NCBI GenBank assembly: GCA_938034975.1
Contig: CALHNI010000005.1
Coordinates: 60,718-124,717 of the forward strand
DNA: 64,000 nucleotides
Reading direction: 5' to 3'
Source: Candidatus Goldiibacteriota bacterium
GTDB taxonomy: Bacteria; Oederibacteriota; PGYV01; DYJU01
This document shows positions 1 to 64,000 of the stretch, piece by piece; the stretch's first letter is position 1; the number at the start of each line of letters is the position of its first letter. A model generated the notes under the pieces. That model was given only the letters and a program-made list of their open reading frames with translations. It made no database searches and was not told the DNA's origin. The translations under genes were made by a program, and so were the position numbers.

Positions 1-2172
1 GTTTTTACAAAAAATTCAGATGCCAGGGTAAAAGCATATGCGCAGTATTTAATCGGAGAATGTTACAGAAAACAAAAGGATTTTAATAAAGCGCTTTTGG
101 CATATGAAAAAGTTATGGAAAATTATAATTCCATATATGATGTTTATTCTTCTGCTTTATTAAAAGCAGGATGGTGCTATATAGTCCTGAAAAATTATGA
201 CAAAGCCGAGAAAGTTTTAAATGAATTCACACAAAAATTTATAACCCATGAAAATATAGCGCTTGGTTATTATTTGATGGGAAATGCCTATTATGAAAGA
301 AAGCAATATCCACAGGCAATCCAAGCATATCAGTTTATATTAAATAAATTCAAATACACCGATATAACAGAAGCAGCACTTTTAATGACAATGCTTACCT
401 ATTATAATCAGGACCAGCTTGCACTTTTGGTAAGTGAAGCATCACATATTCTTGGAGTTTTATCAGGGAAATTTCAGTCACCGAAAAGCAAAATAAGAGC
501 AAGAGCATATTATTATTTAGGACTGGCATATTTTAAAACAGGTATGTTTGGACCTGCAGCACAAGCATTCAATGAAATCATAGAGAAATATTATGATTCT
601 GATATAACAGGCGAAGCAAGAGCAAATCTTGCGTGGTGTTTTTATGAACTTGAAAATTATAAAGCAGCAAGAACAATGGCAAGGGATGTCATATCAGGTG
701 GTATAAAAAATGAAGATGTAAAGCGCGCATGTGAAATTTTGATTGCCCATTCATTTTTTAATGAAAAACAGTATGATAAAGCAACAGCAAGTTATGGAGA
801 ATTTGCTTATAAATATGCAAAGTTAAAAGATCCCAAGGATATAGAATTGGTTGCAGAGGCACTATTTCAGCAGGGAAAAGTTTATGAAATTCAGGAATAT
901 TATATGGATGCGGTAAAATCATGGCAGGCATTATACGATAATTATCCAAAAGCAAAAAGAGCACCTGAGGCATTATATAAAATATCTGATATTTATTTTA
1001 AAGCACAACAATATGATAAAGCAATTGCAGGGTTTCAAAAAATTATTGAAAAATATCCTAATTCTGATGTTGCAGAAGATGCAATGCTTGCAATAGCAGA
1101 AGTTTATTATAATTCGGATCAGGAAGCCAAAGCAGTCCAGGCATATAAGGATTTTATAAAAAAATATCCGGATTCTAATAAAGTAAAAAGTGTGGAAGAC
1201 GGTATGCAAAGAGCAGAATTTAGAAAAGCAGAAAAAAAAGAAGACCCTGAAATGCTTTTACAATTTTTTGAAAAATACCCGCAGAGCAATCTTGCAGTTG
1301 ATGCTATATATAAAGCAGGAGAATTATATTACCAGATAGGAAAATTTGATAAATCCATAAGTGCTTTTAACAAACTTATAGAAGAATTTCCCAATGACAC
1401 ACTTGCTATAAATGCTCACTATTATATTGGTGCATGCTATGAAGAACTAAAAAAGACAGAAGAAGCAATGAACGCATATAAAGCATTTATTAAAAATTAT
1501 CCAAAACACAACTTAACTTCTGATGTTTATTTCAGATTGGCAACAGCAGCGTATTTTAGTAAAAATTATACTGATGCTGCATTTTATTATGAAAGGATTT
1601 TAGAAAAATATCCCGGAACAGAATATGAAAAAAATGCAATGTATAATCTTGCACTCACTTACATGGATTTAAATAAAATGGATGAAGCAATAAGATATTA
1701 TAAATTATTTGTCCAAAAATTTCCTGATGATGAAAAGAGTAAAAAAATACCTGGTCAGATTGCCGGTATATATCTTGAACAAAAAAGATACAATGAGGCA
1801 ATAGCATCTTATCAGGAAATAATAAACAAAGGGACTGAAATAGAAAAATTGGAAGCATATTATAGAATCGGTGATATATATATGAATATAGAAAATACAG
1901 ATAAAGCAATAGAAACATTTTTAAATCTGTTAAATACAAAAGAAAAGAGCAATATTTTCAGAGTTACAGGGCTTATAAATCTTGCATCTTTATATGAAGA
2001 AAAATCTGATTGGAAAAAAGCAGTTAAAATATATGAAGAAATTTCTGTAAGCGGTGGTCTGAAAGAATATGTGGATGGTGCAAAAGCAAGAATTTCAGAA
2101 ATAAAAAATGCATATCCTGATTTATTTAAGGAAAAAAAAGAAACAACAACTAAACCAAAAGAAAAAAAATAA
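1..2172 (+). CDS. TPR-repeat protein, 5' end truncated by the window edge (frame open from nt 1; listed ORF starts at 97)
   Basis: Long ORF with many 34-aa TPR-like repeats (AYY..G.AY....Y.KA motifs). Frame 1 has no stop from nt 1 to the ATG at 97. It sits directly upstream of the exbB/exbD/tonB cluster, as YbgF/CpoB-type TPR proteins often do. Confidence 0.75.
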   Translation, partial: VFTKNSDARVKAYAQYLIGECYRKQKDFNKALLAYEKVMENYNSIYDVYSSALLKAGWCYIVLKNYDKAEKVLNEFTQKFITHENIALGYYLMGNAYYERKQYPQAIQAYQFILNKFKYTDITEAALLMTMLTYYNQDQLALLVSEASHILGVLSGKFQSPKSKIRARAYYYLGLAYFKTGMFGPAAQAFNEIIEKYYDSDITGEARANLAWCFYELENYKAARTMARDVISGGIKNEDVKRACEILIAHSFFNEKQYDKATASYGEFAYKYAKLKDPKDIELVAEALFQQGKVYEIQEYYMDAVKSWQALYDNYPKAKRAPEALYKISDIYFKAQQYDKAIAGFQKIIEKYPNSDVAEDAMLAIAEVYYNSDQEAKAVQAYKDFIKKYPDSNKVKSVEDGMQRAEFRKAEKKEDPEMLLQFFEKYPQSNLAVDAIYKAGELYYQIGKFDKSISAFNKLIEEFPNDTLAINAHYYIGACYEELKKTEEAMNAYKAFIKNYPKHNLTSDVYFRLATAAYFSKNYTDAAFYYERILEKYPGTEYEKNAMYNLALTYMDLNKMDEAIRYYKLFVQKFPDDEKSKKIPGQIAGIYLEQKRYNEAIASYQEIINKGTEIEKLEAYYRIGDIYMNIENTDKAIETFLNLLNTKEKSNIFRVTGLINLASLYEEKSDWKKAVKIYEEISVSGGLKEYVDGAKARISEIKNAYPDLFKEKKETTTKPKEKK

Positions 2173-2196
2173 AATATTTTTATGGAGGTGTAAAAG

Positions 2197-2853
2197 ATGG
2201 AGCACAGCGGTTATGCAGTAGATTATATGCAGGTTTTAAGAAGCAGTTGGGTTATTGTACTTATGATTTTTCTTTCAATTATTGTTATTGGTGTCACTAT
2301 TGAGAGGTGGTTTTATTTTTTAAGAACAAAATTAGATTCTGATATTTTTATGGATAAAATAAAAAACTATATAATTGATGGTGACTATGAAGAAGCAATA
2401 AATTTTTGTAAAAAATCAAAAGGTTCAATTCCAATAGTTGTAAGAGTTGGTTTAGAAAACAGACAAATGCCCCGTGATGAAATAGATAAATTAATGGAAA
2501 CAGTCAGAATGGAGCAAAGGGTTAATTTGGAAAGATACCTTGGTATTTTGGGCACACTTGGTAATACTGCGCCATTTATAGGGCTTTTGGGAACAGTTTT
2601 AGGTATTATAAAAGCATTCAGGGATTTGGCATCATCAGCAGGTGGTGGACCAGAAGTTGTTATGGTAGGAATAGCAGAAGCGTTAATTGCAACAGCTGCT
2701 GGTTTGGGTGTTGCTATTCCAGCTGTTATATTATTTAACTATTTTATGAGAAAAGTTAAAAATATTTCAGTTGAGATGGATGCTGTCTCAAAAAAATTAT
2801 TAATTTTAATGGCAAATTATGGGGAAGGTGGACATGGCAGGAAGCGCGGATGA
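2197..2853 (+). CDS. exbB: MotA/TolQ/ExbB-family proton channel
   Basis: 218 aa with three TM segments and a C-terminal LGTLGNTAPFIGLLGTVLGII motif typical of ExbB/TolQ. GGAGG RBS. Followed by two exbD genes and tonB. Confidence 0.8.
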   Translation: MEHSGYAVDYMQVLRSSWVIVLMIFLSIIVIGVTIERWFYFLRTKLDSDIFMDKIKNYIIDGDYEEAINFCKKSKGSIPIVVRVGLENRQMPRDEIDKLMETVRMEQRVNLERYLGILGTLGNTAPFIGLLGTVLGIIKAFRDLASSAGGGPEVVMVGIAEALIATAAGLGVAIPAVILFNYFMRKVKNISVEMDAVSKKLLILMANYGEGGHGRKRG

Positions 2854-3244
2854 AGATGTAGCAATAACAGATATAAACGTAACACCACTTGTTGATATTT
2901 CTCTGGTGCTTGTTATTATTTTCATGGCAACAGCGCCCATGGTAATACAATCAGGTATTGTCGTTAATTCTTCAAAAGTAACAGCATCACATGGAAAAAG
3001 CACAAGGAGCGAAGCTGTGCAGGTAAGATTAACAGGAAAATCTATATATATTGATAATGACAAGATAGCAGAAGACAAATTTGAACCAATTATTAAAGCC
3101 AAGATCGCCCAGAATAAAAAGAAATTGGTAATTATTACTTCTGACAGAGATGTAAAACATGGTAAACTTGTATGGGTCCTTGACATGGCTAAAATGGCAG
3201 GTGCAAAAACAATATCATTAATGAAAGAGGAAAAGACAAAATGA
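2834..3244 (+). CDS. exbD: ExbD/TolR biopolymer transport protein (alternative upstream start 2819)
   Basis: Has the ITDINVTPLVDISLVLVIIFM N-terminal TM signature of ExbD/TolR. The start at 2834 has a GGTGG SD 5 nt upstream; the ORF-track start at 2819 overlaps exbB by 35 nt. Confidence 0.75.
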   Translation: MAGSADEDVAITDINVTPLVDISLVLVIIFMATAPMVIQSGIVVNSSKVTASHGKSTRSEAVQVRLTGKSIYIDNDKIAEDKFEPIIKAKIAQNKKKLVIITSDRDVKHGKLVWVLDMAKMAGAKTISLMKEEKTK

Positions 3245-3275
3245 AAATAAGAAAAAATTTAAAGGAGGTTTAATT

Positions 3276-3689
3276 ATGCAGGCAGGCGGCTCTGGAAAAG
3301 AAGATGAACCAATAACTGATATAAATGTAACCCCGCTTGTTGATGTATCACTTGTTTTAGTCATTATTTTTATGGTTACAACTCCTTTTATGACACAGTC
3401 AAGATTATCAGTTACTTTACCTAAAGCAGCAACAGATGAGACAAAAAATGAAGAATACGTAACTATAACAATAGACAAAGATGACAATATAAGTGTTAAT
3501 GAAAAAAATGTATATACCCCACAGGAAATGTTAATTACAATAAAACAAAAACTTGCAAAGACAGCAGATAAAGTTGTGATAATAAAAGCAGATGAAGAAA
3601 CCAAACACGGAATTATAATAGATGCAATGGAAACAGCAAAAGAAGCAAAACCTAAAAAGATTTATTTTGCAACCCGACAAAAAAAATAA
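3276..3689 (+). CDS. exbD: ExbD/TolR paralog
   Basis: Second copy of the ITDINVTPLVDVSLVLVIIFM motif. AAGGAGG RBS 8 nt upstream. Confidence 0.75.
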   Translation: MQAGGSGKEDEPITDINVTPLVDVSLVLVIIFMVTTPFMTQSRLSVTLPKAATDETKNEEYVTITIDKDDNISVNEKNVYTPQEMLITIKQKLAKTADKVVIIKADEETKHGIIIDAMETAKEAKPKKIYFATRQKK

Positions 3690-3709
3690 AAAGAATCAAG
3701 GAGTTTTTT

Positions 3710-4675
3710 ATGTTTGCGAGTGACTATAATAAAAAAGGAGTTACAATTTCATACACAGTTTCTATAACTCTTCATATTATTGCTTTGCTTCTTTTTCTGT
3801 TTATCCAGAATAAACAAAAAAAGGCAATGCTGGATTATACTTTAACTGAGATTACAATATTAGAAGAAGTTCCGGATGAAAAACCTAAGCCGGTTCAAAT
3901 TGAAAAACCAAAAATGATGTTTGACATATTAAAACAAATAATACCAGTTAAACAAAAGGCATCAATTGAAGTTGCAAAACCCAAGACATTGGAAATAGAA
4001 AAACCCAAAATAGATTTAAAAAAGCCGCAGGCATTATCACTTGAAAAAATGGATGATAAATTAAAGCCTGCGATGAAAGCAATAGACCTTGATAATGAAA
4101 TAGGTCAGAAAAAAATATCACCAGCGATGATGAAACAGCAACTTGAATTACAGCAACAGCAGCAAAAACTTGCAGCTGCACCATCAAAGATTGATCTGTC
4201 CCAATCAGCTACTAAAAAAAGTAGTTTTCTGCCTGTTGAAAGACCAGCGATAAGTGCTGATTCCGTTCAAAGAGGGAGTGCATTAAAAGCATCTTCTTTA
4301 AAATTAGGCAAACCAACACCAGAACCGGAAAAAAAGGTTCAGGAAGAACAGATTGTTATAAAAAAAGAAAAAGGTGCTGCACTTTTAATAACCGGGCAGA
4401 TAGAAAACAGGGCGATTTTACGTAAGTTCGTTCCAGCGTATCCAAGATGGGCACAGGAGCAGGGAATAGAAGCCCAGATTGCAATTAATTTTGTTGTAAA
4501 GCCAGATGGGTCGGTTAAAGACAATGCATATGTTAGTAAAGGGAGTGGTTATCCAGAACTTGATCAGATTGCTTTGGAAGCAATTTTGAAATTTCAGTTT
4601 GCTCCGCTTTCTTCTTCTGAAAGACAGGAAGATCAGTCCGGAACAGCAATATTTAAATTCCAGTTAATAAAATGA
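3710..4675 (+). CDS. TonB-family energy transducer (N-terminal TM anchor, Lys/Pro-rich spacer, C-terminal TonB-like domain)
   Basis: N-terminal TM helix, a (E/K)KP(K) periodic spacer (PKPVQIEKPK, AKPKTLEIEKPK), and a C-terminal YP..A...G.EG.V...F.V..DG.V domain. Lies downstream of exbBDD. Confidence 0.65.
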   Translation: MFASDYNKKGVTISYTVSITLHIIALLLFLFIQNKQKKAMLDYTLTEITILEEVPDEKPKPVQIEKPKMMFDILKQIIPVKQKASIEVAKPKTLEIEKPKIDLKKPQALSLEKMDDKLKPAMKAIDLDNEIGQKKISPAMMKQQLELQQQQQKLAAAPSKIDLSQSATKKSSFLPVERPAISADSVQRGSALKASSLKLGKPTPEPEKKVQEEQIVIKKEKGAALLITGQIENRAILRKFVPAYPRWAQEQGIEAQIAINFVVKPDGSVKDNAYVSKGSGYPELDQIALEAILKFQFAPLSSSERQEDQSGTAIFKFQLIK

Positions 4676-4686
4676 GGTGATGTTAA

Positions 4687-5586
4687 ATGATAAAAAAGAT
4701 TTTTATAATTTTTATGACTATTTTAGTTTTTGTTTTTTGGTCAGTTGCTGAAGAACAAAAACAGGAAGGAGACCAGAGCGAGGTTGTTGTTAAAGGACAG
4801 TTAAAAATAAAAGTTGAGACAAAAAAACCAGATATAGAAATATCAACAGATATAAATGACGTAGCTGATGAAGCAGTAAAAACTGAAGAAATATATTTAA
4901 GTCTTGCGCCTGAGGATATAAAAGATATAAAGGCAAGTATTCCAGGGACAATTTATGAGGAAAGAGCAGATTATCATCCTGAACTTAATTTAATTGAAAC
5001 CCAACCAATTTTTTCAGTAAGTCCCAAATTTAAGCAAAATACAGAAATGGACAAATGGGAATTTAAAGTCACAGATCCTACAGGAAGATCTGTTTATTTG
5101 GTAAAAGGTGGTGGAAATTTGCCTGAAAAAATTATATGGGATGGTTTTGATAAAGAAGGAAAGATTCTAAAATTAAATGTTCCTTATTTATACATGTTAA
5201 CTTATGTTGATAAAGCCGGAAACCCCGGGAATTTAATGAGAAAAGACCCTAAAATAGTAAATGCTATAAAATACAATAAAGATGGAAAATTATACATAGA
5301 AATTTCCCATAAAATTCTTTTTGATTCTAAAAGAAAAGAAAAAATAACTGATGAAGGGAAAAAATATATAAAAGAAATTGAAAATTATTTAAAATCGTAT
5401 AATAAATTTCCAGTTCTAATAAATTTTTATTCAGAAGATAAAGAATTAGGTAATGACCAGATTTTTTCTCTTGAAAAGATATTGACAGAAGATTTGAAAT
5501 TGCCAAAAGAATTTTTCAAGATGGAAAGTTATAAGGATGAGAGTATACCTAAAAATTTCAGGACAGTATTTATAATAGGCGGTTAA
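4687..5586 (+). CDS. hypothetical secreted protein (signal peptide)
   Basis: 299 aa with an N-terminal hydrophobic signal (MIKKIFIIFMTILVFVFWSVA). No confident domain call. Possibly co-transcribed with the Exb/Ton genes. Confidence 0.5.
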   Translation: MIKKIFIIFMTILVFVFWSVAEEQKQEGDQSEVVVKGQLKIKVETKKPDIEISTDINDVADEAVKTEEIYLSLAPEDIKDIKASIPGTIYEERADYHPELNLIETQPIFSVSPKFKQNTEMDKWEFKVTDPTGRSVYLVKGGGNLPEKIIWDGFDKEGKILKLNVPYLYMLTYVDKAGNPGNLMRKDPKIVNAIKYNKDGKLYIEISHKILFDSKRKEKITDEGKKYIKEIENYLKSYNKFPVLINFYSEDKELGNDQIFSLEKILTEDLKLPKEFFKMESYKDESIPKNFRTVFIIGG

Positions 5587-5588
5587 TA

Positions 5589-6164
5589 ATGATTTACATT
5601 AAATATAGCGGAATTATAAATTCAAAGAATTTACTTCCTCAGATGAAGGAAGAATTTCAGGATATATGCGAAATAAGTGGCTGGAATTATGAAGCAATAA
5701 ATGAAAATTTTAATACATTAACAAACAAAGCAAAAAAAGAAATATTTGAGATGGATTTGGTTGAAATTGATGATACAGAAAATGAACCCAAGCAAGTTAA
5801 AGGCAAAGATATTTATCTGGAAGGTTTTAGTATAAATATAAATAAAGGAGTTGAACCTTTAAAATTTACTTTTGATAAAAAAGGGCAGATTGCTGCAATT
5901 TCTTTTTATACCACCGATACGATAGGGATTAACAGTAAAATAACAGTTAAAAAATACGAATTTATGTATTATCCATATATAAAGATCTATACAGGAAATT
6001 ATGATACCCATAAAAAAATGGTAAAAGTGCTTGATTATGTAAAGAAAAAATACATAAAAAATCTTGAAGTTATTGATACATCTTTTTATTGGGATAATAG
6101 AGATGATGAAAATTTAATAATAAAATTCTGGAAAGAAAGAAAAAATAAACAAATCACAAGATAA
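5589..6164 (+). CDS. hypothetical protein
   Basis: 191-aa ORF starting 3 nt after the previous gene. No recognisable motif. Confidence 0.45.
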   Translation: MIYIKYSGIINSKNLLPQMKEEFQDICEISGWNYEAINENFNTLTNKAKKEIFEMDLVEIDDTENEPKQVKGKDIYLEGFSININKGVEPLKFTFDKKGQIAAISFYTTDTIGINSKITVKKYEFMYYPYIKIYTGNYDTHKKMVKVLDYVKKKYIKNLEVIDTSFYWDNRDDENLIIKFWKERKNKQITR

Positions 6165-6227
6165 GTTTAAAAAGCAATCCTTTTTAAAATAAATCCAGAT
6201 AAAAAAAATATTGTAAGGAGTAATTAT

Positions 6228-7202
6228 ATGAAAAAAATAGCAGTATTAACAACCGGTGGTGATGCACCAGGTATGAATGCAGCAATAAGAGCGGTTGTAA
6301 GAACTGCGATTTTTTCAGGGGCCGAAATAGTTGGGGTTGAACATGGATTTAAAGGATTAATAGAAAATAGATTTAAACAAATGGGTTTAAGTAGTGTAAG
6401 TGGTATTATAAATAAAGGCGGGACTATATTGCAGACATTGAGGTGTCCTGAGTTCCATTCTAGAGAAAAAAGAGAAATTGCATATAGAAATTTAATAAAT
6501 AATCGGATTGAAGGAATTATTGTTATAGGTGGAGACGGTTCAAGAAAAGGTGCATTTTTAATAACAAAAGAAACAAAAATACCATCTGTTTTTATACCTG
6601 CATCCATTGATAATGATGTTTATGGGACTGACATGACAATAGGATTTGATACTGCGGTAAACACAGGGATTGATGCAATTGACAAAATTCGTGATACCGC
6701 TTCATCACATGAAAGAATTTTTATTGTTGAAGTGATGGGCAGGGAACATGGATTTTTAGCACTTGAAATCGGTTTAACCGGTGGAGCAGAAATTATTTTA
6801 ATTCCGGAATTTAAAAAAGATTATACTCTTGAAAAAATTTGTAACATAATAATAAAAGGTATAAAAAGAGGTAAGGATAGTTCAATTATAGTTGCAGCAG
6901 AAGGTTTTGGTAATATAAAAGATTGGGCTGGGAAAATCCAAAAAATTACTGGCTTAGAAACAAGATATACAGTTTTAGGATATATACAAAGAGGAGGAAA
7001 ACCAACTGCATATAGCCGTAAATTAGGACTTGTTTACGGATATGAAGCAGTTGTTTCTTTAATTAAATCAGGTAAAAATAAATCGTTAATGGTTGGTATG
7101 CAAAACGGTAAAGTCATGGTAATTGATATGAAGAAAGTTATAAATAAAGAAAAAAGAATAGATAAAAAAAATTATGATATAAATAAAATTTTTGCATTAT
7201 AA
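6228..7202 (+). CDS. pfkA: ATP-dependent 6-phosphofructokinase
   Basis: N-terminus MKKIAVLTTGGDAPGMNAAIRAVV, plus GGDGS and MGR motifs characteristic of PFK-A. AGGAG RBS. Confidence 0.85.
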   Translation: MKKIAVLTTGGDAPGMNAAIRAVVRTAIFSGAEIVGVEHGFKGLIENRFKQMGLSSVSGIINKGGTILQTLRCPEFHSREKREIAYRNLINNRIEGIIVIGGDGSRKGAFLITKETKIPSVFIPASIDNDVYGTDMTIGFDTAVNTGIDAIDKIRDTASSHERIFIVEVMGREHGFLALEIGLTGGAEIILIPEFKKDYTLEKICNIIIKGIKRGKDSSIIVAAEGFGNIKDWAGKIQKITGLETRYTVLGYIQRGGKPTAYSRKLGLVYGYEAVVSLIKSGKNKSLMVGMQNGKVMVIDMKKVINKEKRIDKKNYDINKIFAL

Positions 7203-7204
7203 AG

Positions 7205-8614
7205 GTGTTGAAATTGATAAAAATAAAATTTTTAGGTGCAGCAAGAGAAGTTACAGGTTCTATGCATCTTTTAGAAAAAGATGGATTTAAATTGCTTCTT
7301 GATTGTGGAATGCAGCAGGGAAAAAGAAAAGAAAGTTTTGAAAGAAACAGAGATTTTCCATTTAACCCGGAAGAAATAAATTCAGTGATTATTTCTCATG
7401 CTCATATTGACCATTCTGGTAATATACCTACTTTAACCAGTAAGGGTTATAATAATAAAATCTATACAACCTATGTAACAAGAGATTTATGTGAATATAT
7501 GTTGCCTGACAGTGCTTATGTTCAGATAAAGGATGTAGAGTATATAAATAAAAAAAGAGAAAAACAGGGGAAAGTCCTTTTTGAGCCACTTTATACAATT
7601 GAACAGGCAAAAGAAAGTATAAAATATTTTGTGCCCAAAAATTTAGGTGAACATTTTTTTTTAAACGAAGATATAGAAGTATTTTTCCTAAACGCAGGGC
7701 ACATTCTGGGTTCTGCGCTTACGGTTATTAAAATTAAAGAAAATGGTAAAAAAATAAAAATAGGTTTTACTGGTGATTTGGGAAGGCGTAATTTACCTAT
7801 TTTAAAAGAACCTGATTTTTTCCTGAACATTGATTATTTGATTATTGAAAGCACCTATGGAGGGAGAACTCATGGTGATATAAATAATGCATTTTTAAGA
7901 TTGGAAAAACTTATTAATACAACATACAAAAATGGCGGGAAAATAATAGTGCCTGTATTTGCAGTAGAAAGGTCGCAGGAAATATTATATGCATTAAATA
8001 AACTATATATTGAGAAAAAGATACCACCAATTACTATTTTCCTTGATAGTCCGCTTGCAATAAATATAACAGAAGTATTTATGAAACACAACGAATGTTT
8101 TGACAGTGAAACATTAAAATACATAGTCAATCATCAAAATCCTTTTTATTCTGAACTTGTAAAAATAACATCGGATGTGGAGGAATCAAAAAAGATAAAT
8201 GATTTTGATAAACCATGTATCATACTTTCTGCAACCGGGATGTGTGAAGCAGGAAGAATTTTACATCATTTGAAAAACAACATTGAAAATTCAAAAAATA
8301 TAATTTTAATAGTCGGATTTCAGGCGCAGAATACACTTGGCAGAAGACTTGTAGAAGGTGAAAAAAAAGTAAAAATTTTCGGAGAACAATACAGTGTAAA
8401 TGCAAAAATTGAGGTTATAAATGAATTCAGCGCACATGCTGGACAGAATGAACTTATAAATTTTATTAAAAAAGCAAATAGTGAAAAACTAAAAAAGATA
8501 TTTTTGGTTCACGGTGAAGTATCTGAACAGGAAAAACTTATTGAAGTTTTGAAAAATGAAGGTATAACCAATGTATGTAATCCTGAATTATTTGCCGAAT
8601 ATGAATTAGTATAA
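7205..8614 (+). CDS. metallo-beta-lactamase fold ribonuclease of the beta-CASP family (RNase J / CPSF-like)
   Basis: HAHIDHSG zinc motif, followed by beta-CASP-like segments, then a C-terminal H..G sequence; 469 aa. Confidence 0.7.
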   Translation: MLKLIKIKFLGAAREVTGSMHLLEKDGFKLLLDCGMQQGKRKESFERNRDFPFNPEEINSVIISHAHIDHSGNIPTLTSKGYNNKIYTTYVTRDLCEYMLPDSAYVQIKDVEYINKKREKQGKVLFEPLYTIEQAKESIKYFVPKNLGEHFFLNEDIEVFFLNAGHILGSALTVIKIKENGKKIKIGFTGDLGRRNLPILKEPDFFLNIDYLIIESTYGGRTHGDINNAFLRLEKLINTTYKNGGKIIVPVFAVERSQEILYALNKLYIEKKIPPITIFLDSPLAINITEVFMKHNECFDSETLKYIVNHQNPFYSELVKITSDVEESKKINDFDKPCIILSATGMCEAGRILHHLKNNIENSKNIILIVGFQAQNTLGRRLVEGEKKVKIFGEQYSVNAKIEVINEFSAHAGQNELINFIKKANSEKLKKIFLVHGEVSEQEKLIEVLKNEGITNVCNPELFAEYELV

Positions 8615-8626
8615 AAGGAAATTTTA

Positions 8627-9292
8627 ATGATAAAATTTAATCATGTATTTAAAATTTATGAAAAGAATATAAAAGCACTTGAAGATATAAATTTTTCTAT
8701 ATCAAAAGGAGAATTTGTTTTTTTAACCGGCCCTTCTGGTGCTGGAAAAACAACGATTTTAAATTTATTATACAGGGAAGATATTCCTGACATGGGATCT
8801 GTTTTTGTCAATAATGAAGATATATCGCATATAAGTGATAGAAAACTGCCGTTTTACAGGCGAAACATCGGTTTTGTTTTTCAGGATTTTAAATTATTGT
8901 TTGACAGAACTGTTTTTGATAATATTGCATTACCGCTTGTTATAACCAAAACAGAAAAAAAATTTATAAAAAATAAAGTGGAAGAATATATCAATAAAAC
9001 AGGACTTTGTGGAAAGGAAAAATTAACACCATGGCATTTATCCGGGGGTGAAAAACAAAAAGTAGCAATAGCAAGAGCTTTTATAACAAATCCTTCTTTA
9101 ATACTCGCGGATGAACCAACAGGTAATCTGGATGATGAAAGTTCATGGGAAATAATTAAAATGTTTGAAGAAGTTAATAAAGAAGGGACAACAATATTAT
9201 TTGCAACACACAACAAAGAATTGTTACAAAAAATGAATAAAAGAGTTATAAGATTAAATAAAGGCAAGGTAATATCCGATGAAAGTATTTAA
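8627..9292 (+). CDS. ftsE: cell-division ABC transporter ATP-binding protein FtsE
   Basis: Walker A GPSGAGKTT, signature LSGGEKQ, Walker B ILADEPTGNLD; 221 aa; followed by ftsX. Confidence 0.85.
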   Translation: MIKFNHVFKIYEKNIKALEDINFSISKGEFVFLTGPSGAGKTTILNLLYREDIPDMGSVFVNNEDISHISDRKLPFYRRNIGFVFQDFKLLFDRTVFDNIALPLVITKTEKKFIKNKVEEYINKTGLCGKEKLTPWHLSGGEKQKVAIARAFITNPSLILADEPTGNLDDESSWEIIKMFEEVNKEGTTILFATHNKELLQKMNKRVIRLNKGKVISDESI

Positions 9293-10160
9293 AGAAGTTT
9301 TTTTAAATTTTAAAAAAAGCGGATTCATGAACTTAATTTCCGTCGGTACAATAGCAATTACCATAATAATCCTTGGAAGTTATTTTATTGCAAATCTTGC
9401 CGTTAATCATTTTTTGTCACGGGTTGAGAATAAAATTGAAATTGTAGTATTTTTAAAAGATGGTTTTGCGGCTGAAAAAATGAAAAATACAATAACAGAA
9501 CTGGAATCATTAAATGAAATTGAAGATGTAAAATTTATTTCAAAGTATGATGCCTATCAGGAATTTGTAAAAGACAAAGAGATATTAACAATTTTGCAGA
9601 GTTTTGAGAGTAATCCTTTGCCTGATTCTATAAAGATAAAGTTAAAAGAATATACACCGAAAAATATTGATAAAATTATAAATATTTTAAAATCAAAAGA
9701 AGGTATAGAAGAGATACAGTATGGGGGGAAGGAAATTGAAAATCTTTTAAATATTTTAAATGTGATAAAAATAATTATGATAGTGATAGGAATTATTTTT
9801 ATTATTTCGTCTTTGCTTGTTGTTTCTAATATAATAAAACTTACAATTTACGCAAGACGGCAAGATATATATATTTTTAAAATGGTAGGTGCGACAAATT
9901 TTTTTATTAAAATGCCTTTTATTTTGGAAGGAATTATTCACGGTTTTTTTGGTGGCATAATCGGCTGGGTTATTTTATATGTAATAATAAATATTCTTTT
10001 AACTGAAATAAAAAAAGAAACAGGCCTTGATTTTACCGGATTTTATGTTTTTACTCCGTCTTTTTTTTCATTAAAATTTTTAATTGAGACTATAATAGCG
10101 GGTATTTTGCTTGGATTTTTTGGAAGTTTGTTATCGCTTGGTAACATAAAAGAAAAATGA
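9279..10160 (+). CDS. ftsX: cell-division permease FtsX
   Basis: 293 aa with four TM segments and a periplasmic loop. Overlaps ftsE by 14 nt, as usual for ftsEX. Confidence 0.75.
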   Translation: MKVFKEVFLNFKKSGFMNLISVGTIAITIIILGSYFIANLAVNHFLSRVENKIEIVVFLKDGFAAEKMKNTITELESLNEIEDVKFISKYDAYQEFVKDKEILTILQSFESNPLPDSIKIKLKEYTPKNIDKIINILKSKEGIEEIQYGGKEIENLLNILNVIKIIMIVIGIIFIISSLLVVSNIIKLTIYARRQDIYIFKMVGATNFFIKMPFILEGIIHGFFGGIIGWVILYVIINILLTEIKKETGLDFTGFYVFTPSFFSLKFLIETIIAGILLGFFGSLLSLGNIKEK

Positions 10161-11335
10161 AAAAGTTTTATTATTTTTATATTATTTTTTTAATATCTTA
10201 TATAAATTTAAGCGGGGTTGTAATAAAAGAAGAAATTACAGATTATAAGGCGCATCTTGTTGAAACCAAAAAAAAATTAGAAGATATTAGAAAAAAGATT
10301 GCTGAAGAAAGAAATAAAATTGTAAAAGAAAAAGAAAAAGAGAAAACAACAACACAATATCTTCAAAGACTTGAGAAAGAAATAGATATAACCAAAAAAG
10401 AATTATCGGTTTTTGATAATAATATAAAAGTTTTAAATGAGATAATTTTAAATATTGAAAAAGATATAAGCGAAAAAGAAAAATTTATCAAAGAAAAGGA
10501 AAACGATGTTAAAGAAGTTTTAAGAAAGTATTACAAAAATAAAACCAGTGAATATTTTGATTTGTTGTTAAAATCAAAAAGTTTGGATGAGTTTATTATA
10601 CGTTATAAATTTTATAAAATTCTATCTAAAAAAAATATATCCGATATTGAAAGTTATAAAATAACCATTGAAAAATTAAAAGAAGAAAGACAAACGCTGG
10701 TTGATTACAAAAAGGAAATAGAAGAATTAAAAGCAGCAAAATTAAACGAATGGGATAAATATAAAAATCAGAAATGGGAAAAATTTGTTTTATTAAAAAG
10801 TATTAAGAGAAATATAACAAAGAGTCAGCAGGTTGTTGAAGAATTAAAAAGGAATGAAAAAAAGTTAAATCAATTTATGGAAAAATTACAAATATCTGTT
10901 GAACTGGAAGATAAAGAAGCAAAAGAAGCATTTTCGGGATATAAAGGTAAATTCCCCTGGCCTGTTGATTCCAGGAAAATACTTGCGGGTTTTGGATATT
11001 ACAATCACCCTAAATTTAAAAGTAAAGTTTTAAGTAATGGTATACATATAGAAGAAAAATACAATTCGCCTGTTTATTCAATATTTAAAGGTATTGTTAA
11101 ATATGCTGATTGGTTTGAAGGATACGGAAAAATGATAATAATTGATCACGGAGGTGGATATTTTTCCATATATGCCCATCTTTCAGAATTTTATGTTCAG
11201 GAAGGGGACAGAGTTAATATAAAAAGTTTAATAGGAAAAACAGGGGATACGGAATCCTTTTTTGGTAATGAACTTTATTTTGAGTTAAGAGAAAAAACAA
11301 AACCTTTGAATCCATTAAAGTATTTAAGTAGATAA
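10157..11335 (+). CDS. EnvC-like murein hydrolase activator (coiled-coil + M23/LytM peptidase domain)
   Basis: Long Lys/Glu-rich coiled coil and a C-terminal LytM/M23 domain (HIEEKYNSPVYS..G.V.YAD...GYG..IIIDHGGGY.S.Y.HLS). Directly follows ftsEX. Confidence 0.75.
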   Translation: MKKFYYFYIIFLISYINLSGVVIKEEITDYKAHLVETKKKLEDIRKKIAEERNKIVKEKEKEKTTTQYLQRLEKEIDITKKELSVFDNNIKVLNEIILNIEKDISEKEKFIKEKENDVKEVLRKYYKNKTSEYFDLLLKSKSLDEFIIRYKFYKILSKKNISDIESYKITIEKLKEERQTLVDYKKEIEELKAAKLNEWDKYKNQKWEKFVLLKSIKRNITKSQQVVEELKRNEKKLNQFMEKLQISVELEDKEAKEAFSGYKGKFPWPVDSRKILAGFGYYNHPKFKSKVLSNGIHIEEKYNSPVYSIFKGIVKYADWFEGYGKMIIIDHGGGYFSIYAHLSEFYVQEGDRVNIKSLIGKTGDTESFFGNELYFELREKTKPLNPLKYLSR

Positions 11336-11420
11336 AAAAAGAATTTTGAAAAAAATTAGAAAATTATGTTTTCAAAAGAAAAAATATTATCAAAAATATT
11401 ATATGAATAATTTAAGTGTA

Positions 11421-11696
11421 AAACGGGTGAATATAAATAATATATAATAAATAAAAATTTATTAAATAAAAATAATAAAAAAATCCTGAAAAATGTATTA
11501 GCGTTTTTCAGGGGAAAAGAGAAAATATAAAAAAAAGGTTTATAAACAAATAAGAATTTTAAGATTGTCCTTGTTTTTAAAATTAAAAAACAGGTGAATT
11601 AAAGTAATGTACTATAAAAATAAAAAATTATTAAACAAAAAAAACAAAAATATTTTATATTCCCGTAAAAACGCATTTTCTAACGCGTTTTTACGG
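11421..11696 (+). repeat. intergenic composite repeat, copy F1 (D'-A-spacer-D-B), forward orientation
   Basis: Contains palindrome A 11485-11512 (cctgaaaaatgtattagcgtttttcagg), module D 11586-11662 (caggtgaattaaagtaatgtactataaaaataaaaaattattaaac...) and palindrome B 11663-11696 (ccgtaaaaacgcattttctaacgcgtttttacgg). The same modules recur at at least 9 other intergenic sites. Confidence 0.85.
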
Positions 11697-11709
11697 AGAA
11701 TTTAAATAT

Positions 11710-11738
11710 TTGACTTTTGTATTTTTTTATTTTAAAAT
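11710..11738 (+). promoter_or_regulatory. sigma70-type promoter: TTGACT-N17-TAAAAT, 13 nt downstream of palindrome B
   Basis: -35 TTGACT at 11710-11715, 17-nt spacer, -10 TAAAAT at 11733-11738. Gene start is at 11769. Confidence 0.55.
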
Positions 11739-11768
11739 TATAGATATACCAGGATATAAGGACGGAAA

Positions 11769-12206
11769 ATGGGTATTAATAGTATAAAAATAAAATTTAT
11801 TTTTTTAATTTTTATCTTTATTTCCTGTTCAGAAAATAAAAGATTAAAATATGAATTTGAAAATTACTTATACGGTGAATGGAAAGGTGGCGGCGAACAT
11901 GTGTTTTTTTCCAAAAATCATATTAAATATGATTTATATAAAAAAAATTTATGGTCAATAAGTAAATGGCGTATAATTAAAATAAATAAAAAAAGGAATT
12001 TGATCTATATTAATTTTTATGATATAAAACTTACTGAGGATGCAATAAATTTAAGTAAAAAATACGGGTTACCGATAGAAGGTATTTTAAAGCCTGTTAA
12101 CATTATTTATATTTTTGATGAAAAAAAACAAAAAATAAAAATATTCAAGGGTGGAAATTCTCCTGAAAATATTTTGAAAAAAATAAGTGAAAAACAAAAA
12201 CCTTAA
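11769..12206 (+). CDS. hypothetical lipoprotein
   Basis: 145 aa; signal peptide ending in FISC (lipobox-like); Lys-rich. Confidence 0.5.
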   Translation: MGINSIKIKFIFLIFIFISCSENKRLKYEFENYLYGEWKGGGEHVFFSKNHIKYDLYKKNLWSISKWRIIKINKKRNLIYINFYDIKLTEDAINLSKKYGLPIEGILKPVNIIYIFDEKKQKIKIFKGGNSPENILKKISEKQKP

Positions 12207-12223
12207 AAAAGGGAGGTATTAAA

Positions 12224-12640
12224 ATGAATGATTTTGGGATGGCTTTAGCAATTTCATGGAAAATTATTGAATCTTCGCTTTTATCTTTAATTGTCGCTGG
12301 TAGTATTTATTTGTGTATTATTTATTTTTTTGAAAAAAAGGATGAAGAAGGCAGAAAAAATGAAAAGATGCGCATAGAATTTGAAAGAAAAATTGCTAAT
12401 TTTACAAAAAATCTGATTTTGCCGCTTGCATTTTTAATTTTTGTTGGGTTGTATGGTAAAACACCAGTAATAGGGAAGATGATGTTAATATTAACAGCAG
12501 GTTCAATCTCTGCATCTAATCTTGCTGTTTTACTGAAAAAAGTTTTTGGACTTGAAAAAGAAGGAGAAACATTCTGGATACTATTTATCATTTGTTATTG
12601 TTTAATAATGTATATTTTAATAGGGGAAATTATTAAATAG
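12224..12640 (+). CDS. hypothetical membrane protein
   Basis: 138 aa with 3-4 hydrophobic helices. GGGAGG RBS. Confidence 0.45.
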   Translation: MNDFGMALAISWKIIESSLLSLIVAGSIYLCIIYFFEKKDEEGRKNEKMRIEFERKIANFTKNLILPLAFLIFVGLYGKTPVIGKMMLILTAGSISASNLAVLLKKVFGLEKEGETFWILFIICYCLIMYILIGEIIK

Positions 12641-12693
12641 TAAAAAAATATTCCTATAAAAATATAAAGAATAAAAGCAGTAAAAATAAAAAA

Positions 12694-12721
12694 GGCAACC
12701 ATTATTAGGTTGCCTTTTTTT
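12694..12721. terminator. bidirectional Rho-independent terminator (ggcaacc-attatta-ggttgcc flanked by A- and T-runs)
   Basis: 7-bp GC-containing stem 12694-12714 followed by T7 (12715-12721) on + and, after reverse-complementing, a T-run on - as well. Lies between the 3' ends of convergent gene 12224-12640 (+) and tRNA-fMet (-). Confidence 0.6.
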
Positions 12722-12723
12722 AT

Positions 12724-12798
12724 TGGTTGCGGGGGTTGGATTTGAACCAACGACCTCTGGGTTATGAGCCCAACGAGCTACCACTGCTCCACCCCGCG
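12724..12798 (-). tRNA. initiator tRNA-fMet (anticodon CAU), 75 nt with encoded CCA
   Basis: Reverse complement reads CGCGGGGTGGAGCAGTGGTAGCTCGTTGGGCTCATAACCCAGAGGTCGTTGGTTCAAATCCAACCCCCGCAACCA. It has the C1xA72 mismatch, three consecutive G-C pairs in the anticodon stem (GGG/CCC) and a CAU anticodon, all initiator hallmarks. Confidence 0.9.
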
Positions 12799-12869
12799 AT
12801 TTATTTAATTTGCACTCTGCTATTTTTAATAATTAAGAACCATATATAATATTATTATGCTGACCTAAC

Positions 12870-13066
12870 CTGTGGGGGTTGGATTTAGCCGCTACGCCGC
12901 TAGAAAGCGGCTACGCGTCTCCTGCTCGTCCTGCTGACGGCCGCATTATGATTCCTTTGGAAACTGCGGCCTTATCCTTCGGCGCAGGACTCGCCTTCGT
13001 CCTTACGGACTCAGCCAACGACCTCTGGGTTATGAGCCCAACGAACTACCACTGCTCCACCCCGCG
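12870..13066 (-). ncRNA. second tRNA-fMet paralog interrupted by a 128-nt GC-rich insertion (12887-13014) at T-loop positions 54-56. Intron-like element, novel structured RNA or disrupted pseudogene.
   Basis: The 5' 53 nt are identical to the neighbouring tRNA-fMet except one D-stem change (C->U, still pairs as G-U). The 3' part AAAUCCAACCCCCACAGG retains the T-stem 3' strand and acceptor, but with a G70->A change and no encoded CCA. Between them, the 128-nt insert (about 60% GC in a roughly 30% GC genome) replaces exactly UUC (54-56). The same 16-bp 5' flank (aattaaataaat) precedes both copies. Confidence 0.6.
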
Positions 13067-13103
13067 ATTTATTTAATTCTTTTACATCTTTTAATGAACC
13101 ATA

Positions 13104-13192
13104 TGGTGCCGGGAGCCGGAGTTGAACCGGCATGGAGGGTGAGCTCCCGTGGATTTTAAGTCCACTACGTCTACCAATTTCGTCATCCCGGC
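13104..13192 (-). tRNA. tRNA-Leu (anticodon UAA), 89 nt with a long variable arm and encoded CCA
   Basis: Reverse complement reads GCCGGGATGACGAAATTGGTAGACGTAGTGGACTTAAAATCCACGGGAGCTCACCCTCCATGCCGGTTCAACTCCGGCTCCCGGCACCA. Anticodon loop CUUAAAA; type II variable arm. Confidence 0.85.
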
Positions 13193-13209
13193 TATTATTT
13201 TGTTTTAAA

Positions 13210-13237
13210 ATTATAACAAATAAATTTTTTCTGTCAA
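13210..13237 (-). promoter_or_regulatory. sigma70 promoter on the minus strand for the tRNA-Leu/fMet*/fMet operon: TTGACA-N16-TATAAT
   Basis: On the minus strand the sequence reads cattcTTGACAgaaaaaatttatttgtTATAATttt. The -35 is at 13237..13232 and the -10 at 13215..13210. The tRNA-Leu 5' end is at 13192. Palindrome B (13251-13284) lies 13 nt upstream of the -35. Confidence 0.6.
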
Positions 13238-13250
13238 GAATGAATAACTT

Positions 13251-13433
13251 CCGTAAAAAAGCATTAGAAAATGCGTTTTTACGGAAAAAAATATTTTTAT
13301 TTTTATAAGTCATTACTTTTATTTACCCGTTTTTTATTTAAAATAAAACGCAAGAGTTTAATTTCTTTAATAATATTTTTTTTGTATGTTTTTCTCATGG
13401 AAATCGCAATCTTTTAATAATGAGATTTTCAGG
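13251..13433 (-). repeat. intergenic composite repeat, copy R1 (A'-D-B), reverse orientation
   Basis: Palindrome B variant 13251-13284 (ccgtaaaaaagcattagaaaatgcgtttttacgg), reverse module D around 13300-13345 (gtcattacttttatttacccgttttttatttaaaat) and reverse A'-like palindrome 13399-13433 (ggaaatcgcaatcttttaataatgagattttcagg). Confidence 0.8.
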
Positions 13434-13497
13434 AACTTGAAATAAAAAAAATTTTATGTAAATATATTTTAAAAAATAAGATAAAGGAGTAATAAAA

Positions 13498-13917
13498 ATG
13501 GTAAAAACAAAAACAATTTTATTAAATACAGGTGGAAATACGGATATTATAGATATTACTGAAAAAGTAGAAAAGTTTATAAAAGAATCAGAAATAAAAA
13601 GTGGCATAGTAACAGTTTTTGTTCCAGGATCAACTGGTGGTATTACAACTGTTGAGTATGAACCAGGTTTAATTAAAGATTTAAAGGATATTTTTGAAAA
13701 ATTATTTCCATATAGAGCAAACTGGGCACATAATGCAACATGGGGTGATGGTAATGGTGCATCTCATATAAGGGCTTCTTTTATAGGACCTTCAATTACT
13801 ATTCCGTTTGTAGATAGTGAAATGACTCTTGGAACATGGCAGCAAATTGTTTTTATTGATTTTGATACAAGAGCAAGAACTAGAAAATTGATAGTACAAA
13901 TAATAGGAGAAAAATAA
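13498..13917 (+). CDS. YjbQ/UPF0047-family protein (secondary thiamine-phosphate synthase-like)
   Basis: 139 aa with conserved motifs (T.S.TGG.T..E.E.G...D........P.....W.HN...GDGNG.SH..A...G.S...P......LGTWQ.I.F.DFD....R.R). AAGGAG RBS. Confidence 0.7.
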   Translation: MVKTKTILLNTGGNTDIIDITEKVEKFIKESEIKSGIVTVFVPGSTGGITTVEYEPGLIKDLKDIFEKLFPYRANWAHNATWGDGNGASHIRASFIGPSITIPFVDSEMTLGTWQQIVFIDFDTRARTRKLIVQIIGEK

Positions 13918-13923
13918 AATATT

Positions 13924-15804
13924 TTATTTAAAAGAATATTTTTTTAATAATATCAATAAAACATTTATATCAGCAGGAGTTACACCTTCTATTCTTGATG
14001 CATGGCCTATTGTTTTTGGTTTTATTTGAGCTAATTTTTGTTGAGCTTCTTTGGATAGGCCTTTTGCCTTATGATAATCAAACGAGTCAGGAATTTTTAT
14101 TGATTCCATTTTTTTAAATTGTTTAATTTGTTCATTTTGTAATTTAATGTAACCTTCATATTTAACTTCTGCATCAATATAATCAATAAAATGTTGGGGT
14201 AAATTTTTTTTAATTTCTATGAATGCTTCAAGGTCTTTATAAACTATCTCAGGTCTTTTATATATATTAAAAAGAGAAGTTGATTCCTTAATAGGAGTTG
14301 TATTTAATTTTTTTAATTTATCGTTAATTTCCAGAGTTGGCTTAATAATAGTTTTTTTTATTCTTTTGATTTCTTTTTCAAAAAAGTCTTTTTTATAAAG
14401 AAATTTATCATAAAGTTCATCGCTTATTAAACCTAATTTTTTACCTGTTTCCATAAGACGTATATCAGCATTATCATTTCTTAAAATTAATCTAAATTCA
14501 GAACGTGAAGAAAATAATCTATATGGTTCATTGATTTCTTTTGTGGTTAAATCGTCTATCATAACTCCAATATATGCCTGAGTTCTATCAATTATAAGTG
14601 GTTCTTTTTGGTGAATTTTAAGCGCTGCATTAATCCCTGCTATTAGCCCTTGTGCTGCTGCTTCTTCATATCCCGAAGTTCCGTTTATCTGCCCTGCCAA
14701 AAATAATCCTGGAATTGTTTTTGTTTCAAGTGTTTTGTTTATCTGGGAAGGTGGAATAAAATCATATTCTATACCATAACCTGGTTTTAAAATTTTAGCA
14801 TTTTCAAAGCCAGGTATGGTTTTTAAATAAGCATACTGCACATCCAAAGGTAAAGAAGTAGAAAGACCATTTAAATACATTTCATTTGAATCTCTCCACT
14901 CTGGCTCTATAAAAACCTGATGCGATTTTTTTTCCGGAAATTTAACAATTTTATCTTCTATGGAAGGACAATATCTCGGACCTATACCAAAAATTTTTCT
15001 GTGTTCTTTGCTGTATAAAGGCGACCTGTCAAGATTGTCTGCAATTACTTTATGAGTATTTTCATTAGTATTTGTTAAATAGCATACTATTTGGTCAATT
15101 TCTATTTTATCAGTTGAAAAAGAAAAAGGTTTTGGGACTGGATCGCCATACTGTGGTTTAAATTTTGAAAAATCAAGTGAATTTCTATCAACGCGCGGAT
15201 TAGTTCCTGTTTTTAATCTGCCTGTTTTTAAACCGAGTTTTTTTAAAGATTCGGATAATTCACATGATGGAGGGTCATCCAATCTTCCACCAGGAAATGA
15301 ATCAAGTCCAATATGGATTACCCCATTTAAAAAAGTCCCGGTTGTAACTATAACTGCTTTGGCAGAATAATTTTTATTATCCGATGTCTTAATACCTGTA
15401 ACACCGCTATCGTTAACTAAAATTTCATTTACCATTGCTTCAATTAAATCAAGATTTTTTTGTCTTTCAATTACTTTTTTCATATAAAGCGAATATTGTA
15501 TTTTATCTGCCTGGGCGCGTAGTCCCTGGACAGCAGGTCCTTTTTTTGAGTTTAACACTTTAAACTGTATACAGGTTGCATCTGACACTTTGGCCATTTC
15601 ACCACCTAAAGCATCTATTTCTCTTACTAATTGTCCTTTTGCAAGTCCGCCTATAGCAGGATTACAGGACATAGTAGCAATTTTATTTATATTAATTGTA
15701 AAAAGTGCTGTTTTTGCATTCATCCTTGCAGCTGCAAGTGCGGCTTCGCAGCCCGCATGTCCAGCACCTATTACTATGACATCATATTTATTCTCAAAAT
15801 TCAT
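13924..15804 (-). CDS. mnmG: tRNA uridine-5-carboxymethylaminomethyl modification enzyme MnmG (GidA)
   Basis: 626 aa. N-terminal FAD fold [22 protein letters not shown], then [21 protein letters not shown], then the typical C-terminal tail. Confidence 0.9.
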
Positions 15805-15832
15805 CAGGTTAACTCCTAAATAAAAAATATGA

Positions 15833-15982
15833 CCGTAAAAAAAGTATTATTAAGAAAGTTAGTTTTTACAGAAAAAAGATATTTTTATTTATCAAGTTTC
15901 TATTTCTATAATGCATTACTTTTATTTACCTCTTTTTTAATTTATTTTCTGAAATCACAATTTTTTTATTGCGATTTTCAGG
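15833..15982 (-). repeat. intergenic composite repeat, copy R2 (A'-D-degenerate B), reverse orientation, between mnmG and rlmN
   Basis: Degenerate B 15833-15871 (ccgtaaaaaaagtattattaagaaagttagtttttacag), reverse module D 15903-15945 (atgcattacttttatttacctcttttttaattta) and A'-like palindrome 15949-15982 (ctgaaatcacaatttttttattgcgattttcagg). Confidence 0.75.
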
Positions 15983-15984
15983 TA

Positions 15985-15993
15985 TGATATAAT
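15985..15993 (+). promoter_or_regulatory. extended -10 promoter element TGaTATAAT for rlmN
   Basis: TG at 15985-86 and TATAAT at 15988-15993, immediately after the A' palindrome. rlmN starts at 16033. Confidence 0.45.
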
Positions 15994-16032
15994 AAAATTA
16001 TATTATAATTTATAAAAAATAAAAGGAAAAAT

Positions 16033-17040
16033 ATGGAAGATTTAAAAAACTTTAATTTGCCTGAATTAAAAAAAATAATCAAAGAAAAAGGTTTTGAGGA
16101 ATTCAGGGCAAAACAGATATTTGAATGGATTTATAAGAAAAAAGTTTTAAATATTGAAGATATTAAAAATATTCCAAATAAATTAAAAGATGAGTTTATA
16201 AAAAAATATACCTTATCTTCACTTAATATTATAAAAATCCAGGAATCTAAAGATGGAACAAAGAAAATTCTTTTTGGACTTTTAGATGGGAACAAGATAG
16301 AAAGTGTGATAATACCTGATAAAGAAAGAAAAACTTTATGTATATCTTCGCAGGCAGGATGCGGTTGCGCCTGTGCTTTTTGCGCAACAGGTAAACTTGG
16401 ATTTAAAAGAAATTTAAAAGCAGCAGAAATTATAGAAGAATTTTTAAGAGCATCTTTATTAGAAAAAATAGATAATATAGTTTTTATGGGAATGGGAGAG
16501 CCGCTTTTAAACTGGCAGAATGTAAAAAAGGCAATTGAAATTTTTTCTGATAAAGATGGATCAAATTTTTCACAAACGAGAATAACCGTTTCAACTATAG
16601 GAATTGTGCCTGTTATCAAAAAAATTGCAGATGAAAATTTGAGATTTTATCTTGCTGTTTCTTTGGTTGCTGCAAATGATAATTTGCGCTGGAAATTGGT
16701 TCCTTTTAATAAAAAGTATCCTTTAAAAGAAATTATCAATGTTTCCGGGTATTATAATAAAAAAACAAAAAAAGAGATAACTTATGAATATGTTTTATTA
16801 AAAGGTATAAATGATTCTGAGAATGATGCAAAAGAAATCACAAAAATATTAAAAGGAATTAAATGTAAGATAAATTTAATACCTTTTAATGCAAAATTAA
16901 ATTCTGAATTTAAAAGACCTGATGAAAAAAATATTTTAAACTTTCAAAAAATATTAATTGAAAATGGATATAAAACATTCATACGTAAAGAAAAAGGAAC
17001 AGATATTTCTGCTGCCTGCGGGCAACTGGCAGGTGAATAA
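16033..17040 (+). CDS. rlmN: 23S rRNA (adenine2503-C2)/tRNA methyltransferase RlmN (radical SAM)
   Basis: 335 aa. Radical-SAM cysteine cluster SSQAGCGCACAFCATG, then MGMGEPLLN, then a C-terminal CGQLAG motif. Confidence 0.85.
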   Translation: MEDLKNFNLPELKKIIKEKGFEEFRAKQIFEWIYKKKVLNIEDIKNIPNKLKDEFIKKYTLSSLNIIKIQESKDGTKKILFGLLDGNKIESVIIPDKERKTLCISSQAGCGCACAFCATGKLGFKRNLKAAEIIEEFLRASLLEKIDNIVFMGMGEPLLNWQNVKKAIEIFSDKDGSNFSQTRITVSTIGIVPVIKKIADENLRFYLAVSLVAANDNLRWKLVPFNKKYPLKEIINVSGYYNKKTKKEITYEYVLLKGINDSENDAKEITKILKGIKCKINLIPFNAKLNSEFKRPDEKNILNFQKILIENGYKTFIRKEKGTDISAACGQLAGE

Positions 17041-17067
17041 AAATATCAAAAGAAAGAAGGTAATAGT

Positions 17068-17529
17068 ATGAAAATTTATATTTTAAGACATGGAGAGGCA
17101 AAGGATGAGAGCGAAGATATTAAAAGACCATTAAGTGAAAAAGGAGAAACTGATATACATAAAATAGGAAATTTCATGAAAAGGACAGGAATAAAAGTTG
17201 AAAAAATGTATCACAGCACAAAATTAAGAGCAAAACAAACAGCAGAAATTTTAGCACAATATATTGAAATAAAAGATGGGTTAAAAGAGGTAAATTATCT
17301 GGAGCCAAATTCAGATGTAAATATATTTTATAATAAAATTTTTTTAGAGGAGACCGGTGATTTTGTAATAGTTGGGCATTTGCCATATTTATCAATTTTT
17401 GTTGCAAAACTTCTTACAGGAAATGAAAATAAAAAAATTATAGAATTCAAATCCGGTAGTTTGTTATGTGTTGAAAAAAATATATTAAATGAATTTATAA
17501 TAAATTTTTTTATTTCACCTGAAATTTAG
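17068..17529 (+). CDS. sixA: phosphohistidine phosphatase SixA (histidine phosphatase superfamily)
   Basis: Starts MKIYILRHGEA; RHG catalytic motif; 153 aa; GHLP near the C-terminus. Confidence 0.65.
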   Translation: MKIYILRHGEAKDESEDIKRPLSEKGETDIHKIGNFMKRTGIKVEKMYHSTKLRAKQTAEILAQYIEIKDGLKEVNYLEPNSDVNIFYNKIFLEETGDFVIVGHLPYLSIFVAKLLTGNENKKIIEFKSGSLLCVEKNILNEFIINFFISPEI

Positions 17530-17537
17530 ATACAAAT

Positions 17538-17568
17538 CCGTAAAAACTAGTTTTCGGCTGATTTTTTT
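17538..17568 (+). terminator. putative intrinsic terminator after sixA (ccgtaaaac..gttttcgg followed by ctgaTTTTTTT)
   Basis: Imperfect 8-bp stem with a 1-nt bulge, then a 7-T run at 17562-17568. The stem resembles a half-site of palindrome B. Confidence 0.4.
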
Positions 17569-17572
17569 CATC

Positions 17573-17600
17573 TTTACTTTAAATAAAAAAACCTTTATAA
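17573..17600 (+). promoter_or_regulatory. sigma70-like promoter TTTACT-N16-TATAAT for tRNA-Gly
   Basis: -35 at 17573-78 and -10 TATAAT at 17595-17600. The tRNA 5' end is at 17621. Confidence 0.45.
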
Positions 17601-17620
17601 TTATATGAAATTTTAAGAGA

Positions 17621-17694
17621 TGCGGGCGTAATTCAATGGTAGAATACGAGCTTCCCAAGCTTGGTACGTGGGTTCGATTCCCATCGCCCGCTCC
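17621..17694 (+). tRNA. tRNA-Gly (anticodon CCC), 74 nt with encoded CCA
   Basis: Sequence GCGGGCGTAATTCAATGGTAGAATACGAGCTTCCCAAGCTTGGTACGTGGGTTCGATTCCCATCGCCCGCTCCA. Anticodon loop UUCCCAA; acceptor GCGGGCG/CGCCCGC. Confidence 0.85.
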
Positions 17695-17764
17695 AGAATT
17701 ATTTTTAAAACATTAAATTAAGGCAGGAAATTTTTGTGAAATAAAATTCTGATAATAAAAATCG

Positions 17765-17797
17765 GAGCAAAAATGGAGCAAAAATGGAGCAAAAATG
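17765..17797 (+). repeat. perfect tandem repeat, 3 x 11 bp (ggagcaaaaat), overlapping the start codon of the PHP-domain gene
   Basis: cggagcaaaaatggagcaaaaatggagcaaaaatgggcag. Each unit carries GGAG and an ATG. The ATG at 17784 is the in-frame start. Confidence 0.9.
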
Positions 17798-18617
17798 GGC
17801 AGATTTGCATATACATACTAATAAATCAGATGGAATACATAGTGTAGAGGAGATATTTAAAAAAGCCAAAGAACAGGAAATATCGGCAATTGCAATTACT
17901 GATCATGATACTGTTGCGGCTATTGAAGAAGCAATGGAATATGCAAAATTTTTTAATATTGAGTTTGTTCCTGCTGTTGAACTTTCTGCTATGTTTGAAG
18001 AAAGAGAAATTCACATAGTAGGACTTTATATAGATTGGAAAAATAATGATTTTATTAATCACCTTTTATATTTTCAGAAAAAAAGAGTAGAACGCGCGAT
18101 TAATATTGTAAAAAAATTAAAAGAAAACAAAGTCTCAATTGAATTTGATGAACTATATGAAATGACTGATAATTTAAATAATATAGGAAGATTACATATA
18201 GCAAGATTGCTTCTTAAAAAAGGATATATTAAAAATATAAAGGAAGCGTTTGATAAATTCTTATCAGAAGGAAAACCAGCATATATCAAAAAGGCAAGGT
18301 TATCAGTAAAGGAAGCCATAGATATAATAAAAAAAGCAAAGGGAATTTCAATTCTTGCTCATCCTGGAATTGCTAAAAGAGATTATATGATTGAAACATG
18401 GAGAGATAATGGCTTAGATGGAATTGAAGTTTTTCATCCAGACCATACAAACGAAGATATTTTAAATTATTTGGATTATGCAAATAAATTTAATTTGTTG
18501 ATAGGAGGCGGATCTGATTTCCATGGTGAGATAAGAGAATATTCAGTCATAGGCAAAGTAAAACTACCATATGAATATTATGAGAAAATAAAAGAAAAAG
18601 TTATAACAAAAATTTAA
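17784..18617 (+). CDS. PHP-domain phosphoesterase (TrpH/YciV-like)
   Basis: WADLHIHTNKSDG...AITDHDT...H..D.HG; 277 aa; His-rich metal-binding motifs of the PHP family. Confidence 0.7.
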   Translation: MEQKWADLHIHTNKSDGIHSVEEIFKKAKEQEISAIAITDHDTVAAIEEAMEYAKFFNIEFVPAVELSAMFEEREIHIVGLYIDWKNNDFINHLLYFQKKRVERAINIVKKLKENKVSIEFDELYEMTDNLNNIGRLHIARLLLKKGYIKNIKEAFDKFLSEGKPAYIKKARLSVKEAIDIIKKAKGISILAHPGIAKRDYMIETWRDNGLDGIEVFHPDHTNEDILNYLDYANKFNLLIGGGSDFHGEIREYSVIGKVKLPYEYYEKIKEKVITKI

Positions 18618-18634
18618 AATAAAAGGGTGCAAAT

Positions 18635-20125
18635 ATGGAAGAAATGAATGAAAAAAATGAATCAGAGATTATAAAAAGCAGAGAAGAAAATTTAAAGTTT
18701 ATTTTAGAAAAAGGAATTATGCCTTATAAATACAGTTTCCAGCGCACAGGAACAATAAATGAAATTTTAGAAAAAAATAAAGACATAAAAGAAGGTGCAG
18801 AAAGCGAAGATGTAGAAATGTTGGCAGGAAGATTAATAAGTTTGCGTTTGCATGGAAAAACGATTTTTGGGCATATAAAGGATTCAGGAAATAAAATTCA
18901 GATTTATGTTAGAAAGGATGATATAGGTGAAGAGCAATATGAAATTTTTAAAAAACTTGATATCGGGGATATTATAGGAGTTGAAGGAAAAATTTTTAAA
19001 ACAAGGACAGGCGAAATCACAGTAAAGGTAAGTAAGTTTGAACTTCTAACAAAGTCGCTGTTACCTTTACCTGAAAAATGGCATGGCTTAAAAGATAAAG
19101 AAATAAGATACAGAAAAAGATACCTTGATTTAATTGTGAATGATAATGTAAAGAAGAATTTTGAGTTAAGAACCAAAATAATAAAAGAAATAAGAAATTT
19201 TCTGGATATGCAGGGATTTTTGGAAGTTGAAACACCAATGATGCAACTAATACCAGGTGGAGCAAAAGCAAAACCATTTCTTACGCATCATAATGCACTT
19301 GATTTGGATCTTTATCTAAGAATTGCACCCGAACTTTATTTAAAAAGGCTTTTGGTGGGCGGGTTTGAAAAAGTCTATGAAATAAACAGAAATTTCAGGA
19401 ACGAGGGTATTTCAATAAAGCATAATCCGGAATTTACCATGCTTGAACTATATGTCGCATATGCAGATTACAAAGTCGTTATGCAGATAGCAGAAGATCT
19501 TGTGGTAAATATTGCAGATAAAGTCTTAGGAACCAGAATTATTGAATATCAGGGCGAAAAAATTGATCTTACTCCGCCGTGGAAAAAATTAAAAATGACT
19601 GATGCAATAAAAGAATACTCAGGCATTGATACTGAAAAAGAATCTGAACAGGAACTTATAAATAGATTAAAACAGAGGGAAGTTGAAATACGGCAAGGTA
19701 TAACAAAAGGCGAACTCATTGCCCTTACGTTTGAAGAGTTTGTAGAAGAGAAACTCATTCAACCGGTATTTATAACTGATTTTCCTGTGGAAGTATCTCC
19801 GCTTGCCAAAGAAAGCAGAAAGAATCCAGGATTTGCAGAAAGATTTGAGCCATATATTTTTGGTAGGGAAATAGGGAATGGGTTTTCTGAATTAAATGAT
19901 CCAAAAGAGCAGGAAAAGAGATTTAAAGAACAAATAGAACAGGATACAGGAGGCGAAGTAGCAAGGGTAATTGATAAAGATTTTATTGAAGCATTAAAAG
20001 TTGGTATGCCTCCAGCAGGCGGTTTGGGCATAGGTGTTGATAGATTGATTATGTTTTTTACTGATGCGCCATCTATAAGAGATGTTATTTTGTTTCCGCT
20101 TTTAAGACCACAAGGTAGTGAGTAA
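18635..20125 (+). CDS. lysS: lysine--tRNA ligase (class II)
   Basis: 496 aa. N-terminal OB anticodon-binding domain, class II motifs (FLEVETPMMQ.IPGGA.A.PF.THHNALD, ...GIDRL.M). GGGTG RBS. Confidence 0.9.
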   Translation: MEEMNEKNESEIIKSREENLKFILEKGIMPYKYSFQRTGTINEILEKNKDIKEGAESEDVEMLAGRLISLRLHGKTIFGHIKDSGNKIQIYVRKDDIGEEQYEIFKKLDIGDIIGVEGKIFKTRTGEITVKVSKFELLTKSLLPLPEKWHGLKDKEIRYRKRYLDLIVNDNVKKNFELRTKIIKEIRNFLDMQGFLEVETPMMQLIPGGAKAKPFLTHHNALDLDLYLRIAPELYLKRLLVGGFEKVYEINRNFRNEGISIKHNPEFTMLELYVAYADYKVVMQIAEDLVVNIADKVLGTRIIEYQGEKIDLTPPWKKLKMTDAIKEYSGIDTEKESEQELINRLKQREVEIRQGITKGELIALTFEEFVEEKLIQPVFITDFPVEVSPLAKESRKNPGFAERFEPYIFGREIGNGFSELNDPKEQEKRFKEQIEQDTGGEVARVIDKDFIEALKVGMPPAGGLGIGVDRLIMFFTDAPSIRDVILFPLLRPQGSE

Positions 20126-21362
20126 AATGTTAAAAAAATTTAATTTTTTTATCGGTTTGCGTTATCTTAAATCCAAAAAACAAGGTTTTATTTCACTTAT
20201 AAATTTTATTTCTATAGCCGGAATATCAGTTGGTGTTATGGCTTTAATAGTTGTTATATCTGTTATGAATGGTTTTCATCAGGATATAAGAGATAAAATA
20301 ATAGGTGCAAATGCGCATGTGATTGCATCTTCATATTTTAAAGATGGTATATTTGATTATGATAAGAAGGTAAGGGAGATAAATAAAATAGAATATGTAA
20401 AGGGTGTTGCTCCTTATTTTATGGGACAGGTTATGCTAAAAACACAGGATAAGGTTGAAGGAATTTTACTCTGGGGCATAGTTCCTGATAATATATCCAA
20501 AGTTAATAATTTGAACAAAAATATAATCAAAGGTGATATTGAATCTATAACAAAGGATTTACCGGATGATAAAAAAGGGATTTTAATTGGTAAAGAACTT
20601 ATGACCAAATTAGGTGTTGATCTTGGCGATGATATTTTGCTTATTTCCCCTGTTTTTCAGCAGACACCAACAGGACTTATGCCTAAAATATATAAAATGA
20701 AAATAGTTGGTATTTTTGAAGCTGGAATGTATGATTATGATTCTACTTTTGCATATGTATCCCTAAAAAATGCCCAGCAGATTTTTAATAAACCGGATGT
20801 TATTACAGGTATTGCAATCAAAGCAGACAAACTTGAAAATGCTAAATACATAGCAACTGAAATTCACAGGAAATTTAAGGATCTATGGGCAAGGGACTGG
20901 ATGGCTATGAATAAAAATTTATTTGCTGCCTTGAAAATAGAAAAATTAACTATGTTTATTATACTTACATTGATTGTTCTGGTTGCTGCTTTTAATATAG
21001 CGGGAACACTGATAATGATAGTTATGAGAAAGACAAAAGAAATCGGTATATTAAAATCAATTGGTGCTAGCAACAAAGATATAATGAACATTTTTATTAT
21101 ACAGGGAGTTGCAACTGGGTTTATAGGTGCTATTATCGGACTTATATCAGGCGTTGGTCTTTGTATTTATCTTAAATTATATCCTATTTCAATGCCTGGT
21201 GGTGGCAGCGTTTATTATATTGATAAACTTGCTGTGGCAATGGAATTGAGGGATTTGATTATAATACCTGTTGCAGCAGTTTTACTTTCATTTCTGGCTA
21301 CATTATACCCTGCTTATCATGCTTCAAAAATGGATCCAGTTGAGGCGATAAGATATGAATAA
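20118..21362 (+). CDS. lolC: lipoprotein-releasing system permease LolC/LolE (FtsX-like ABC permease with MacB-type periplasmic domain)
   Basis: 414 aa. N-terminal TM, large periplasmic domain, three C-terminal TMs; ends with the LATLYPAYHASKMDPVEA..YE motif. Overlaps lolD. Confidence 0.75.
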   Translation: MSKMLKKFNFFIGLRYLKSKKQGFISLINFISIAGISVGVMALIVVISVMNGFHQDIRDKIIGANAHVIASSYFKDGIFDYDKKVREINKIEYVKGVAPYFMGQVMLKTQDKVEGILLWGIVPDNISKVNNLNKNIIKGDIESITKDLPDDKKGILIGKELMTKLGVDLGDDILLISPVFQQTPTGLMPKIYKMKIVGIFEAGMYDYDSTFAYVSLKNAQQIFNKPDVITGIAIKADKLENAKYIATEIHRKFKDLWARDWMAMNKNLFAALKIEKLTMFIILTLIVLVAAFNIAGTLIMIVMRKTKEIGILKSIGASNKDIMNIFIIQGVATGFIGAIIGLISGVGLCIYLKLYPISMPGGGSVYYIDKLAVAMELRDLIIIPVAAVLLSFLATLYPAYHASKMDPVEAIRYE

Positions 21363-22050
21363 TATTCTTATAGTAAGACAGATAAAAAAGGCATTTATCA
21401 ACGGTAAAAATGCATTGAGTGTATTAAAAGATATAAATCTGGAAATAGGTGAAGGAGAACTTGTGATAATAGTTGGGCCATCAGGTGCAGGTAAAAGCAC
21501 TTTACTTACTGTAATGGGCGGATTAAGCAGACCAACAGAAGGAGAAATACTGCTAAATGATATAAATTTATATAAATTAAGTGATGAAAAACTGGCAGAA
21601 ATAAGAAATAAAAAGATGGGATTTATTTTCCAATTTCATCATCTTTTACCTGAGTTTACTGCTATTGAAAATGTAATTTTACCTTCTTTAATAGCAGGAG
21701 AGAATAAAAAAACAGCAACAGATAAAGCAAAAAAAATATTGATAAGTATGGGATTAGGTGGTAGATTATTACATAGACCGTCTGAATTATCAGGCGGAGA
21801 ACAGCAGAGAGTTGCAATTGCAAGGGCACTTATAAATGACCCTGATATAATATTTGCTGATGAACCAACAGGTAATTTAGATAAGCAAAATTCAGAACTT
21901 ATAAATAAAATAATTTTTGACCTTAATAAAAATTTAAAGCAAACATTTATTATTGTTACACATAATGAACAACTTGCTTCTTTGGGAAACAAAGTAATTC
22001 ATATAGAAGATGGGATGATAAAAAATATTGTAAAAAAAGGAGGAAATTAA
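21355..22050 (+). CDS. lolD: lipoprotein-releasing system ATP-binding protein LolD
   Basis: GPSGAGKSTLL, LSGGEQQRVAIARAL, IIFADEPTGNLD; 231 aa; follows lolC. Confidence 0.8.
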   Translation: MNNILIVRQIKKAFINGKNALSVLKDINLEIGEGELVIIVGPSGAGKSTLLTVMGGLSRPTEGEILLNDINLYKLSDEKLAEIRNKKMGFIFQFHHLLPEFTAIENVILPSLIAGENKKTATDKAKKILISMGLGGRLLHRPSELSGGEQQRVAIARALINDPDIIFADEPTGNLDKQNSELINKIIFDLNKNLKQTFIIVTHNEQLASLGNKVIHIEDGMIKNIVKKGGN

Positions 22051-22929
22051 ATGCTGATAAACTTAAACGGAAATTTAGTGCAAAAAGAAGATGCCAAAAT
22101 ATCTGTTTTTGATCATGGTCTTTTATATGGGGATGGTGTTTTTGAAGGAATAAGAATTTATTCAAATAATATTTTTAAATTAAAAGAGCATATTGACAGA
22201 TTATATGATTCGGCTAAATTTATAAATCTTGATATACCATTGTCAAAAAAAGAAATGATTGAAGAAGTTGTAAAAACAGTAGCAGTTAATAAATTAAAGG
22301 ATGGTTATATAAGACTGGTTGTAACGCGCGGTGAAGGGGATTTGGGACTTGATCCGAGAAAATGTAAAAAAGCAACTTATTTTATTATTGCGGATAAAAT
22401 TGTGCTTTATCCTGATGAATTTTATAAAAAAGGGCTTTCAATTATTACTGTTGCAACACGTAGAAATGTAAACGAAGCATTGGAACCACGCGTCAAATCA
22501 TTAAATTATCTTAATAATATTCTTGCAAAGATAGAAGCAAATAATGCAGGAAGTCTAGAGGCAATTATGATAAATCAGCAGGGTTATGTTTCAGAGGCAA
22601 CGGGTGATAATATTTTTATAATAAAAGGAAATAATCTTATTACTCCTTCGCTTTTTTGTGGTGTATTAAACGGCATAACCCGAGCCACTGTTATTGAAAT
22701 AGGCAGAAAAATTAAAATGAATGTTTTGGAAAATGTTCTTACTCGGTATGATTTATATACTGCGGATGAATGTTTTTTAACAGGAACAGCAGCTGAGGTT
22801 ATTCCTGTTGTTGAAATTGATACGAGAAAAATAAATGGTGGTATACCAGGAACAAAAACAAAAGTCATTATGAGGGAATTTAAAAAATTAACAAAAAAAA
22901 TAGGTGTTAAGGTAAAATATAAAACCTGA
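22051..22929 (+). CDS. class IV PLP aminotransferase (branched-chain amino-acid / D-amino-acid aminotransferase family)
   Basis: 292 aa. LLYGDGVFEGIR near the N-terminus. The fold-type IV catalytic Lys is expected in the R.V.SLNYL region. Confidence 0.7.
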   Translation: MLINLNGNLVQKEDAKISVFDHGLLYGDGVFEGIRIYSNNIFKLKEHIDRLYDSAKFINLDIPLSKKEMIEEVVKTVAVNKLKDGYIRLVVTRGEGDLGLDPRKCKKATYFIIADKIVLYPDEFYKKGLSIITVATRRNVNEALEPRVKSLNYLNNILAKIEANNAGSLEAIMINQQGYVSEATGDNIFIIKGNNLITPSLFCGVLNGITRATVIEIGRKIKMNVLENVLTRYDLYTADECFLTGTAAEVIPVVEIDTRKINGGIPGTKTKVIMREFKKLTKKIGVKVKYKT

Positions 22930-22953
22930 TGCGACTTTTAATGAGGTGTAAAA

Positions 22954-25389
22954 ATGTTTGATAAATTTTCAGATAGGGCAAGGAAGGTAATTGCTTTTGC
23001 AAAAGAAGAAGCTTTAAGATTAGGTCATGATTTTTTAGGGACAGAACATATACTATTGGGTTTAATTAAAGATGGTTCTGGCGTTGCCATGGCGGTTCTG
23101 GATCGGCTTGGTGTTAATCCAGAAGAATTAAAGGTTAACATAGAAGAGCGTTCGCTCGGAAATAAAAGTAATACTATGGTTGTAGGTGATATACCATTTA
23201 TGCCACAGACAAGAAAGGTATTTGAATTTGCAGCAGAAGAATCGCAACTTTTAGGACATAACCACATAGGAACAGAACATCTTCTTTTAGGACTCTTAAG
23301 AGAAACAGACGGAATTGCATACCTTGTTCTTACTGAAGCAGGAGTTACGTATCGTAAGGCAAAAGAAGAAACAATAAACATACTTGGTTCAAGTGCACCA
23401 CCTAAATTTTCTGTTTTTTCTCATTCGCATAAAACAAATACACCAACGCTTGATAATTTCGGGAGAGATTTAACTTTTTTAGCAAAAGAAAATAAACTGG
23501 ATCCTGTTATAGGAAGAGAAGATGAAATAGAAAGGGTTATTCAGATTTTAAGTAGGAGAACAAAAAATAATCCAGTATTAATTGGAGAACCTGGTGTTGG
23601 TAAAACAGCAATAGTAGAAGGACTTGCCCAGAAAATTGTTAAATCAGAAGTTCCTGAACTTTTATTTAATAAAAGGGTTGTTGCTTTGGACTTGGCAGCT
23701 GTTGTTGCCGGCACAAAGTATCGTGGGGAATTTGAAGAAAGGTTAAAAGCAATAATAAATGAAGTCCGTCACGCAGCAAACACAGTTATACTTTTTATAG
23801 ATGAATTGCATACCTTGGTTGGCGCCGGTGCAGCCGAGGGTGCAATAGATGCATCAAATATGTTAAAACCGGCTTTATCACGTGGAGAATTTCAGTGTAT
23901 TGGCGCTACCACATTTAATGAATACAGGAAATATATTGAAAAAGATGGTGCTTTGGAACGAAGGTTTCAACCTATATTTGTAAAAGCGCCGACAGTTGAA
24001 GAAACTATAAAAATAATAAAAGGTTTACGTGATAAATATGAAACACATCATAAAGTAAAAATTTCAGATGAAGCCATAGAAGCAGCAGCAAAACTATCAA
24101 ACAGATATATATCTGACAGGTTTTTACCTGATAAAGCAATAGATGTTGTAGATGAAGCAGGAGCACGTGCGCGTTTATATGCAACAACTGTTCCGGATGA
24201 AATAAAAGCAATTGATAAAGAAATTAAAAATGTTATAAGGTCAAAAGAAGAGGCGGTAAAATCGCAGGAATTTGAAAAGGCAGCAAATTTAAGAGATAAG
24301 ATAAATGAATTAAAAAGAAAAAGAGAAGAGATGAGGAAAAAATTTGAAAATACAAAAACTATGAATATCCCGGTTGTAAAAGCAGAAGATATTGCGTATA
24401 TAATATCCAAACAAACAGGCATACCAATTTATAAACTTGAAGAAAAAGAATCAGAAAAACTTTTAAAAATGGAAGATGAACTTCATAAAAGAATAATAGG
24501 CCAGAATGAAGCTATAGAGGCAATTTCAAAAGCAATAAGAAGGTCCCGTTCTGGTATGGCAGATCCTAATAAGCCAATTGGTTCATTTGTCTTTTTAGGA
24601 CCTACAGGAGTTGGAAAAACAGAAGTTGCAAGAGCACTTGCAGAAATCCTTTTTGAAGATAAAGATGCTTTAATAAGAATTGATATGTCTGAATTTATGG
24701 AAAAGTTTGCAGTGTCAAGATTGGTTGGTGCTCCGCCAGGGTATGTTGGTTATGAAGAAGGCGGGCAATTAACAGAAAGAGTAAGGAGAAGACCATATTC
24801 GGTTGTGTTATTTGATGAAATAGAAAAAGCACATCCCGAAGTATTTAATATACTTTTGCAGATATTAGAAAGCGGACGTCTTACTGATTCTGTTGGAAGG
24901 ACAGTGGATTTTAAAAATACAGTCATTATAATAACTTCTAATATAGGTTCCAAATATGTTGAACGAAGTAGAGGTCTTGGTTTTAAAAAGGAAACAGAAG
25001 AGGATGTTTCTTATGATAAATATAAAGCAAGAATAATTGAAGAAGTAAAAAAAGTTATGAATCCTGAATTTATTAACAGGATAGATGAAATAATAGTTTT
25101 TCATCCATTAACAAAAGATGATTTAAAGAAGATAATAGATATAATGCTTGAGGATGTTATAAAAAGATTATCAGAAAAAGGTATAAAAATAATATTAACT
25201 GATAACGCAAAAGAGTTTTTAATAGAAAAAGGGTATGATCCTGTTTACGGAGCAAGACCATTAAGAAGAACCATTCAAAAATATGTTGAGGACCAGATGG
25301 CAGAAAAGTTACTTTCAGGTGAAATTAGTGATAATAAAACAGTTGAGATTGAAAGAATAAATGATGGTCTCCAGTTTATATCAAGATAA
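22954..25389 (+). CDS. clpC: ATP-dependent Clp protease ATP-binding subunit ClpC (two AAA+ modules, N-terminal Clp_N repeats, UVR linker)
   Basis: 811 aa. Two Clp_N repeats, Walker A GEPGVGKT and GPTGVGKT, a UVR-like motif ([11 protein letters not shown]), and the ClpB/ClpC signature. Confidence 0.85.
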
Positions 25390-25414
25390 AATAAACTAAA
25401 AGGGTCTCTGTTCA

Positions 25415-28400
25415 ATGAAAATAATCCGAAATATAATTTTATTAATTTTATCAGTGATATTTCTGTTTATGTTTTTTCTGATTATTTTGGCTAAAATTCC
25501 AACCTTTACAGCAATTATTACTGATTATGTTAATTCTGAAATCTATAAAGCAACAGGTAAAAATATCAGAATAAGCAGTATTGAATTTGGATTCATAGAT
25601 AATATAAAATTAAAAAATATTTCGGTACCCCTTAAAAGGACATTATCAGAAGGAGAGTTTGCAAATATAAAAGAGATAATTTTAAGATTTAATATCATTG
25701 ATATTATTCTGCATAAAAAAGAAGTTGCTGAATCATTATCAGGGTTAATAATAAAATCACCGGTTTTCTATATTTATAAGCAAGACAATAAATTAAACAT
25801 TCATAATTTTTTTTATGGGTTTAATGAAAAAAAAGAGAAAAGTCAGGGAAAAAATATTTTTTTAGTTTTACCTGTTTTTAAAATTTTTATTGAAAAGGGA
25901 AAAATAATTTATGGAGATAAAGATGTAAAATTTTTTGATTCTTTGGAATCTATAGATGGTAATATTTTTTTTGATGTGAAAAATAAAATATTAAAGGTCG
26001 TTTTGGATGCAAGATTAAAGGAAAGCGTAAAAGGTAAAATAAAAATTAATGCGGATTATTATCAGGAAAAAAATAAACTAAAAGCAAATTTAAAAACAGA
26101 AAACTTAAATTTAAACACTGTTATTAACTATCTTTTTGATAATAAAGAACAACCTGTAAAAATGGTAGACATAACATCTGATATTGATATTTATTCCGCT
26201 GATATGAAAATTGAAAACTTAAAATTAAATGGTTATATAAAAATAAATAACGGGATTATTTTTAAAAATAATATTCCGATAAATAATATTAATGGACATG
26301 CAATAATTTCCAATGATAAAATTTTGATTAATAATTTTACTTTTAATATTTTTCAAAACCCTGCTTTTATAAATGGGAAATTAAAAAACTTTTTTAGGGA
26401 AATTGAATATAACTTTGATGTTGTAATAAATGATTTTAATCTGGAAAATTTGGCAAAAGATTTTTTAAGTGGTAATGCAAGGTTAACTTTTAATATTTGG
26501 GGCGATAAATCAGCAATGGAAGGTAAAGGGAAATTATTTTTGGACAGCGCTTTTATTAATAAAATACCAATTAAAAATATTGAAGCAGGAATTAAATTAG
26601 AAAAAGGGAGATTTAATCTATATGATTTAAAAGGTAAATTCGCAGAAGGTAATTTAAATGGTGATTTTTCAGTTGATATAAAAAATAATGAAAAATTGAA
26701 AGGAAAAATAAATTTACAACTTGTTGATTTTGAAAAGTTAGTAAATGAAAAAGATTCAGATGGAAAAATAAATTTTCTTTGTGATATATCAGGAAAAATT
26801 AATATGCCTTTTATTAAATTACAATTGAATTCTGATTCAATAAGATACAAAAAATATAAAATAAAAAATATAAAAGGCAATATAATTTATGATGATAAAA
26901 AAGTTGAGGTTTTTTCATATTTTGATTATATGGACTATGTTTTTCTTAAAATATATGGAAATATTTTATTTAATGAAAATAAAATAGAAATTGTGAATTT
27001 GAATATAAAAGAAAAGGATTTAAGTCTTGTTAGTATAAACGGGTTTTTAATACCAGGGGAAAAACAAATTAATATTAAATCGGATTTTTCAAATATAGTT
27101 TTATCAAAATTAAAAATTGAATATTTTAAAAATAAAGATATAGAAGCAGAGTTTAATGCAAACAGCATTATAACAGGTAAAGTTGATTCGCCTGTTATTG
27201 GGTTTAAACTGAACACCCAAAAACTATCTATAAATAAAGAAGCATACAATTTGTTCTGCGATGTCCTTTATGAAAAAAATGCAATAACAATAAAAGAACT
27301 AAATTTTAGTAATATAGTTACAGGAACAGCTGAATTTTCACTAAAAAAGAAGTTATTTACAATAATGACTGATATTAAAAATTTAAAAGGGGATGTATTA
27401 AAAGAAGTTTTTGGGTTGCATATTTTTAAAGACAGCCAAATAAACGGAATGGCAAATATCAATAAAACTTCAGAAGGTTTTGGCGGAGCAATTGTTGTTA
27501 ATACATCTTATAAAACTGGCATATATAAACAAATTGAAATTGATATTAAAGGTGAAAAAAATTTTTTTAATATAAATAAATTAAATATACAACAAAAAAA
27601 TGGTTTTTTTAATATCGCGGGTAATTTTAATATCAAAGATGACCAGGATATTTTTGTTGACATAAACGGGAATGCGAAAAATTATCAAATTAATAACAAA
27701 TTAAAAATAAAATTTGCAATTGATAGTAAAAGTAAAATAACATTGGCAGATAAAATATTTTCTTCTTTTAATTTGAAATTTTCTGATATTAAATTTAATG
27801 ACAGACAATTAAAAGACCTTGTGCTAAATATAAAAACAGAAAATATAGATATAACTTCCTTAAAAGCAAACTGGGGAGAAAATTATTTTATAAATGGGGA
27901 TTTTTATTCTGATATACCCAGGGGATATCTTAGATTTGATTTTAAAGAAGCTGATTTTTTTCCTTTTTATACTTTGTTTGATATAAGAGAAAAAGGACTT
28001 GAAAATGATTCGCTTTTAAATGGGTATCTTGAAATAAAAGGGCCTGTTGATGACTCTGATTTTATTCTATATGTTTCCCAGGTAAAAGGAATTGCAAGAT
28101 TAAGCGGCAAACTGAATTTTAATAAGAATCTTAATTTTTTTAAGTTGAACAGAGTCAGTATTGATTACAATATTATGAATTGTGATCTTAAAAAATTTGT
28201 TTCAATTTTTATAGATAACTTTGAGAATACCGGTAATTTTAATGCAAAAGGAAAGGTAAATGGTAGTCCTGAAAATTTAACGAGCGAAGGGAATATGCTA
28301 TTATCAGGGGGCGTTTTGCAGGGGTTTAATTACGAAAATATAAATATTGATTATATTTTTGAAAAAAATAAATTAACATTAACCAAATTTAATTTTTACA

Positions 28401-30685
28401 ACAAAAATCAGTTACTGGATCTTTCAAATTCATTTTTTAAAATAAACAATAAAAATGAATATTATTCTGATATTAAAATGCATCTTAAAGATTTTGTTTT
28501 TCGTGGAAACAGATTGAACGGAAATATCAACTTTTCGGGGCAGATAAATAATTATCAGGATTTAAAAATTAGGGGGTCTGTTTCCTCTGATAATTTTACA
28601 TTTTGCAGACACACATTTTCTCCTTTTATAATAAATGTAAATCTGGAAAAAGATGAGTTATTTTTAAAAACAAGTGAAAGTATTAAATGGAATAAATTAT
28701 ATGGTAATATAAAATTTTTAAAAAATAAAGTTTTTATAAAAGAATTTTCAATTGAAAATTCTTCTCATAAATTTCTTGATGCCCGCGGGTTTATCTGTTA
28801 TTCAGATGAAAACTCTGATTTTTCTGTAGAGATGTTTGATTATGAACCACAGATATTAAGCAATTTGCTTAACTGGACTCATGAGTGGAAAGGCTCTTTA
28901 AGCGGTAATATTAAGATCTCACGAAATACCATAAAAGGGCTTGCTTTTACAATATACCTTAAATTAACCAATGGTTCTTTTAATAATCTGGAATTTGATC
29001 TTTTTACAGGGCTTTTTTCATTGAAAGACAACTGGCTTGATATTTCTCCTGCTGGGCCTGCCATACTTACCAAAGAAGGAAAATATGAAATAAAAGCGCA
29101 GGGAAAAATACCAGTGCCAATGTCAGAGGAAGGAGTTCAGATTGTAAAAGGTGTTGAGATGGATATAACAGCAAATGTTAAGCAGGGCGATTTATCAATA
29201 ATAAAATTTATAAAATGGGTTGATACAGCGGAAGGATTATTAGATGCAGATATTAAAATAAAAGGCACAAAGGAGTTTCCATCAATAAGTGGTAAGATAA
29301 ATGTAACAGATGGTTCGGTTTCATTTAAATACCTGTTAAAAGATATAAAGCATATATTTGCCAATATACTTATCAAAGATAACGTAATTGATATATACAG
29401 TCTAAAAGGAGATTGCGGAAAAGGGATATTAAAAATAACCAATTTAAATGATGAAAAAAAAGGTGGATTGCTTAAAGAATATAAAATATATGAAGCAAAC
29501 TGGAAATTTAAAAATATCGGTGATAAGATAAGAATATCGGATACTAAATATATGGAATTTTTGGATGGAGATGCTGATGTAGATATTGAAATGAGCGGTC
29601 CAATTGAGAATCCTTTAATCAAAGGCGAATTGAAACTTTACAATACCAAATACACTTATCCGACAAAGATGATGTCTGAAAAGGGAGAAGAATTAAAGGA
29701 TTTAAAAACAAATTATGCAAAGCAGATAAACTGGGATTTAAATGTTTATTGCGGAGATAATTTTATGTATTACAGTACTTATGGAAATAATTATGCAGAA
29801 GTATTTGTAAGACCTTCTGATATGCCTTTTGTATTTAAAGGTAAAGGCAACGATCTTAAAATAACCGGAAATGGCATTATACAACGTGGAACATTTAAAT
29901 ATATGAATACTGATTTTACATTTGATGAAATGAGAGAGTCAAAAGTCGTTTTTGATGGAGATAAAAGGCCTGTTCTTGACATATATGCTAAAAGTAAAAT
30001 GAAAAGAATAAAATTGAACGGATATGAAGAAGAAAAAGATGTTGATGTATATCTAAAGGCATATGGACGGGTAGGTGATGTGCGTATAGATGTTTCATCA
30101 GAACCATCTCTTGACAGAAACAGAATATTTTATATTTTAACTTTTGGTAGCGATGTTCCCCAAGGTATAGATATAACAAAGATAGGGAAAGATGCAACAA
30201 TGCTTGCTGCTGATGCGCTTGCAAATTACTGGCTTAAAATAGGTGGTCAGGAAATAAAAAAAAGAACTCCGCTTGATTATGTTGATATAAAGTTAAAAGC
30301 AAGTGATTTTTTGGGAAGAGATGAAAAAAAGCAGGAAAATCAGCAGGATTCACCTAAAAAAACAACTGATACAGTTGATTCAACATCAAATACACCTTCT
30401 GCAATTGTTCAGATAGGGATGGGTAAATATTTAACAGATCAGCTTTATTTTGGTTATGACCTGAAATTATTCAAACATGGGATAAATCTTAATTTGGATA
30501 AGACAACAGAGGTTTATGATTTACAGCACATTTTAGGATTTGAATATTCACTTGATAATACAAAAAAACTTAAATTTTTTAGAACCTTTGGTTCACCTAA
30601 TTTGGGTCTAAAAGATGAAACATTTTTTGGTCTAGAAAGCAGAATATCTTTTGAAAGCTGGGATTCAAAAAACAAAGAAAAATAG
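25415..30685 (+). CDS. TamB/AsmA-like translocation-and-assembly-module protein (giant inner-membrane-anchored, periplasm-spanning beta-rich protein)
   Basis: 1756 aa. A single N-terminal TM anchor, a very long Asn/Lys/Ile-rich beta-strand-rich body, and a C-terminal DUF490-like end (..LQHILGFEYSL...FGSPNLGLKDETFFGLESRISFESW). Confidence 0.55.
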   Translation: MKIIRNIILLILSVIFLFMFFLIILAKIPTFTAIITDYVNSEIYKATGKNIRISSIEFGFIDNIKLKNISVPLKRTLSEGEFANIKEIILRFNIIDIILHKKEVAESLSGLIIKSPVFYIYKQDNKLNIHNFFYGFNEKKEKSQGKNIFLVLPVFKIFIEKGKIIYGDKDVKFFDSLESIDGNIFFDVKNKILKVVLDARLKESVKGKIKINADYYQEKNKLKANLKTENLNLNTVINYLFDNKEQPVKMVDITSDIDIYSADMKIENLKLNGYIKINNGIIFKNNIPINNINGHAIISNDKILINNFTFNIFQNPAFINGKLKNFFREIEYNFDVVINDFNLENLAKDFLSGNARLTFNIWGDKSAMEGKGKLFLDSAFINKIPIKNIEAGIKLEKGRFNLYDLKGKFAEGNLNGDFSVDIKNNEKLKGKINLQLVDFEKLVNEKDSDGKINFLCDISGKINMPFIKLQLNSDSIRYKKYKIKNIKGNIIYDDKKVEVFSYFDYMDYVFLKIYGNILFNENKIEIVNLNIKEKDLSLVSINGFLIPGEKQINIKSDFSNIVLSKLKIEYFKNKDIEAEFNANSIITGKVDSPVIGFKLNTQKLSINKEAYNLFCDVLYEKNAITIKELNFSNIVTGTAEFSLKKKLFTIMTDIKNLKGDVLKEVFGLHIFKDSQINGMANINKTSEGFGGAIVVNTSYKTGIYKQIEIDIKGEKNFFNINKLNIQQKNGFFNIAGNFNIKDDQDIFVDINGNAKNYQINNKLKIKFAIDSKSKITLADKIFSSFNLKFSDIKFNDRQLKDLVLNIKTENIDITSLKANWGENYFINGDFYSDIPRGYLRFDFKEADFFPFYTLFDIREKGLENDSLLNGYLEIKGPVDDSDFILYVSQVKGIARLSGKLNFNKNLNFFKLNRVSIDYNIMNCDLKKFVSIFIDNFENTGNFNAKGKVNGSPENLTSEGNMLLSGGVLQGFNYENINIDYIFEKNKLTLTKFNFYNKNQLLDLSNSFFKINNKNEYYSDIKMHLKDFVFRGNRLNGNINFSGQINNYQDLKIRGSVSSDNFTFCRHTFSPFIINVNLEKDELFLKTSESIKWNKLYGNIKFLKNKVFIKEFSIENSSHKFLDARGFICYSDENSDFSVEMFDYEPQILSNLLNWTHEWKGSLSGNIKISRNTIKGLAFTIYLKLTNGSFNNLEFDLFTGLFSLKDNWLDISPAGPAILTKEGKYEIKAQGKIPVPMSEEGVQIVKGVEMDITANVKQGDLSIIKFIKWVDTAEGLLDADIKIKGTKEFPSISGKINVTDGSVSFKYLLKDIKHIFANILIKDNVIDIYSLKGDCGKGILKITNLNDEKKGGLLKEYKIYEANWKFKNIGDKIRISDTKYMEFLDGDADVDIEMSGPIENPLIKGELKLYNTKYTYPTKMMSEKGEELKDLKTNYAKQINWDLNVYCGDNFMYYSTYGNNYAEVFVRPSDMPFVFKGKGNDLKITGNGIIQRGTFKYMNTDFTFDEMRESKVVFDGDKRPVLDIYAKSKMKRIKLNGYEEEKDVDVYLKAYGRVGDVRIDVSSEPSLDRNRIFYILTFGSDVPQGIDITKIGKDATMLAADALANYWLKIGGQEIKKRTPLDYVDIKLKASDFLGRDEKKQENQQDSPKKTTDTVDSTSNTPSAIVQIGMGKYLTDQLYFGYDLKLFKHGINLNLDKTTEVYDLQHILGFEYSLDNTKKLKFFRTFGSPNLGLKDETFFGLESRISFESWDSKNKEK

Positions 30686-30688
30686 TTT

Positions 30689-31429
30689 ATGGATGAAAAA
30701 ATAAAAAGGTTAATTGAATTGATAGAATTAAGTGATAATATAGCAGCTTTGACAGGGGCCGGGATTAGCACTTTGTCAGGCATTCCTGATTTCAGGGGTG
30801 GCTATAATCCAATATGGGATAAATTCCCGCAGGAAAAAATTTTTGATATAGATTATTTTAAAAAAGATCCGTCCTTATTTTATGATTTTTTCAGAGAAAT
30901 ATCAAAAAAGAATTATGAGCCAAATATTTCTCATAAGTTTTTAAAATTTTTAGAAGATAAAGGGAAATTAAAAGGCATAATAACACAAAATATAGATGGT
31001 TTGCATCAGAAAACAGGGTCAAAGGCTGTATATGAACTGCATGGCAGCATTTATAAAAATCATTGTATGAAATGTAAAAAAAAGATAACATATGATGCGT
31101 TTTTAAATAAAGTAAAAGATGAAAGAGTTCCATTATGTGAATGTGGTGGAGTAATAAGACCTGATATTGTTTTTTTCGGGGAACTTTTGCCGGATTATGA
31201 TTTAAAAATGGCTTTTTCATTGGCGCAAAATACTGATTTACTTTTAATTGCCGGCACATCTCTTGTTGTTCAACCCGCTTCGTATATTCCAACATACACA
31301 CTAAAAAATGGAGGAAAAGTTGTTCTTATTAACAGAGGCGATACTTATATAAATGATAGAGCAGTACTAATTTTTACCGATATTAAGAAAACATTTGATT
31401 TTCTGGCGCAATACTATAAAATAACCTGA
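30689..31429 (+). CDS. cobB: NAD-dependent protein deacylase (Sir2/CobB sirtuin)
   Basis: GAGISTLSGIPDFRG, QNIDGLH, Zn ribbon CMKC...CECGG, IRPDIVFFGE; 246 aa. Confidence 0.8.
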   Translation: MDEKIKRLIELIELSDNIAALTGAGISTLSGIPDFRGGYNPIWDKFPQEKIFDIDYFKKDPSLFYDFFREISKKNYEPNISHKFLKFLEDKGKLKGIITQNIDGLHQKTGSKAVYELHGSIYKNHCMKCKKKITYDAFLNKVKDERVPLCECGGVIRPDIVFFGELLPDYDLKMAFSLAQNTDLLLIAGTSLVVQPASYIPTYTLKNGGKVVLINRGDTYINDRAVLIFTDIKKTFDFLAQYYKIT

Positions 31430-31605
31430 AAATCGCATTATTAGAAGATTGCGATTTTCAGAAGAAAAAAATATATGAAAAAATATATTATTAAAAAAAA
31501 ATAAAATATTTAAAACAATACTTGTTATTTATTTTAAATAAAAACAGATAAATAAAAGTTATAAAAATAAAAATTTATTAAATAAAAAAATAAAAAAATT
31601 TAGAA
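31425..31605 (+). repeat. intergenic composite repeat, copy F2 (A'-C-D, no B palindrome)
   Basis: A' palindrome 31425-31460 (cctgaaaatcgcattattagaagattgcgattttcag), which overlaps the cobB stop codon. Module C 31494-31540 (aaaaaataaaatatttaaaacaatacttgttatttattttaaat) and module D 31547-31605. Confidence 0.75.
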
Positions 31606-31615
31606 AGGAGAAAAA

Positions 31616-32161
31616 ATGGATAAAAAATTTTTACTTCTGGCAGGCGGGATTGATAAAAAAGGAATTGTTTATAAATTAACAAAAATATTGAAAAAGTATA
31701 AATTTAATATAGAAGATTCTTCTATGGTGATGCTTAGAAGAACTTTTTCAATAATAATGCTTCTTACAAATAAAAATAAAATTGATGAAAAAAAATTGCA
31801 AAAAGATATTTGTGATTTTATGAATGAAAATCAGATGATGGTTGATATGCGAATAATAACAAAAAATGAAATGAGGGAATATAAAGAAGAAGGAAAAGTG
31901 TATTTAATTTCAATAAGCGGAGCAGATAAAATCGGCATAGTAAATAAAATAACAGAAGTATTATTTAAAAATAAAATAAATATCATTGATCTTGAAACAA
32001 AAAGTTCTGATAAAGTTATTCCACATGCATATTACATGTATTTGGAAGTAGATATTCCCGAAAGTGTAAATATAAAAAATTTTGAAAAAAAGTTAAAAAA
32101 GTTATGTGAAAAAATTGGCGTTAATATAAGTATAAGAGCAGTTGATAAGGAGATTTTATAA
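31616..32161 (+). CDS. tandem ACT-domain protein
   Basis: 181 aa with two ~70-aa ACT-like units (G.DKKGIVYK.T..L....NI and GADKIGIVNKITEVLF...NI). Confidence 0.55.
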   Translation: MDKKFLLLAGGIDKKGIVYKLTKILKKYKFNIEDSSMVMLRRTFSIIMLLTNKNKIDEKKLQKDICDFMNENQMMVDMRIITKNEMREYKEEGKVYLISISGADKIGIVNKITEVLFKNKINIIDLETKSSDKVIPHAYYMYLEVDIPESVNIKNFEKKLKKLCEKIGVNISIRAVDKEIL

Positions 32162-32657
32162 AATTATGAAAATATTGCTATTCCCAGATGAAAAATTACG
32201 TTTAAAATCAAAAAAAGTAGAAAGAATAAATTATGGTATTATCAGATTTGCAGAAAGTTTAAAAGATTTTTTATATAGCAATAAAGGCTGTGTCGGTATT
32301 GCAGCGCCTCAGGTTGGGCATTTTGAAAAAATTATTATTGTTGATGTGACAGGGCATAAAAAAACAACAGAGTGCCATAATTTGATTATAATGTTAAATC
32401 CGGAAATAATTGAAAGTTCAGGCGAAAGTATAAATAGAGAAGGTTGTTTAAGTGTTCCTGATTATACGGGAAATGTGGAAAGAAATTATTATGTGAAAAT
32501 AAAGTATATTAACTTAAACGGTGATGAAAAAATACTTACAACAACAGGTTTTGAAGCAGTTGTTTTACAACATGAAATTGACCATCTTGATGGAATTTTA
32601 TTTATAGACAGAATAACAAATTTAAAAAGAGATCTTTTTAAAAGGAAAGTATATTAA
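32142..32657 (+). CDS. def: peptide deformylase
   Basis: Motif 1 GVGIAAPQVG, motif 2 EGCLSVP, motif 3 HEIDHLDG; 171 aa. Confidence 0.85.
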   Translation: MIRRFYKIMKILLFPDEKLRLKSKKVERINYGIIRFAESLKDFLYSNKGCVGIAAPQVGHFEKIIIVDVTGHKKTTECHNLIIMLNPEIIESSGESINREGCLSVPDYTGNVERNYYVKIKYINLNGDEKILTTTGFEAVVLQHEIDHLDGILFIDRITNLKRDLFKRKVY

Positions 32658-32659
32658 TG

Positions 32660-32830
32660 AAACCAAAAAATCGTAATAGAAAATAGCTGTTTAAAGTAGA
32701 AAAACACACAAAAAAATATTATTAAAAAAAGGAGATAAAAGTAATGCATTATAAAAATAAAAAATTTATAAATCAAAATATTTTGTTTTTTATCAAAAAT
32801 GCGTTTTCTAATTGGTTTTTAATGACCAAA
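32660..32830 (+). repeat. degenerate composite-repeat copy F3, whose SD+ATG and B-like module form the 5' end of the CPBP protease ORF
   Basis: The sequence ggagataaaagtaATGcattataaaaataaaaaatttataaatcaaaatattttgttttttatcaaaaatgcgttttctaattggtttttaatg parallels module D + B (aggtgaataaaagtaATGcactataaaaataaaaa...ccgtaaaaacgcattttctaacgcgtttttacgg). Confidence 0.55.
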
Positions 32831-33394
32831 TATAAAAATATTATATATGTTTTTGTAATAATAGCAGAATTATCTTTGCCTTTATTAGGTTTTTTTATTT
32901 TTTTAATTATAAAAAAGCCATTTTCATCTGTTTTTTTAATGAAAATGAATTTTTTTGTTCAAATTCTCTATGGAACTGTTTTAGGTATATGCGCTGGTTT
33001 TTTATCAGCAGTATTAGTTGATAAAATAAAAAATTTTAAAATAATAAAAGAACTTGTAATGAAAATAATTAAGGAATACAGGATAAATTTGTTTGATATT
33101 ACATTAATCTCTTTTCTTGCAGGGATATGTGAAGAGATATTGTTCAGGGGAGTTTTACAACAACTGACAGGATTATTTTTAAGTTCATTTATTTTTATAC
33201 TATTGCACGGGTATTTTAATCCTTTTAATCTTAACATCAGTATTTTTGGTCTGTTTATGTATATTTTAAGTTTAATTATTGGTATAAGTTTTGAATATTT
33301 TGGTATTTTATCTGCTATTGTATTTCATTTTTTATATGATTTTATAGTTCTTTATTATTTTAAAAAAAAAAGTTGCAGTTATGGATTTAAATGA
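32744..33394 (+). CDS. CPBP-family (CAAX-type) intramembrane metalloprotease. The N-terminal 26 codons derive from a repeat-element copy; an alternative start is M27 at 32822.
   Basis: EEILFRG motif 1 and a FxxxH motif (IVFHFLYD); multi-TM; 216 aa. Confidence 0.6.
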   Translation: MHYKNKKFINQNILFFIKNAFSNWFLMTKYKNIIYVFVIIAELSLPLLGFFIFLIIKKPFSSVFLMKMNFFVQILYGTVLGICAGFLSAVLVDKIKNFKIIKELVMKIIKEYRINLFDITLISFLAGICEEILFRGVLQQLTGLFLSSFIFILLHGYFNPFNLNISIFGLFMYILSLIIGISFEYFGILSAIVFHFLYDFIVLYYFKKKSCSYGFK

Positions 33395-33432
33395 AAATGC
33401 ATTTTAAAGTGAGTTTTTTACAGTTGTGAAAC

Positions 33433-33646
33433 CCGGAAATCGTATTAGAAAAATACGATTTTCAGAAGAAAAAACACAAAAAGTATATTATTTAAAAAAA
33501 TAAAATATTTAAAACAACACTTATCCTTTATTTTAAAAAACAGATGAATAAAAGTAATGCGTCATAAAAATAAAAAATTATTAAATAAAAATAATAAAAA
33601 TATTTTGTTTTTCCGTAAAAACGCATTTTCTAATGCGTTTTTACGG
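33433..33646 (+). repeat. intergenic composite repeat, copy F4 (A'-C-D-B), forward orientation
   Basis: A' 33433-33465 (cccggaaatcgtattagaaaaatacgattttcag), C 33494-33537, D 33538-33612 (cagatgaataaaagtaatgcgtcataaaaataaaaaattattaaat...) and B 33613-33646 (ccgtaaaaacgcattttctaatgcgtttttacgg). Confidence 0.85.
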
Positions 33647-33660
33647 GTGAAAGATTTATC

Positions 33661-33689
33661 TTGACAAAGAAAAATTGGTGTGATAATTT
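33661..33689 (+). promoter_or_regulatory. sigma70 promoter: TTGACA, then an extended -10 (TGtGATAAT / TAATTT), 14 nt downstream of palindrome B
   Basis: -35 TTGACA at 33661-66 and -10 region at 33679-33689. Followed by an approximately 100-nt leader with tandem AGGAGG motifs before the start at 33794. Confidence 0.5.
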
Positions 33690-33793
33690 TATTTAAAATA
33701 TATAAAAACATATTATTTATTATAATATTTTTTGAGAGAGAAGCATATATTTTATTCAGGAGGTCAGCCGATTTTTAAGGAGGATTTTATTTT

Positions 33794-34966
33794 ATGGCGG
33801 ATGTAATGTCTGAAATTGAAGAATTGAAAAAAAAATTATCACAAAATCCTGACTCTCTCATTTTTGTTCCTTTGGCTGATGCATATCGCAGGGCAGGTAT
33901 GCTTGATGAGGCAATAGAGGTATGCAAAAAAGGACTTGAAAAACATCAAAATTATACATCTGCCCGGGTTGTTTTAGGCAGAATTTATTCTGAAAAGAAT
34001 ATGCTGGATGATGCGATTTCTGAATTTAAAAAAGTAGAAGCAGTTGATGTTGATAATATAATGGTTCATTCAATGTTAGGTAATATATATTTAAAAAAAA
34101 AAAGATATGCTGAAGCAATTGAACAGTTTCAAAGAGTTCTTTCATTAAATCCAGAGGATCTGGAAACACAGGAGAAATTAAAAGAAGCACTTGCTGCAAA
34201 ACAGGAACCGGCTAAACCAGAATCACAACCAGTTGAAAAACCAAAAGTTGAAGAAAAATCAAATCAGGATCCTAATGAAGAATTACAAAAAAGTTTAAAA
34301 GTAGCTGAAATATATACAAAAAAAGAAGAGTTTGATAAAGCAATAGAAATATATAATGAAATTTTATCAAAGGATCCTGAAAATATTTCTGTGCAGCAAA
34401 AATTAAGAGAGGTTTATAATTTCCAGGAGAAAAAGCTGGAAAAAATAAAACAAAAAACTTCTCAGGTGAGTAAGAACGAAAATGATAAAATAACCACAGA
34501 AGATATACTTGTTGTAATGAAAGATGCTGTTAAAGAAACAGAAAAGGAAGTAAATAAAGAATCTGAAAAAATTGAGAAAACAGAATCAGGTGTTCTTTTT
34601 GATAGCCAAAAGGCAAAAGCAATAGAAAATATTTTAAAGGACTTAACCAATACAGACGGAATGGTGGGTGGAATTTTTTTGCAAAGAGATGGAAAGATTG
34701 TTGCAAGTGTTTTACCGCCTGATATAGATTCTTCTGAAATTGGTAAGGATATTGCACAGATAGTGGATAAAACAGAAAAATCAGTTCTTAATATGAAGCA
34801 AGGTAAATTAAACCATGCAATTATAGCATCAGAGTCCGGACAACTTTTATTTACAGAAATAAGTAATGGAGTTTTATTCATGATAGGAAATGAAAAGATA
34901 AATATGGGCAAAATGAGTTATGTTTTAAAAGATGTAGTTGCAAAAATAAAAGCACTTTTTAAATAG
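33794..34966 (+). CDS. TPR-repeat protein with a C-terminal Roadblock/LC7 (MglB-like) domain
   Basis: N-terminal TPRs (..A.AY...GM.DEAIE....), a Glu/Lys-rich linker, and a C-terminal ~110 aa GMVGGIFLQRDGKIVAS..P........IAQIV......LNMKQGKLNHAIIASESGQLLFTEISNGVLFMIG typical of Roadblock/LC7. Confidence 0.5.
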   Translation: MADVMSEIEELKKKLSQNPDSLIFVPLADAYRRAGMLDEAIEVCKKGLEKHQNYTSARVVLGRIYSEKNMLDDAISEFKKVEAVDVDNIMVHSMLGNIYLKKKRYAEAIEQFQRVLSLNPEDLETQEKLKEALAAKQEPAKPESQPVEKPKVEEKSNQDPNEELQKSLKVAEIYTKKEEFDKAIEIYNEILSKDPENISVQQKLREVYNFQEKKLEKIKQKTSQVSKNENDKITTEDILVVMKDAVKETEKEVNKESEKIEKTESGVLFDSQKAKAIENILKDLTNTDGMVGGIFLQRDGKIVASVLPPDIDSSEIGKDIAQIVDKTEKSVLNMKQGKLNHAIIASESGQLLFTEISNGVLFMIGNEKINMGKMSYVLKDVVAKIKALFK

Positions 34967-34992
34967 ACAAAAACGGAGGAATATTAAAATAA

Positions 34993-35349
34993 ATGGATTT
35001 TAAAACAGTGTTACAAAAAGTAGTTGAAAATGTTGATGGCGCAATCGGAGCAGCTGTAATTGGCGAAGATGGGATAGCGATAGATCAGTTTACAACCAAA
35101 GCGGATTTTGATATTACAGCCGCAGGTGCTGAATATTCAACTATAATAAGTAGTGCAAAAAAAGCATCTAAAAGTTTCGGACTCGGAAAAACAAATGAGG
35201 TTTTAATATCAACAGAAAAGGCAACTATGATAATGATGATGATGGAAAAAAATCTGTTTGTAACTCTTGCTTTAAATCTTGATGGAAACCTTGGAAGGGG
35301 TAGATTAGAATTAAAAAAAGCAATTCCTGAACTGGAAAAGCTAATTTAA
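34993..35349 (+). CDS. Roadblock/LC7-domain protein (MglB-like)
   Basis: 118 aa. VDGAIGAAVIGEDGIAI........D...AGAEYS.II......K.FGLGKTNEVLISTEKATMIMM...NLFV.L.L.LDGNLGRGRLELKKA matches the Roadblock fold pattern. Confidence 0.6.
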   Translation: MDFKTVLQKVVENVDGAIGAAVIGEDGIAIDQFTTKADFDITAAGAEYSTIISSAKKASKSFGLGKTNEVLISTEKATMIMMMMEKNLFVTLALNLDGNLGRGRLELKKAIPELEKLI

Positions 35350-35352
35350 CCT

Positions 35353-36144
35353 ATGTTCCTAAGGGTTTTGAAAAGAACATTCTGGGTATTTTATGATAAT
35401 CTGTTAAAAGGAATAATATTTAATTTTTTTCTTTTTATTATTTTTCTCATTCCTGTCATTTTTGCTTTTAAAATGAAAAAATACGAGTTTTTTTTTCTTG
35501 ATATTGTTTTGTGGCATATTTTTATTCCTCCTGTTATGTTTTATTTTATTAAAATAATAAGAGTAGAAGAAACAAAAAATTTTTTTTATGAATTTTTAAC
35601 TGGATTACGTTTTTTTGCTATAAAAAGTTTTATTATATTGATTATAAATATTTTATTTATTATTGTTGCTTTTGTCAGTATAAATTTTTATAAAAATATG
35701 ACACAGTTAAAACAGATTGCGTTGATTTTAGGTGGGATTGGGATATGGATTTTTTTTATTTTTATTTTAATGCAGATTTATATTTTACCTGTTTTTGTTC
35801 TTGATGAAAAAAGAAGGATTTTTACAACTTTTAAAAAAGCGCTAATAATGGTCATATCGGCTCCTTTCAGTTCTTTTTTTATTTTTTTACTGATTGTTTA
35901 TCTTCTTGTTTTATTTTATCCGATTTTTTTGATTATGTTTGGAAATAAAATATCATTTTTCCTTGCTTTTTTCTCGCTGTTTCCCATTTTTTTATTGCCA
36001 TTTATAAGTTTTACATTTATAATATTAATGCAGACAAATGCAACGTTTTTATTATATGAAAAGTATAAAATCTTTCAGGATTTAACAGAAATCTGGGAAG
36101 AAAAAAGTTTATCAAATATTTTTAAACCCTGGGAGACAAAGTAA
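35353..36144 (+). CDS. hypothetical polytopic membrane protein
   Basis: 263 aa, about 6-7 hydrophobic helices, Phe/Ile-rich. Confidence 0.4.
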   Translation: MFLRVLKRTFWVFYDNLLKGIIFNFFLFIIFLIPVIFAFKMKKYEFFFLDIVLWHIFIPPVMFYFIKIIRVEETKNFFYEFLTGLRFFAIKSFIILIINILFIIVAFVSINFYKNMTQLKQIALILGGIGIWIFFIFILMQIYILPVFVLDEKRRIFTTFKKALIMVISAPFSSFFIFLLIVYLLVLFYPIFLIMFGNKISFFLAFFSLFPIFLLPFISFTFIILMQTNATFLLYEKYKIFQDLTEIWEEKSLSNIFKPWETK

Positions 36145-36146
36145 AA

Positions 36147-36440
36147 ATGTGGAAGACAAAGAGGATGGCTGTAAAACAAGGGAAAAAAGGTTTACTGCTG
36201 ATTCTTATTCTTGCTTTTTTAACTTTTGAATTTTTAAAAGGTTTTTATAAATATGTTTCAATGGCTATAAGAGAAAAACAGATAGAACAGGAAATTGAAA
36301 TTTTAAAACAAAAAAATGAGGATTTAAGACTGAAATTAAACAATATTTATGATAATAAAGATTTTATTGAACAACAGGCAAGGAAATTAAATCTTATAAA
36401 AGATGGAGAAATTGTTTTTATAATAAAGAAAACTGAATAA
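36147..36440 (+). CDS. ftsB: septum-formation initiator FtsB/DivIC-like protein
   Basis: 97 aa: N-terminal TM followed by a coiled coil (EQEIEILKQKNEDLRLKLNNI). Confidence 0.5.
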   Translation: MWKTKRMAVKQGKKGLLLILILAFLTFEFLKGFYKYVSMAIREKQIEQEIEILKQKNEDLRLKLNNIYDNKDFIEQQARKLNLIKDGEIVFIIKKTE

Positions 36441-36469
36441 AATTTAAAATAAAACCGGAAATTCCAAAA

Positions 36470-39379
36470 ATGCGCAAAATAAATAAAATTTTATTTTTTT
36501 TAATATTGATTTTTTTTATATCTGTTTATACATTTGCTTTAAATAAAATAAGATATAAAGATTTTAACTGGTTCATTTATGAGACTGATAATTTTTATGT
36601 TTATTATTATAAAGGTGCTGAGTTTTTGGCTAAAATATCAGCAATTTATGCAGAAGAAGCATATAATAAAATAAGCAGAGAACTTAATTTTAAATCCAAG
36701 GAAAAAATCCCGCTTTTTATTTATGATTCCCATCAGGCATTTACAACAACAAATATTACACTTTCTTTTCTTGGCGAGGGAACAGGCGGATTCACAGAGA
36801 TGTTTAAAAACAGAGTGGTTTTGCCAGGCAATGGTTCTTTAAAATCATTAAGACAGGTCATTTTTCATGAAATAACGCATGCGTTTCAGTATAAGTTAAT
36901 ATATGGAGAAGGAGGAATGCTCTCATATGCTTCATTATACAAAGATCTTTTTATACCTTTATGGGTTATGGAAGGCAGTGCCGAGTATTTTGCTGATGAT
37001 TTTGATACAATCGGTGATATGATTTTAAGAGATGCAGTTATAAATAACAGATTAATATCAATTGATAAATTGGATGGTTTTTCACATCTTGAAGAAGTTT
37101 ATCTTGCCTATAAGGAAGCGCAGAGTATTTATATTTACCTTGCAAATAAATACGGAAAAGAAAGAATAGGTGAATTTTTAAATGGTTTCCGCGGGGATGC
37201 CGGTTTGGATATAATTTTTAAAAAGGTATTTAAAAAAGAATTTTCAGATTTTCAAAAAGAATGGGAATTTTATTTAAAGAAAAAATACTGGACGCAGGTT
37301 CAGGGCAGGGATAAGCCAGAAAAATACGGACCCAAATTAACTGAAAATAATCATAATTACATAGTTTATAATCAGGCACCTTCACTTTCTCCTGATGGAA
37401 AATATATTGCTTTTATATCAACGCGGGATGGAAACAGAGCAATTTATATAATGAGAAATGATGGAAAAGAAATGAGGCAGGTTTTTGGAAACAGATTTGA
37501 AGGTATTTCAACTGACGGTTTTCCGATTTCATGGTCAAATGATAACAAAACAATTTATTTTGTTTCAAAAGAAAAAGGAAGGAAATATATATTCAAAGGC
37601 AATATTGAAACAGGAAATTTGGAAAAAATTATAATCCCGGAATTTGATGTTCTGTATTCTCCGGCAATATCTCCTGATGAAAGATATATTGCTTTCATTG
37701 GTTTAAAAGACGGGTTTTCAGATGTTTATATACATGATACAGAAAAAAAAGAGACAATGAATATCACCAGGAATATTTTTGCGAATAATTATGTGAGCTG
37801 GTCAAAAAATGGTGATATGCTTGTTTTTACAGAAGAAAGAAATGATTATAACAGATTGGTTATTTTTGATATAAAATCAGGTAATAAAAAATTTTTAACA
37901 AAAATAGTTAAATATGATTATTTGGCGCCAAAATTTTTAAATGATAAAGAGTTAGTTTGTATATCGGATAAAAACGGGGTTTTAAATGTTTATAAAATAG
38001 ATATAAAAAATGGTAATGAATATCAACTAACCAATGTAATAAATGGTATTTTCGGTATTTCGGTTAGTGATAATTATATTGTTTATTCTTATTATGAAGA
38101 TGCGTGTTATAACATTTATAAATACCTTATATCAAAAAAATATGAATTTACAAAAATACCACTTATCTATAATGAAGCATTTTTGGAAAATAAGGAAAAA
38201 AAAGAAGAAAAATTTTTTAATTATGAAAAAAAATACACACCTATAATTAAAATGCCAGAAGAAGGTGATGATATAGAATTTAAAGAAGAAATAGAAGAAA
38301 TTGCAAAAAAAACAATTAAAAACAATGAAGAATATACCATAAAATTTACACCGGATATATTTTTTGCTTTGCTTGGATTTAGCACTGATACTGGACCTGT
38401 AGGTGGTGCTTATATTCTTGCTTCTGATATGCTTGGAGATAATAATTTAGGGCTGCTTGCGAATTTTATACCAGGGTATTTTTCACAATTTGAATTTAAT
38501 TATTTATTTTTAAAACTTCCTTTTGATATTGGATTTAACTTTTTTTATTATCAGAATATTTATAAATTATATGATATAAGAACCAATTCGTTTTTTTCAC
38601 AGCTTGACACAACAGAAATAGGAGGAAGTATTCAGATTAGTTATCCTTTGAGTTTATATGCGAATCTTGGACTTTCACTCGGAACAAAGAGAATAACTGA
38701 TAAATATATAAATTATGATACAAGCAGTATTTATTCTTTTAATGAAAATGAGTCAAATATTTTAAATACTTTGGCATTTTATTTTGTAAATGATTTTTCT
38801 TCATGGCGTGATTTCTGGACATATTCAGGAGATTTTATTTTATTTTATGTGGAAATGTCAGATAAAATTTTTGGAGGGACAAAGACATATACTATTTATG
38901 AAATTGATTTAAGAAAATATTTTGACCTTTCATCTTTTATTTATAAAAATCTCAGTTTTAATTTAAGGATATTAGGTGCAATGACAGAAGGGAATGATAA
39001 ACCATATTTTCTTTGCGGAGGATTAAATACAATAAGGGGATTAAAATACGGCGAGTATATAGGAGATAAGGTTTTAATAACAAATTATGAATTACGTTAT
39101 ACATTGGCAAAAAATTTTGATTTTTCAATATGGCCCTTGCAATTTTTAATGTTTAAAAATTTAAAAATTGCTTTGTTTGATGATGCCGGAATTGTAAAGT
39201 CGGGTATAATTGATAAATTAACCAATGAAGAGATAAAAAACGGAATAGGTATGAGTTTGATAATTGATGCATTTTTAATTCAGAGACAATTTTTACCATT
39301 GAGATTTGATATAGCAAGGAGAACTGATATCGGGGATTCTTCCTGGAAATTTTATTTTTCCTTCAGCACGGGATTTTAA
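36470..39379 (+). CDS. composite outer-membrane protein: signal peptide + HExxH zincin-like domain + PD40/TolB-type beta-propeller repeats + C-terminal Omp85/surface-antigen-like beta-barrel
   Basis: 969 aa. Signal peptide; VIFHEITHAFQ...E.EGSAEYF (HExxH...E); repeated PD40 motifs (SLSPDGKYIAFISTRDGNRAIYIM, YSPAISPDERYIAFIGLKDGFSDVYI, VSWSKNGDMLVFTEERNDYNRLVIF); ends ...WKFYFSFSTGF with a terminal Phe (OM beta-barrel signature). Confidence 0.5.
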   Translation: MRKINKILFFLILIFFISVYTFALNKIRYKDFNWFIYETDNFYVYYYKGAEFLAKISAIYAEEAYNKISRELNFKSKEKIPLFIYDSHQAFTTTNITLSFLGEGTGGFTEMFKNRVVLPGNGSLKSLRQVIFHEITHAFQYKLIYGEGGMLSYASLYKDLFIPLWVMEGSAEYFADDFDTIGDMILRDAVINNRLISIDKLDGFSHLEEVYLAYKEAQSIYIYLANKYGKERIGEFLNGFRGDAGLDIIFKKVFKKEFSDFQKEWEFYLKKKYWTQVQGRDKPEKYGPKLTENNHNYIVYNQAPSLSPDGKYIAFISTRDGNRAIYIMRNDGKEMRQVFGNRFEGISTDGFPISWSNDNKTIYFVSKEKGRKYIFKGNIETGNLEKIIIPEFDVLYSPAISPDERYIAFIGLKDGFSDVYIHDTEKKETMNITRNIFANNYVSWSKNGDMLVFTEERNDYNRLVIFDIKSGNKKFLTKIVKYDYLAPKFLNDKELVCISDKNGVLNVYKIDIKNGNEYQLTNVINGIFGISVSDNYIVYSYYEDACYNIYKYLISKKYEFTKIPLIYNEAFLENKEKKEEKFFNYEKKYTPIIKMPEEGDDIEFKEEIEEIAKKTIKNNEEYTIKFTPDIFFALLGFSTDTGPVGGAYILASDMLGDNNLGLLANFIPGYFSQFEFNYLFLKLPFDIGFNFFYYQNIYKLYDIRTNSFFSQLDTTEIGGSIQISYPLSLYANLGLSLGTKRITDKYINYDTSSIYSFNENESNILNTLAFYFVNDFSSWRDFWTYSGDFILFYVEMSDKIFGGTKTYTIYEIDLRKYFDLSSFIYKNLSFNLRILGAMTEGNDKPYFLCGGLNTIRGLKYGEYIGDKVLITNYELRYTLAKNFDFSIWPLQFLMFKNLKIALFDDAGIVKSGIIDKLTNEEIKNGIGMSLIIDAFLIQRQFLPLRFDIARRTDIGDSSWKFYFSFSTGF

Positions 39380-39384
39380 CATAA

Positions 39385-40203
39385 ATGGATTTTGTTAATT
39401 CTGCAATTTTGGGTTTGGTCCAGGGGTTTACCGAATTTTTACCAATAAGTTCAACTGCGCATTTAATAATTGTGCCTTTTTTACTTAAAATTAAAGAGGA
39501 ATTTTTAAAATCTCTTGTCTTTGATGTTTTTTTGCATTCAGGAACTTTGTTAGCTGTATTGATTTATTATAAAAATAAGATAATAAAAATAATAGTTGCT
39601 TTTTTAAAAGGCATATATAATAAGGATAAAAGGGAGAATATTGATTTTAAACTTGCATTATATATAATATTTGCATCATTGCCTGCTTTTATTTTTGGCT
39701 ATTTTTTTAAAGATATAATTGAACGAGTTTTCAGAAATCCTGTTTTTCCTGCTTTATTTCTGATAATTTTTGCAATTTTACTTCTTTTAGCGGATAGAAA
39801 AAAGAATCAGGAAAAAGAATTAGCAAAATTAAATTTTATTGATGCTATAACAATAGGATTTTTTCAGGTAATTGCATTATTACCCGGAGTTTCAAGGTCA
39901 GGTATTACAATAACCGCGGGTCTTTTTTTGGGATATAAAAGAACTGATGCGGCAGAATTTTCTTTTTTAATTTCAATACCTGTAATTTCAGGTGCTGTTG
40001 TTTTTAGCATAAAAGATATTTTGGAAAAAAAAACAGATAGCGCGGATTTAATTATTTTAATCACGGGATTTGTTTTTGCTTTTTTGTCGGGTATTATTGC
40101 GATTAAATTTTTACTTTCTTATGTGAAAAAATTTTCATATCTGATTTTTGTTGTTTACAGAATAATTCTTGGTTTTATTATTCTGCTTCTTTTATTTTCT
40201 TAA
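39385..40203 (+). CDS. uppP: undecaprenyl-diphosphatase UppP (BacA)
   Basis: AILGLVQGFTEFLPISSTAHL and LPGVSRSG.TI motifs; 8 TM; 272 aa. Confidence 0.85.
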   Translation: MDFVNSAILGLVQGFTEFLPISSTAHLIIVPFLLKIKEEFLKSLVFDVFLHSGTLLAVLIYYKNKIIKIIVAFLKGIYNKDKRENIDFKLALYIIFASLPAFIFGYFFKDIIERVFRNPVFPALFLIIFAILLLLADRKKNQEKELAKLNFIDAITIGFFQVIALLPGVSRSGITITAGLFLGYKRTDAAEFSFLISIPVISGAVVFSIKDILEKKTDSADLIILITGFVFAFLSGIIAIKFLLSYVKKFSYLIFVVYRIILGFIILLLLFS

Positions 40204-40210
40204 AAAAAAA

Positions 40211-40975
40211 ATGAAAATAAAATTTTTAGGAACAGGAACATCGCATGGTGTCCCGCTTATTGGTTGTAATTGCAAAACCTGTAAATCAAAAGATTTAAAA
40301 AATAAAAGATACAGAACTTCCATTTTTATAAATGATAATAATACAAATATATTAATTGATACTCCGCCTGAGTTTCGTTTGATGGCAATTGAATATGAAA
40401 TAAAAAAAATAGATGCAGTATTTTTTACGCATGCCCATATGGACCATATTGCCGGTTTTGATGATATAAGAAGATTTAATGAAATTCAGGGTAAGGAAAT
40501 AAATACTTATTCAGATAAAAAAAATCTAAAAGAAATAAAAAAACGATTCAGCTATATATATGAAAAAACACAATTGGGTGGCGGAAAACCCAAAGTTAAT
40601 TTTATAGAAATAAAACCTTATTTCCAATTTAAGGTAAATAATTTAAAAATTATACCATTGACTGTATTTCATGGGGATATTAAAGTAATTGGATTTAGAA
40701 TAAAAAATTTTGCTTATATAACCGATGTTTCAAAAATTCCGGAAAAAACATATAAATATTTAGAAAATCTTGATGTTTTAGTGCTTGATGCTTTAAGAAT
40801 AGAAAAACATCCGACACATTTTAATTTGGCTCAGGCGATATCTGAGGCAAAAAAAATAAATGCCAAAAGAACTTTTTTTACACATATTTCCCATTCATTA
40901 GAACATGGTAAAACAGAAAAAATTTTACCCCAAAATATCAAATTGGCTTATGATGGTTTGGAAATAAAAATTTAA
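40211..40975 (+). CDS. MBL-fold metallo-hydrolase (PhnP/GloB-like). The ORF-track start at 40169 overlaps uppP; the ATG at 40211 is preferred.
   Basis: Starts MKIKFLGTGTSHG..., has a HAHMDHIAG zinc motif and a later H..L.......E....NAKRTFFTHISH. Confidence 0.65.
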   Translation: MKIKFLGTGTSHGVPLIGCNCKTCKSKDLKNKRYRTSIFINDNNTNILIDTPPEFRLMAIEYEIKKIDAVFFTHAHMDHIAGFDDIRRFNEIQGKEINTYSDKKNLKEIKKRFSYIYEKTQLGGGKPKVNFIEIKPYFQFKVNNLKIIPLTVFHGDIKVIGFRIKNFAYITDVSKIPEKTYKYLENLDVLVLDALRIEKHPTHFNLAQAISEAKKINAKRTFFTHISHSLEHGKTEKILPQNIKLAYDGLEIKI

Positions 40976-40996
40976 TTTTTATCACAATTTAATTTT

Positions 40997-41207
40997 AAAA
41001 TTGCATTATTAGGAGACTGCGATTTTCATGAGAAAAAACAAAAATAATATATTATTTAAAAAAATGAAATATTTAAAACAACACTTGATCTTTATTTTAA
41101 ATAAAAACATGGTGAATAAAAGTAATGCAATATTAAAAATAAAAATTTATTAAATAAAAATATTTTGTTTTCCGTAATAAAAAGCTTTTTTAAATGCGTT
41201 TTTATGG
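40997..41207 (+). repeat. intergenic composite repeat, copy F5 (degenerate A'-C-D-degenerate B)
   Basis: A'-like 40997-41030 (aaaattgcattattaggagactgcgattttcatgag), C 41053-41100 (aaaaaaatgaaatatttaaaacaacacttgatctttattttaaat), D 41107-41165 (ggtgaataaaagtaatgcaatattaaaaataaaaatttattaaat) and B-like 41171-41207 (tccgtaataaaaagcttttttaaatgcgtttttatgg). Confidence 0.75.
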
Positions 41208-41220
41208 ATTTAAAAAAGTC

Positions 41221-41250
41221 ATAGCAAAAATTAAAATTTTTTATTATAAT
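41221..41250 (+). promoter_or_regulatory. putative promoter of the kor operon: ATAGCA-N18-TATAAT, 13 nt after the B-like palindrome
   Basis: Weak -35 at 41221-26 and consensus -10 TATAAT at 41245-50. korD starts at 41285, preceded by a GGAG RBS. Confidence 0.4.
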
Positions 41251-41284
41251 ATATTCGTTTTGATTATCTGAAAAAGGAGTTTGA

Positions 41285-41521
41285 ATGAGAAAAGGAAAAA
41301 TAAAAATAAATGAGGATCGCTGCAAAGGATGTCTGCTTTGTATTGAGCAATGCAAAGTAAAGGAAATTATACAAGGCGAAAAAGTAAATAAATACGGGCA
41401 TTTGGTTGTTGAATTTAAAAATTCAGGTAAATGTAATGCATGCACTTTATGTGCAATAGTGTGTCCTGATGCAGCAATTGAGGTTTATGAAGTATCTGAG
41501 GAAAAAGTAAATGGAAAATAA
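41285..41521 (+). CDS. korD: 4Fe-4S dicluster ferredoxin subunit (delta) of 2-oxoacid:ferredoxin oxidoreductase
   Basis: 78 aa with two CxxCxxCxxxCP-type motifs (CKGCLLCIEQC and CNACTLCAIVCP). Confidence 0.7.
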   Translation: MRKGKIKINEDRCKGCLLCIEQCKVKEIIQGEKVNKYGHLVVEFKNSGKCNACTLCAIVCPDAAIEVYEVSEEKVNGK

Positions 41522-42566
41522 CAAGATATTGATAAAAGGTAATCATGCCATTGTAGAAGCTGCAATTGATGCTGGTTGCAGGTTTTATGCCGGTTATCCA
41601 ATAACCCCGCAAAATGAAATACCGGAATATATGTCAATAAAAATGAAAGAAGCAGGCGGAATTTTTATGCAGGCAGAAAGTGAACTTATTTCAATAAATT
41701 TGGTTTATGGCGCAGCAGTTGCCGGGGCACGTGCTATGACAACATCTTCTTCTCCTGGTATTTCGCTTATGCAGGAAGGCATTTCATATATGGCTGGATG
41801 TGAACTTCCTGGTGTTATTGTGAATGTTCAAAGGGGAGGACCAGGTCTTGGTAATATATCACCATCCCAATCAGATTATTTTCAAGCGGTAAAACCAGGG
41901 CATGGGGATTACAGGTTAATAGTTTTAGCACCATATAACACACAGGAAATGTATGATTTTACTTTTGAAGCCTTTGATCTTGCAGATAAATATAGAAATC
42001 CTGTAATGGTATTAACTGATGGATTACTTGGTCAGATAATGGAAAGTATTGAATTAAAAAGAAAAACCCCTGAACTTTTAAATCAAAAAAAAGACTGGGC
42101 ATTAACAGGTGCAAAAGGAAGAAAAGGTAAAAGGATTGTTTCTTTACTGATGGAACCAGGTGTTCTTGAAAAACATAATTTTCATTTAAAAGAAAAATAT
42201 GATTTAATAAGAAAAACAGAAAAAAGATTTGAAAAGTTGGGTATAACTGAAGATATGGAATATTTGATTGTGGCTTTTGGAACCGTTGCACGAATATCAA
42301 AAGGTGCAATAAAACTTAGCAGAGATATTAAAATTGGTTTATTCAGACCAATTACATTATTTCCTTTCCCTTATGAGGAATTAAAGGAAATTGCACGAAA
42401 AGTAAAAAAAATTTTTGTTTTTGAAATGAATCTGGGTCAGATGCTTGAAGATGTTAAAATAGCAGTTGAGGATTCTGAAAAGATTGAATTTTATGGCAGA
42501 CCAGGCGGTGGCGTTCCGACTTCCGAAGAACTTTTAAATTTTATATTAAAAAGGATACAAAAATGA
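41511..42566 (+). CDS. korA: 2-oxoacid (2-oxoglutarate/pyruvate-type):ferredoxin oxidoreductase alpha subunit
   Basis: 351 aa. GN.A...AA..AG.RF...YPITP and Q.ESE......GAA.AGAR.MT.SS.PG motifs; overlaps korD. Confidence 0.8.
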   Translation: MENNKILIKGNHAIVEAAIDAGCRFYAGYPITPQNEIPEYMSIKMKEAGGIFMQAESELISINLVYGAAVAGARAMTTSSSPGISLMQEGISYMAGCELPGVIVNVQRGGPGLGNISPSQSDYFQAVKPGHGDYRLIVLAPYNTQEMYDFTFEAFDLADKYRNPVMVLTDGLLGQIMESIELKRKTPELLNQKKDWALTGAKGRKGKRIVSLLMEPGVLEKHNFHLKEKYDLIRKTEKRFEKLGITEDMEYLIVAFGTVARISKGAIKLSRDIKIGLFRPITLFPFPYEELKEIARKVKKIFVFEMNLGQMLEDVKIAVEDSEKIEFYGRPGGGVPTSEELLNFILKRIQK

Positions 42567-43306
42567 TTGAAAAAATAATTTATAAAAAACCTGATTCACT
42601 TACAGATGTAAATTTTTCCTATTGTCCGGGATGTGGTCATAGCACTGTTCATAAAATAATTGCTGAAGTAATTGACGAACTTGCTTTAAGGGAAAATACA
42701 ATTGCTGTTGCACCAGTTGGGTGTGCAGTATTTGCATATAATTTCTGGGATTTTGATGTTACAGAAGCACCGCATGGTAGAACCCCGGCAGTTGCAACCG
42801 CTATAAAACGTGTTTTACCTGATAGATTGGTTTTTTCATATCAGGGAGATGGTGATTTGGCTTCTATCGGAATGGCAGAGATTGTTCATACTGCAAACAG
42901 GGGAGAAAATATAACTGTGATATTTATTAATAATACAAATTATGGAATGACAGGCGGTCAGCTTGCTCCAACAACTTTATTAAATCAGAAAACAACGACT
43001 TCGCCTTTTGGCAGAGATGCAAAAAATTATGGTTATCCTTTTAAGATGCTGGAATTTTTATCACCATTAGAAGGTGTAAAATACTTAGAAAGAGTAAAAG
43101 TTACAGATGCAGCATCAGTTGTAAAAACAAAAAATGCTATAAAAAAAGGTTTTAGTTATCAATTACAAAATATTGGTTTTTCAATGATTGAAGTTTTATC
43201 TTCTTGTCCTGCGAACTGGCGAAAAGAACCATTAGATTCAAATAAATGGATTGAAGAAGAAATCTCAAAAGTATATCCAGTTGGAAAAATAAAGGATATA
43301 AAATAA
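42563..43306 (+). CDS. korB: 2-oxoacid:ferredoxin oxidoreductase beta subunit (TPP-binding)
   Basis: 247 aa. YCPGCGH, GDGD...IG (TPP-binding GDG) and NN..YGMTGGQ motifs. Confidence 0.8.
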   Translation: MIEKIIYKKPDSLTDVNFSYCPGCGHSTVHKIIAEVIDELALRENTIAVAPVGCAVFAYNFWDFDVTEAPHGRTPAVATAIKRVLPDRLVFSYQGDGDLASIGMAEIVHTANRGENITVIFINNTNYGMTGGQLAPTTLLNQKTTTSPFGRDAKNYGYPFKMLEFLSPLEGVKYLERVKVTDAASVVKTKNAIKKGFSYQLQNIGFSMIEVLSSCPANWRKEPLDSNKWIEEEISKVYPVGKIKDIK

Positions 43307-43316
43307 AAGGAGTAAA

Positions 43317-43850
43317 ATGACAGAAAAAGTAATTATAGCAGGAAGCGGTGGTCAGGGTGTATTAACACTTGGTATTTTTATTGCAAAAATTGGATTTAGT
43401 GAAGGAAAAAATGTTACATGGTTACCAACCTATGGTGCTGAAAAAAGAGGTGGTTTTTCTTTTTGTTACACAGTTGTTTCAGATGAAGAGATTTTTTCTC
43501 CTGTTGTTGAAAGCCCTGATACTTTGATTTTATTTGACCAGCGTGCTTATGATGTTTATAAGGAAAAAATAAACCAGCAAACTTATGTCGTTGTTAATTC
43601 CAATCTTGTAAAAAATATAAACAAGAACAATAAAAATTTTTTTGAAATAGATGCAACAAAAATTGCCAAAGAAATTAATTTTATTCAGGCGATGAATGTT
43701 GTAATGTTTGGTGCATATTTTCAGTTAAAAAAAATATTTAAAATAGAAACAGTTTATAATGTAATGAAGCAGATGCTAAAGGGTAAAAAGGAAGATACCT
43801 TTTTAAAAAATAAAATTGCTTTTGAAAAAGGTATGGAATTTTTTAAATAA
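43317..43850 (+). CDS. korC: 2-oxoacid:ferredoxin oxidoreductase gamma subunit
   Basis: 177 aa. IIAGSGGQGVLT.G..IA motif. Follows korAB. Confidence 0.75.
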   Translation: MTEKVIIAGSGGQGVLTLGIFIAKIGFSEGKNVTWLPTYGAEKRGGFSFCYTVVSDEEIFSPVVESPDTLILFDQRAYDVYKEKINQQTYVVVNSNLVKNINKNNKNFFEIDATKIAKEINFIQAMNVVMFGAYFQLKKIFKIETVYNVMKQMLKGKKEDTFLKNKIAFEKGMEFFK

Positions 43851-43853
43851 AAG

Positions 43854-44315
43854 ATGAAATTTATAATAAGAAAAGCAAAAACAAAAGACGCATATAAAAT
43901 AAGAAATATACTAAAAAAATATAGTGCTCAGGCAGATATACTTATAAGGCCGCTTAATGATATTTATGAAAATATCAGGGATTTTTTTGTGGTAGAATAT
44001 AAAAATAAAATTATAGGTGTTATTGCTTTACATATTTACTGGGAAGATATTGCTGAAATAAGGTCTTTTGTAATAGAAGAAAAATATAGAAATTTAAGTT
44101 TGGGAAAAAAACTTTTGGAAACAGCGTTAAAAGAAGCAAAGGAACTGGATTTAAAAAAAGTTTTTGCTTTGACTAAAATAGAAAAATTTTTTATTAATAA
44201 CGGATTTAAAAAAATTTCAAGAAAAAAATTGCCGCAAAAAATATGGCGTGATTGTTTATTTTGTGCAAAATATCCGGATAAATGCGATGAAATAGCTGTA
44301 ATAAAAAAAATATAA
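43854..44315 (+). CDS. GNAT-family N-acetyltransferase
   Basis: 153 aa with an R.FVIEE.YR...LG..LL acetyl-CoA binding motif (motif A Q/R-x-x-G-x-G/A). Confidence 0.6.
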   Translation: MKFIIRKAKTKDAYKIRNILKKYSAQADILIRPLNDIYENIRDFFVVEYKNKIIGVIALHIYWEDIAEIRSFVIEEKYRNLSLGKKLLETALKEAKELDLKKVFALTKIEKFFINNGFKKISRKKLPQKIWRDCLFCAKYPDKCDEIAVIKKI

Positions 44316-44335
44316 ATAAATTTTGCAGGTAAAAG

Positions 44336-47300
44336 ATGAAAATTGAAAAAAAAGAGATAGTTTTAAACTTTGAAATAGTTATAAAAGAACAGGATGGCCA
44401 TTTTATAGGTGAATGCATTGAATTGCCAGGACTTATTGTTAGCGGAGCAAATAAAAATGAGGTTATAAAAAATATTAAAGCGGCAATACCACTTTATTTA
44501 AAATATGTGCCAAAAGAGTCCTTTATACCTGTTTATGAAAATTCAATGACTCCTATAATATATGATTTTGAAGAATTCAATGGTTTTTTATATGCAGCAT
44601 CAAGCAAAGATGTGGTTTTAAAAACCCCCACCGGTGATGTTGGTTCATGGGAAAATATAAACATAACAAATATATTTTCGCCTTATTTTAATCCGCCTGT
44701 GGGAAAAATAAGGGATTTTACAACAGAAGATCTTGGTGATTATACGCCTCAGATATACTGTCTTAAATTTTTTAGTGACCTTGGAACACCAAAACTTTAC
44801 TGCGGAACAAATGCCAATGGCGGGATTTATGAAACGCTTGATGGTAAAAAATGGAGCTTATCATTTAACAGTGGTGAAGCAAGAGTGCATTGCCTTGAAG
44901 TTTTCAAAGGGAAACTTTTTGCTGGCACATCAACAGAAGGTAAAATATACAGTTATAATGGTACAAATTGGACAATTTCAAATGCAACAACTGAACTTGC
45001 TATTGTCTCTTTCGGGCTTTTCAGGGATTATCTTTATGCTGGCACTTACCCGAACGGCATAATATTCAGGACAGCAGATGGTATAAACTGGCAGAAAGTA
45101 TTTGATACAAATCAGAGTTTTGTAAATAGTTTTTGTGTTTTTAAAAACAGGTTATATGCTGCTACATCAAAAGCATCCGGTGCCCTTGTTTTTATGACAG
45201 AGGATGGAACAAACTGGGTTGAAAATTTTTTTTCTGAAAAGGATCCTAATTTTTTTAAATTTGCTGTTTTTGCAAATGCTCTTTATCTTGGGACAGGCGA
45301 TAATGGAAGAGTATATAAAACTTTAGACGGTAAAAAATGGGAACTTGCATTCCAGACAGATGAAGAAGATATAAGAGCCATAACAGTTTTTAATGGTTAT
45401 CTATATTTTGGCTCATCACCCAAAGGCAGAATATTTAAAACAATTGAAAGCAATGTGCCGCCACCAAAAGCGTATGATATTGAGATAAGCGAAGTGACGT
45501 CCCACAGCGCAGTTATAACATGGAAAACAGATAGGGAAGCAAACACTATAATAGAATATGGTTTGGATAAAAATTATGGTAATAATATTATAAATGAGAC
45601 AAAAACTGTAAATCATAAAATTACTTTGAATAATTTAAAAGCATTAACAACCTATCATTTTAGAATACTTACTTTTTCTGATATGGGAAGTTTTTCAGGT
45701 ATACTAGAAGATTATAGTTTTACAACCAGTGCGGCAGTTACGCCTGTTATTTCATCAAAGACGCATAGTGACCAGAATAAATGGTATTCTTCAATGGAAT
45801 GTGAACTAAACTGGGGCATACATCCTGAGGTAAAAAATTATTACTATTTATTTGATAAAAATCCTGAAACGGTTCCTGATATTTCAAAGTGTAATGTAAC
45901 GGCAAAAGAAAGCACTATTATAAAATTGCCGGAAGATGGAATATGGTATTTTCATTTACTTATTGAAGATAAAGCAGGAAATATAAGCACATCTGTTTCC
46001 CATTTTACAATAAAGATTGATACTTCGGCTTTGCCTCCTGATGTTTTTTCACCCACACACCCTGATAATACTAAATGGTATAATAACAGCAACGTTGTTT
46101 TAAAATGGAATCCACCCGATGATCTTTCAGGGATTGAAGGATATTATTTTATGATTGATGACTTACCTGGAACATTGGTAAATGAAAAATCTGGCAGGTT
46201 TACGTCTGATACTCAAATTTCAATAAAAATTCATGATGATGGAGTAAAATATTTTCATATTATATCAAAAGATAAGGCAGGTAATATAGGAACAAAGGCA
46301 ACACATTTCAGGATAAACATTGATACGCATTCTTTGCCACCTATAATAAGTTCTAAAACTCATCCTGATACAGAATCATGGTATAATGAAAGAGAGGCAG
46401 AAATTCATTTTGCAAAACCCCATGATTTATCAGGAATTGAAGGATTTTATTATTATGTGGATAATAATAAAACACCGAATGAAAATGTTGACTGGTCTTT
46501 CATTGAATCAGGAGATATAAAAATTAAAGTTAATCAGGATGGGATATGGTATGTTCATGCAAAATCAAAGGATTTGGCAGGAAATATATCAAAAGAAATA
46601 TCAAGTTTTAAATTAAAGATAGATACCCAGGCGTTACCACCTAACATATCTTCCTTAACACATCCTGATCCTAATAAATGGTATAATATTAAACGTGCCC
46701 AGTTTAAAATATATCCTTCTGATGATTTATCTGGCATAGAAGGTTATTATTATTTAATTGATACAAAAGAAAAAACAATTCCTGATACAACATCAGTTTG
46801 GCTTGATAAAGACACAATTTTTACGCCTGATTTAAAAGATGGCGAATGGTATTTACATATCATAACAAAAGATAAAGCAGGGAATGTTGGGATTTTGGCT
46901 TCTCATTTTAAATTTAATATTGATACTACAGCCAAGCCACCCAAAGTTTTTTCAAAAACACACCCGAACCAGGAGGAATGGTATAATAATCCAAATCCGG
47001 AATTACACTGGGAAACCCCTGAGGACCTTTCAGGCATAGAAGGTTATTATTATATTGTTGATAATAAACAAAATACAATACCAACAAAAGAAAACGGTGA
47101 ATGGATAAAGACAAATCAGGTTGTTCTTTCACAAATGGAAGATGGAATTTTTTATTTTCATATTGTTTCAAAAGATTATGCCGGTAATATAGGTTTTGAA
47201 GCAGAACATTTTAAAATAAAAATAGATACAAAAGTTGAATCTCCAAAAGTTATGTCATTGACGCATCCTGATGAAAACAAATGGTATAATAGCCAGATTG

Positions 47301-49873
47301 TAAAATTGTCATGGTCAGTTCCGCATGATTTGTCAAAAATAAGAAATTTTTATTATTTACTTTCCCAGGAAAAACAATTAAAGATAAATCCTGCTCTTGC
47401 AACAAAGACAGAAAAAAGAGAAATTGATTTTAATCTGGCAGAAGAAGGTATTTATTATTTTCATATAATAGGTGAGGATAACGCTGGTAATATAGGCGAT
47501 GAACCGGCTATATTTACGATTAAAATAGATTTAAAAGCCGAGCCGCCTGAGGTAATATCAACAACGCATCCCAATCCGGAAAAATTTTATTCAAATGTAA
47601 ATCCTGTTTTTGTTATAGAAAAAGTAAATGATTTATCTGGTGCTGATGGATTTTATTATATTGTTGATAAACAACCGGAAACAATACCAGATAAAAAAAC
47701 AGGAAGATTTGTAAATGATACAACTATAAAAATTCCGGAAAAATTAGAAGATGGTGAATGGTATTTTCATATTGTTTTAAAAGATAAAGCAGGTAATTTA
47801 GGAACAAAAGCTACACATTATAAATTTAAAATTGAGACAACACCGCCTGAGGCGCACATAAAGGAATTACCACAATTTGTTGCATCCGATACTTTTGAAG
47901 TTAAATGGACAGGTTCTGATAAAGAATCTGGAATAAATTGTTTTACCATAGAATACAAAGAAGGTGAAAAAGGAAAATGGAAAACCTGGCTTTTGGAAAC
48001 AAAAGCGCAATCAGGAATTTTTAAAGGAGAAGATGGTATTACTTATTATTTCAGAATAAAAGCAAAAGATAATGCGGGAAACTGGTCGGATTTTTTTGAG
48101 GATGAAAAAATAAAAACAACGATAGATATATCACCTCCTTCACCTGTAACCCAGATAGTTGCAAAGCCAATTGCTGGCGGAAAAATTTTACTGGAATGGA
48201 ATAAATCTTTGGATTCAATAAGTGGCCTTGATTTTTACAGGATATACAGGTCAACATCAAGCGGACAACTTGGGATGCAGATAAATAATGATGGTGAAAC
48301 AAAAGAGACGAAGTTTATTGATGAATCAAAAGAACTGGAAGATGGTATTATTTATTACTATACAATAAGAGCAGTGGATAAAATAGGAAATGAAAGGGAA
48401 AGTGGCAATAAGCAGATTTTTGCTATATGTGACAGAATTGCATTACCACCTGTAATTTCATCAATTACACATCCAATACAAGATCAGTGGTATAATCATA
48501 AAAATATAAAATTAACATGGAATACACCGCAAGATGCAACGAGGATAAATGGTTATTATTATATATTTGACCAGCTGTCAACAACTGTGCCTGATGCAAA
48601 AACAGGGAATTGGATTACAGAAAACGAAATAGACATTAACAATGTATCTGATGGGACGTGGTATTTTCATATAATATCAAAAGATGATGCCGGAAATTTA
48701 TCAGAAGAAGCAACTCATTTTAAGATAAATATAGATACAACAAAACCCAAACCACCGGTTGTTTCTTCTATTACACATCAGGATCCAAACCAGTGGTATA
48801 ATAATAATTCACCTTCTTTTTCATGGACAATACCTTCTGACCCGGCAGGAATAGAAGGTTATTATTATATTTTTAATCAGATGAAAAATGTGGTGCCTGA
48901 CATTGCTACATCAAGTTGGACAAAAGGAACAATTGCGTCTTTTGTTGATGTTCCGGACGGGATATGGTATTTTCATATCATTGCAAAGGACACAGCAGGT
49001 AATATTTCTGAAGAAGTTTCCCATTTTCAGATAAATGTTGCAATGTCGCCGCCGCCGCCTTATGTTTTTTCAGCATCACATCCTGACCAGGAAAAGTGGT
49101 ATAGGGAAAGAAATGTAAAGATACAATGGAAACCTGTAAAATATGTAAATGAAATAATAGGGTATTATTATGTTCTTGATAATAATGAAGGAACAATTCC
49201 AACGGTTAAATCAAATAAAACAATGGATACAAATGTGAATTTTCAGGATTTAAAAGATGGAATTTACTATTTTCATATAATATCGGTTGATAAAGAAGGT
49301 GTAATTGGAAGGACCGCGGCTCATTATAAAATAAAAATCAAGACAAAAATAACTTTAAAAGGAGTCATAACACAATCTAATGGAATTATGCCTTTGCCTG
49401 GTGCAACGGTTGAGGTGATGAAAGAAGATGGCACAACGCTTGGGGTTTCAATTTCAGATAAAGAAGGTAATTATCAAATAGAAAATTTATCCGTTGGGAA
49501 AGTAAAGATAAAAGTTCTTGCCAAAAATCTTCCGCCACAGATGATTTATGATATAGAATTAACCGAGGACCAGTCAGAAAGAATATTAAATATATCTTCT
49601 GAAATATTTGCAATCTATGAACCATCAACAGAAAAAATAATTTTTAATTATTATATACCTGAAAACGGATTGGTTACTATAAAAATTTATACCGAAAGTG
49701 GTAAAATACTTCATACCATAGAAGAAAAAAAGACAGGTAAAATATACAATAATTCTTTTTGGAATGTTAAAGATATAGAAGATGGAATATATCTTTACCA
49801 GATAACTTCAAAAGGTGATGCAACAGGAAAATTAACCAGATACGCTATAAGGAAAATAAAAAAAGGAAAATAA
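44336..49873 (+). CDS. giant multi-domain protein: HicB-like N-terminal domain + BNR/Ycf48-like beta-propeller + FN3 + ten ~100-aa tandem repeat modules + CarboxypepD_reg-like domain + C-terminal T9SS/FlgD-Ig-like sorting-type beta-sandwich
   Basis: 1845 aa. aa 1-60 match the HicB/UPF0150 pattern (FEIVIKEQDGHFIGECIELPGLIVSGANKNEVIKNIKAAIPLYL). Propeller repeats (LYAGT..G.IY.T.DG..W). FN3 (VTSHSAVITWKTDREANTIIEYGLD). Ten repeats of THPD..KWYN...WN.P.DLSGIEGYYY..D......P..............DG.WYFH....DKAGN.G....HF.I.ID. The C-terminus LVTIKIYTESGKILHTIEE...WNVKDIEDGIYLYQITSKGD resembles type-A CTD/FlgD-Ig. Confidence 0.6.
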   Translation: MKIEKKEIVLNFEIVIKEQDGHFIGECIELPGLIVSGANKNEVIKNIKAAIPLYLKYVPKESFIPVYENSMTPIIYDFEEFNGFLYAASSKDVVLKTPTGDVGSWENINITNIFSPYFNPPVGKIRDFTTEDLGDYTPQIYCLKFFSDLGTPKLYCGTNANGGIYETLDGKKWSLSFNSGEARVHCLEVFKGKLFAGTSTEGKIYSYNGTNWTISNATTELAIVSFGLFRDYLYAGTYPNGIIFRTADGINWQKVFDTNQSFVNSFCVFKNRLYAATSKASGALVFMTEDGTNWVENFFSEKDPNFFKFAVFANALYLGTGDNGRVYKTLDGKKWELAFQTDEEDIRAITVFNGYLYFGSSPKGRIFKTIESNVPPPKAYDIEISEVTSHSAVITWKTDREANTIIEYGLDKNYGNNIINETKTVNHKITLNNLKALTTYHFRILTFSDMGSFSGILEDYSFTTSAAVTPVISSKTHSDQNKWYSSMECELNWGIHPEVKNYYYLFDKNPETVPDISKCNVTAKESTIIKLPEDGIWYFHLLIEDKAGNISTSVSHFTIKIDTSALPPDVFSPTHPDNTKWYNNSNVVLKWNPPDDLSGIEGYYFMIDDLPGTLVNEKSGRFTSDTQISIKIHDDGVKYFHIISKDKAGNIGTKATHFRINIDTHSLPPIISSKTHPDTESWYNEREAEIHFAKPHDLSGIEGFYYYVDNNKTPNENVDWSFIESGDIKIKVNQDGIWYVHAKSKDLAGNISKEISSFKLKIDTQALPPNISSLTHPDPNKWYNIKRAQFKIYPSDDLSGIEGYYYLIDTKEKTIPDTTSVWLDKDTIFTPDLKDGEWYLHIITKDKAGNVGILASHFKFNIDTTAKPPKVFSKTHPNQEEWYNNPNPELHWETPEDLSGIEGYYYIVDNKQNTIPTKENGEWIKTNQVVLSQMEDGIFYFHIVSKDYAGNIGFEAEHFKIKIDTKVESPKVMSLTHPDENKWYNSQIVKLSWSVPHDLSKIRNFYYLLSQEKQLKINPALATKTEKREIDFNLAEEGIYYFHIIGEDNAGNIGDEPAIFTIKIDLKAEPPEVISTTHPNPEKFYSNVNPVFVIEKVNDLSGADGFYYIVDKQPETIPDKKTGRFVNDTTIKIPEKLEDGEWYFHIVLKDKAGNLGTKATHYKFKIETTPPEAHIKELPQFVASDTFEVKWTGSDKESGINCFTIEYKEGEKGKWKTWLLETKAQSGIFKGEDGITYYFRIKAKDNAGNWSDFFEDEKIKTTIDISPPSPVTQIVAKPIAGGKILLEWNKSLDSISGLDFYRIYRSTSSGQLGMQINNDGETKETKFIDESKELEDGIIYYYTIRAVDKIGNERESGNKQIFAICDRIALPPVISSITHPIQDQWYNHKNIKLTWNTPQDATRINGYYYIFDQLSTTVPDAKTGNWITENEIDINNVSDGTWYFHIISKDDAGNLSEEATHFKINIDTTKPKPPVVSSITHQDPNQWYNNNSPSFSWTIPSDPAGIEGYYYIFNQMKNVVPDIATSSWTKGTIASFVDVPDGIWYFHIIAKDTAGNISEEVSHFQINVAMSPPPPYVFSASHPDQEKWYRERNVKIQWKPVKYVNEIIGYYYVLDNNEGTIPTVKSNKTMDTNVNFQDLKDGIYYFHIISVDKEGVIGRTAAHYKIKIKTKITLKGVITQSNGIMPLPGATVEVMKEDGTTLGVSISDKEGNYQIENLSVGKVKIKVLAKNLPPQMIYDIELTEDQSERILNISSEIFAIYEPSTEKIIFNYYIPENGLVTIKIYTESGKILHTIEEKKTGKIYNNSFWNVKDIEDGIYLYQITSKGDATGKLTRYAIRKIKKGK

Positions 49874-49925
49874 GAATATTTAAATTTTCTATACAATTTT
49901 ACCAAAAATAAATAAAGGAGGAAAA

Positions 49926-50759
49926 ATGGCAAAATTTTGTAAATCGTGTGGAGCGGAAAACAGAGACGATGCTTCTTTTTGTAAAGAATGCGGAGTCCCG
50001 CTTCCGAAAAAGAGAAAGGATATTGATGACAGAAAAATAAAAGAGTATGAGAAAAGATTAAAAAAATTCTGGATAACGGTTTTTATTATAATAGGTTTAG
50101 CAGGAATTATAGTTTATACAATAATAAAAAAAATAGAATATTATAATAAAGTTGAAACAGTAAAAGAATATAGCGGTAAATATTTAAATGAAGACAAAGC
50201 AGCGTTTTCCGGAATAGGTTTGGGGACTTTTGCTCTTGAAGGACTTACATGGGATTTAAAAATAAATGATATTCAGAAATTATATCCTTATGTGAAAGAG
50301 TCCAAGGATCCTGATTTTGTTACTTCGCTTATGGTTTCGCAGCCGGATTTTAAAGTTGAAATACCACATGCCAATTTTATGAGTTTGGGGATAATAAATG
50401 AAAAATTATATGCAATAAAATTTGAATTCGGGAGTTCAAGAGAATTTTTAAGGCAGCAACTGAAAATACCTAATGAAGATGAAATAATGTATGGAAGATT
50501 TGAAGGAATTTATAAAGTTTTCAGGGAAATATACGGACAGCCGTCTTTTGTGAAAAATGAAATAGGTAAATTAAATTTTTCTGAAAGGTTAAAATATTTA
50601 AAATCAGGGAAATTAAAAGATGGCAGGCCAAGTAATGTTTATATATACTGGATTTTAGGTAAAACAAAGGTAGAAATTGCTTTTTTTGGTTTTAATGGTA
50701 AACCTAAACTCACAGTCAGGTTTTTATATCTGCCTGTATGGGAAAAAATAGGTGGATAA
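49926..50759 (+). CDS. zinc-ribbon domain membrane protein (N-terminal CxxC...CxxC, one TM, extracytoplasmic domain)
   Basis: 277 aa. Starts MAKFCKSCGAENRDDASFCKECG, followed by a TM helix. GGAGG RBS. Confidence 0.45.
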   Translation: MAKFCKSCGAENRDDASFCKECGVPLPKKRKDIDDRKIKEYEKRLKKFWITVFIIIGLAGIIVYTIIKKIEYYNKVETVKEYSGKYLNEDKAAFSGIGLGTFALEGLTWDLKINDIQKLYPYVKESKDPDFVTSLMVSQPDFKVEIPHANFMSLGIINEKLYAIKFEFGSSREFLRQQLKIPNEDEIMYGRFEGIYKVFREIYGQPSFVKNEIGKLNFSERLKYLKSGKLKDGRPSNVYIYWILGKTKVEIAFFGFNGKPKLTVRFLYLPVWEKIGG

Positions 50760-52689
50760 AACAAAAAAACTTTTTTTTACAAATTTTTTTCTTTATCTCT
50801 TTTTTCTTTTGCCACTTGTCTTTTCATCTTTTTCATACAGTATTTTAATAGTAAAAGAAATTTTGTTTACTATTTGCATTTTAGGTTTTATTATTTGTTT
50901 CTTTATGGAAAAAGAAATAAAATTAAAAAAAATAACTTTGCTCCCTTTGATTTTTATTTTTTATTTATTTTTATCTGTATTTTTTTCAAAATATAAATTT
51001 GCAGCAGCAGGGATTTTATATGTGCTGGTCATAAATTTTATTTTTTTTATGCTTTATTCTAATTCGGAAAACATAAATACGGAAAAAATCTTAAAATTTT
51101 TTGTGTATTCATGTTTGCCTTTTGCATTTATCGGCATTTTTCAGTCAGTGGGAATTGATTTTCCAAAAGGACTTTTGGTTTTTGGAAAAAATATACCTGC
51201 AACATTTGGAAATCCCAATTTTTTTGCAGCTTATATTATTGGTATTTTTCCTGTTTTAATGATGCTTTTTTACAAAGACACAGGATTTAAAAAATATTTA
51301 TTTTTTTCTTTAATTATTTTATTTATTTTTTTACTTTACAAAACAGGCTCAAAAGCAGGGCTTTTAGCTTTTTTTACAGAAATTTTTTTATTAATATTTT
51401 TCTCTGAGTCAATATCCAAAAAAAGTAAAATCATAATAATTGTTTTAATTTTTATTATTTCTTTGGTTATTTTTATTAAAATTTTTAATGTGCCGGTTAA
51501 TAAAATTATAGAAAGAAAAGAATGGCTAAAAAATGAATCGGTTTTTTTCAGGGTTAATGTGTGGCATGGAACAATAAAATTAATAAAAAAATATTTTTTA
51601 ACTGGATGCGGACCAGGTTCTTTTGCTTATGTGTTCCCTTTTTTTAAACCAGAAGCAGTGATGTTTTGGGCAAAAGAGCATAGTTATGAAATTGTTTATC
51701 CGGAAAATATTTTTTTACAAATTATGGCGGAAACAGGAATTTGCGGATTTCTTATTTTTTTATTTCTTTTAATCATATTATATAAAAATTTTAATATAAA
51801 AAATAAATACTTTTTTATAAGTATAACCGGGATTTTATTTTTAAATTTATTTTCGGTGGATTTAAATTATATAACATCAATTTTTTTAATTTCATTTTTA
51901 GCGGGTAATATTTTTATAAAGAAAGAAGATGATTTTTTTGTTTTAAATGGCAGAACAAAAAAAATAATTTTTATTTTTTTAATTTTTATAACAATCTGTA
52001 TATTTTATTTTCAGGTTAAAAATTTTATTTCTGATTCTTATCTTCAGGGTGCTATTTGGGATTCAAAACAAAAAAAATGGGAGTATGCAATTGAAAAATA
52101 TAAAAAAGCATTGAGTTTTAATAAAAATAATATTGTGGCACAATATTTTCTGGCAAATTCTTTATATGATAATGGAGATTTATATGGTGCTTTGAAAACA
52201 TACGAGGAACTTGATAAAAAAGTTCCCGGATATATTTTAACCAATTATAAAAAAGCAAATATTTTAAATAGGATAGACAATATTGAAAGTGCAAAAAAAG
52301 AGTATAAAAAAGCAATCTCGCTTGACCCTTATTTAAAAGAAGCACTTTTAGAACTTGCTTTTATATATTATAATGAAAAAAATTTTTCAGATGCTGAAAG
52401 TTTAATAAAAAAAGGATTAAAAAAATATAATGATGCGGCTTTATATAATAATCTTGGTAATATATATTTTTCTTCAGGGAAAATCAAAGAGGCAATTGAA
52501 TCATATAAAAAAGCAATTGAAATAAAAGAAGATAAGGATTATTATTATAATCTCGGCTGTGTTTATTTTGTTTTAAAGGATTATAAAAAAGCAAAAGAAA
52601 ATTTTGAAAAAGCATATAGTTTGAAAAATGATGATGAGAAAATAATAAATATGTTAAAAACAATTAAAAGATATGATATAACTAAATAA
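50752..52689 (+). CDS. O-antigen ligase (Wzy_C/WaaL-like) polytopic membrane protein fused to C-terminal TPR repeats
   Basis: 645 aa with more than 10 TM helices. A periplasmic loop with conserved KTGSKAG... precedes the ligase-type loop. The C-terminal 200 aa are TPRs (AIEKYKKALSFNKNN..AQYFLANSLYDNGDLYGA...). Confidence 0.6.
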   Translation: MDKTKKLFFTNFFLYLFFLLPLVFSSFSYSILIVKEILFTICILGFIICFFMEKEIKLKKITLLPLIFIFYLFLSVFFSKYKFAAAGILYVLVINFIFFMLYSNSENINTEKILKFFVYSCLPFAFIGIFQSVGIDFPKGLLVFGKNIPATFGNPNFFAAYIIGIFPVLMMLFYKDTGFKKYLFFSLIILFIFLLYKTGSKAGLLAFFTEIFLLIFFSESISKKSKIIIIVLIFIISLVIFIKIFNVPVNKIIERKEWLKNESVFFRVNVWHGTIKLIKKYFLTGCGPGSFAYVFPFFKPEAVMFWAKEHSYEIVYPENIFLQIMAETGICGFLIFLFLLIILYKNFNIKNKYFFISITGILFLNLFSVDLNYITSIFLISFLAGNIFIKKEDDFFVLNGRTKKIIFIFLIFITICIFYFQVKNFISDSYLQGAIWDSKQKKWEYAIEKYKKALSFNKNNIVAQYFLANSLYDNGDLYGALKTYEELDKKVPGYILTNYKKANILNRIDNIESAKKEYKKAISLDPYLKEALLELAFIYYNEKNFSDAESLIKKGLKKYNDAALYNNLGNIYFSSGKIKEAIESYKKAIEIKEDKDYYYNLGCVYFVLKDYKKAKENFEKAYSLKNDDEKIINMLKTIKRYDITK

Positions 52690-52714
52690 AATTTTTATTT
52701 TAGGAGAAAATAAT

Positions 52715-53335
52715 ATGACAAAAATTGCAGTTTTTATATCAGGTGGCGGCACCAATCTTCAGGCATTGATAGATGCAATAAATAACGAATATATAAAAGA
52801 AGGATACATTGAAATTGTGTTTAGCAATAAAAAAGAAGCATATGGCCTTGAAAGGGCAATAAAGAGTGGAATAAAAACAATGTTTTTAGACCCAAAGGAA
52901 TTTTCAGGCAGACAGGAATATGATGAATATTTGGCAGGCAAAATGAATTCAATGAATATTGACCTGATATGCCTTGCTGGTTATATGCAAATACTCACTG
53001 AAAAATTTTTAGATAAATTCCATGGAAAAATTATGAATATTCATCCTGCGCTTTTGCCTTCCTTTGGTGGACCAGGAATGTATGGGTTAAATGTTCATAA
53101 AGCAGTTATAGAAGCCGGTGTAAAAATTACAGGATGCACAGTTCATTTCGTTGATAAAGGAGTTGATACAGGTCCGATTATAATTCAAAAATGTGTTAGT
53201 GTTGATGATAATGATACACCAGAGACATTGCAACAAAAAGTTTTAAAGTATGAACATCAGGCATATCCCGAAGCAGTAAAGTTATTTACCGAAGGCAGAT
53301 TAAAAATAGTTGGTAAAAGAGTAGTAATATCATAG
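52715..53335 (+). CDS. purN: phosphoribosylglycinamide formyltransferase
   Basis: KIAVFISGGGTNLQALID, a NIHPALLP-type motif (MNIHPALLPSFGG) and GCTVHFVD..VDTGPII; 206 aa. Confidence 0.85.
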   Translation: MTKIAVFISGGGTNLQALIDAINNEYIKEGYIEIVFSNKKEAYGLERAIKSGIKTMFLDPKEFSGRQEYDEYLAGKMNSMNIDLICLAGYMQILTEKFLDKFHGKIMNIHPALLPSFGGPGMYGLNVHKAVIEAGVKITGCTVHFVDKGVDTGPIIIQKCVSVDDNDTPETLQQKVLKYEHQAYPEAVKLFTEGRLKIVGKRVVIS

Positions 53336-53347
53336 GGGGAAAAAGAA

Positions 53348-53662
53348 ATGTTTTGTCCAAATTGTAAATATGAGTATAAAGAAGGCATTTTTATTTGTCC
53401 TGATTGTGGAGAAAAACTTATTGAAAAATTACCGGAAAATAAAATTTTAAAATTTGATACAGTGGAATTATGTGAAGTAGAAGATGAGTTTCAAGCATAT
53501 TTAATAACATCTTTGCTTGAAGAAAATGAAATAGAGAATTTTGTCAGGGAAAACTTTTTACCACATACCAGAGTTGTTATGGGTGAAAAAAGAAAATATG
53601 CAACAATAATCGTAAATAAAGAAAAATTTGAAAAGGCAAAAGAGATTATTAAAAATTTTTAG
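53348..53662 (+). CDS. small zinc-ribbon protein (DUF2007-like putative signal-transduction module)
   Basis: 104 aa. [10 protein letters not shown]...CPDCG, then an acidic tail. Confidence 0.45.
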
Positions 53663-53684
53663 ATACAAATTCAAGGAGGTAGCA

Positions 53685-55241
53685 ATGCTTAAGGTAAACA
53701 GGGCTTTGATAAGTGTATCAGATAAGGAAGGCATAGTTAATTTAGCAATGGAACTTTCAAAGTTGGGAGTAGAAATTATATCAACAGGTGGAACTGCTAA
53801 AGTTTTAAAACAGGCAGGTATAAATGTTATGGATGTGTCTGATGTGACAGGTTTTCCTGAAATGTTAGATGGGAGGGTAAAAACCCTTCATCCTTTTATA
53901 CATGGTGCTTTACTTGCGGTCAGGAAAAATAAAGAACACATGGAGACAATTCAAAAACATAAAATAATACCTATTGATATGGTTGTAATAAACTTATATC
54001 CTTTTAAAGAAGTTATAAAAAAAGAAAATGTGAGTTTAGAGGAAATAATTGAAAATATTGATATTGGTGGACCAGCAATGATAAGGTCAGCTGCCAAAAA
54101 TGCAGATTCTGTTGCTGTTGTAACTGATAAAAGAGATTATGATAGAGTAATTTTAGAATTAAAATCAGGTGGTATAAAAGATGAGACACTGCAGGAATTA
54201 AGAGTAAAAGCATATAAAACAACAGCAGATTATGACATACATATATCAAATTATCTTGAAAACATTTTGCTGAAAAAAGAAGATTTGCCGGATAAAGTTT
54301 TAATAAGTGTTGATAAAAAACAGGATTTAAGATATGGAGAAAATCCGCATCAAAAGGCAGCTTTTTATGTTTTTTCTAATTTTAAAGAGACAAGCCCGAC
54401 ACTTTCTGAACAATTGCATGGCAAAGAACTTTCCTTTAATAATATATATGATATGGATGCTGCATTTAATCTGGTTAAAGAGTTTGATGAACCAGCAGCA
54501 GTAATTGTAAAACATGCAAACCCATGTGGTGTTGCTTTGAACAATGATATTACCCAGGCATATATAAATGCGTATAATGTTGATACGGTTTCAGCATTTG
54601 GAGGAATAACTGCTTTAAACAGAAAATGCACTGAAAAAATAGCAGAGGAGATAAATAAAATTTTCATGGAAGTTGTTATCGCACCTGATTATGAAGAAAA
54701 GGCACTTCAGATTTTAAAACAAAAGAAAAATTTAAGAATAATAAAAACAGGCGCTATAAAAAAATATATGGAAAACACAATAGCTTATAAAGATATAAGA
54801 AAAGTAACAGGTGGATTGCTTATTCAGGATTTAGATATAAAAGATATAAAAAAAGAAGAATTAAAATTTGTAACAAAAAGAATTCCGACTGAAAAAGAAT
54901 TAGATGACCTTATTTTTGCCTGGAAAGTAGTAAAGCATGTTAAATCAAATGCAATAGTAATTGCAAAAGATAAAATAGCAATAGGGATAGGACCAGGACA
55001 GACAAACAGGGTTGGTTCGGTAAATATTGCTGTAAATCAGGCCAAAGATAAAATAAATGGGGCTGTTTTGGCATCAGAGGCATTTTTTCCTTTCAGGGAT
55101 AGTGTTGATATGGCAGCGAAATTTGGGATATCGTGTATAATACAGCCTGGTGGTTCTATAAAAGACGAAGAGGTCATAAAAGCCGCAGATGAACATAACA
55201 TAGCAATGGTTTTTACAGGAATAAGACATTTTAAACATTAA
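53685..55241 (+). CDS. purH: bifunctional AICAR transformylase/IMP cyclohydrolase PurH (start at [14 protein letters not shown]; ORF-track start 53628 rejected)
   Basis: MGS-like N-terminal domain ([10 protein letters not shown]), AICARFT domain ([12 protein letters not shown]). AGGAGG RBS at 53673-78. 518 aa. Confidence 0.9.
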
Positions 55242-55360
55242 AAAATTTTTTAAATTTAAAGTGCATTTCTTTTTGTTTTTATTATCAATCAAGTATATTT
55301 TAAATTAAAAATTATAAAATTAATAAAAACTTAAAAAAAAAACAATATTATTCCCTAATA

Positions 55361-55607
55361 TTTAATTCAACCTGAAAATCATTAGAAGATTGTTATTTTC
55401 AGCAAAAAAACAAAAATAATATAATTATTATTAAAAAATTAAAAAATTAAAAAATTAAAATATTTAAAACAACACTTGTTCTTTATTTAAAATTAAAAAA
55501 AAAAGATGAATAAAACAATGCAGTATAAAAATAAAAATTTATTTAAATAAAAATAATAAAAAAATTTATTTTTTCGTAAAAACGAGTTTTCTAACGCGTT
55601 TTTATGG
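55361..55607 (+). repeat. intergenic composite repeat, copy F6 (A'-C-D-B), forward orientation
   Basis: A' 55361-55392 (cctgaaaatcattagaagattgttattttcag), C 55443-55490 (aaaaaattaaaatatttaaaacaacacttgttctttattt), D 55497-55573 (agatgaataaaacaatgcagtataaaaataaaaatttatttaaat...) and B 55574-55607 (tcgtaaaaacgagttttctaacgcgtttttatgg). Confidence 0.85.
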
Positions 55608-55621
55608 TTCAATAAGGGGCG

Positions 55622-55650
55622 TTGACATATATTTTAAATACATATATAAT
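55622..55650 (+). promoter_or_regulatory. consensus sigma70 promoter TTGACA-N17-TATAAT, 14 nt downstream of palindrome B
   Basis: TTGACA at 55622-27, 17-nt spacer, TATAAT at 55645-50. Gene start is at 55694, with an AAGGT SD. Confidence 0.65.
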
Positions 55651-55693
55651 TAAAACATAAAAGAAAAAATCCGTAAAAAATTTAAGGTAAAAA

Positions 55694-58303
55694 ATGAAGA
55701 AAACATTTCTGGTTCTTATGCTGATAAATTTGTTATTTTCATTGGATTGCAGGAAAAGAATGCCAACTGCACCTGAATATACCCCTGAACCTACCCAGAT
55801 AATAGTTCCAACATATACACAAACAATTACTCCAACATTAATTTTCACAAATACACATACACAAACTTTTACTTTAACTCATACAACAACAAATACTTTT
55901 ACTTACACCGAAACATTTATAATCCCATCAGATACATTTACAGCAACATCTACTTTTTCTGCAACATACTCAGTGACACAAATTTTCATAAATACAGAAA
56001 CATTTACAGAAACTCATACACAATATTTTACCCCGACAGAAACTCCAACTAATAGTTTTACTTTTACAGACACAATGACTTTAACAGAAAGTTTTACTTT
56101 TACAAACACAGAAACGCCAACAATTACATTTTCTTTTACAGAAACTTTTACTTATGGAGCAACTTTTACAGTTACTGAAACTTTAACTCCGTATCATGGA
56201 AGCGCTTTAATTTCGCCAACAACAGTTTATGGAAAAACATCAGGTAATACAATAACAATAACTTATACAAACGGAAATATAAACTGGGCAGAGGCACCGT
56301 CATATGGGACATTAAAAATAAAAATACCGGCTGGCTGGAGTTTACCAAGTTTAGATCCTTTAAACGCAGGGTATTTTAGCGTTGCAGTGGAAAATGGTTC
56401 TTTGTATGGTCAGTGGGTCCAGGGTAATGAAATAATAATTGGTGTTCGTAACCTAAAACCATTTACAGGTAAAATAATAGTTAATTATGGAGACAAAAGT
56501 TTTGGACCAGGTGCTTTTGTTGATGGTAATGGATTTATAGTTATAGTTGTAGAAGTTGATGAAGATGGAAATCAAACCCAGGAGATAGAGCAAAGTCCTC
56601 AGATTTATGTTGTTCCAGCAACACCGACAATAACCCCAACAATAACTCCTATAATGGGAGAAGGAATAATAGAAATTGATCCATACATTTATGTGGATGG
56701 CACAACCGGAAATACAATGCATTTTATTTATACTGCTGGTCCTACGACATGGGCATCAGGAATGCAATATGGGACATTACGTATAACTTTACCACCTGGC
56801 TTTTCTCAACCGAGCACACAAATTACAAATGCAGGTTATTTTTATGTTACTACAACAGGAAATGAATGGATAGGGACTTCAGTAGATGGTCAGGATATGA
56901 TAATAAATGTGAAAGGTTTACCAGCAATAACCGGAAAGATAAATATTTATTATGGTTATAAAGGGTTTGGGAGTCCAGGTGCTTTTATTACAGGAAACGG
57001 AGTTATTGAAATAATGGTAAAGAGTAATCCTTCTGGTGATGAAACTTATAGATTGCATTTACTTCCGACTATTATGATAATACCGCCAACTGGAACTATA
57101 ACGCCGACAATTACAGAAACAAACACTTTTACAATAACACCTACAATAACAGAAACATTTACTATAACTCCTACATTTACCATATCTGATACATTTACAA
57201 TAAGCCCTACATTTACAATATCTGATACAATAACAGAAACAGTAACGCAAACAATTACTCAGACAATTACACCAACTTTAACTTTTACTTTTACCCCAAC
57301 TCCTCACTGGACTTATGTGGGGAATTCTGGATTTTCTGATGGAGCAGGTGAAAATCCATCTATTTTTGTTTACAATGGTATACCTTATGTTGTGTATACA
57401 GATTTAAAAAATGCAGGTAAAGCAACAGTTAAAAAATTTACAGGAATAAATTGGGAAGATGTGGGTTTACATGCATTTACATCAGACATTGCTTATGAAC
57501 CTAGTATATTTGTTTACGCAAATCAACCTTATGTCGCATTCAGAGATTTTGCACACTCTAACAGATTAAGTGTTATGAAATACAATGGTTCTAATTGGGT
57601 TTATATTGGTTCGCCTGGTTTTACAAGTGGTGCTGCTTATAATCCAAAAATATTCATCTATGCAGATAAAATTTATGTTGGATTTAAAGACGGGTCTTTA
57701 AAAGCAAATGTTATGGTTTATGATGGTAACTGGCAATATGTTGGCTCGCCCGGATTTTCAGATGGACAAATTTCTGATTTTTCATTTTATCTTTATTATG
57801 ATGTTCCATATTTTTCATATCAGGATTGGACGCAGAATTTCAAAGCAACAGTTATGCATAACAGTGGAGCCGGCTGGATGGCTATAGGGAATAAAGGATT
57901 TACAAATGGTAAAGTAAATTACACATCTTTATTTGTAGATGACGGAACACCTTATGTCGCTTTTGCAGATGAAAATTTATCTAATAAGCTAAGTTTAATA
58001 AAATATGATGGAGACAACTGGGTTTATTCAGGAGAAGGAATATCAGATGGAGAAGCACAATATGTTTCACTTTTTATTTATAATGGCAAACCATCTGTGG
58101 CGTATAAGGATTCAGCGCATGAAAATAAATTTTCTGTGGTAAAATATAATGGTATTTCCTGGGAATCTTTAGGAATAGGTATATCAGAAGGAGAAGTAAA
58201 TTATATATCATATTTTATATATAATGGTATTCCATATGTTGCATATCAGGATGTAATACATAATAATAAAATATCAGTTATGATGTATGAAGGAAACTAT
58301 TAA
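55694..58303 (+). CDS. secreted Thr-rich repeat protein: signal peptide, Thr/Phe low-complexity linkers, two ~150-aa beta-rich domains, C-terminal 8 x ~45-aa repeats (propeller-like)
   Basis: 869 aa. Signal MKKTFLVLMLINLLFSLDC. Low-complexity PTYTQTITPTLIFTNTHTQTFTLTHTTTNTFTYTETF... and ITETNTFTITPTITETFTITPTFTISDTF... Eight repeats of GFS.G....S.F.Y.G.PYVA..D.....K..V.KY.G..W..(I/V)G. Confidence 0.5.
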   Translation: MKKTFLVLMLINLLFSLDCRKRMPTAPEYTPEPTQIIVPTYTQTITPTLIFTNTHTQTFTLTHTTTNTFTYTETFIIPSDTFTATSTFSATYSVTQIFINTETFTETHTQYFTPTETPTNSFTFTDTMTLTESFTFTNTETPTITFSFTETFTYGATFTVTETLTPYHGSALISPTTVYGKTSGNTITITYTNGNINWAEAPSYGTLKIKIPAGWSLPSLDPLNAGYFSVAVENGSLYGQWVQGNEIIIGVRNLKPFTGKIIVNYGDKSFGPGAFVDGNGFIVIVVEVDEDGNQTQEIEQSPQIYVVPATPTITPTITPIMGEGIIEIDPYIYVDGTTGNTMHFIYTAGPTTWASGMQYGTLRITLPPGFSQPSTQITNAGYFYVTTTGNEWIGTSVDGQDMIINVKGLPAITGKINIYYGYKGFGSPGAFITGNGVIEIMVKSNPSGDETYRLHLLPTIMIIPPTGTITPTITETNTFTITPTITETFTITPTFTISDTFTISPTFTISDTITETVTQTITQTITPTLTFTFTPTPHWTYVGNSGFSDGAGENPSIFVYNGIPYVVYTDLKNAGKATVKKFTGINWEDVGLHAFTSDIAYEPSIFVYANQPYVAFRDFAHSNRLSVMKYNGSNWVYIGSPGFTSGAAYNPKIFIYADKIYVGFKDGSLKANVMVYDGNWQYVGSPGFSDGQISDFSFYLYYDVPYFSYQDWTQNFKATVMHNSGAGWMAIGNKGFTNGKVNYTSLFVDDGTPYVAFADENLSNKLSLIKYDGDNWVYSGEGISDGEAQYVSLFIYNGKPSVAYKDSAHENKFSVVKYNGISWESLGIGISEGEVNYISYFIYNGIPYVAYQDVIHNNKISVMMYEGNY

Positions 58304-58330
58304 ATAGAAATAATAAAAACAGTTTGTTTT

Positions 58331-58578
58331 CCAGTAAAAACGCGATTTCTAATGCGTTTTTAAGGTTAAACCTGAAAAACGCATTAGCGTTTTTCAGGGA
58401 AAAAAAGGAAATATAAAAAAGGTTTATAAACAAATATAATTTTTAAAAGAGAACTTATTTTTAAATTAAAAAACAGGTGAATAAAAGTAATGCACTTTAA
58501 AAATAAAAATTATTAAACAAAAAAGACAAAAATATTTTATATTTCCGTAAAAACGCATTTTCTAATGTGTTTTTACGG
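58331..58578 (+). repeat. intergenic composite repeat, copy F7 (B-A-spacer-D-B), forward orientation
   Basis: B 58331-58365 (ccagtaaaaacgcgatttctaatgcgtttttaagg), A 58371-58398 (cctgaaaaacgcattagcgtttttcagg), a ggtttataaacaaat spacer shared with copies F1/R3, D 58469-58544 and B 58545-58578 (ccgtaaaaacgcattttctaatgtgtttttacgg). Confidence 0.85.
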
Positions 58579-58591
58579 TTAAATATTTCAA

Positions 58592-58620
58592 TTTACATTT
58601 TTAATTTTTTTATTTAAAAT
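58592..58620 (+). promoter_or_regulatory. sigma70 promoter TTTACA-N17-TAAAAT, 13 nt downstream of palindrome B
   Basis: -35 at 58592-97 and -10 at 58615-20. NSS transporter start is at 58650, with a GGAGG SD. Confidence 0.55.
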
Positions 58621-58649
58621 AATGAAAATTATAATTTCCGGAGGCATAG

Positions 58650-60218
58650 ATGAGTATTCATAAAAATATAAATAAGAAACGTCAGACCTGGGGAACTAAA
58701 ATCGGTATAATTTTAGCTGTTGCTGGTTCTGCAATTGGACTAGGAAATTTTTTAAGATTTCCGGTTCAGGCAGTATTAAATGGCGGAGGAGCATTTTTAA
58801 TACCTTATTTTGTTGCACTTATTTTGGTTGGAATACCGCTTATGTGGATTGAATGGACAGTTGGAAGATATGGTGGCGGATTTGGTCACGGAACAGCACC
58901 TGGTATTTTCCATTCAATGGCTCAAAAAACAAGATTTATAAAATATTTTGGCGTTATAGGAATTTTTGGTCCTGTAATTATTTTTATTTATTATGTTTAT
59001 ATTGAATCCTGGTTATTAGGTTATACATTTTTTTCTTTGACAGAAAAATATTTAAGTGCAGTAAAGGCAGGAGAAGTTAAGGATTTTTTTTATGGTTATG
59101 TGAATATTACGAACAATAAATATTTTAATGGGATAGGGATTGCGTATATTTTCTTTTTAATTACTTTTGCTTTGAATTTTATAATAATTTATTTTGGTAT
59201 AAAAGCAGGTATTGAAAGGGTTGCAAAAATTGCTATGCCTTTACTTTTAATACTTGGCATTTTTTTAATGATAAGAGTGTTAACACTTGGAACGCCGGAT
59301 CAGGCAAAACCTGATTGGAATGTAAATAACGGGTTTGGTTTTTTGTGGAATCCGGATTTTTCAAAATTAGGGGACCCCAAGGTCTGGCTTTCAGCAGTGG
59401 GACAGATTCTTTTTACATTAAGTGTTGGTATTGGGGTTATTTTGACCTATGCAAGTTATTTAAAAAAAGAAGACGATGTTGTATTATCAGGATTGACATC
59501 CGCAACAACAAATGAATTTGCCGAAATTATTCTTGGAGGAAGCATTGTCATTCCTGTTGCCTTTGCTTTTTTCGGTCCGCAACAGATAGTTGAAATAACC
59601 AAATCAGGAACTTTTGGACTTGGCTTGATGACAATGCCTCTTATATTCGGAAAAATCCCATTGGGTGAAATTTTTGCTCTTTTTTGGTTTTTACTTTTGT
59701 TTCTTGCCGGCATTACATCATCTATTTCTCTCTTACAACCGGCAATTGCTTTTTGTGAAGATGAATTTAATTTAAGCAGGAAAAAAACAGTTTTAATAGT
59801 TGGTTTAATAACATTTATTCTTTGCCAACCAGCCATTTTTTTTATAAAACAGGGAGCAATAGATGAACTTGATTTTTGGGCTGCTAATTTTTGTCTTGTT
59901 GTTTTTGCCCTTATAGAAACAATTTTATTTGCCTGGATATTTGGTATTGATAAAGCATGGGAGGAAATACATCATGGTGCCCAGATGAAGGTTCCTGAAT
60001 TTTATAAGTTTATAATAAAATATATTACCCCGTTATTTTTAATTGCCATACTTGTTTTCTGGTTTGTAAAGGAATGGTGGCAAATGATAATAATGAAAAA
60101 TGTTCCACCAGAAAATCAGGGTGTAATAATTGGAATAAGGATAATGCTCGTTTTATTTTTTATAAGTCTGGTTTTTTTAGTAAAAATCGCATGGGATAAA
60201 AGAAAAAAAGGAGCATAA
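58650..60218 (+). CDS. sodium-dependent transporter of the NSS (neurotransmitter:sodium symporter, SLC6-like) family
   Basis: 522 aa with 11-12 TM helices. N-terminal W.TK.GIILAVAGSAIGLGNFLRFP motif typical of bacterial NSS/SNF transporters. Confidence 0.8.
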   Translation: MSIHKNINKKRQTWGTKIGIILAVAGSAIGLGNFLRFPVQAVLNGGGAFLIPYFVALILVGIPLMWIEWTVGRYGGGFGHGTAPGIFHSMAQKTRFIKYFGVIGIFGPVIIFIYYVYIESWLLGYTFFSLTEKYLSAVKAGEVKDFFYGYVNITNNKYFNGIGIAYIFFLITFALNFIIIYFGIKAGIERVAKIAMPLLLILGIFLMIRVLTLGTPDQAKPDWNVNNGFGFLWNPDFSKLGDPKVWLSAVGQILFTLSVGIGVILTYASYLKKEDDVVLSGLTSATTNEFAEIILGGSIVIPVAFAFFGPQQIVEITKSGTFGLGLMTMPLIFGKIPLGEIFALFWFLLLFLAGITSSISLLQPAIAFCEDEFNLSRKKTVLIVGLITFILCQPAIFFIKQGAIDELDFWAANFCLVVFALIETILFAWIFGIDKAWEEIHHGAQMKVPEFYKFIIKYITPLFLIAILVFWFVKEWWQMIIMKNVPPENQGVIIGIRIMLVLFFISLVFLVKIAWDKRKKGA

Positions 60219-60224
60219 ATATTT

Positions 60225-60323
60225 ATGAAAATAAGCGGTTATATAATGTTAATACTTGCATGGGGAACAATTTTAAGTTTGGGAGTTTATTGTTTTTACA
60301 GGATCTTTAAAGAACACAAATAA
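60225..60323 (+). CDS. putative 32-aa single-TM small protein immediately downstream of the NSS transporter (possible MetS-like small subunit)
   Basis: ATG 6 nt after the transporter stop, AGGAGC SD-like sequence upstream; MKISGYIMLILAWGTILSLGVYCFYRIFKEHK. Not in the ORF track (below its length cut-off). Confidence 0.3.
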   Translation: MKISGYIMLILAWGTILSLGVYCFYRIFKEHK

Positions 60324-60421
60324 AATATCAAAGTAAAGCTTTTTAATTTTTTTATATATTCCTCATCTATTGACATAAAATGTAAAATGATTCACCATTT
60401 AAGAAAATATGTTTTTAGTAA

Positions 60422-60604
60422 CCTTAAAAACGCATTAGAAAATGCGTTTTTAAGGTATTTAATAATTTTTATTTTTAAAGTGCATTACTTTTATTCACCA
60501 GTTTTTTAATTTAAAAATAAGTTCTCTTTTAAAAATTATATTTTTTTATAAACCTTTTTTATATTTCCTTTTTTCCCCTGAAAAACGCTAATGCGTTTTT
60601 TAAG
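60422..60604 (-). repeat. intergenic composite repeat, copy R3 (A-spacer-D-B), reverse orientation
   Basis: B 60422-60455 (ccttaaaaacgcattagaaaatgcgtttttaagg), reverse D 60470-60520 (aaagtgcattacttttattcaccagttttttaatttaaaaat), ggtttataaa spacer in reverse, and A 60577-60604 (cctgaaaaacgctaatgcgtttttaag). Near-exact reverse complement of 58371-58578. Confidence 0.85.
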
Positions 60605-60617
60605 TCAGATTTTTTTC

Positions 60618-60646
60618 TTGCCAAATTATAAAGCATATAGTATTAT
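60618..60646 (+). promoter_or_regulatory. putative promoter TTGCCA-N17-TATTAT for the DUF151 nuclease gene
   Basis: -35 at 60618-23 and -10 at 60641-46. Gene start is at 60681, with an AAGGTGA SD. Confidence 0.45.
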
Positions 60647-60680
60647 AATTAACAAATTTATTTTAATTAAGGTGATTGAA

Positions 60681-61163
60681 ATGATAGAAATGAAGGTAAA
60701 CGGACTTGCAATAGATAGTGAATCAAAATTACCGGTTGTTATACTTACTGATATGGATGAAAAAAGATTTCTTCCTATCTGGATAGGTATATATGAGGCG
60801 GATGCTATTTTGATTGCACTTGAACACATAAAAGTGCCAAGACCAATGACACATGATTTGATAAAAATTATCTTAGATACATTAAATGCAGAAGTTCAAA
60901 GGGTTGTAATTTATAAAATAGAAAATAATACTTTTTTTGCAAAAATTCATTTGACGTTTAATGAAAAAGAATATGAAATTGATTCCCGTCCTTCTGATGC
61001 TATTGCAGTTGCGTTACGCGTTGATGCTCCCATATTTGTTACTGAAAATATCATATTAGAAGCAACAATAATGGATAAGGATAAATATGAAAAAGAAATG
61101 AAAGAATTTAAAGAGTTTTTAAAAAATATTAAACCGTCTGATTTTGCAAATTATAAAGATTAA
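60681..61163 (+). CDS. bifunctional nuclease family protein (BFN/DUF151). Start at MIEMKVNG; ORF-track start 60591 lies inside repeat palindrome A and is rejected.
   Basis: 160 aa with typical DUF151 motifs (LP..I.......IW.G..EA.AI..........RP.THDL......L.......V.I........F.A........E...D.RPSDAIA.A.R...PI). Confidence 0.6.
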   Translation: MIEMKVNGLAIDSESKLPVVILTDMDEKRFLPIWIGIYEADAILIALEHIKVPRPMTHDLIKIILDTLNAEVQRVVIYKIENNTFFAKIHLTFNEKEYEIDSRPSDAIAVALRVDAPIFVTENIILEATIMDKDKYEKEMKEFKEFLKNIKPSDFANYKD

Positions 61164-61257
61164 ATTTTTTTATATATTCTTTGAAACAGTGTTTTATAAA
61201 GAGAAAGAATTTTTAAATAACAGTAAAAAACCTGAAAAAAAAAGATAAGGGTTATTT

Positions 61258-61470
61258 ATGGATAAAAATAATTCCGAGATGTTAAAATCTCTTGGAACAT
61301 TAGGTGCTCTTGGATTCACACTCGTGCTTTCAACTTTTTCTGGACTTTTTTTGGGTATATGGCTGGATAAATTAACAGGTTTAAAACCCTTATTTACAAT
61401 AAGTTTATTATTATTTGGTATTGTGGCAGGTTTTATTAAAATATTTAAAGAAACAATAAAAAAACAGTGA
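61258..61470 (+). CDS. AtpZ/AtpR-like small membrane protein preceding the ATP synthase operon
   Basis: 70 aa, two TM helices; upstream of atpI-atpB. Confidence 0.45.
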   Translation: MDKNNSEMLKSLGTLGALGFTLVLSTFSGLFLGIWLDKLTGLKPLFTISLLLFGIVAGFIKIFKETIKKQ

Positions 61471-61850
61471 TAAACTATAAAAGATTTTTAATAATCTGTT
61501 TAATTTTTTTTTTCATTTTACTTGTGTTTTTTTGGGTTGATAAAAAAGTAGCAATAAGCGCATTGCTTGGTTTTTCTACAGGTTTTATTAATTTTTTTTT
61601 AATAGTGACAAATGTAAAAATTTTATTTGGCAGTGACAAGATAAGGTCAAAATTTTTAAAAATTGTTTTGACTATTTTTATATATACTATTAAAATTATT
61701 ATAATTGGTCTTTTTATTTATTTTTTAATAGTAAAAAGGTATCTTATAAATTTTAATTTTATTTATTTTTTAGTTGGCTTTACTTTTAGTTTAATACCGA
61801 TTGTCATAGAAAATTTATTGCTTGCAAGAAAGGAGAAAATAAAGAAATGA
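61467..61850 (+). CDS. atpI: ATP synthase protein I-like membrane protein
   Basis: 127 aa, four hydrophobic helices, overlaps neighbours by 4 nt; in the canonical atpI position. Confidence 0.5.
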   Translation: MINYKRFLIICLIFFFILLVFFWVDKKVAISALLGFSTGFINFFLIVTNVKILFGSDKIRSKFLKIVLTIFIYTIKIIIIGLFIYFLIVKRYLINFNFIYFLVGFTFSLIPIVIENLLLARKEKIKK

Positions 61851-62557
61851 GAGAATCGGTAGAGATACATTTTATAAATCCTGTAATTATAATGATATTA
61901 ATTGATTATCTGATAATATTTACCATAGTTACTCTCGGGTGTATAAATATTAAGATAAAACCGGGAAAAATCCAGAATCTTGTTGAATATGCTGTTAAAT
62001 TTATTTGTGACCTTGCAGATGATATAATTGGCCCTTCGGCACCTTCTTTTTATCCTTTATTTATAATGTTTTTCTTTTATATTTTAATTGGTAATCTTAT
62101 GGGGTTAATCCCCGGACTTTTTTCACCAACGAGTAAATTAAGTGTTACTGTCGGGCTTGCTTTAATAGTGTTTTTTTATGAACATTATATAGGAATAAAG
62201 AAAAAAGGCGTAATAAATTATTTTAAACATTTTGCAGGTGAAGGGATTCCCGGATGGGTAAAACCATTTATGTTTTTCATAGAGATCATCAGTGAACTTG
62301 CAAGGCCGCTTTCTCTTTCTTTTCGTCTTTTTGGTAATATACTTGCAAAAGAAATTTTATTAAGCGTTCTTATCATGCTTATTTTAATATTTTTTCCATC
62401 AAACAATGTAATACAAAAGAGTTTAACCATAGTTCCTTTTGTATTAAGACCGTTAATACTTGTTCTTGGCACACTGGTGAGTTTAATACAGGCAGGTGTT
62501 TTTACTATGCTTGCAATGATATATGTTGCAGGTGCAGTAAAAAGCCATGAACATTGA
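61847..62557 (+). CDS. atpB: F0F1 ATP synthase subunit a
   Basis: 236 aa. Conserved LSLSFRLFGNILA with the essential Arg; five TM helices. Confidence 0.85.
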   Translation: MRESVEIHFINPVIIMILIDYLIIFTIVTLGCINIKIKPGKIQNLVEYAVKFICDLADDIIGPSAPSFYPLFIMFFFYILIGNLMGLIPGLFSPTSKLSVTVGLALIVFFYEHYIGIKKKGVINYFKHFAGEGIPGWVKPFMFFIEIISELARPLSLSFRLFGNILAKEILLSVLIMLILIFFPSNNVIQKSLTIVPFVLRPLILVLGTLVSLIQAGVFTMLAMIYVAGAVKSHEH

Positions 62558-62570
62558 TTAAATAAAATTA

Positions 62571-62862
62571 TTAGTCAAGGGTAAGGTTAAAAGTTTTATG
62601 AAAGAAATGAAGTAGTAATAAATAGATAATGTGAAAAGTTCTATGAAAAAGAAAGAAGGTAGAGATTAAAATATATACTAAAAGTATTAAAAATAATATA
62701 CATTTCCCCCTCTTTAATAAAGATGGGTTATGGAAAAAAAGAATGGATGTAAATCCCACTAAATCCCCCTTTGATAAAGGGGAAACAAAGGCAACCAAAG
62801 TATATGAATAAAAGGATTTTTAAATGAAAAGGATAAAAAACTTTTCACAATACTTAGTCAAG
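62571..62862. mobile_element. candidate 274-bp MITE-like insertion between atpB and atpE, flanked by 9-bp direct repeats (ttagtcaag) with imperfect terminal inverted repeats
   Basis: ttagtcaag at 62571-79 and again at 62854-62. Left end ggtaaggTTAAAAGTTTT (62580-97). The right end reverse-complements to gtattgtGAAAAGTTTT (62837-53). Internal hairpin cccctttgataaagggg. The atpB-atpE spacer is unusually long (321 bp). Confidence 0.35.
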
Positions 62863-62878
62863 AAAAAGGAGGTGAAGT

Positions 62879-63259
62879 ATGAAAAAGTTTTTAAGCATAA
62901 TTCTTATTTGTTGTTTGGTTCTTGGTTTTGCAGGATTTGTTTTAGCATCTTCTGAAAAAACACAGGAAGGCAAGCAAGTTGAAGAAAAAGCAAAAGGAGA
63001 CAGTGTCTGGTATTTTGTTTATACAGTTCTTGGTGCTTCTATTGCAATAAGCATTGCAGCATTAGGTGGCGGTATAGGACAGGGGATTGCAACTGCAAAA
63101 GCAGCAGAAGGTGTTGCGAGACAACCGGAAGCATCTGGAAAAATACAGACGCTTTTGATTTTGGGGCTTGCTTTTATTGAATCATTGACAATTTATGCTC
63201 TTGTTATAGCGCTTATATTGATATTTGTTAATCCATTTGCAAAATTTTTTATTGGTTGA
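62879..63259 (+). CDS. atpE: F0F1 ATP synthase subunit c with an ~45-aa N-terminal extension; ion-binding site of the Na+-type (Q...ES..Y)
   Basis: [23 protein letters not shown]...[22 protein letters not shown]. Aligns with the I. tartaricus Na+ c-subunit: Q32, E65, S66 and Y70 equivalents present. GGAGG RBS. Confidence 0.8.
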
Positions 63260-63265
63260 TATATA

Positions 63266-63294
63266 CCGGCAGATGTTTATTATCTATCTGCCGG
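63266..63294 (+). other. stable hairpin between atpE and atpF (ccggcagat-N11-atctgccgg); possible attenuator
   Basis: 9-bp GC-rich stem 6 nt after the atpE stop. No adjacent T-run, so it is not a canonical terminator. Confidence 0.3.
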
Positions 63295-63333
63295 CGGATT
63301 TATAAAATTAATTTTTAATATAAGGAGGATTGT

Positions 63334-63825
63334 ATGGTATCAATAGAATGGGATATTTTATTGTTACAGATAATTACTTTTGTCATTGCCCTTCCTTTGA
63401 TATGGATGTGGCTTTTAAGACCGCTTGTTAACCGTCTTAAAGAAAGGGAAAAATTTATAAAAGAAAGTGTTGATAAAATTGAAAATGAAAGAAAAGAAAT
63501 AGAAAGGCTAAAAGAAGAGCACTTTAAAGGTATAAAAGAACTGGAACAGCGTTCAAAAGAAACTTTATCCGCAGCAGTTTCAGAAGGCGAAAGGGTAAAG
63601 CAGCAGATGATAGAAGATGCAAAAAAAGAAGGGGCAAAAATGGTTGAAGAAGCAAAAAAAGAAATAGAACTTGAAAAAAACAAGGCAATAGAGGATGTGA
63701 AAGATAAAATAGCAGAACTTTCAATTTTAACCGCTGAAAAGATAATAAAAAAGAAGATAAGCAAAAAACAACATTTAGAAATTATTAAAAATTATTCCAA
63801 AGAAATAGGAAAAGGAATAAATTGA
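63334..63825 (+). CDS. atpF: F0F1 ATP synthase subunit b
   Basis: 163 aa: N-terminal TM followed by a long charged coiled coil. AAGGAGG RBS. Confidence 0.75.
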   Translation: MVSIEWDILLLQIITFVIALPLIWMWLLRPLVNRLKEREKFIKESVDKIENERKEIERLKEEHFKGIKELEQRSKETLSAAVSEGERVKQQMIEDAKKEGAKMVEEAKKEIELEKNKAIEDVKDKIAELSILTAEKIIKKKISKKQHLEIIKNYSKEIGKGIN

Positions 63826-63826
63826 T

Positions 63827-64000
63827 ATGGTAAATCAGGTTTTGCCGTTAAAATATGCAAATGCGCTTTTTTTAGTGGCGAAAAATTCAGGTAAGTTAAA
63901 ACAAATAGAAAATGACTTGGGGTTTATAATTAAAATTTTTAAAGAAAATCCTGAATTTGAAAAAGTTATAAATCATCCCGGTATTAATAAAGAAAATAAA
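63827..64000 (+). CDS. atpH: F0F1 ATP synthase subunit delta (3' end truncated by the window)
   Basis: Starts MVNQVLPLKYANALFLVAKNSGKL, matching the OSCP/delta N-terminus (..YA.ALF..A); begins 2 nt after atpF. Confidence 0.6.
   Translation, partial: MVNQVLPLKYANALFLVAKNSGKLKQIENDLGFIIKIFKENPEFEKVINHPGINKENK

Follow-up and report, generated by a model that had tools for sequence, protein, structure and literature searches.

The repeat that recurs in both orientations through the window (the whole stretch of 64,000 nt analysed here) is very probably a non-coding, lineage-restricted MITE whose ends are biased towards predicted promoters. The family has inverted ends, target duplications and empty sites in relatives, is restricted to one lineage and keeps a fixed spacing to predicted promoters. 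It is a MITE of the ordinary kind, except for the fixed distance at which most copies lie upstream of predicted promoters.

The repeat family and its copies

The repeat family and its copies are real. A search of the 64,000-nt window with an nhmmer profile of the aligned copies recovers every one of the ten sites listed in the original prediction, with E-values of 2e-49 to 5e-22, and, beyond these and two remnants of older copies, nothing comparable (Table 1). The palindrome-arm motif CCKKAAAAWCGC occurs 26 times in the window at up to one mismatch, against 1.3 by chance. Copies range from 150 to 237 bp in length and together occupy 3% of the window. This density is high, but since published values for Correia, REP and BOX/RUP elements span it, its earlier description as extreme goes too far.

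Table 1. Element copies and remnants in the window, with their profile hits, target duplications and adjoining predicted promoters or genes
Feature	Coordinates	Strand	nhmmer hit	Target duplication	Promoter or gene context
Remnant of older copy (module D and A-rich tail)	11420-11473	+	11420-11473 (weak)		
Full copy, young subfamily 1 (A, ggtttataaacaaat, D, B)	11485-11696	+	11483-11697	Flanks AAAAT/AGAAT, 4/5 identical	End B 13 nt from -35 TTGACT (11710), then 17 nt, TAAAAT; ORF at 11769 downstream
Full copy, subfamily 2	13251-13433	-	13250-13439	AACTT, 13246-13250 and 13434-13438	End B 13 nt from perfect TTGACA-16-TATAAT (13237-13210, minus strand) of tRNA-Leu
Short copy (150 bp), subfamily 2	15833-15982	-	15832-16011	TATGA, 15828-15832 and 15983-15987	Divergent rlmN/mnmG spacer
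Truncated copy (A', C, part of D, no palindrome B)	31425-31603	+	31422-31590		Between SIR2-like and ACT-domain genes
Degenerate copy	32663-32824	+	32655-32826		Overlapping stop/start (ATGA) of deformylase and CPBP-protease genes
Full copy, subfamily 2 (A', C, D, B)	33432-33646	+	33422-33649	GTGAA(A), 33426-33431 and 33647-33652	End B 14 nt from -35 TTGACA (33661)
Full copy, subfamily 2	40993-41207	+	40988-41209	ATTTA(A), 40987-40992 and 41208-41213	End B 14 nt from weak -35 TAGCAA (41222), 17 nt, TATAAT, by eye only; 2-oxoacid:ferredoxin oxidoreductase operon (41285) downstream
Full copy, subfamily 2	55371-55607	+	55365-55610	TTCAA, 55366-55370 and 55608-55612	End B 14 nt from perfect TTGACA-17-TATAAT (55622-55650), 5' of 869-aa ORF
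Older-copy remnant (D tail and palindrome B)	58302-58365	+			
Full copy, young subfamily 1	58371-58578	+	58366-58580	TTAAA, 58366-58370 and 58579-58583	End B 13 nt from TTTACA-17-TAAAAT (58592-58620), 5' of SNF-family transporter gene
Full copy, young subfamily 1	60422-60604	-	60420-60609	None recognisable	End A 13 nt from TTGCCA-17-TATTAT (60618-60646), 5' of BFN-domain gene

Two of the ten sites had been drawn as single copies and each resolves into two parts: 11421-11696 holds the full copy 11485-11696, but its first portion is a remnant of an older copy, and 58331-58578 likewise holds the full copy 58371-58578 preceded by an older remnant. Copy 11485 begins where palindrome B of the remnant before it would be. 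Copy comparison bears out the existence of two subtypes, and the two subfamilies are a young one (87-95% identical) and an older one (71-86% identical). Palindrome B is not universal, being missing from copy 31425. The pair described as near-exact reverse complements, 58371-58578 and 60422-60604, is indeed inverted with 95-97% identity. The family has multiplied recently in its host, a relative of Candidatus Goldbacteria that is uncultured and AT-rich.

Terminal inverted repeats and hairpins

The element ends in terminal inverted repeats of at least 36 nt, over which the left end matches the reverse complement of the right. Inside each end lies a perfect hairpin of 12-15 bp (palindrome A or A' on the left, palindrome B on the right), and the element boundaries coincide exactly with the outer arms of A and B. 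A' corresponds to B in reverse complement, and the match takes in the loop. Because A too is homologous to the reverse complement of B over the whole hairpin and loop, the two are true terminal inverted repeats, as had been proposed in describing the element as bounded by related inverted repeats. The end sequences are CCTGAAAA/CCGTAAAA, and the subterminal GGAAATATAAAA/TTTTATATTTCC also pair. Palindromy is preserved by paired changes (A:T to T:A between A and A', G:C to T:A in copy 60422). As single-stranded DNA the hairpins have predicted folds of -11.7 to -16.1 kcal/mol (z -7.7 to -9.9), and the predicted fold-back of the whole element reaches z -8.2 and -6.5.

Target duplications, empty sites and lineage

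Flanking target-site duplications, a check named in advance, are present in six of the ten copies having both ends, compared with 1/90 in a cross-pair control. They are of variable sequence, four being 5 bp long and two 6 bp, and an exact duplication is absent from the remaining four copies. Empty sites were looked for in related genomes and are clean at four loci (rlmN|mnmG, tRNA-Leu|yjbQ, SIR2|ACT and def|CPBP). The rlmN/mnmG spacer is 72-79 bp and empty in the relatives L005, L006 and L007 as against 228 bp here, the site of copy 13251-13433 is empty in L007 with the promoter conserved, the SIR2|ACT spacer in relatives is only 3 nt, and their deformylase and CPBP-protease genes overlap at stop and start (ATGA) with no element. 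The relatives compared, whose MnmG is 86-88% identical, have no element copy across 84 kb, as against 10 copies in the 64 kb here, and on this comparison the family appears to have expanded after the split from them. Further copies are present on contigs L014 and L028 of the same sampling project and on L003/L004. Outside the contigs of this organism the family was found on two hot-spring contigs only, with no match in Rfam, plasmid, phage, viral or JGI data. Short-read contigs end at element copies, which is expected for a high-copy repeat.

The mobilising transposase would be of the DDE type, encoded elsewhere in the genome and acting in trans by binding the element ends. Its cuts would be staggered by 5 bp (sometimes 6) in an AT-rich target, so that insertion leaves the flanking duplication. 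Neither the window nor the other loci examined yielded an autonomous element or a transposase that shares the ends; the sole transposase seen is an IS3-family fragment unrelated to the element.

Spacing to predicted promoters

Nine of 15 copies have one end at 13-15 nt from the -35 hexamer of a predicted sigma-70-type promoter. Eight of these flanks come from automated detection (two end coordinates adjusted by 1-2 nt) and one was found by eye, in a sample of about 15 copies. Both perfect-consensus promoters of the window are among those adjoining element ends. An independent promoter scanner ranks the same sites at the top, with 12/12 and 10/12 matches, and promoter-like matches of weak score are no commoner than chance in the AT-rich DNA here. 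The host carries a standard rpoD gene. End A rather than B is turned toward the promoter in three copies, and six of the 15 lie away from promoters (15833, 31425, 32663, L014 9888, and those on L028 and L003).

An end 13-15 nt upstream of the -35 hexamer places the duplicated target 8-10 nt upstream of it, roughly at -45 to -50 relative to the transcription start. Two of the element-adjacent promoters exist in relatives without the element, viz., that of tRNA-Leu in L007 and that of the block beside copy 33432 in L023. In addition, a single 5-bp target, TTAAA, has been used twice, by an older and a younger copy; the TTAAA target of copy 58371-58578 abuts the older remnant 58302-58365. Thus, the fixed spacing, the pre-existing promoters and the twice-used target suggest promoter-proximal targeting or selection. 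We tentatively propose, at somewhat less than even chances, that the promoter itself guides the transposase, which would insert the element 8-10 bp upstream of sigma-70 -35 hexamers. The cue could be DNA bent by bound RNA polymerase or an AT-rich UP element or, alternatively, direct contact with the holoenzyme or the -35 sequence.

The spacing of 13-15 nt might instead reflect selection after random insertion, with no need for targeting, an explanation that deserves serious weight even if we stop short of calling it probable. Insertions elsewhere in short intergenic spacers could be harmful and lost, and spacers are short in this genome, with, for example, only about 26 nt between stop codon and -35 hexamer at site 40993 before insertion. 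Otherwise, the outward end (GCGTTTTT[A/C][C/A]GG, with a T-tract at about -53 to -57) could act as an UP element or factor-binding site, so that well-placed copies are kept; the two ends, being inverted repeats, show the promoter the same terminal sequence. Copies at gene junctions persist too, and insertion is therefore not strictly promoter-specific. However, nine of 15 copies fall in a distance class 3 nt wide although the upstream space open to them varied from about 26 to about 144 nt, two independent insertions went into one 5-bp target, and no sequence between element end and -35 hexamer is common across the sites. In our best explanation, promoter-directed target choice is preferred over selection.

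Comparison with known mobile elements

The element is under about 300 bp in size without a transposase gene, bears terminal inverted repeats and a target duplication, and is present or absent at orthologous sites, all features by which MITEs are recognised. Of the original label of a MITE- or Correia-like mobile element, the first half stands on the ends, duplications and empty sites, but the second does not, since the duplication is 5 bp and not TA. Like the bacterial MITEs reviewed in PMC10969869, the element is small, lacks a transposase, has terminal inverted repeats and target-site duplications, and exists in multiple copies that are mostly intergenic, with nested insertions, lineage-specific bursts and the occasional donation of regulatory or coding signals. 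Unlike usual MITEs, the element has a perfect 12-15 bp hairpin in each terminal repeat, and its duplication is 5 bp, TA being the commoner type. Most copies lie at one fixed distance from a -35 hexamer, and the section of that review on insertion-site preference contains nothing resembling such spacing. A likeness in insertion at a fixed position beside a functional DNA site is the IS1202 subgroup, which, according to bioRxiv 10.1101/2022.12.17.520857, abuts XerCD sites with 5-6 bp duplications; the adjoining site in our family is a predicted sigma-70-type promoter and not a recombination site.

Tn3-derived TIMEs (PMC4133298) are about 200-260 bp long, have terminal repeats of about 38-40 bp and duplicate 5 bp of AT-rich target; the element resembles them in size, in its repeats of about 40 bp and in its 5-bp AT-rich duplication. 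The inverted copies 58371 and 60422 on either side of the SNF transporter gene recall a TIME-COMP arrangement, but the pair has no common duplication. Adjacent and nested copies count against Tn3-type target immunity, and no Tn3-family transposase was seen in the about 130 kb of the genome examined. Tn3-like ends were rejected, as the Tn3-family end consensus is GGGG...TAAG, with GGGG typical of its repeats, whereas the ends here begin CCTG/CCGT.

Correia elements (NEMIS) of Neisseria are high-copy MITEs located mostly just upstream of genes and affect promoters and transcripts (PMC10969869). Our family is likewise a high-copy MITE beside gene starts; however, the promoters are outside the element and pre-date it. 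Correia elements duplicate TA, have 26-bp ends and carry their own outward promoters, and membership was rejected on the duplications of 5-6 bp with variable sequence. The short GC-containing palindromes in an AT-rich setting, the mosaic with other modules and the high density are shared with REP/BIME/REPIN repeats, from which the duplications and long inverted ends set the element apart. REP elements have no target duplication, a conserved GTAG head and a RAYT gene, and are mobilised by HUH transposases; a RAYT-mobilised REP/REPIN was rejected, with duplications present and neither a GTAG head nor, among the annotated genes, a Y1 transposase seen. IS200/IS605-derived elements have subterminal hairpins without inverted ends and insert 3' of a fixed short target with no duplication, and a palindrome-associated element of this origin was rejected on the inverted ends and variable flanking duplications.

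It is thus very unlikely that the copies are REP/BIME-type or IS200/IS605-type elements (REPINs, PATEs) moved as single-stranded hairpins by an HUH (Y1) transposase such as RAYT. The stable hairpin at each end, the modular make-up like that of BIMEs and the paired changes would fit such movement, but HUH-mediated insertion (IS200/IS605, RAYTs) makes no duplication and requires a fixed target tetra- or pentanucleotide, whereas these copies have variable 5-6 bp direct duplications, no GTAG head and ends mutually inverted over at least 36 nt, and no Y1 transposase is among the annotated genes of the sequence examined.

RNA and coding readings

The very stable predicted folds (z -8.2 and -6.5), and the fact that end B faces the gene after the element in most window copies, could be taken to mean that the repeat is a structured small RNA or cis-regulatory leader RNA copied upstream of many genes. 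We give this very little credence, as any element with long inverted ends would show such stability. The Rfam check proposed earlier was run and no family reached its gathering score over any element: in the window only three tRNAs did so, and the best match over an element has an E-value of 0.37 (22 bits versus a 100-bit threshold), none being below 0.3. For most copies, the downstream gene has its predicted promoter beyond the element, which is therefore outside that gene's transcript, and in three copies it is end A and not B that faces the promoter. The hairpins have no T tail, and a scan for intrinsic terminators flagged a canonical one at 12688-12720 and neither palindrome A nor B.

A host regulatory cassette, or a small-protein or leader-peptide gene family, duplicated with its promoter context and not a transposon, is equally hard to credit. 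A leader-peptide layout can be drawn, with an SD-like AGGTGA, 9 nt, ATG and an ORF of about 30 codons (MxYKNKKLLNK..RKNAFSNAFLR) through palindrome B; conservation is among the highest at the SD-like motif and the ATG, the ORF stays open across B in copies 11485, 13251, 33432, 32663 and L003, and in copy 32663 it is joined in frame to a real gene. However, this ORF has only 3-16 codons in five window copies (8 in the two youngest), copy 31425 has no ATG, and profile searches against 5.8 billion and 1.84 billion proteins brought up no protein family, the only hits being four very short ORFs derived from the element. The longest internal ORF is of at most 35 codons and is not conserved across copies. 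Against a cassette, transposition is shown by the target duplications and empty sites, and the promoters are external to the element and older.

Effects on neighbouring genes

Contrary to what had been claimed, not all copies are strictly intergenic: the first bases of copy 31425 (ccTGA) supply the upstream gene with its stop codon, copy 32663 lies inside what in relatives is the ATGA overlap, and the 869-aa ORF ends in the remnant 58302-58365, with its stop codon at the beginning of the remnant. In module D of copy 32663, AAGGAG is followed by an ATG at 32744, which opens an ORF that passes B and continues in frame into the protease gene. As side effects, the insertions provide adjacent genes with stop codons, a ribosome-binding site and start codon, and 5'-UTR hairpins; any effect of the element on expression is something we infer. 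If promoter-directed target choice is true, the hairpin-containing ends would be regularly positioned between about -49 and -85 at many promoters, and the transposase would be a bacterial parallel to the promoter-tethered integration seen in yeast Ty1/Ty3 or Tf1.

Census and anatomy of the repeat family

The ten sites in the window at which the original prediction placed copies of a repeat are exactly those matched by an nhmmer profile of the aligned core, with E-values of 2e-49 to 5e-22, and two further stretches, 58302-58367 and 11420-11473, are matched as partial copies. The family was likewise retrieved from the window by repeat finding and multiple alignment, and 26 occurrences of its arm motif CCKKAAAAWCGC were counted at no more than one mismatch, against 1.3 expected, only three of them lying outside the copies. 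Given these results, and since the same copies are present in independent assemblies of other samples (contigs L001, L029 and L030), the family is neither AT-rich noise nor an assembly artefact. Short-read contigs of the window organism from several samples (L001, L002, L008, L015, L029 and L030) typically stop in or beside copies. The family accounts for about 3% of the window, which has a GC content of 23-34% and carries nearly all of its genes, which are housekeeping genes, on the + strand. Assemblies are fragmented by the repeat, and small ORFs created by the element have been called as genes (P0121, P0183 and P0184).

The copies are 150-237 bp long and their ends read CCTGAAAAWCGC...GCGWTTTTMMGG. 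The left end is formed either by palindrome A (CCTGAAAAACGC-ATTA-GCGTTTTTCAGG) or by the alternative palindrome A' (CCTGAAAATCGC-ATTATTAGAAGATT-GCGATTTTCAGG), and the right end by palindrome B (CCGTAAAAACGCATT-TTCT-AATGCGTTTTTACGG). Palindrome A' resembles the reverse complement of B from end to end, inclusive of the loop (ATTAGAAGAT versus ATTAGAAAAT), and thus the related inverted repeats proposed to bound the element are homologous over their whole length and constitute terminal inverted repeats that extend over 36 nt or more, each one being itself a hairpin. Palindrome A corresponds to A' but has a shorter loop, and the subterminal segments GGAAATATAAAA and TTTTATATTTCC also pair. The hairpins are stable in single-stranded form (-11.7 to -16.1 kcal/mol as DNA, with z of -7.7 to -9.9), and pairing is preserved in diverged copies by changes on both arms: where A and A' differ, T:A stands in place of A:T, and copy 60422 has T:A instead of G:C. 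In L004, a contig carrying a further copy, palindrome B has its loop reversed at 2401-2434 (ATTAGAAAAT in place of ATTTTCTAAT) while the remaining element keeps its orientation, which suggests an inversion across the 12-15 bp arms.

The two subtypes expected earlier were recovered as two subfamilies, distinguished by module order and identity (see table). Subfamily 1 has the order A, ggtttataaacaaat, D, B and its members are 87-95% identical, with the more diverged copy of L004 at 78-82% identity; subfamily 2 has the order A', C, D, B and its members are 71-86% identical.

Copies of the element, their target duplications and adjoining predicted promoters (window copies are named by start coordinate; L003, L004 and L014 are other contigs with copies)
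Copy	Subfamily	Duplication	End facing promoter	End to -35 (nt)	-35	Spacer (nt)	-10	Downstream gene
11485	1		B	13	TTGACT	17	TAAAAT	ORF at 11769
13251	2	AACTT	B	13	TTGACA	16	TATAAT	tRNA-Leu
15833	2	TATGA
31425	2
32663
33432	2	GTGAA(A)	B	14	TTGACA	15	GATAAT after TG	TPR/Roadblock-domain gene, 33794
40993	2	ATTTA(A)	B	14	TAGCAA (by eye only)	17	TATAAT	oxidoreductase operon, 41285
55371	2	TTCAA	B	14	TTGACA	17	TATAAT	869-aa ORF
58371	1	TTAAA	B	13	TTTACA	17	TAAAAT	SNF transporter gene
60422	1		A	13	TTGCCA	17	TATTAT	BFN-domain gene
L003	1
L004	1 type, diverged		A	15	TTGACA	17	TATAAT	not identified
L014 8834			A	13	TTGAAT	17	TATAAT	M48 peptidase gene

Mobility of the element

When each end is placed at the outer palindrome arm, direct target-site duplications adjoin six of the ten copies having both ends, against one match in 90 for a control that paired the left flank of one copy with the right flank of another; the flanks of copy 11485 are identical at four of five positions. 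Among named relatives, Candidatus Goldbacteria/Goldiibacteriota MAGs come nearest in the MnmG and ACT-domain proteins, and closer relatives, with MnmG 86-88% and the ACT protein 75-77% identical, share a conserved gene order. Empty sites were found in these closer relatives, in which the element is absent at four orthologous loci. The rlmN-mnmG spacer is 228 bp in the window versus 72-79 bp in relatives, and its alignment reveals a clean insertion, CCTG...ACGG, with TCATA duplicated (copy 15833; entered as TATGA in the table). The tRNA-Leu-yjbQ locus is empty in the relative L007, the SIR2-ACT spacer is 186 nt in the window versus 3 nt in relatives, and the deformylase and CPBP protease genes of relatives overlap by ATGA. 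Synteny with the relative L023 ends at the locus of copy 40993. A profile search of 84 kb of the relatives' DNA found no copy, versus ten in the 64-kb window, and the family has therefore expanded in this lineage. The family is a recently active mobile element.

Occurrence outside the window

Three copies are present on L014 and one on L028, contigs of the same sampling project. A scan of GTDB genomes with the palindrome-B pattern matched only two contigs, L003 (JACVJA010000310.1) and L004 (JACVJA010000020.1), which have 25% GC and one copy each and are deposited in the hot-spring MAG Candidatus Calidifonticultor daggyaiensis (Actinomycetota); these contigs are probably mis-binned and belong to a relative of the window organism. 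The JGI metagenomes gave no match to the palindrome-B pattern and seven to the module-D pattern, all of them chance AT-rich matches, none of which is matched by the profile. No match was obtained in IMG/VR with the B and A patterns, or in PLSDB plasmids and INPHARED phages on blastn of two copies. For the whole window, Rfam reported only tRNAs at gathering thresholds, and for one copy searched at permissive E-values only one chance match, so that no RNA family matches the element in these searches.

Comparison with known systems

Tn3-family ends typically begin with GGGG, unlike those of the element, and adjacent insertions of the element speak against target immunity of the Tn3 type. In its 5-bp AT-rich duplications and ends of about 40 nt, the element is like the Tn3-derived TIMEs (PMC4133298). 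No transposase was found by Pfam annotation among 20 window proteins, all of which are housekeeping, and there are no solo terminal arms in the window that would mark a full-length IS. At 7382-8265 of L014, about 1 kb or less from two copies, there is a fragmented IS3-family transposase (HTH_Tnp_1, HTH_21 and rve pieces), and its surroundings on that contig have no similarity to the element ends.

Copies 58371 and 60422 are, as predicted, near-exact reverse complements, 95-97% identical in inverted orientation, and they bracket the SNF transporter gene in the manner of a composite transposon (58371-60604). This reading was rejected, as the outer flanks, TTAAA versus TCAGA, hold no common duplication and their comparison gives no sign of joint movement of the unit. 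Directly 3' of the transporter gene, a 32-codon hydrophobic ORF at 60225-60323 (MKISGYIMLILAWGTILSLGVYCFYRIFKEHK) may encode a small membrane protein partner.

Module D has a Shine-Dalgarno-like AGGTGA followed after 9 nt by ATG, and in some copies an ORF of about 30 codons crosses palindrome B. A peptide gene was rejected, as this ORF is cut to 3-16 codons in five window copies, the two youngest included. Modules D and B together were likewise rejected as encoding a protein, or the N-terminus of the parental transposase, as only four tiny element-derived ORFs were returned when sets of 5.8 billion and 1.84 billion proteins were searched with profiles; these ORFs led to the copies on L014 and L028. 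We infer tentatively that the module-D ORF may be a relic of a gene start in a parental element. REP/RAYT and IS200/IS605 elements have neither duplications nor inverted ends, both of which are present here, and Correia elements duplicate TA and not the 5-6 bp seen at these copies. Intrinsic terminators were dismissed, as palindromes A and B are without a T tail and a terminator scanner flags neither. The scanner does flag a canonical bidirectional terminator with a 13-bp stem and A and T tails at 12688-12720, between a convergent 138-aa ORF and tRNA-Met; the host thus employs ordinary terminators, unlike palindromes A and B. The MITE-like interpretation is supported, and the copies form a new family within an already known kind of element.

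Effects on neighbouring genes

Comparison with relatives reveals that the final codons of a SIR2-like gene (30689-31429) were replaced by copy 31425. The stop codon of this gene now comes from the element's initial bases (ccTGA), and its C-terminal residues are unlike those in relatives. Palindrome B is missing from copy 31425, the loss lying immediately ahead of the ACT-domain gene's ribosome-binding site (region 31420-31620). Copy 32663 split the stop/start overlap of the deformylase and CPBP-protease genes (window 32654-32830; compare L023 10985-11130 and L025 10990-11135). Its module D has the best Shine-Dalgarno sequence among the copies (AAGGAG), followed by an ATG at 32744, from which an open frame runs via palindrome B into the protease gene. 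Judged from the reading frame, the gene possibly gains a 26-codon N-terminal extension, its ORF being 216 aa in the window versus 187-190 aa in relatives; a start codon of the original type is retained at 32823. Copy 15833 (150 bp, two hairpins) is probably within the 5' UTR of mnmG because it lies between the predicted promoter and the ribosome-binding site of that gene. The 869-aa ORF (55694-58303) terminates at the start of an older remnant (58294-58370 region), so the element may have provided its stop and final codons. Repeats with an 18-nt period occur in this ORF, which matches no Pfam domain, and a 1845-aa ORF at 44336-49873 contains 12 or more tandem units, each about 300 nt (about 100 aa) in length; both probably encode repetitive surface proteins.

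Spacing to predicted promoters

A predicted sigma-70-type promoter lies directly outside one end of nine copies, with the -35 starting 13-15 nt away, the distances for L004 and L014 being based on element ends adjusted by 1-2 nt after reading the sequence. The nine include both perfect-consensus promoters of the window, and an independent scanner ranked the same sites top in their regions; weak promoter-like matches occur at chance frequency in this AT-rich DNA. The 13-15 nt intervals have no sequence in common across sites and contain the duplicated target, and therefore the element does not include the promoter. Two of the promoters, that of tRNA-Leu and the one at 33661, are also conserved in relatives without the element. 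Six of 15 copies are not promoter-adjacent.

Under an even spread over the approximately 26-144 nt of upstream space, this distance class would be very unlikely (rough binomial 1e-5 to 1e-7). The fixed spacing could result from selection after insertion or from promoter-directed choice of target. Selection is somewhat less favoured, as the distance class is as narrow as 13-15 nt and as one target was used twice, a young copy having inserted at the exact TTAAA (58366-58370) already adjoining an older copy. For these two reasons, and across the approximately 15 copies of the window and other contigs, promoter-directed target choice, with the promoters being predicted ones, is modestly favoured.

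The element is thus a recently active mobile family in a barely studied candidate phylum, among relatives of Candidatus Goldbacteria, and offers clear cases of a MITE remodelling genes, by donating a stop codon, by supplying a ribosome-binding site, start and possible 26-codon extension, and by placing hairpins in a probable 5' UTR. The chief wider interest lies in the spacing to the -35. Should this pattern extend to the whole genome, it would represent a simple and testable example of a bacterial transposon whose targeting is promoter-directed, and the element would serve as a natural marker for promoter positions in an uncultured organism.

What the first reader, a model, noticed from the sequence alone, without database searches (positions are those of the whole stretch)
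11663..58620. Palindrome B sits a fixed 13-14 bp upstream of near-consensus -35/-10 hexamers in six transcription units: a mobile promoter/operator cassette
In six copies the right-hand palindrome is followed, after exactly 13-14 nt, by a -35/-10 pair. The pairs are TTGACT-N17-TAAAAT (11710), TTGACA-N16-TATAAT (minus strand, 13237..13210, driving the tRNA operon), TTGACA plus extended -10 (33661), ATAGCA-N18-TATAAT (41221), TTGACA-N17-TATAAT (55622) and TTTACA-N17-TAAAAT (58592). This places the 34-bp palindrome at about -50 to -85, the position of UP elements and class I activator sites. The downstream genes are unrelated: a lipoprotein, the tRNAs, a TPR-Roadblock protein, the kor operon, the Thr-rich surface protein and the NSS transporter. 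So either a global dimeric regulator binds CCGTAAAAACGC(N10)GCGTTTTTACGG, or the repeat is a self-propagating promoter donor.
Basis: partly seen in the sequence, partly recalled or inferred. Interest (0 to 1): 0.75.

Follow-up and report, generated by a model that had tools for sequence, protein, structure and literature searches.

The report
Miniature transposon that docks beside promoters
The palindrome is the end of a small non-coding jumping element (a MITE) that has repeatedly landed 13-14 bases upstream of the -35 box of promoters that were already there, which suggests a bacterial transposon that picks its landing site by reading promoters.

Summary
The interpretation needs changing.

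- **What it is.** Palindrome B is the right terminal inverted repeat of a 150-237 bp MITE. The window holds 8 full and 4 partial copies. The left end (palindrome A) is its mirror image.
- **Evidence of mobility.** Five copies have perfect 5-bp target-site duplications. Related genomes lack the element and show clean empty sites.
- **The promoters are not carried.** They lie outside the duplications. Five of the sites were compared with relatives lacking the element: the four promoter-adjacent ones keep the same promoter there, and the fifth (c15) is a clean empty site.
- **Spacing rule.** Seven of eight full copies end 13-14 bp (5-bp duplication plus 8-9 bp) from a -35 hexamer. One of them is inverted, so palindrome A faces the promoter. 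One site was hit twice.
- **Control.** A different MITE family in a relative occupies the same intergenic regions without fixed spacing.
- **Likely parent.** An IS481-family transposase remnant with matching ends sits beside a copy in a relative.

Best reading: promoter-anchored targeted transposition, not an operator and not a mobile promoter. Whether the -35 DNA or bound RNA polymerase is what gets recognised is unresolved. I found no published precedent.

The parts
11336..11484 (+). Decayed older copy ('Y') directly abutting the next copy. It has a degenerate palindrome A and the internal region but no palindrome B.
   Evidence: Reading of the sequence. Too decayed for nhmmer.
11485..11696 (+). 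Full MITE copy c11482 (young subfamily). Flanking 5-mers AAAAT/AGAAT match at 4 of 5.
11710..11738 (+). Resident promoter TTGACT-N17-TAAAAT, 13 nt from the element end; a 145-aa gene lies downstream.
13251..13433 (-). Full MITE copy c13 with perfect 5-bp duplication AAGTT.
13210..13237 (-). Resident promoter TTGACA-N16-TATAAT (12/12) of tRNA-Leu, 13 nt from the element end. It is conserved in relative L029, which lacks the element.
15833..15982 (-). Full MITE copy c15 in the mnmG 5' UTR, with duplication TCATA. This is the exception to the promoter rule: TTAGGA lies at +13.
   Evidence: Empty sites in L027 and L029.
31425..31588 (+). Truncated copy c31 without palindrome B. Its first bases supply the TGA stop of the Sir2-family gene.
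32702..32824 (+). Decayed right part of a copy (c32), overlapping the called start of the CAAX-protease ORF.
33432..33646 (+). Full MITE copy c33 with duplication GTGAA.
33661..33689 (+). Promoter TTGACA with an extended -10 (TGTGATAAT), 14 nt from the element end; the TPR-Roadblock gene lies downstream.
40993..41207 (+). Full MITE copy c41 with a degenerate left end. Probable duplication ATTTA, with a 1-nt shift.
41221..41250 (+). Promoter-like ATAGCA-N18-TATAAT, 13 nt from the element end; the oxidoreductase operon lies downstream.
55371..55607 (+). Full MITE copy c55 with duplication TTCAA.
55622..55650 (+). Resident promoter TTGACA-N17-TATAAT (12/12), 14 nt from the element end. An orthologous promoter is present without the element in L033 and L042.
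58302..58365 (+). Solo right-end fragment ('X') of an earlier copy. Its palindrome B abuts the TTAAA that the next copy duplicated.
58371..58578 (+). Full MITE copy c58 with duplication TTAAA. This is the second hit at the same 5-bp target.
58592..58620 (+). Resident promoter TTTACA-N17-TAAAAT of the NSS transporter, 13 nt from the element end. It is present without the element in L033, L034, L040 and L042.
60422..60604 (-). Full MITE copy c60, inverted, 95% identical to c58. No recognisable duplication.
60618..60646 (+). Resident promoter TTGCCA-N17-TATTAT of the BFN-domain gene, 13 nt from the palindrome A end of c60. It is present without this element in L033.

Best explanation
Palindrome B is the right terminal inverted repeat of a non-autonomous transposable element (MITE) of 150-237 bp.

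**Anatomy.** The two ~40-bp ends are mirror images of each other. Each is itself a hairpin-forming palindrome with a conserved asymmetric centre (ATTAGAAAA read from the tip).

**Mobilisation (inferred).** The element is moved in trans. The likely enzyme is an IS481-family DDE transposase encoded elsewhere.

**Integration (shown).** Insertion makes a 5-bp staggered cut, seen as target-site duplications.

**Landing site (shown).** The 5-bp duplication lies 8-9 bp upstream of the -35 hexamer of a promoter that was already there. The element end is therefore 13-14 bp from the -35, roughly at position -49 of the promoter.

**Cause of the spacing (inferred).** The element does not bring the promoter and is not needed for it. 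The spacing reflects targeted insertion anchored on the promoter. Two mechanisms are possible:
- the transposase reads a -35-like hexamer directly, perhaps as a surrogate of the TTAGAA motif that sits at the same distance (positions 14-19) inside its own ends;
- the transposase reads RNA polymerase holoenzyme bound at the promoter.

**Why it would persist (inferred).** In this compact genome such a site is a safe haven between transcription units. That would explain why nearly half of the intergenic DNA in the window is this element.
For: **It is a transposable element.**
- The left ends and reverse-complemented right ends of all copies align over ~40 nt, including the loop.
- Perfect 5-bp direct repeats flank c13, c15, c33, c55 and c58. 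Each has roughly a 0.002 chance, so five of eight is about 1e-11 by my arithmetic.
- Removing c15 and one TCATA restores the 72-79 bp rlmN-mnmG spacer of relatives L027 and L029 base for base.
- No ORF is conserved on either strand.

**The promoters are resident.**
- The tRNA-Leu promoter is present in L029 without the element.
- The promoters of the Thr-rich protein gene, the NSS transporter gene and the BFN-domain gene are present in L033, L034, L040 and L042 without it.

**The spacing is targeted.**
- 7 of 8 full copies end 13-14 nt from a -35 hexamer with a -10 at 16-18 nt.
- Both 12/12 promoters of the window are among them.
- Even given that each insertion fell in its own intergenic gap (72-215 non-element bases), the joint chance is about 3e-13 (my arithmetic).
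- c60 obeys the rule with its other end.
- Fragment X and c58 used the same TTAAA target.
- Distance to the -35 varies by 1 nt, and distance to the -10 by 2 nt.

**Control.** A different 327-bp MITE in relative GCA_973628015.1 sits in the same intergenic regions at 7 nt and ~115 nt from the -35.

**Likely parent.** In L042 a copy shares its palindrome B with a decayed element. That element has a palindrome A-like end and an N-terminal fragment matching NCBIfam IS481-family transposase, E 6e-16.
Against: - **Small sample.** There are only about 10 insertion events, all from one 64-kb window of one uncultivated organism.
- **Untested copies.** Two copies (c33, c41) have no empty-site comparison.
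- **Weak -35.** The -35 at c41 is weak (ATAGCA).
- **Exception.** c15 is not next to a promoter.
- **Out-of-window copy.** The only one with an unambiguous flank (L009) has TTTATA at +13 but a poor -10, scoring 7/12.
- **Promoters are predictions.** No transcription start site has been mapped.
- **No intact parent.** No intact transposase with these ends was found. The element ends in CC...GG, whereas IS481-family ends normally begin TGT.
- **Survivor bias.** Survivors alone cannot separate 'targets promoters' from 'targets TTGACA-like hexamers, with only intergenic hits surviving'.
Confidence: 0.8

Rival explanations
1. Operator or activator site. Palindrome B is the binding site of a global dimeric regulator, kept at a fixed class-I-like position upstream of many promoters because it controls them.
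For: - The palindrome is a perfect 15-bp-arm dyad with a conserved centre.
- It lies at a constant -49 to -83.
- Most strong promoters of the window carry it.
- A protein, at least the transposase, very probably binds it, so secondary regulatory use is possible.
Against: - It is part of a 200-bp insertion with target-site duplications.
- Orthologous promoters in relatives lack it.
- At c60 the promoter faces the other end of the element.
- c15 lies in a 5' UTR and fragment X is now separated from its promoter by c58, while c31 and c32 have lost or degraded the palindrome.
Confidence: 0.1
2. Mobile promoter cassette. The repeat carries the -35/-10 with it and donates a promoter wherever it lands.
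For: - Homologous upstream sequence precedes unrelated genes, as in the 'putative mobile promoters' of PMC3488235.
- The c11482 and c58 flanks look somewhat alike (family D15).
Against: - The hexamers lie outside the 5-bp duplications.
- Sequence between the element end and the -35 is unrelated among copies.
- Four of the promoters exist in relatives with no element.
Confidence: 0.03
3. Random insertion followed by selection. The element inserts anywhere, and only copies just upstream of promoters are harmless enough to persist.
For: - The genome is compact, with only 19 gaps of >=50 bp in 64 kb.
- The BFN promoter region has been hit by three different insertions in three lineages.
Against: - Selection explains intergenic location but not a 2-bp window inside gaps of 72-215 bp, P about 3e-13.
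- The second MITE family in a relative, under the same constraints, shows variable distances.
- X and c58 hit the identical 5-mer.
Confidence: 0.04
4. REP/RAYT-type or IS200/IS605-type hairpin element that moves as single-stranded DNA and is recognised through its hairpins.
For: Both ends are strong hairpins, z -7 to -10 as DNA.
Against: - Those elements make no target-site duplication and have no terminal inverted repeats in this sense. Here 5-bp duplications and ~40-bp inverted ends are present.
- The transposase remnant beside a copy is of the IS481 (DDE) type.
Confidence: 0.03

Closest known systems
Prokaryotic MITEs (Correia/CREE of Neisseria, ERIC, RUP, MITEAba12; review PMC10969869)
   Same: Small, non-coding, multicopy and mostly intergenic. 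It has terminal inverted repeats and target-site duplications, differs in presence between relatives, and breaks short-read assemblies.
   Different: The review's section on insertion-site preference reports only a general intergenic bias. Here the element sits at a fixed 13-14 bp from -35 hexamers, and each inverted repeat is itself a long palindrome. Correia elements carry promoters; this element lands next to resident ones.
ISAba32 subgroup of the IS1202 family, which targets XerCD recombination sites (bioRxiv 10.1101/2022.12.17.520857)
   Same: It makes a 5-bp duplication and inserts at a fixed short distance from a site bound by host proteins. One end usually faces the site, and one site can be hit repeatedly.
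   Different: The landmark there is an xrs/dif site, not a promoter. IS1202-family ends begin TGT, whereas these begin CC. The transposase family is also different.
Tn7 (TnsD at attTn7) and Tn5053/Tn402 'res hunters' (own knowledge)
   Same: They make a 5-bp duplication. Insertion is asymmetric and at a fixed distance, directed by recognition of a nearby landmark, following a safe-haven logic.
   Different: Those are large multi-protein transposons with TGT...ACA ends and a single or rare target. Here many promoters serve as targets, and no TnsC/TniQ-type genes are in evidence.
IS911 and other IS3-family elements inserting next to sequences that resemble their own ends (own knowledge; the IS481 family is the sister group)
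   Same: This offers a possible mechanism. The element's ends carry TTAGAA at positions 14-19 from the tip, and the targets carry TTGACA-like hexamers at the same distance from the junction. The two non-consensus targets (TTAGGA at c15, ATAGCA at c41) resemble TTAGAA better than they resemble TTGACA.
   Different: The similarity is limited to one hexamer and is untested.
Ty3, Ty1 and Dictyostelium TRE5-A, which integrate at fixed distances upstream of RNA polymerase III genes (own knowledge)
   Same: Integration is anchored on the transcription machinery or promoter of a compact genome, which spares coding sequence.
   Different: Those are eukaryotic retroelements with known protein tethers. 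Here the element is a bacterial DNA transposon with an unknown tether.
IS481 family
   Same: The N-terminal 110 residues of a decayed transposase beside a copy match NF033577 (E 6e-16). A 5-bp duplication is within the family's range (own knowledge).
   Different: The ends are CC...GG rather than TGT...ACA. No intact member with these ends was seen. No promoter targeting is known for the family.

Membership tests
MITE (non-autonomous DNA transposon) | Small size, below about 500 bp | tested here: met
   Copies are 150-237 bp.
MITE (non-autonomous DNA transposon) | Terminal inverted repeats | tested here: met
   Left ends and reverse-complemented right ends align over ~40 nt, consensus CCTnAAAAACGCATTAnAAAnTGCGTTTTTnAGG.
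MITE (non-autonomous DNA transposon) | Target-site duplication of constant length | tested here: met
   Perfect 5-bp repeats flank 5 of 8 full copies. One more is probable, one matches at 4 of 5, and one has none.
MITE (non-autonomous DNA transposon) | No coding capacity | tested here: met
   Sense and antisense ORFs are 3-71 aa and not conserved in frame.
MITE (non-autonomous DNA transposon) | Empty sites in related genomes | tested here: met
   The c15 site is restored exactly. The c13, c55, c58 and c60 sites are empty in relatives.
MITE (non-autonomous DNA transposon) | An autonomous element with the same ends encoding the transposase | tested here: inconclusive
   None in the window. A decayed candidate in L042 has a palindrome A-like end, an IS481-type N-terminal fragment and a shared palindrome B.
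IS481 family derivative | Transposase matching the family model | tested here: inconclusive
   Only the first ~110 residues survive. They score 58.8 bits against NF033577, whose full-length cutoff is 224.
IS481 family derivative | Ends beginning 5'-TGT | tested here: not met
   Ends are CCTG... and CCGT.... The TGT rule is cited for IS3/IS481 in bioRxiv 10.1101/2022.12.17.520857.
Transcription-factor operator / class I activator site | Site conserved at orthologous promoters of related genomes | tested here: not met
   Relatives keep the promoters but have no palindrome.
Transcription-factor operator / class I activator site | A cognate DNA-binding regulator | not testable with these tools
   This needs pull-down or EMSA.
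Putative mobile promoter (PMC3488235) | The repeated unit includes the promoter itself | tested here: not met
   The -35 and -10 lie outside the duplication and differ in their flanks.
REP/RAYT or IS200/IS605-derived palindromic element | No target-site duplication; subterminal hairpins without inverted ends | tested here: not met
   5-bp duplications and inverted ends are present.
Tn7-like / Tn5053-like element | 5-bp duplication with fixed-distance, orientation-biased insertion | tested here: met
   Orientation is 6 to 1 among the seven promoter-adjacent full copies (7 to 1 counting fragment X), which is not significant on its own.
Tn7-like / Tn5053-like element | TGT...ACA termini | tested here: not met
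   Termini are CC...GG.
Tn3-derived miniature element (TIME) | ~38-bp ends beginning GGGG | tested here: not met
   The ends are ~40 bp but begin CCTG/CCGT. The Tn3 feature is from my own knowledge.
Known RNA family | Match to an Rfam model | tested here: not met
   Only three tRNAs reach gathering score in the window.

The most novel reading that the evidence does not exclude
The transposition machinery of this element uses RNA polymerase holoenzyme sitting on a promoter (sigma region 4 or the alpha C-terminal domains) as its landing beacon. That would make it the first bacterial counterpart of Ty3/TFIIIB-type promoter tethering. As a by-product, most strong promoters of the genome now carry the same transposase-binding palindrome at -50 to -83, so the transposase or a domesticated relative could act as a genome-wide regulator.
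Probability: 0.3. Interest if true: 0.9.

Novelty: new variant of a known kind. Interest (0 to 1): 0.7.

Why it matters
- **An undescribed targeting mode.** Bacterial insertion sequences and MITEs are generally described as landing at random, at short sequence motifs, or at a few special sites such as attTn7, res, dif/xrs, REP and attC. An element that measures its landing point from the -35 box would be a new mode. It would be convergent with the promoter-tethered retroelements of compact eukaryotic genomes.
- **Directly testable.** The spacing rule gives a precise prediction for any complete genome of this lineage and for a plasmid-based transposition assay.
- **Possible tool.** If the anchor is a short DNA motif or polymerase itself, the system could be used to deliver DNA next to promoters.
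- **Effect on the host.** Every occupied promoter has had its native upstream region pushed ~200 bp away and replaced by the same hairpin-forming, A-tract-rich sequence. This could rewire upstream regulation for a large share of transcription units at once.
- **Practical consequence.** The element explains why short-read assemblies of this organism break at these positions.

Tried and rejected
**Searches that found little or nothing**
- Scan of 185,579 species genomes for the palindrome arms: 24 single hits. All were chance terminator-like palindromes except L009, a 3.2-kb contig starting inside a 90%-identical copy. It is binned in an Actinomycetota MAG and is probably mis-binned.
- Scan of JGI metagenomes: one chance hit in eukaryote-like DNA.
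- Viral contigs, plasmids and phages by blastn: nothing.
- A chimeric query made of the spurious peptides encoded by the element, meant to fish out further copies through the protein database: no hit. This cost the last homology search.
- Looking beyond the window edges through other assemblies: no new clear copy.
- Rfam: only tRNAs.
- Literature: nine searches that ran (the search errored), plus a 2024 review of prokaryotic MITEs, turned up no promoter-anchored bacterial IS or MITE.

**Ideas rejected**
- The conserved AGGTGA-N9-ATG inside the element starts a small protein. The reading frames are broken in most copies.
- The 216-aa CAAX-protease ORF is the source of the repeat. It merely begins in a decayed copy.
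- The palindromes are intrinsic terminators. No T-run follows on either strand.
- L042's TTGAAA-N18-TATATT at +14 is an independent confirmation of the rule. It lies inside the adjoining IS remnant.
- An 11-nt resemblance of palindrome A to the Tn402 end, recalled from memory. It is not conserved among copies.

Full report
**1. The observation**

A search for CCGTAAAAACGC-N10-GCGTTTTTACGG with up to three mismatches finds seven sites in the window, against none in 100 shuffles. An eighth, degenerate copy lies at 41172-41207. As single-stranded DNA the sequence folds into a 15-bp stem with a 4-nt loop (-16.1 kcal/mol, z = -8).

The gap between palindrome and -35 is 13 or 14 nt in each.

I scored every position of both strands for TTGACA-N16-18-TATAAT. 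Only two positions score 12/12 and 84 score at least 10/12. Both perfect sites, and five of the 84, lie at offset 13-14 from an end of the repeat. The chance per end is 0.0013. Five hits in 16 ends is about 1e-11 by my binomial arithmetic.

**2. The palindrome is the end of a longer repeat**

The sequence upstream of each palindrome is also repeated. The unit runs as follows:
- a first palindrome A (CCTGAAAA[A/T]CGC...GCG[A/T]TTTTCAGG);
- an A-rich stretch;
- a conserved AACAGGTGAATAAAAGTAATGCA block;
- a run of A-tracts;
- palindrome B.

I delimited eight full copies:

| Copy | Coordinates | Strand |
|---|---|---|
| c11482 | 11485-11696 | + |
| c13 | 13251-13433 | - |
| c15 | 15833-15982 | - |
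| c33 | 33432-33646 | + |
| c41 | 40993-41207 | + |
| c55 | 55371-55607 | + |
| c58 | 58371-58578 | + |
| c60 | 60422-60604 | - |

There are also four partial or decayed copies: 11336-11484, 31425-31588, 32702-32824 and 58302-58365.

When the left ends and the reverse complements of the right ends are aligned, they match over about 40 nt. The match includes the asymmetric centre ATTAGAAAA and the A-run that follows. The two palindromes are therefore terminal inverted repeats of one element.

**3. It is a transposable element**

- **Target-site duplications.** Five copies are flanked by perfect 5-bp direct repeats: AAGTT, TCATA, GTGAA, TTCAA and TTAAA. One more is probable with a 1-nt shift (c41, ATTTA), one matches at 4 of 5, and one (c60) has none. 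In this base composition a perfect 5-mer match has a chance of roughly 0.002.
- **Organism and relatives.** MnmG homologues place the organism near uncultivated bacteria labelled Candidatus Goldbacteria/Goldiibacteriota (76% identity). Closer unnamed relatives reach 86-88%.
- **Empty site.** In two of those relatives the rlmN-mnmG spacer is 72-79 bp (L027, L029). In the window it is 228 bp. Deleting c15 and one copy of TCATA makes the window colinear with both relatives.
- **No coding capacity.** No reading frame is conserved on either strand.
- **No autonomous copy here.** No further ends occur in the window.
- **Age.** Copies fall into a young subfamily (c11482, c58, c60, L009; 87-95% identical) and an older one (72-82%).

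**4. The promoters are resident, not carried**

The -35/-10 pairs lie outside the duplications. The order is element end, 5-bp duplication, 8-9 nt of unrelated sequence, then the -35. Relatives that lack the element keep the same promoters:

| Promoter | Sequence in the relative | Relative without the element |
|---|---|---|
| tRNA-Leu | TTGACA-N16-TATAAT | L029 |
| Thr-rich protein | TTGACT/TTGACA-N17-TATAAT | L033, L042 |
| NSS transporter | TTTACA-N17-TAAAAT (TACAAT in L034/L042) | L033, L034, L040, L042 |
| BFN-domain gene | TTGCCA-N17-TATTAT | L033 |

This removes the 'promoter donor' reading. It also removes the idea that the palindrome is a conserved operator.

**5. The spacing rule is general and looks like targeting**

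- **A seventh case.** Copy c60 is inverted, and it is its palindrome A end that lies 13 nt from TTGCCA-N17-TATTAT (60618-60646). Seven of eight full copies therefore obey the rule, with either end.
- **A site hit twice.** Fragment X (58302-58365) ends exactly at the TTAAA that c58 duplicated. Before c58 arrived, X itself ended 13 nt from the NSS promoter, so the same 5-bp target was used twice. The decayed copy at 11336-11484 abutting c11482 is a second tandem arrangement.
- **Limited room does not explain it.** The window has only 19 intergenic gaps of 50 bp or more, totalling 4480 bp, and about 47% of that DNA is this element. The occupied gaps still offer 72-215 non-element positions each.
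- **The -35 is the reference point.** Distance to the -35 varies by one base, and distance to the -10 by two.
- **The determinant is one-sided.** The left flanks show no mirror-image motif.
- **Orientation.** Palindrome B faces the promoter in six of the seven promoter-adjacent full copies, or seven of eight counting fragment X. This is suggestive but not significant.

**6. A natural control**

Relative GCA_973628015.1 (L027, L040) lacks this element. It has its own 327-bp MITE with ends TGTAATAGTTCAGCCACCAG... in the same intergenic regions. That element ends 7 nt from the BFN promoter and about 115 nt from the NSS promoter. Intergenic survival alone therefore does not produce a fixed distance.

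**7. Exceptions and limits**

- c15 sits in the mnmG 5' UTR. The hexamer at +13 is TTAGGA.
- c31 has lost its right end.
- c32 is decayed and overlaps a gene start.
- c41 has a weak -35 (ATAGCA).
- L009 is a contig that begins inside a 92%-identical copy. It shows TTTATA at +13 but a poor -10, scoring 7/12.
- The sites of c33 and c41 could not be compared with relatives.
- All promoters are predictions.

**8. Likely parent**

In L042 (run SRR27730023, NSS 91% identical) a full copy lies at 10564-10750. On the other strand, sharing its palindrome B, there is a decayed element made of:
- a palindrome A-like end (CCTGAAGCGAAATTTTTAAGGG);
- 105 nt of leader;
- a ribosome-binding site and ATG;
- a frameshifted 118-residue N-terminus.

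That N-terminus matches NCBIfam NF033577, IS481-family transposase, at positions 2-110 (E 6e-16). It also matches Pfam HTH_32 and LZ_Tnp_IS481. This is the best lead to the mobilising enzyme. The CC...GG termini differ from the TGT ends usual in that family, so membership is not established.

**9. Mechanism**

*Shown:*
- a non-autonomous element with inverted palindromic ends;
- a 5-bp staggered integration;
- insertion 8-9 bp upstream of pre-existing -35 hexamers;
- repeated use of the same site.

*Inferred:* target choice is anchored on the promoter. Two versions remain.
- **(a) Direct DNA recognition.** The transposase recognises the hexamer as DNA. The element's own ends carry TTAGAA at positions 14-19 from the tip, the same distance at which targets carry TTGACA-like hexamers. 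The two non-consensus targets (TTAGGA, ATAGCA) resemble TTAGAA more than TTGACA. The loop is also the only part of the end that tells the tip side from the inner side, and its orientation is conserved at both ends. Insertion next to end-like sequences is known for IS911 of the related IS3 family (own knowledge).
- **(b) Tethering to polymerase.** The transposase is tethered by RNA polymerase holoenzyme. This would explain why the occupied sites are the best complete promoters of the window.

The data cannot separate the two, because hits inside genes would have been lost.

**10. Comparison and novelty**

The element is a MITE by every structural test. Fixed-distance insertion beside a landmark, with a 5-bp duplication and a usual orientation, is the logic of Tn7 at attTn7 and of the ISAba32 subgroup of IS1202 at XerCD sites. 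Promoter-anchored integration is known for eukaryotic retroelements (own knowledge).

I found no bacterial IS or MITE reported to land at a set distance from the -35. That covers nine literature searches that ran and a 2024 review whose section on insertion preferences mentions only intergenic bias. I therefore rate it a new variant of a known kind.

**11. Verdict**

| Claim | Confidence |
|---|---|
| It is a MITE | about 0.95 |
| The spacing reflects targeted insertion anchored on promoters | about 0.8 |
| The anchor is polymerase rather than DNA sequence | about 0.3 |

Noticed in passing
window 31425-31429: The TGA stop codon of the Sir2-family gene (30689..31429) is formed by the first bases (CC TGA) of the truncated element copy c31. 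The insertion therefore reshaped the gene's 3' end.
   Followed up: partly
window 32744-32830: The 216-aa CAAX-protease (Rce1-like) ORF begins at an ATG inside a decayed element copy. The true start may be the ATG near 32822 (ATGACCAAATAT). Gene callers in other assemblies use the upstream ATG (L025).
   Followed up: partly
window 58371-60604: c58 and c60 are 95% identical and inverted. They bracket the NSS transporter gene and a 32-aa membrane ORF (60226-60324) like a composite transposon. Synteny in relatives argues that the gene itself has not moved.
   Followed up: partly
L040 3130-3455, 5210-5531, 5723-6049; L027 11919-12324, 13740-14000: Relative GCA_973628015.1 has an unrelated ~327-bp MITE family with ends TGTAATAGTTCAGCCACCAG.../...CTGGTGGCTAAACTGTTACA and a probable 5-bp duplication GTTTA. 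It occupies the same intergenic regions.
   Followed up: partly
L033 3430-3560 and 6336-6480; L042 6950-7110: Relatives carry G/T-rich short tandem motifs (TTGCTGGTTGCTGATTG, CGGTTTACGATTT, GGCAGGTGGCAAATGG) right after the stop codons of the PurH and Thr-rich protein genes. These are absent from the window.
   Followed up: no
L042 7323-8313 (also L034 231-1221): In the SRR27730023/SRR30574052 lineage a nucleotidyltransferase-HEPN pair is inserted between the Thr-rich protein gene and the NSS gene.
   Followed up: no
L009 (JACVJA010000310.1): A 3.2-kb AT-rich contig binned in an Actinomycetota MAG (Ca. Calidifonticultor daggyaiensis, hot spring) starts inside a 92%-identical element copy. It is very probably mis-binned and belongs to a relative of the window's organism. 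It encodes a long ORF from 447 that runs off the contig end.
   Followed up: partly
L035, L025, L037 ends versus window 33619, 41096, 11355: Short-read contigs of the same species from other samples start and stop inside element copies. The element is therefore a main cause of assembly breaks in this organism.
   Followed up: yes
window 45929-49348: The 1845-aa ORF (44336..49873) contains about ten ~300-nt tandem domain repeats at 60-77% identity.
   Followed up: no
window 55815-57294: The 869-aa protein without a Pfam match (55694..58303) has 18-nt periodic ACx-rich (threonine) repeats. Its orthologues in relatives are of similar length.
   Followed up: no
window 12688-12720: There is a perfect 13-bp-stem bidirectional terminator between the 138-aa gene and tRNA-Met. 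This shows that canonical terminators with T-runs exist in this genome, unlike the element's palindromes.
   Followed up: no
window 12799-13103: A 305-nt spacer lies between tRNA-Leu and tRNA-Met, with no ORF and no Rfam match.
   Followed up: no
L037 1-110: The region upstream of the Big_1 giant protein gene, 7.8 kb left of the window, holds hairpin remnants (AAAATCTA...TAGATTTTCAGG, GTGTGTTTTTAC) that may be a very decayed copy. nhmmer does not call it.
   Followed up: partly

Follow-up and report, generated by a model that had tools for sequence, protein, structure and literature searches.

The intervening sequences (IVSs) of 23S and 16S rRNA genes are structured segments of about 100-200 nt that replace a conserved hairpin loop, occur sporadically among relatives and have an obscure origin. 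They fold as one long helix from their paired ends and are excised by RNase III, leaving a functional, fragmented rRNA. Rickettsia palindromic elements and the GC clusters of yeast mitochondria are GC-rich, palindromic selfish elements that form multi-copy families in AT-rich genomes. The T-loops of tRNA genes are classic integrase targets. In initiator tRNA, formylation is determined by the C1xA72 mismatch together with G2:C71 and C3:G70. The smallest self-splicing group I tRNA intron known to us is that of Azoarcus, at about 205 nt. Bacterial tRNA genes are strikingly uniform, and the only interruptions known in them are introns of the anticodon loop, which are group I or group II elements at position 37/38 (PMC4033280).

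We describe here a bacterial initiator tRNA gene whose T-loop is interrupted by 128 nt of GC-rich DNA. It lies in a 64-kb stretch of DNA, referred to below as the window. Given that the known interruptions are confined to the anticodon loop (PMC4033280), a T-loop intron or a tRNA-scaffolded RNA would, if true, constitute a new category. The observations instead favor ordinary events: a gene was duplicated, inactivated by an insertion, partly corrected by gene conversion and subject to decay that differs between lineages. The gene is probably a tandem initiator tRNA duplicate that was killed by the T-loop insertion and persists as a co-transcribed pseudogene, or spacer, within a Leu/fMet operon.

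Anatomy of the operon and of the interrupted tRNA-fMet copy

The locus is read on the minus strand in the order promoter, tRNA-Leu, interrupted tRNA-fMet copy (12870-13066), intact tRNA-fMet and terminator, and comprises the following features:

13210-13237, minus strand: sigma-70 promoter of the tRNA operon (TTGACA, 16-nt spacer, TG extension, TATAAT; 12/12 consensus positions)
13104-13192, minus strand: intact tRNA-Leu(UAA) with encoded CCA (ARAGORN; Rfam, 56.5 bits)
13067-13078, minus strand: 12-nt 5' leader of the interrupted copy, AATTAAATAAAT, the same as the leader of the intact tRNA-fMet and part of repeat D1
13015-13066, minus strand: 5' part of the interrupted tRNA-fMet, consisting of acceptor 5' strand, D arm, anticodon arm (CAU), variable loop and T-stem 5' strand (51/52 positions as in the intact copy)
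12887-13014, minus strand: 128-nt GC-rich insert in place of U54-U55-C56 (TTC)
12870-12886, minus strand: 3' remnant of the interrupted tRNA, AAATCCAACCCCCACAG, consisting of T-loop AAAU, T-stem 3' strand and acceptor 3' strand (16/17 positions as in the intact copy)
12851-12869, minus strand: first arm of the fMet terminator in a degenerate second copy, GTTAGGTCAGCATAATAAT versus AGGCAACCTAATAAT (repeat D7; kept as GGTTAATTTGGCATAATAA in contig L007 of the sister lineage)
12724-12798, minus strand: intact initiator tRNA-fMet (ARAGORN; Rfam, 66.2 bits) with C1xA72, three G:C anticodon-stem pairs and encoded CCA
12688-12720, both strands: intrinsic terminator ending the operon, a bidirectional hairpin with a 13-bp stem and T-runs on both strands

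The promoter is the only strong one on the minus strand within 12600-13500, and the interval between it and the terminator holds no further minus-strand signal. With a single promoter and a single terminator, the interrupted copy should therefore be co-transcribed with its neighbors, which agrees with a first-pass annotation of this DNA that had placed the locus between a strong promoter, tRNA-Leu and a bidirectional terminator and had considered it almost certainly transcribed. An AT-rich spacer of 71 nt separates the interrupted copy from the intact tRNA-fMet. CCA is encoded in all three intact tRNA genes of the window (Leu, fMet and Gly). The neighboring genes are housekeeping in character and encode FtsX, an M23 peptidase, two lineage-specific ORFs of no assigned function, YjbQ, MnmG and RlmN; no integrase or transposase is found among them.

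The two tRNA-fMet genes lie in tandem, as the same annotation had noted, and the canonical one is called by both ARAGORN and Rfam. The leader and the 5' part of the interrupted copy together form repeat D1 (13015-13078 versus 12747-12810), which matches the intact copy at 63/64 positions, and the copies part immediately 3' of the 5' strand of the T-stem (GTTGG). It had been proposed that the copies share their first 53 nt with one compensated change. The shared segment does extend to G53 and does contain a single change, but it measures 52 nt in linear count, and through the change (C to T) one G:C pair of the D-stem has become G:U, which is tolerated as a wobble rather than compensated. The replacement of T-loop positions 54-56 by 128 nt, and the resumption of the gene beyond them, were confirmed at the coordinates given above. 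The 3' remnant carries G70 to A, has G73 as its discriminator base and ends as ...CACAGGTT, without CCA. Beyond it, the 3' flank bears only a loose similarity to that of the intact copy. The degenerate terminator arm shows that the original duplication unit took in 3' flanking sequence.

Tandem tRNA copies are places at which short-read assemblies break precisely at the repeat, and all short-read assemblies of this organism do break at the tRNA cluster. The interrupted gene might thus be unreal, the product of reads mis-joined across repeated tRNA sequence. The second 5' half has a SNP of its own, and a Logan contig of the same sample (L001, k = 31) agrees with the window at every position and ends at 12776. 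That end is the last 31-mer before a shared 30-mer branches to G (the intact copy) or A (the interrupted copy). In addition, two other samples, described below, have at the same place a homologue of the T-arm remnant and of the 3' part of the insert. Since an independent contig stops exactly at the G/A branch and an orthologous remnant is present elsewhere, an assembly chimera is highly improbable.

Decoding capacity and excision of the insert

In searches of the whole window, the interrupted copy was called neither by ARAGORN nor by Rfam at the gathering threshold, and a permissive Rfam search returned only a 16-bit partial tRNA match. The anticodon arm, GGGCUCAUAACCC, has the CAU anticodon and three consecutive G:C pairs, the same as in the intact copy; a copy that arose recently or underwent gene conversion is expected to look intact here. 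Of the acceptor-stem features, C1xA72 and G2:C71 remain, and C3 stands opposite A70.

It had been suggested that the insert is a self-splicing or processed intron-like element. On this reading, the element would be excised, by itself or by proteins, to give a functional initiator tRNA. In its favor, the insert begins at the end of the T-stem and the flanking parts of the tRNA are almost intact. We therefore scored with ARAGORN all 168 hypothetical excision products whose ends lie within a few bases of both junctions. Although 22/168 were accepted as tRNA-Met, none restored a U54-U55-C56 T-loop, the possible loops being CUAAAU, CUUAAAU, CUGAAAU and similar. No strict bulge-helix-bulge (BHB) motif lies within +/-9 nt of either junction, and relaxed forms of the motif were found in 500/500 shuffles. 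Covariance-model searches, which the first-pass annotation had proposed as a check, gave no family for the insert either at the gathering threshold or at E<=10. At E<=10, segments of 651 nt and 143 nt returned only tRNA and chance-level matches, and no intron, ribozyme or ncRNA family. Specifically, there was no match to Intron_gpI, to the group II family (domain V/VI signature, either strand) or to the small self-cleaving ribozyme families (hammerhead, twister, pistol, hatchet and HDV-like). The last exon base before the insert is G and not U. A likeness of helix H1 (see below) and its flanks to a hammerhead (CUGA-[GUCC GUAA GGAC]-GAA) was also considered and was rejected, as it lacks the N7-G8-A9 core bases and has no support from Rfam.

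Excision would thus leave no legal T-loop, and the exons are themselves damaged at the acceptor end by the C3.A70 mismatch and the missing CCA, with G73 as discriminator; both are direct observations. At 128 nt, the insert is also well under the size of the smallest group I tRNA intron cited above, and the version in the sister lineage has no 5' exon at all. An intron-like element is therefore hardly credible here. With no excision that restores UUC, a C3/A70 combination, no CCA, no BHB and no Rfam family, it is very unlikely that the interrupted copy yields a working tRNA.

Folding, relatives and source of the insert

The insert has a GC content of 0.598, as against 0.289 for the window, and is the strongest GC island of the 64 kb, the other islands above 0.55 being the three tRNA genes. 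Its internal direct repeats are in excess (23 5-mers versus 11 in dinucleotide shuffles, P = 0.0015), which would fit growth by local duplication or slippage as well as descent from a repeat-built element and proves neither. Folded alone, the insert has a minimum free energy (MFE) of -57.5 kcal/mol (z = -3.9), and 0/200 shuffles were as stable. The GC content near 60%, the named hairpins and the direct repeats that had been read from the letters are thus all present, and the proposed folding check came out far on the side of stability. The predicted helices are as follows:

13010-12999, minus strand: helix H1, GUCC-GUAA-GGAC
12994-12924, minus strand: helix H2, a long bipartite hairpin
12920-12887, minus strand: helix H3

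The whole interrupted gene folds with z = -3.25, and its unconstrained MFE structure does not retain the cloverleaf. When the cloverleaf stems were enforced, the same three insert hairpins appeared on the T-stem, 4.1 kcal/mol above the MFE. The ends of the insert do not pair together; they form no terminal inverted repeats, and any duplication there is limited to 2 nt (GG).

Matches to MnmG place the host among uncultured MAGs labelled Goldbacteria, and protein-guided retrieval of related loci gave four lineages. In the lineage of contigs L008-L010 (MnmG 80% identical) and in that of the AS07-7 MAG (contigs L013 and L094; MnmG 86% and YjbQ 84% identical), tRNA-Leu is followed by a short spacer of 18-22 nt and a single intact tRNA-fMet, with no insert. 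The sequence of the intact tRNA-fMet is identical in L008, L013 and L094, and also over the part present in L093. The closest lineage is represented by contigs L007 and L098, which come from two independent samples and differ by 1 SNP in 314 nt; their MnmG and YjbQ are each 88% identical to those of the window. Among the protein-guided contigs, only these two hold a homologue of the insert, while L093 and L097 end before the site. The homologue lies between tRNA-Leu and tRNA-fMet and corresponds to insert positions 76-128 (12939-12887, the 3' 53 nt), in which nhmmer concurs. It is followed by TTAAATCCAGCC and then GGTTAATTTGGCATAATAA, which match the T-arm remnant and the degenerate terminator arm of the window. 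The 5' half of the tRNA, H1, H2 and the acceptor 3' strand are lacking in both contigs, and the operon promoter is kept in both. A YjbQ synteny scan of GTDB genomes found one close relative only, without the insert.

The presence of an insert homologue in the sister lineage and its absence from two outgroups indicate that both duplication and insertion go back to the ancestor shared by the window and L007/L098 lineages. As judged from the sequences retrieved, only a shallow clade carries the element. The insertion cannot be "very recent", as had been proposed, for it predates the split from a lineage with 88% identity in MnmG and about 48% identity at four-fold degenerate sites. Otherwise, of the combination by which the first-pass annotation would have recognized a simple pseudogene, the parts that concern sequence, namely no insert in sibling genomes and no covarying structure, are largely what we find: the insert is absent from two outgroups and shortened in the sister lineage, and covariation is not demonstrable from two lineages.

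The 63 nt common to the window and L007 are 73% identical, align without gaps and have 60% GC in both. Four-fold sites of the same pair are 47-50% identical, with GC3 of about 0.2, and by our own arithmetic the identity of the remnant lies about 3.6 sd above this silent-site rate. The difference suggests either some constraint or a later exchange of the spacer via the near-identical flanking tRNA genes. Near-perfect GC helices such as those of the insert are likewise unexpected under neutral drift since before a split with about 50% silent divergence.

These observations are among the grounds for regarding the interrupted copy as a functional structured RNA on a tRNA scaffold, in which a three-hairpin domain would sit atop the T-stem and the tRNA-like 5' part would provide an RNase P end and stability for a non-decoding role under selection in the window lineage. 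The low z-scores of the insert and of the whole gene, the persistence of the three hairpins when the cloverleaf is enforced, the GC content kept in both lineages, the remnant identity above that of silent sites and the transcription ensured by the operon promoter all agree with it. Against it, the sister lineage persists in two samples without H1, H2 and the tRNA 5' half, and its remnant folds no better than chance (z = -0.46). Of the H3 pairs of the window, 4/11 are broken in L007, none with compensation. An alternative helix contains one compensatory pair (CCGC/GCGG versus CCUC/GAGG) in a comparison of two lineages only, and 251/500 shuffles matched it; RNAalifold on the sequences of the two lineages preferred another, weak fold. 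The leader, discussed below, points to gene conversion rather than selection, the unconstrained MFE loses the cloverleaf, and the L007/L098 remnant is the only other copy or homologue in the collections searched. The scaffolded ncRNA that had been put forward from the letters is thus borne out in the stability of the insert and in the identity of the remnant, but not in the unfolded sister remnant, and we consider such a function unlikely. On a related view, the insert is a kind of structured RNA domain not described before, or else a GC-rich selfish element of low copy number; it would use the T-stem as a platform, be kept by selection in the window lineage and form a stable ncRNA. This view would explain the stable fold, the GC content kept near 60% and the identity of 73% against about 48% at silent sites, but appears rather improbable to us.

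Whether the insert recurs elsewhere had been raised as a question, and the answer from the material searched is negative. No second copy, even a diverged one, occurs in the 64-kb window or the fetched loci, and distant blastn of the insert against plasmids and phages gave no credible match. An exact 23-mer of the insert had no match in 185,579 species genomes (GTDB), and neither three exact insert k-mers nor a gapped pattern for a T-loop-interrupted tRNA-fMet had one in IMG/VR. A search of JGI metagenomes with a degenerate 25-mer, taken from sequence that is conserved in the window and in L007, produced a single chance match, in high-GC coding DNA (L012). Two spurious ORFs over the insert junctions were not on record by exact lookup. 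As no donor for the insert was found, we infer the insertion event itself.

A coding source was suggested by a plus-strand frame that is open across the insert and whose translation, compared with 1.84 billion proteins, matches one with WG repeats at E = 1.8e-4, as if a fragment of a foreign WG-repeat gene had been captured. The score, however, arises because one set of 22 residues is matched four times, each time to the next repeat, and the four values are added. Taken singly, the best segment reaches 23.9 bits, a score that about 6.6e5 segments of that library should attain by chance, and the WG_beta_rep Pfam profile gives no match even at E<=10. As its significance came from summed repeat matches, this idea was rejected, and the insert is almost certainly not such a fragment.

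Alternatively, the insert may derive, whole or in part, from a small non-autonomous mobile element (such as a MITE or a palindromic GC cluster), or may have been left behind by an integrase-borne element that targeted the T-loop. Such an origin bears only on where the insert came from and would not conflict with the pseudogene explanation. It is favored by the occurrence of a GC-rich, hairpin-rich insert with subterminal hairpins in an AT-rich genome, by the excess of internal direct repeats and by the targeting of T-loops by integrases. Relatives in the AS07-7 lineage also hold a multi-copy repeat beside the same tRNA cluster; this repeat was considered as the source of the insert and rejected, because its sequence is unrelated to the insert and it is missing from the window. 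The queries described above found no second copy in the window, species genomes, IMG/VR, plasmids or phages, and the ends of the insert lack terminal inverted repeats and show a GG duplication of 2 nt at most. In the scar of an integrase island, an intact tRNA gene would precede the DNA of the element, the tRNA 3' end would recur as a direct repeat, and an integrase gene would lie close by. Here, the order is reversed, as the interrupted copy lies upstream of the intact one and both have 5' halves, which is not an attL/attR pattern, and the neighborhood lacks an integrase or transposase. A mobile-element origin is conceivable, though less likely than not.

Proposed history and comparison with known systems

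Of the three candidates considered at the outset, an insertional pseudogene fits best, apart from the age that had been assigned to it. Its history might have run as follows. In the ancestor of the window and L007/L098 lineages, the tRNA-fMet gene would have been duplicated in tandem together with part of its terminator. The upstream copy would then have been broken directly 3' of G53, ahead of the rest of its T-loop, by a sequence rich in GC and in repeats and with strong self-pairing. In the L007 lineage, a deletion may have taken the 5' half of the tRNA and the first ~75 nt of the insert, leaving the remainder to drift. In the window lineage, gene conversion may have kept the leader and 5' half near-identical to the live downstream copy, with the conversion tract stopping at the insert and the 3' piece drifting (G70 to A, loss of CCA). 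Today, transcription would cross the dead copy to reach the intact tRNA-fMet, and processing would free tRNA-Leu and tRNA-fMet. The ~270-nt intervening RNA would be discarded, or remain only as a stable by-product.

The role given to gene conversion rests on the leader. Its sequence differs from lineage to lineage (the window versus L008-L010, L007 and AS07-7) and yet is the same in front of both window copies, which argues for gene conversion or a recent, possibly partial, re-duplication and not for selection on the tRNA body. The high identity of the 5' half could instead reflect selection. The anatomy of the locus and the distribution of the insert among relatives are established directly; that gene conversion took place, in what order the events occurred and what becomes of the RNA is our inference. 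A dead tRNA copy may accordingly look alive, as gene conversion can leave half of it pristine.

The locus resembles the group I introns of cyanobacterial tRNA-fMet and tRNA-Leu(UAA) in that a bacterial tRNA-fMet is interrupted, here beside a tRNA-Leu(UAA). Group I and, rarely, group II tRNA introns lie in the anticodon loop at 37/38, are about 200 nt or more in length, have a P1-P9 core and leave a perfect tRNA. The present insert lies in the T-loop, measures 128 nt, matches no family and leaves no legal T-loop. A short interruption of the T-arm also recalls the BHB introns found at non-canonical positions in archaea and red algae, but these depend on a motif that is cut by the splicing endonuclease. 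No strict BHB is present here, and the host tRNA, with C1xA72, belongs to the initiator type of bacteria.

As in the rRNA IVSs, a structured extra segment replaces a hairpin loop in a structural RNA gene and is sporadically distributed. The ends of an IVS pair with each other and its host RNA remains functional; those of the present insert do not pair, and the host RNA is otherwise damaged. Like the Rickettsia palindromic elements and GC clusters, the insert is a compact, GC-rich, hairpin-forming insertion into a gene with a structured product in an AT-rich genome. Those elements form families, and no second copy of the insert was found in the window, fetched loci or collections searched.

In its pattern of decay, the locus resembles tRNA pseudogenes and disrupted tRNA gene copies in tandem arrays. 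Like them, the interrupted copy is a redundant paralog beside an intact copy, has damaged identity elements, escapes recognition by tRNA finders, occurs patchily in close relatives and has decayed further in a sister lineage. The oddity that remains is a GC-rich 128-mer that folds strongly and stands alone in a genome of 29% GC. Unlike the usual tRNA pseudogenes, this one shows a clean replacement of three T-loop bases by such a sequence, is necessarily transcribed and has a 5' half near-identical to that of the live copy.

Genes flanking the tRNA cluster

Two small ORFs lie adjacent to each other in the window, and neither has a Pfam match:

11769-12206, plus strand, ORF of 145 aa
12224-12640, plus strand, ORF of 138 aa

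This gene pair is also found next to the tRNA cluster in relatives. A search of 5.8 billion proteins recovered only four homologue clusters of the 138-aa protein, all within this narrow clade. Compared with the window, the sister lineage (L007) and the AS07-7 MAG (L013), the lineage at 80% MnmG identity has its tRNA-Leu / tRNA-fMet cluster in the opposite orientation with respect to the YjbQ and 138-aa genes on either side:

L008:5463-5644, inverted cluster
L009:4424-4605, inverted cluster
L010:4446-4627, inverted cluster

The sister lineage has a gene of 297 aa (L093:2065-2958) that separates the 138-aa ORF from the terminator of tRNA-fMet, and the window has no such gene there. The two also differ in the sequence of that terminator (GCCCGTTTAAAATACGGGC in L093).

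Hairpins and inverted repeats around the tRNA genes

Immediately 5' of tRNA-fMet, the sister lineage carries a palindromic GC-rich hairpin, a further such hairpin within the same tRNA spacer, with no counterpart in the window:

L007:6340-6366, hairpin ATCCCTTCGGAATTCCGAAATCGGGAT (equal to L098 about 45-71, minus strand)

Immediately upstream of the tRNA-Leu promoter, the window has an inverted repeat, possibly an operator or else a terminator of transcription coming from upstream:

13249-13286, 17-nt inverted repeat TTCCGTAAAAAAGCATT / AATGCGTTTTTACGGAA, 94% complementary, 4-nt loop

The Logan contig L002 ends within it, at 13255.

A multi-copy repeat in the AS07-7 relative

The AS07-7 relative contains a multi-copy repeat of about 260-390 nt, with 73-85% identity among copies, the motif GTCATTGCGAGGAAGC...GAAGCAATCT.GCAG and a GC content of 39%, versus 31% for the locus:

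L005:6900-7290, repeat copy
L005:8740-8997, repeat copy
L005:9081-9140, repeat copy
L094:4483-4740 (equal to L013:3081-3338), repeat copy
L094:6233-6314, repeat copy

One copy lies directly 3' of the tRNA-fMet terminator. The repeat matches no Rfam family at the gathering threshold, is not present in the window or L007, and is unrelated to the window's 128-nt insert. The record for L013 (DYJU01000007.1) is titled 'Candidatus Methylomirabilis sp.', a taxonomic label that looks doubtful: by MnmG similarity, the nearest named MAGs to this clade carry the label Goldbacteria.
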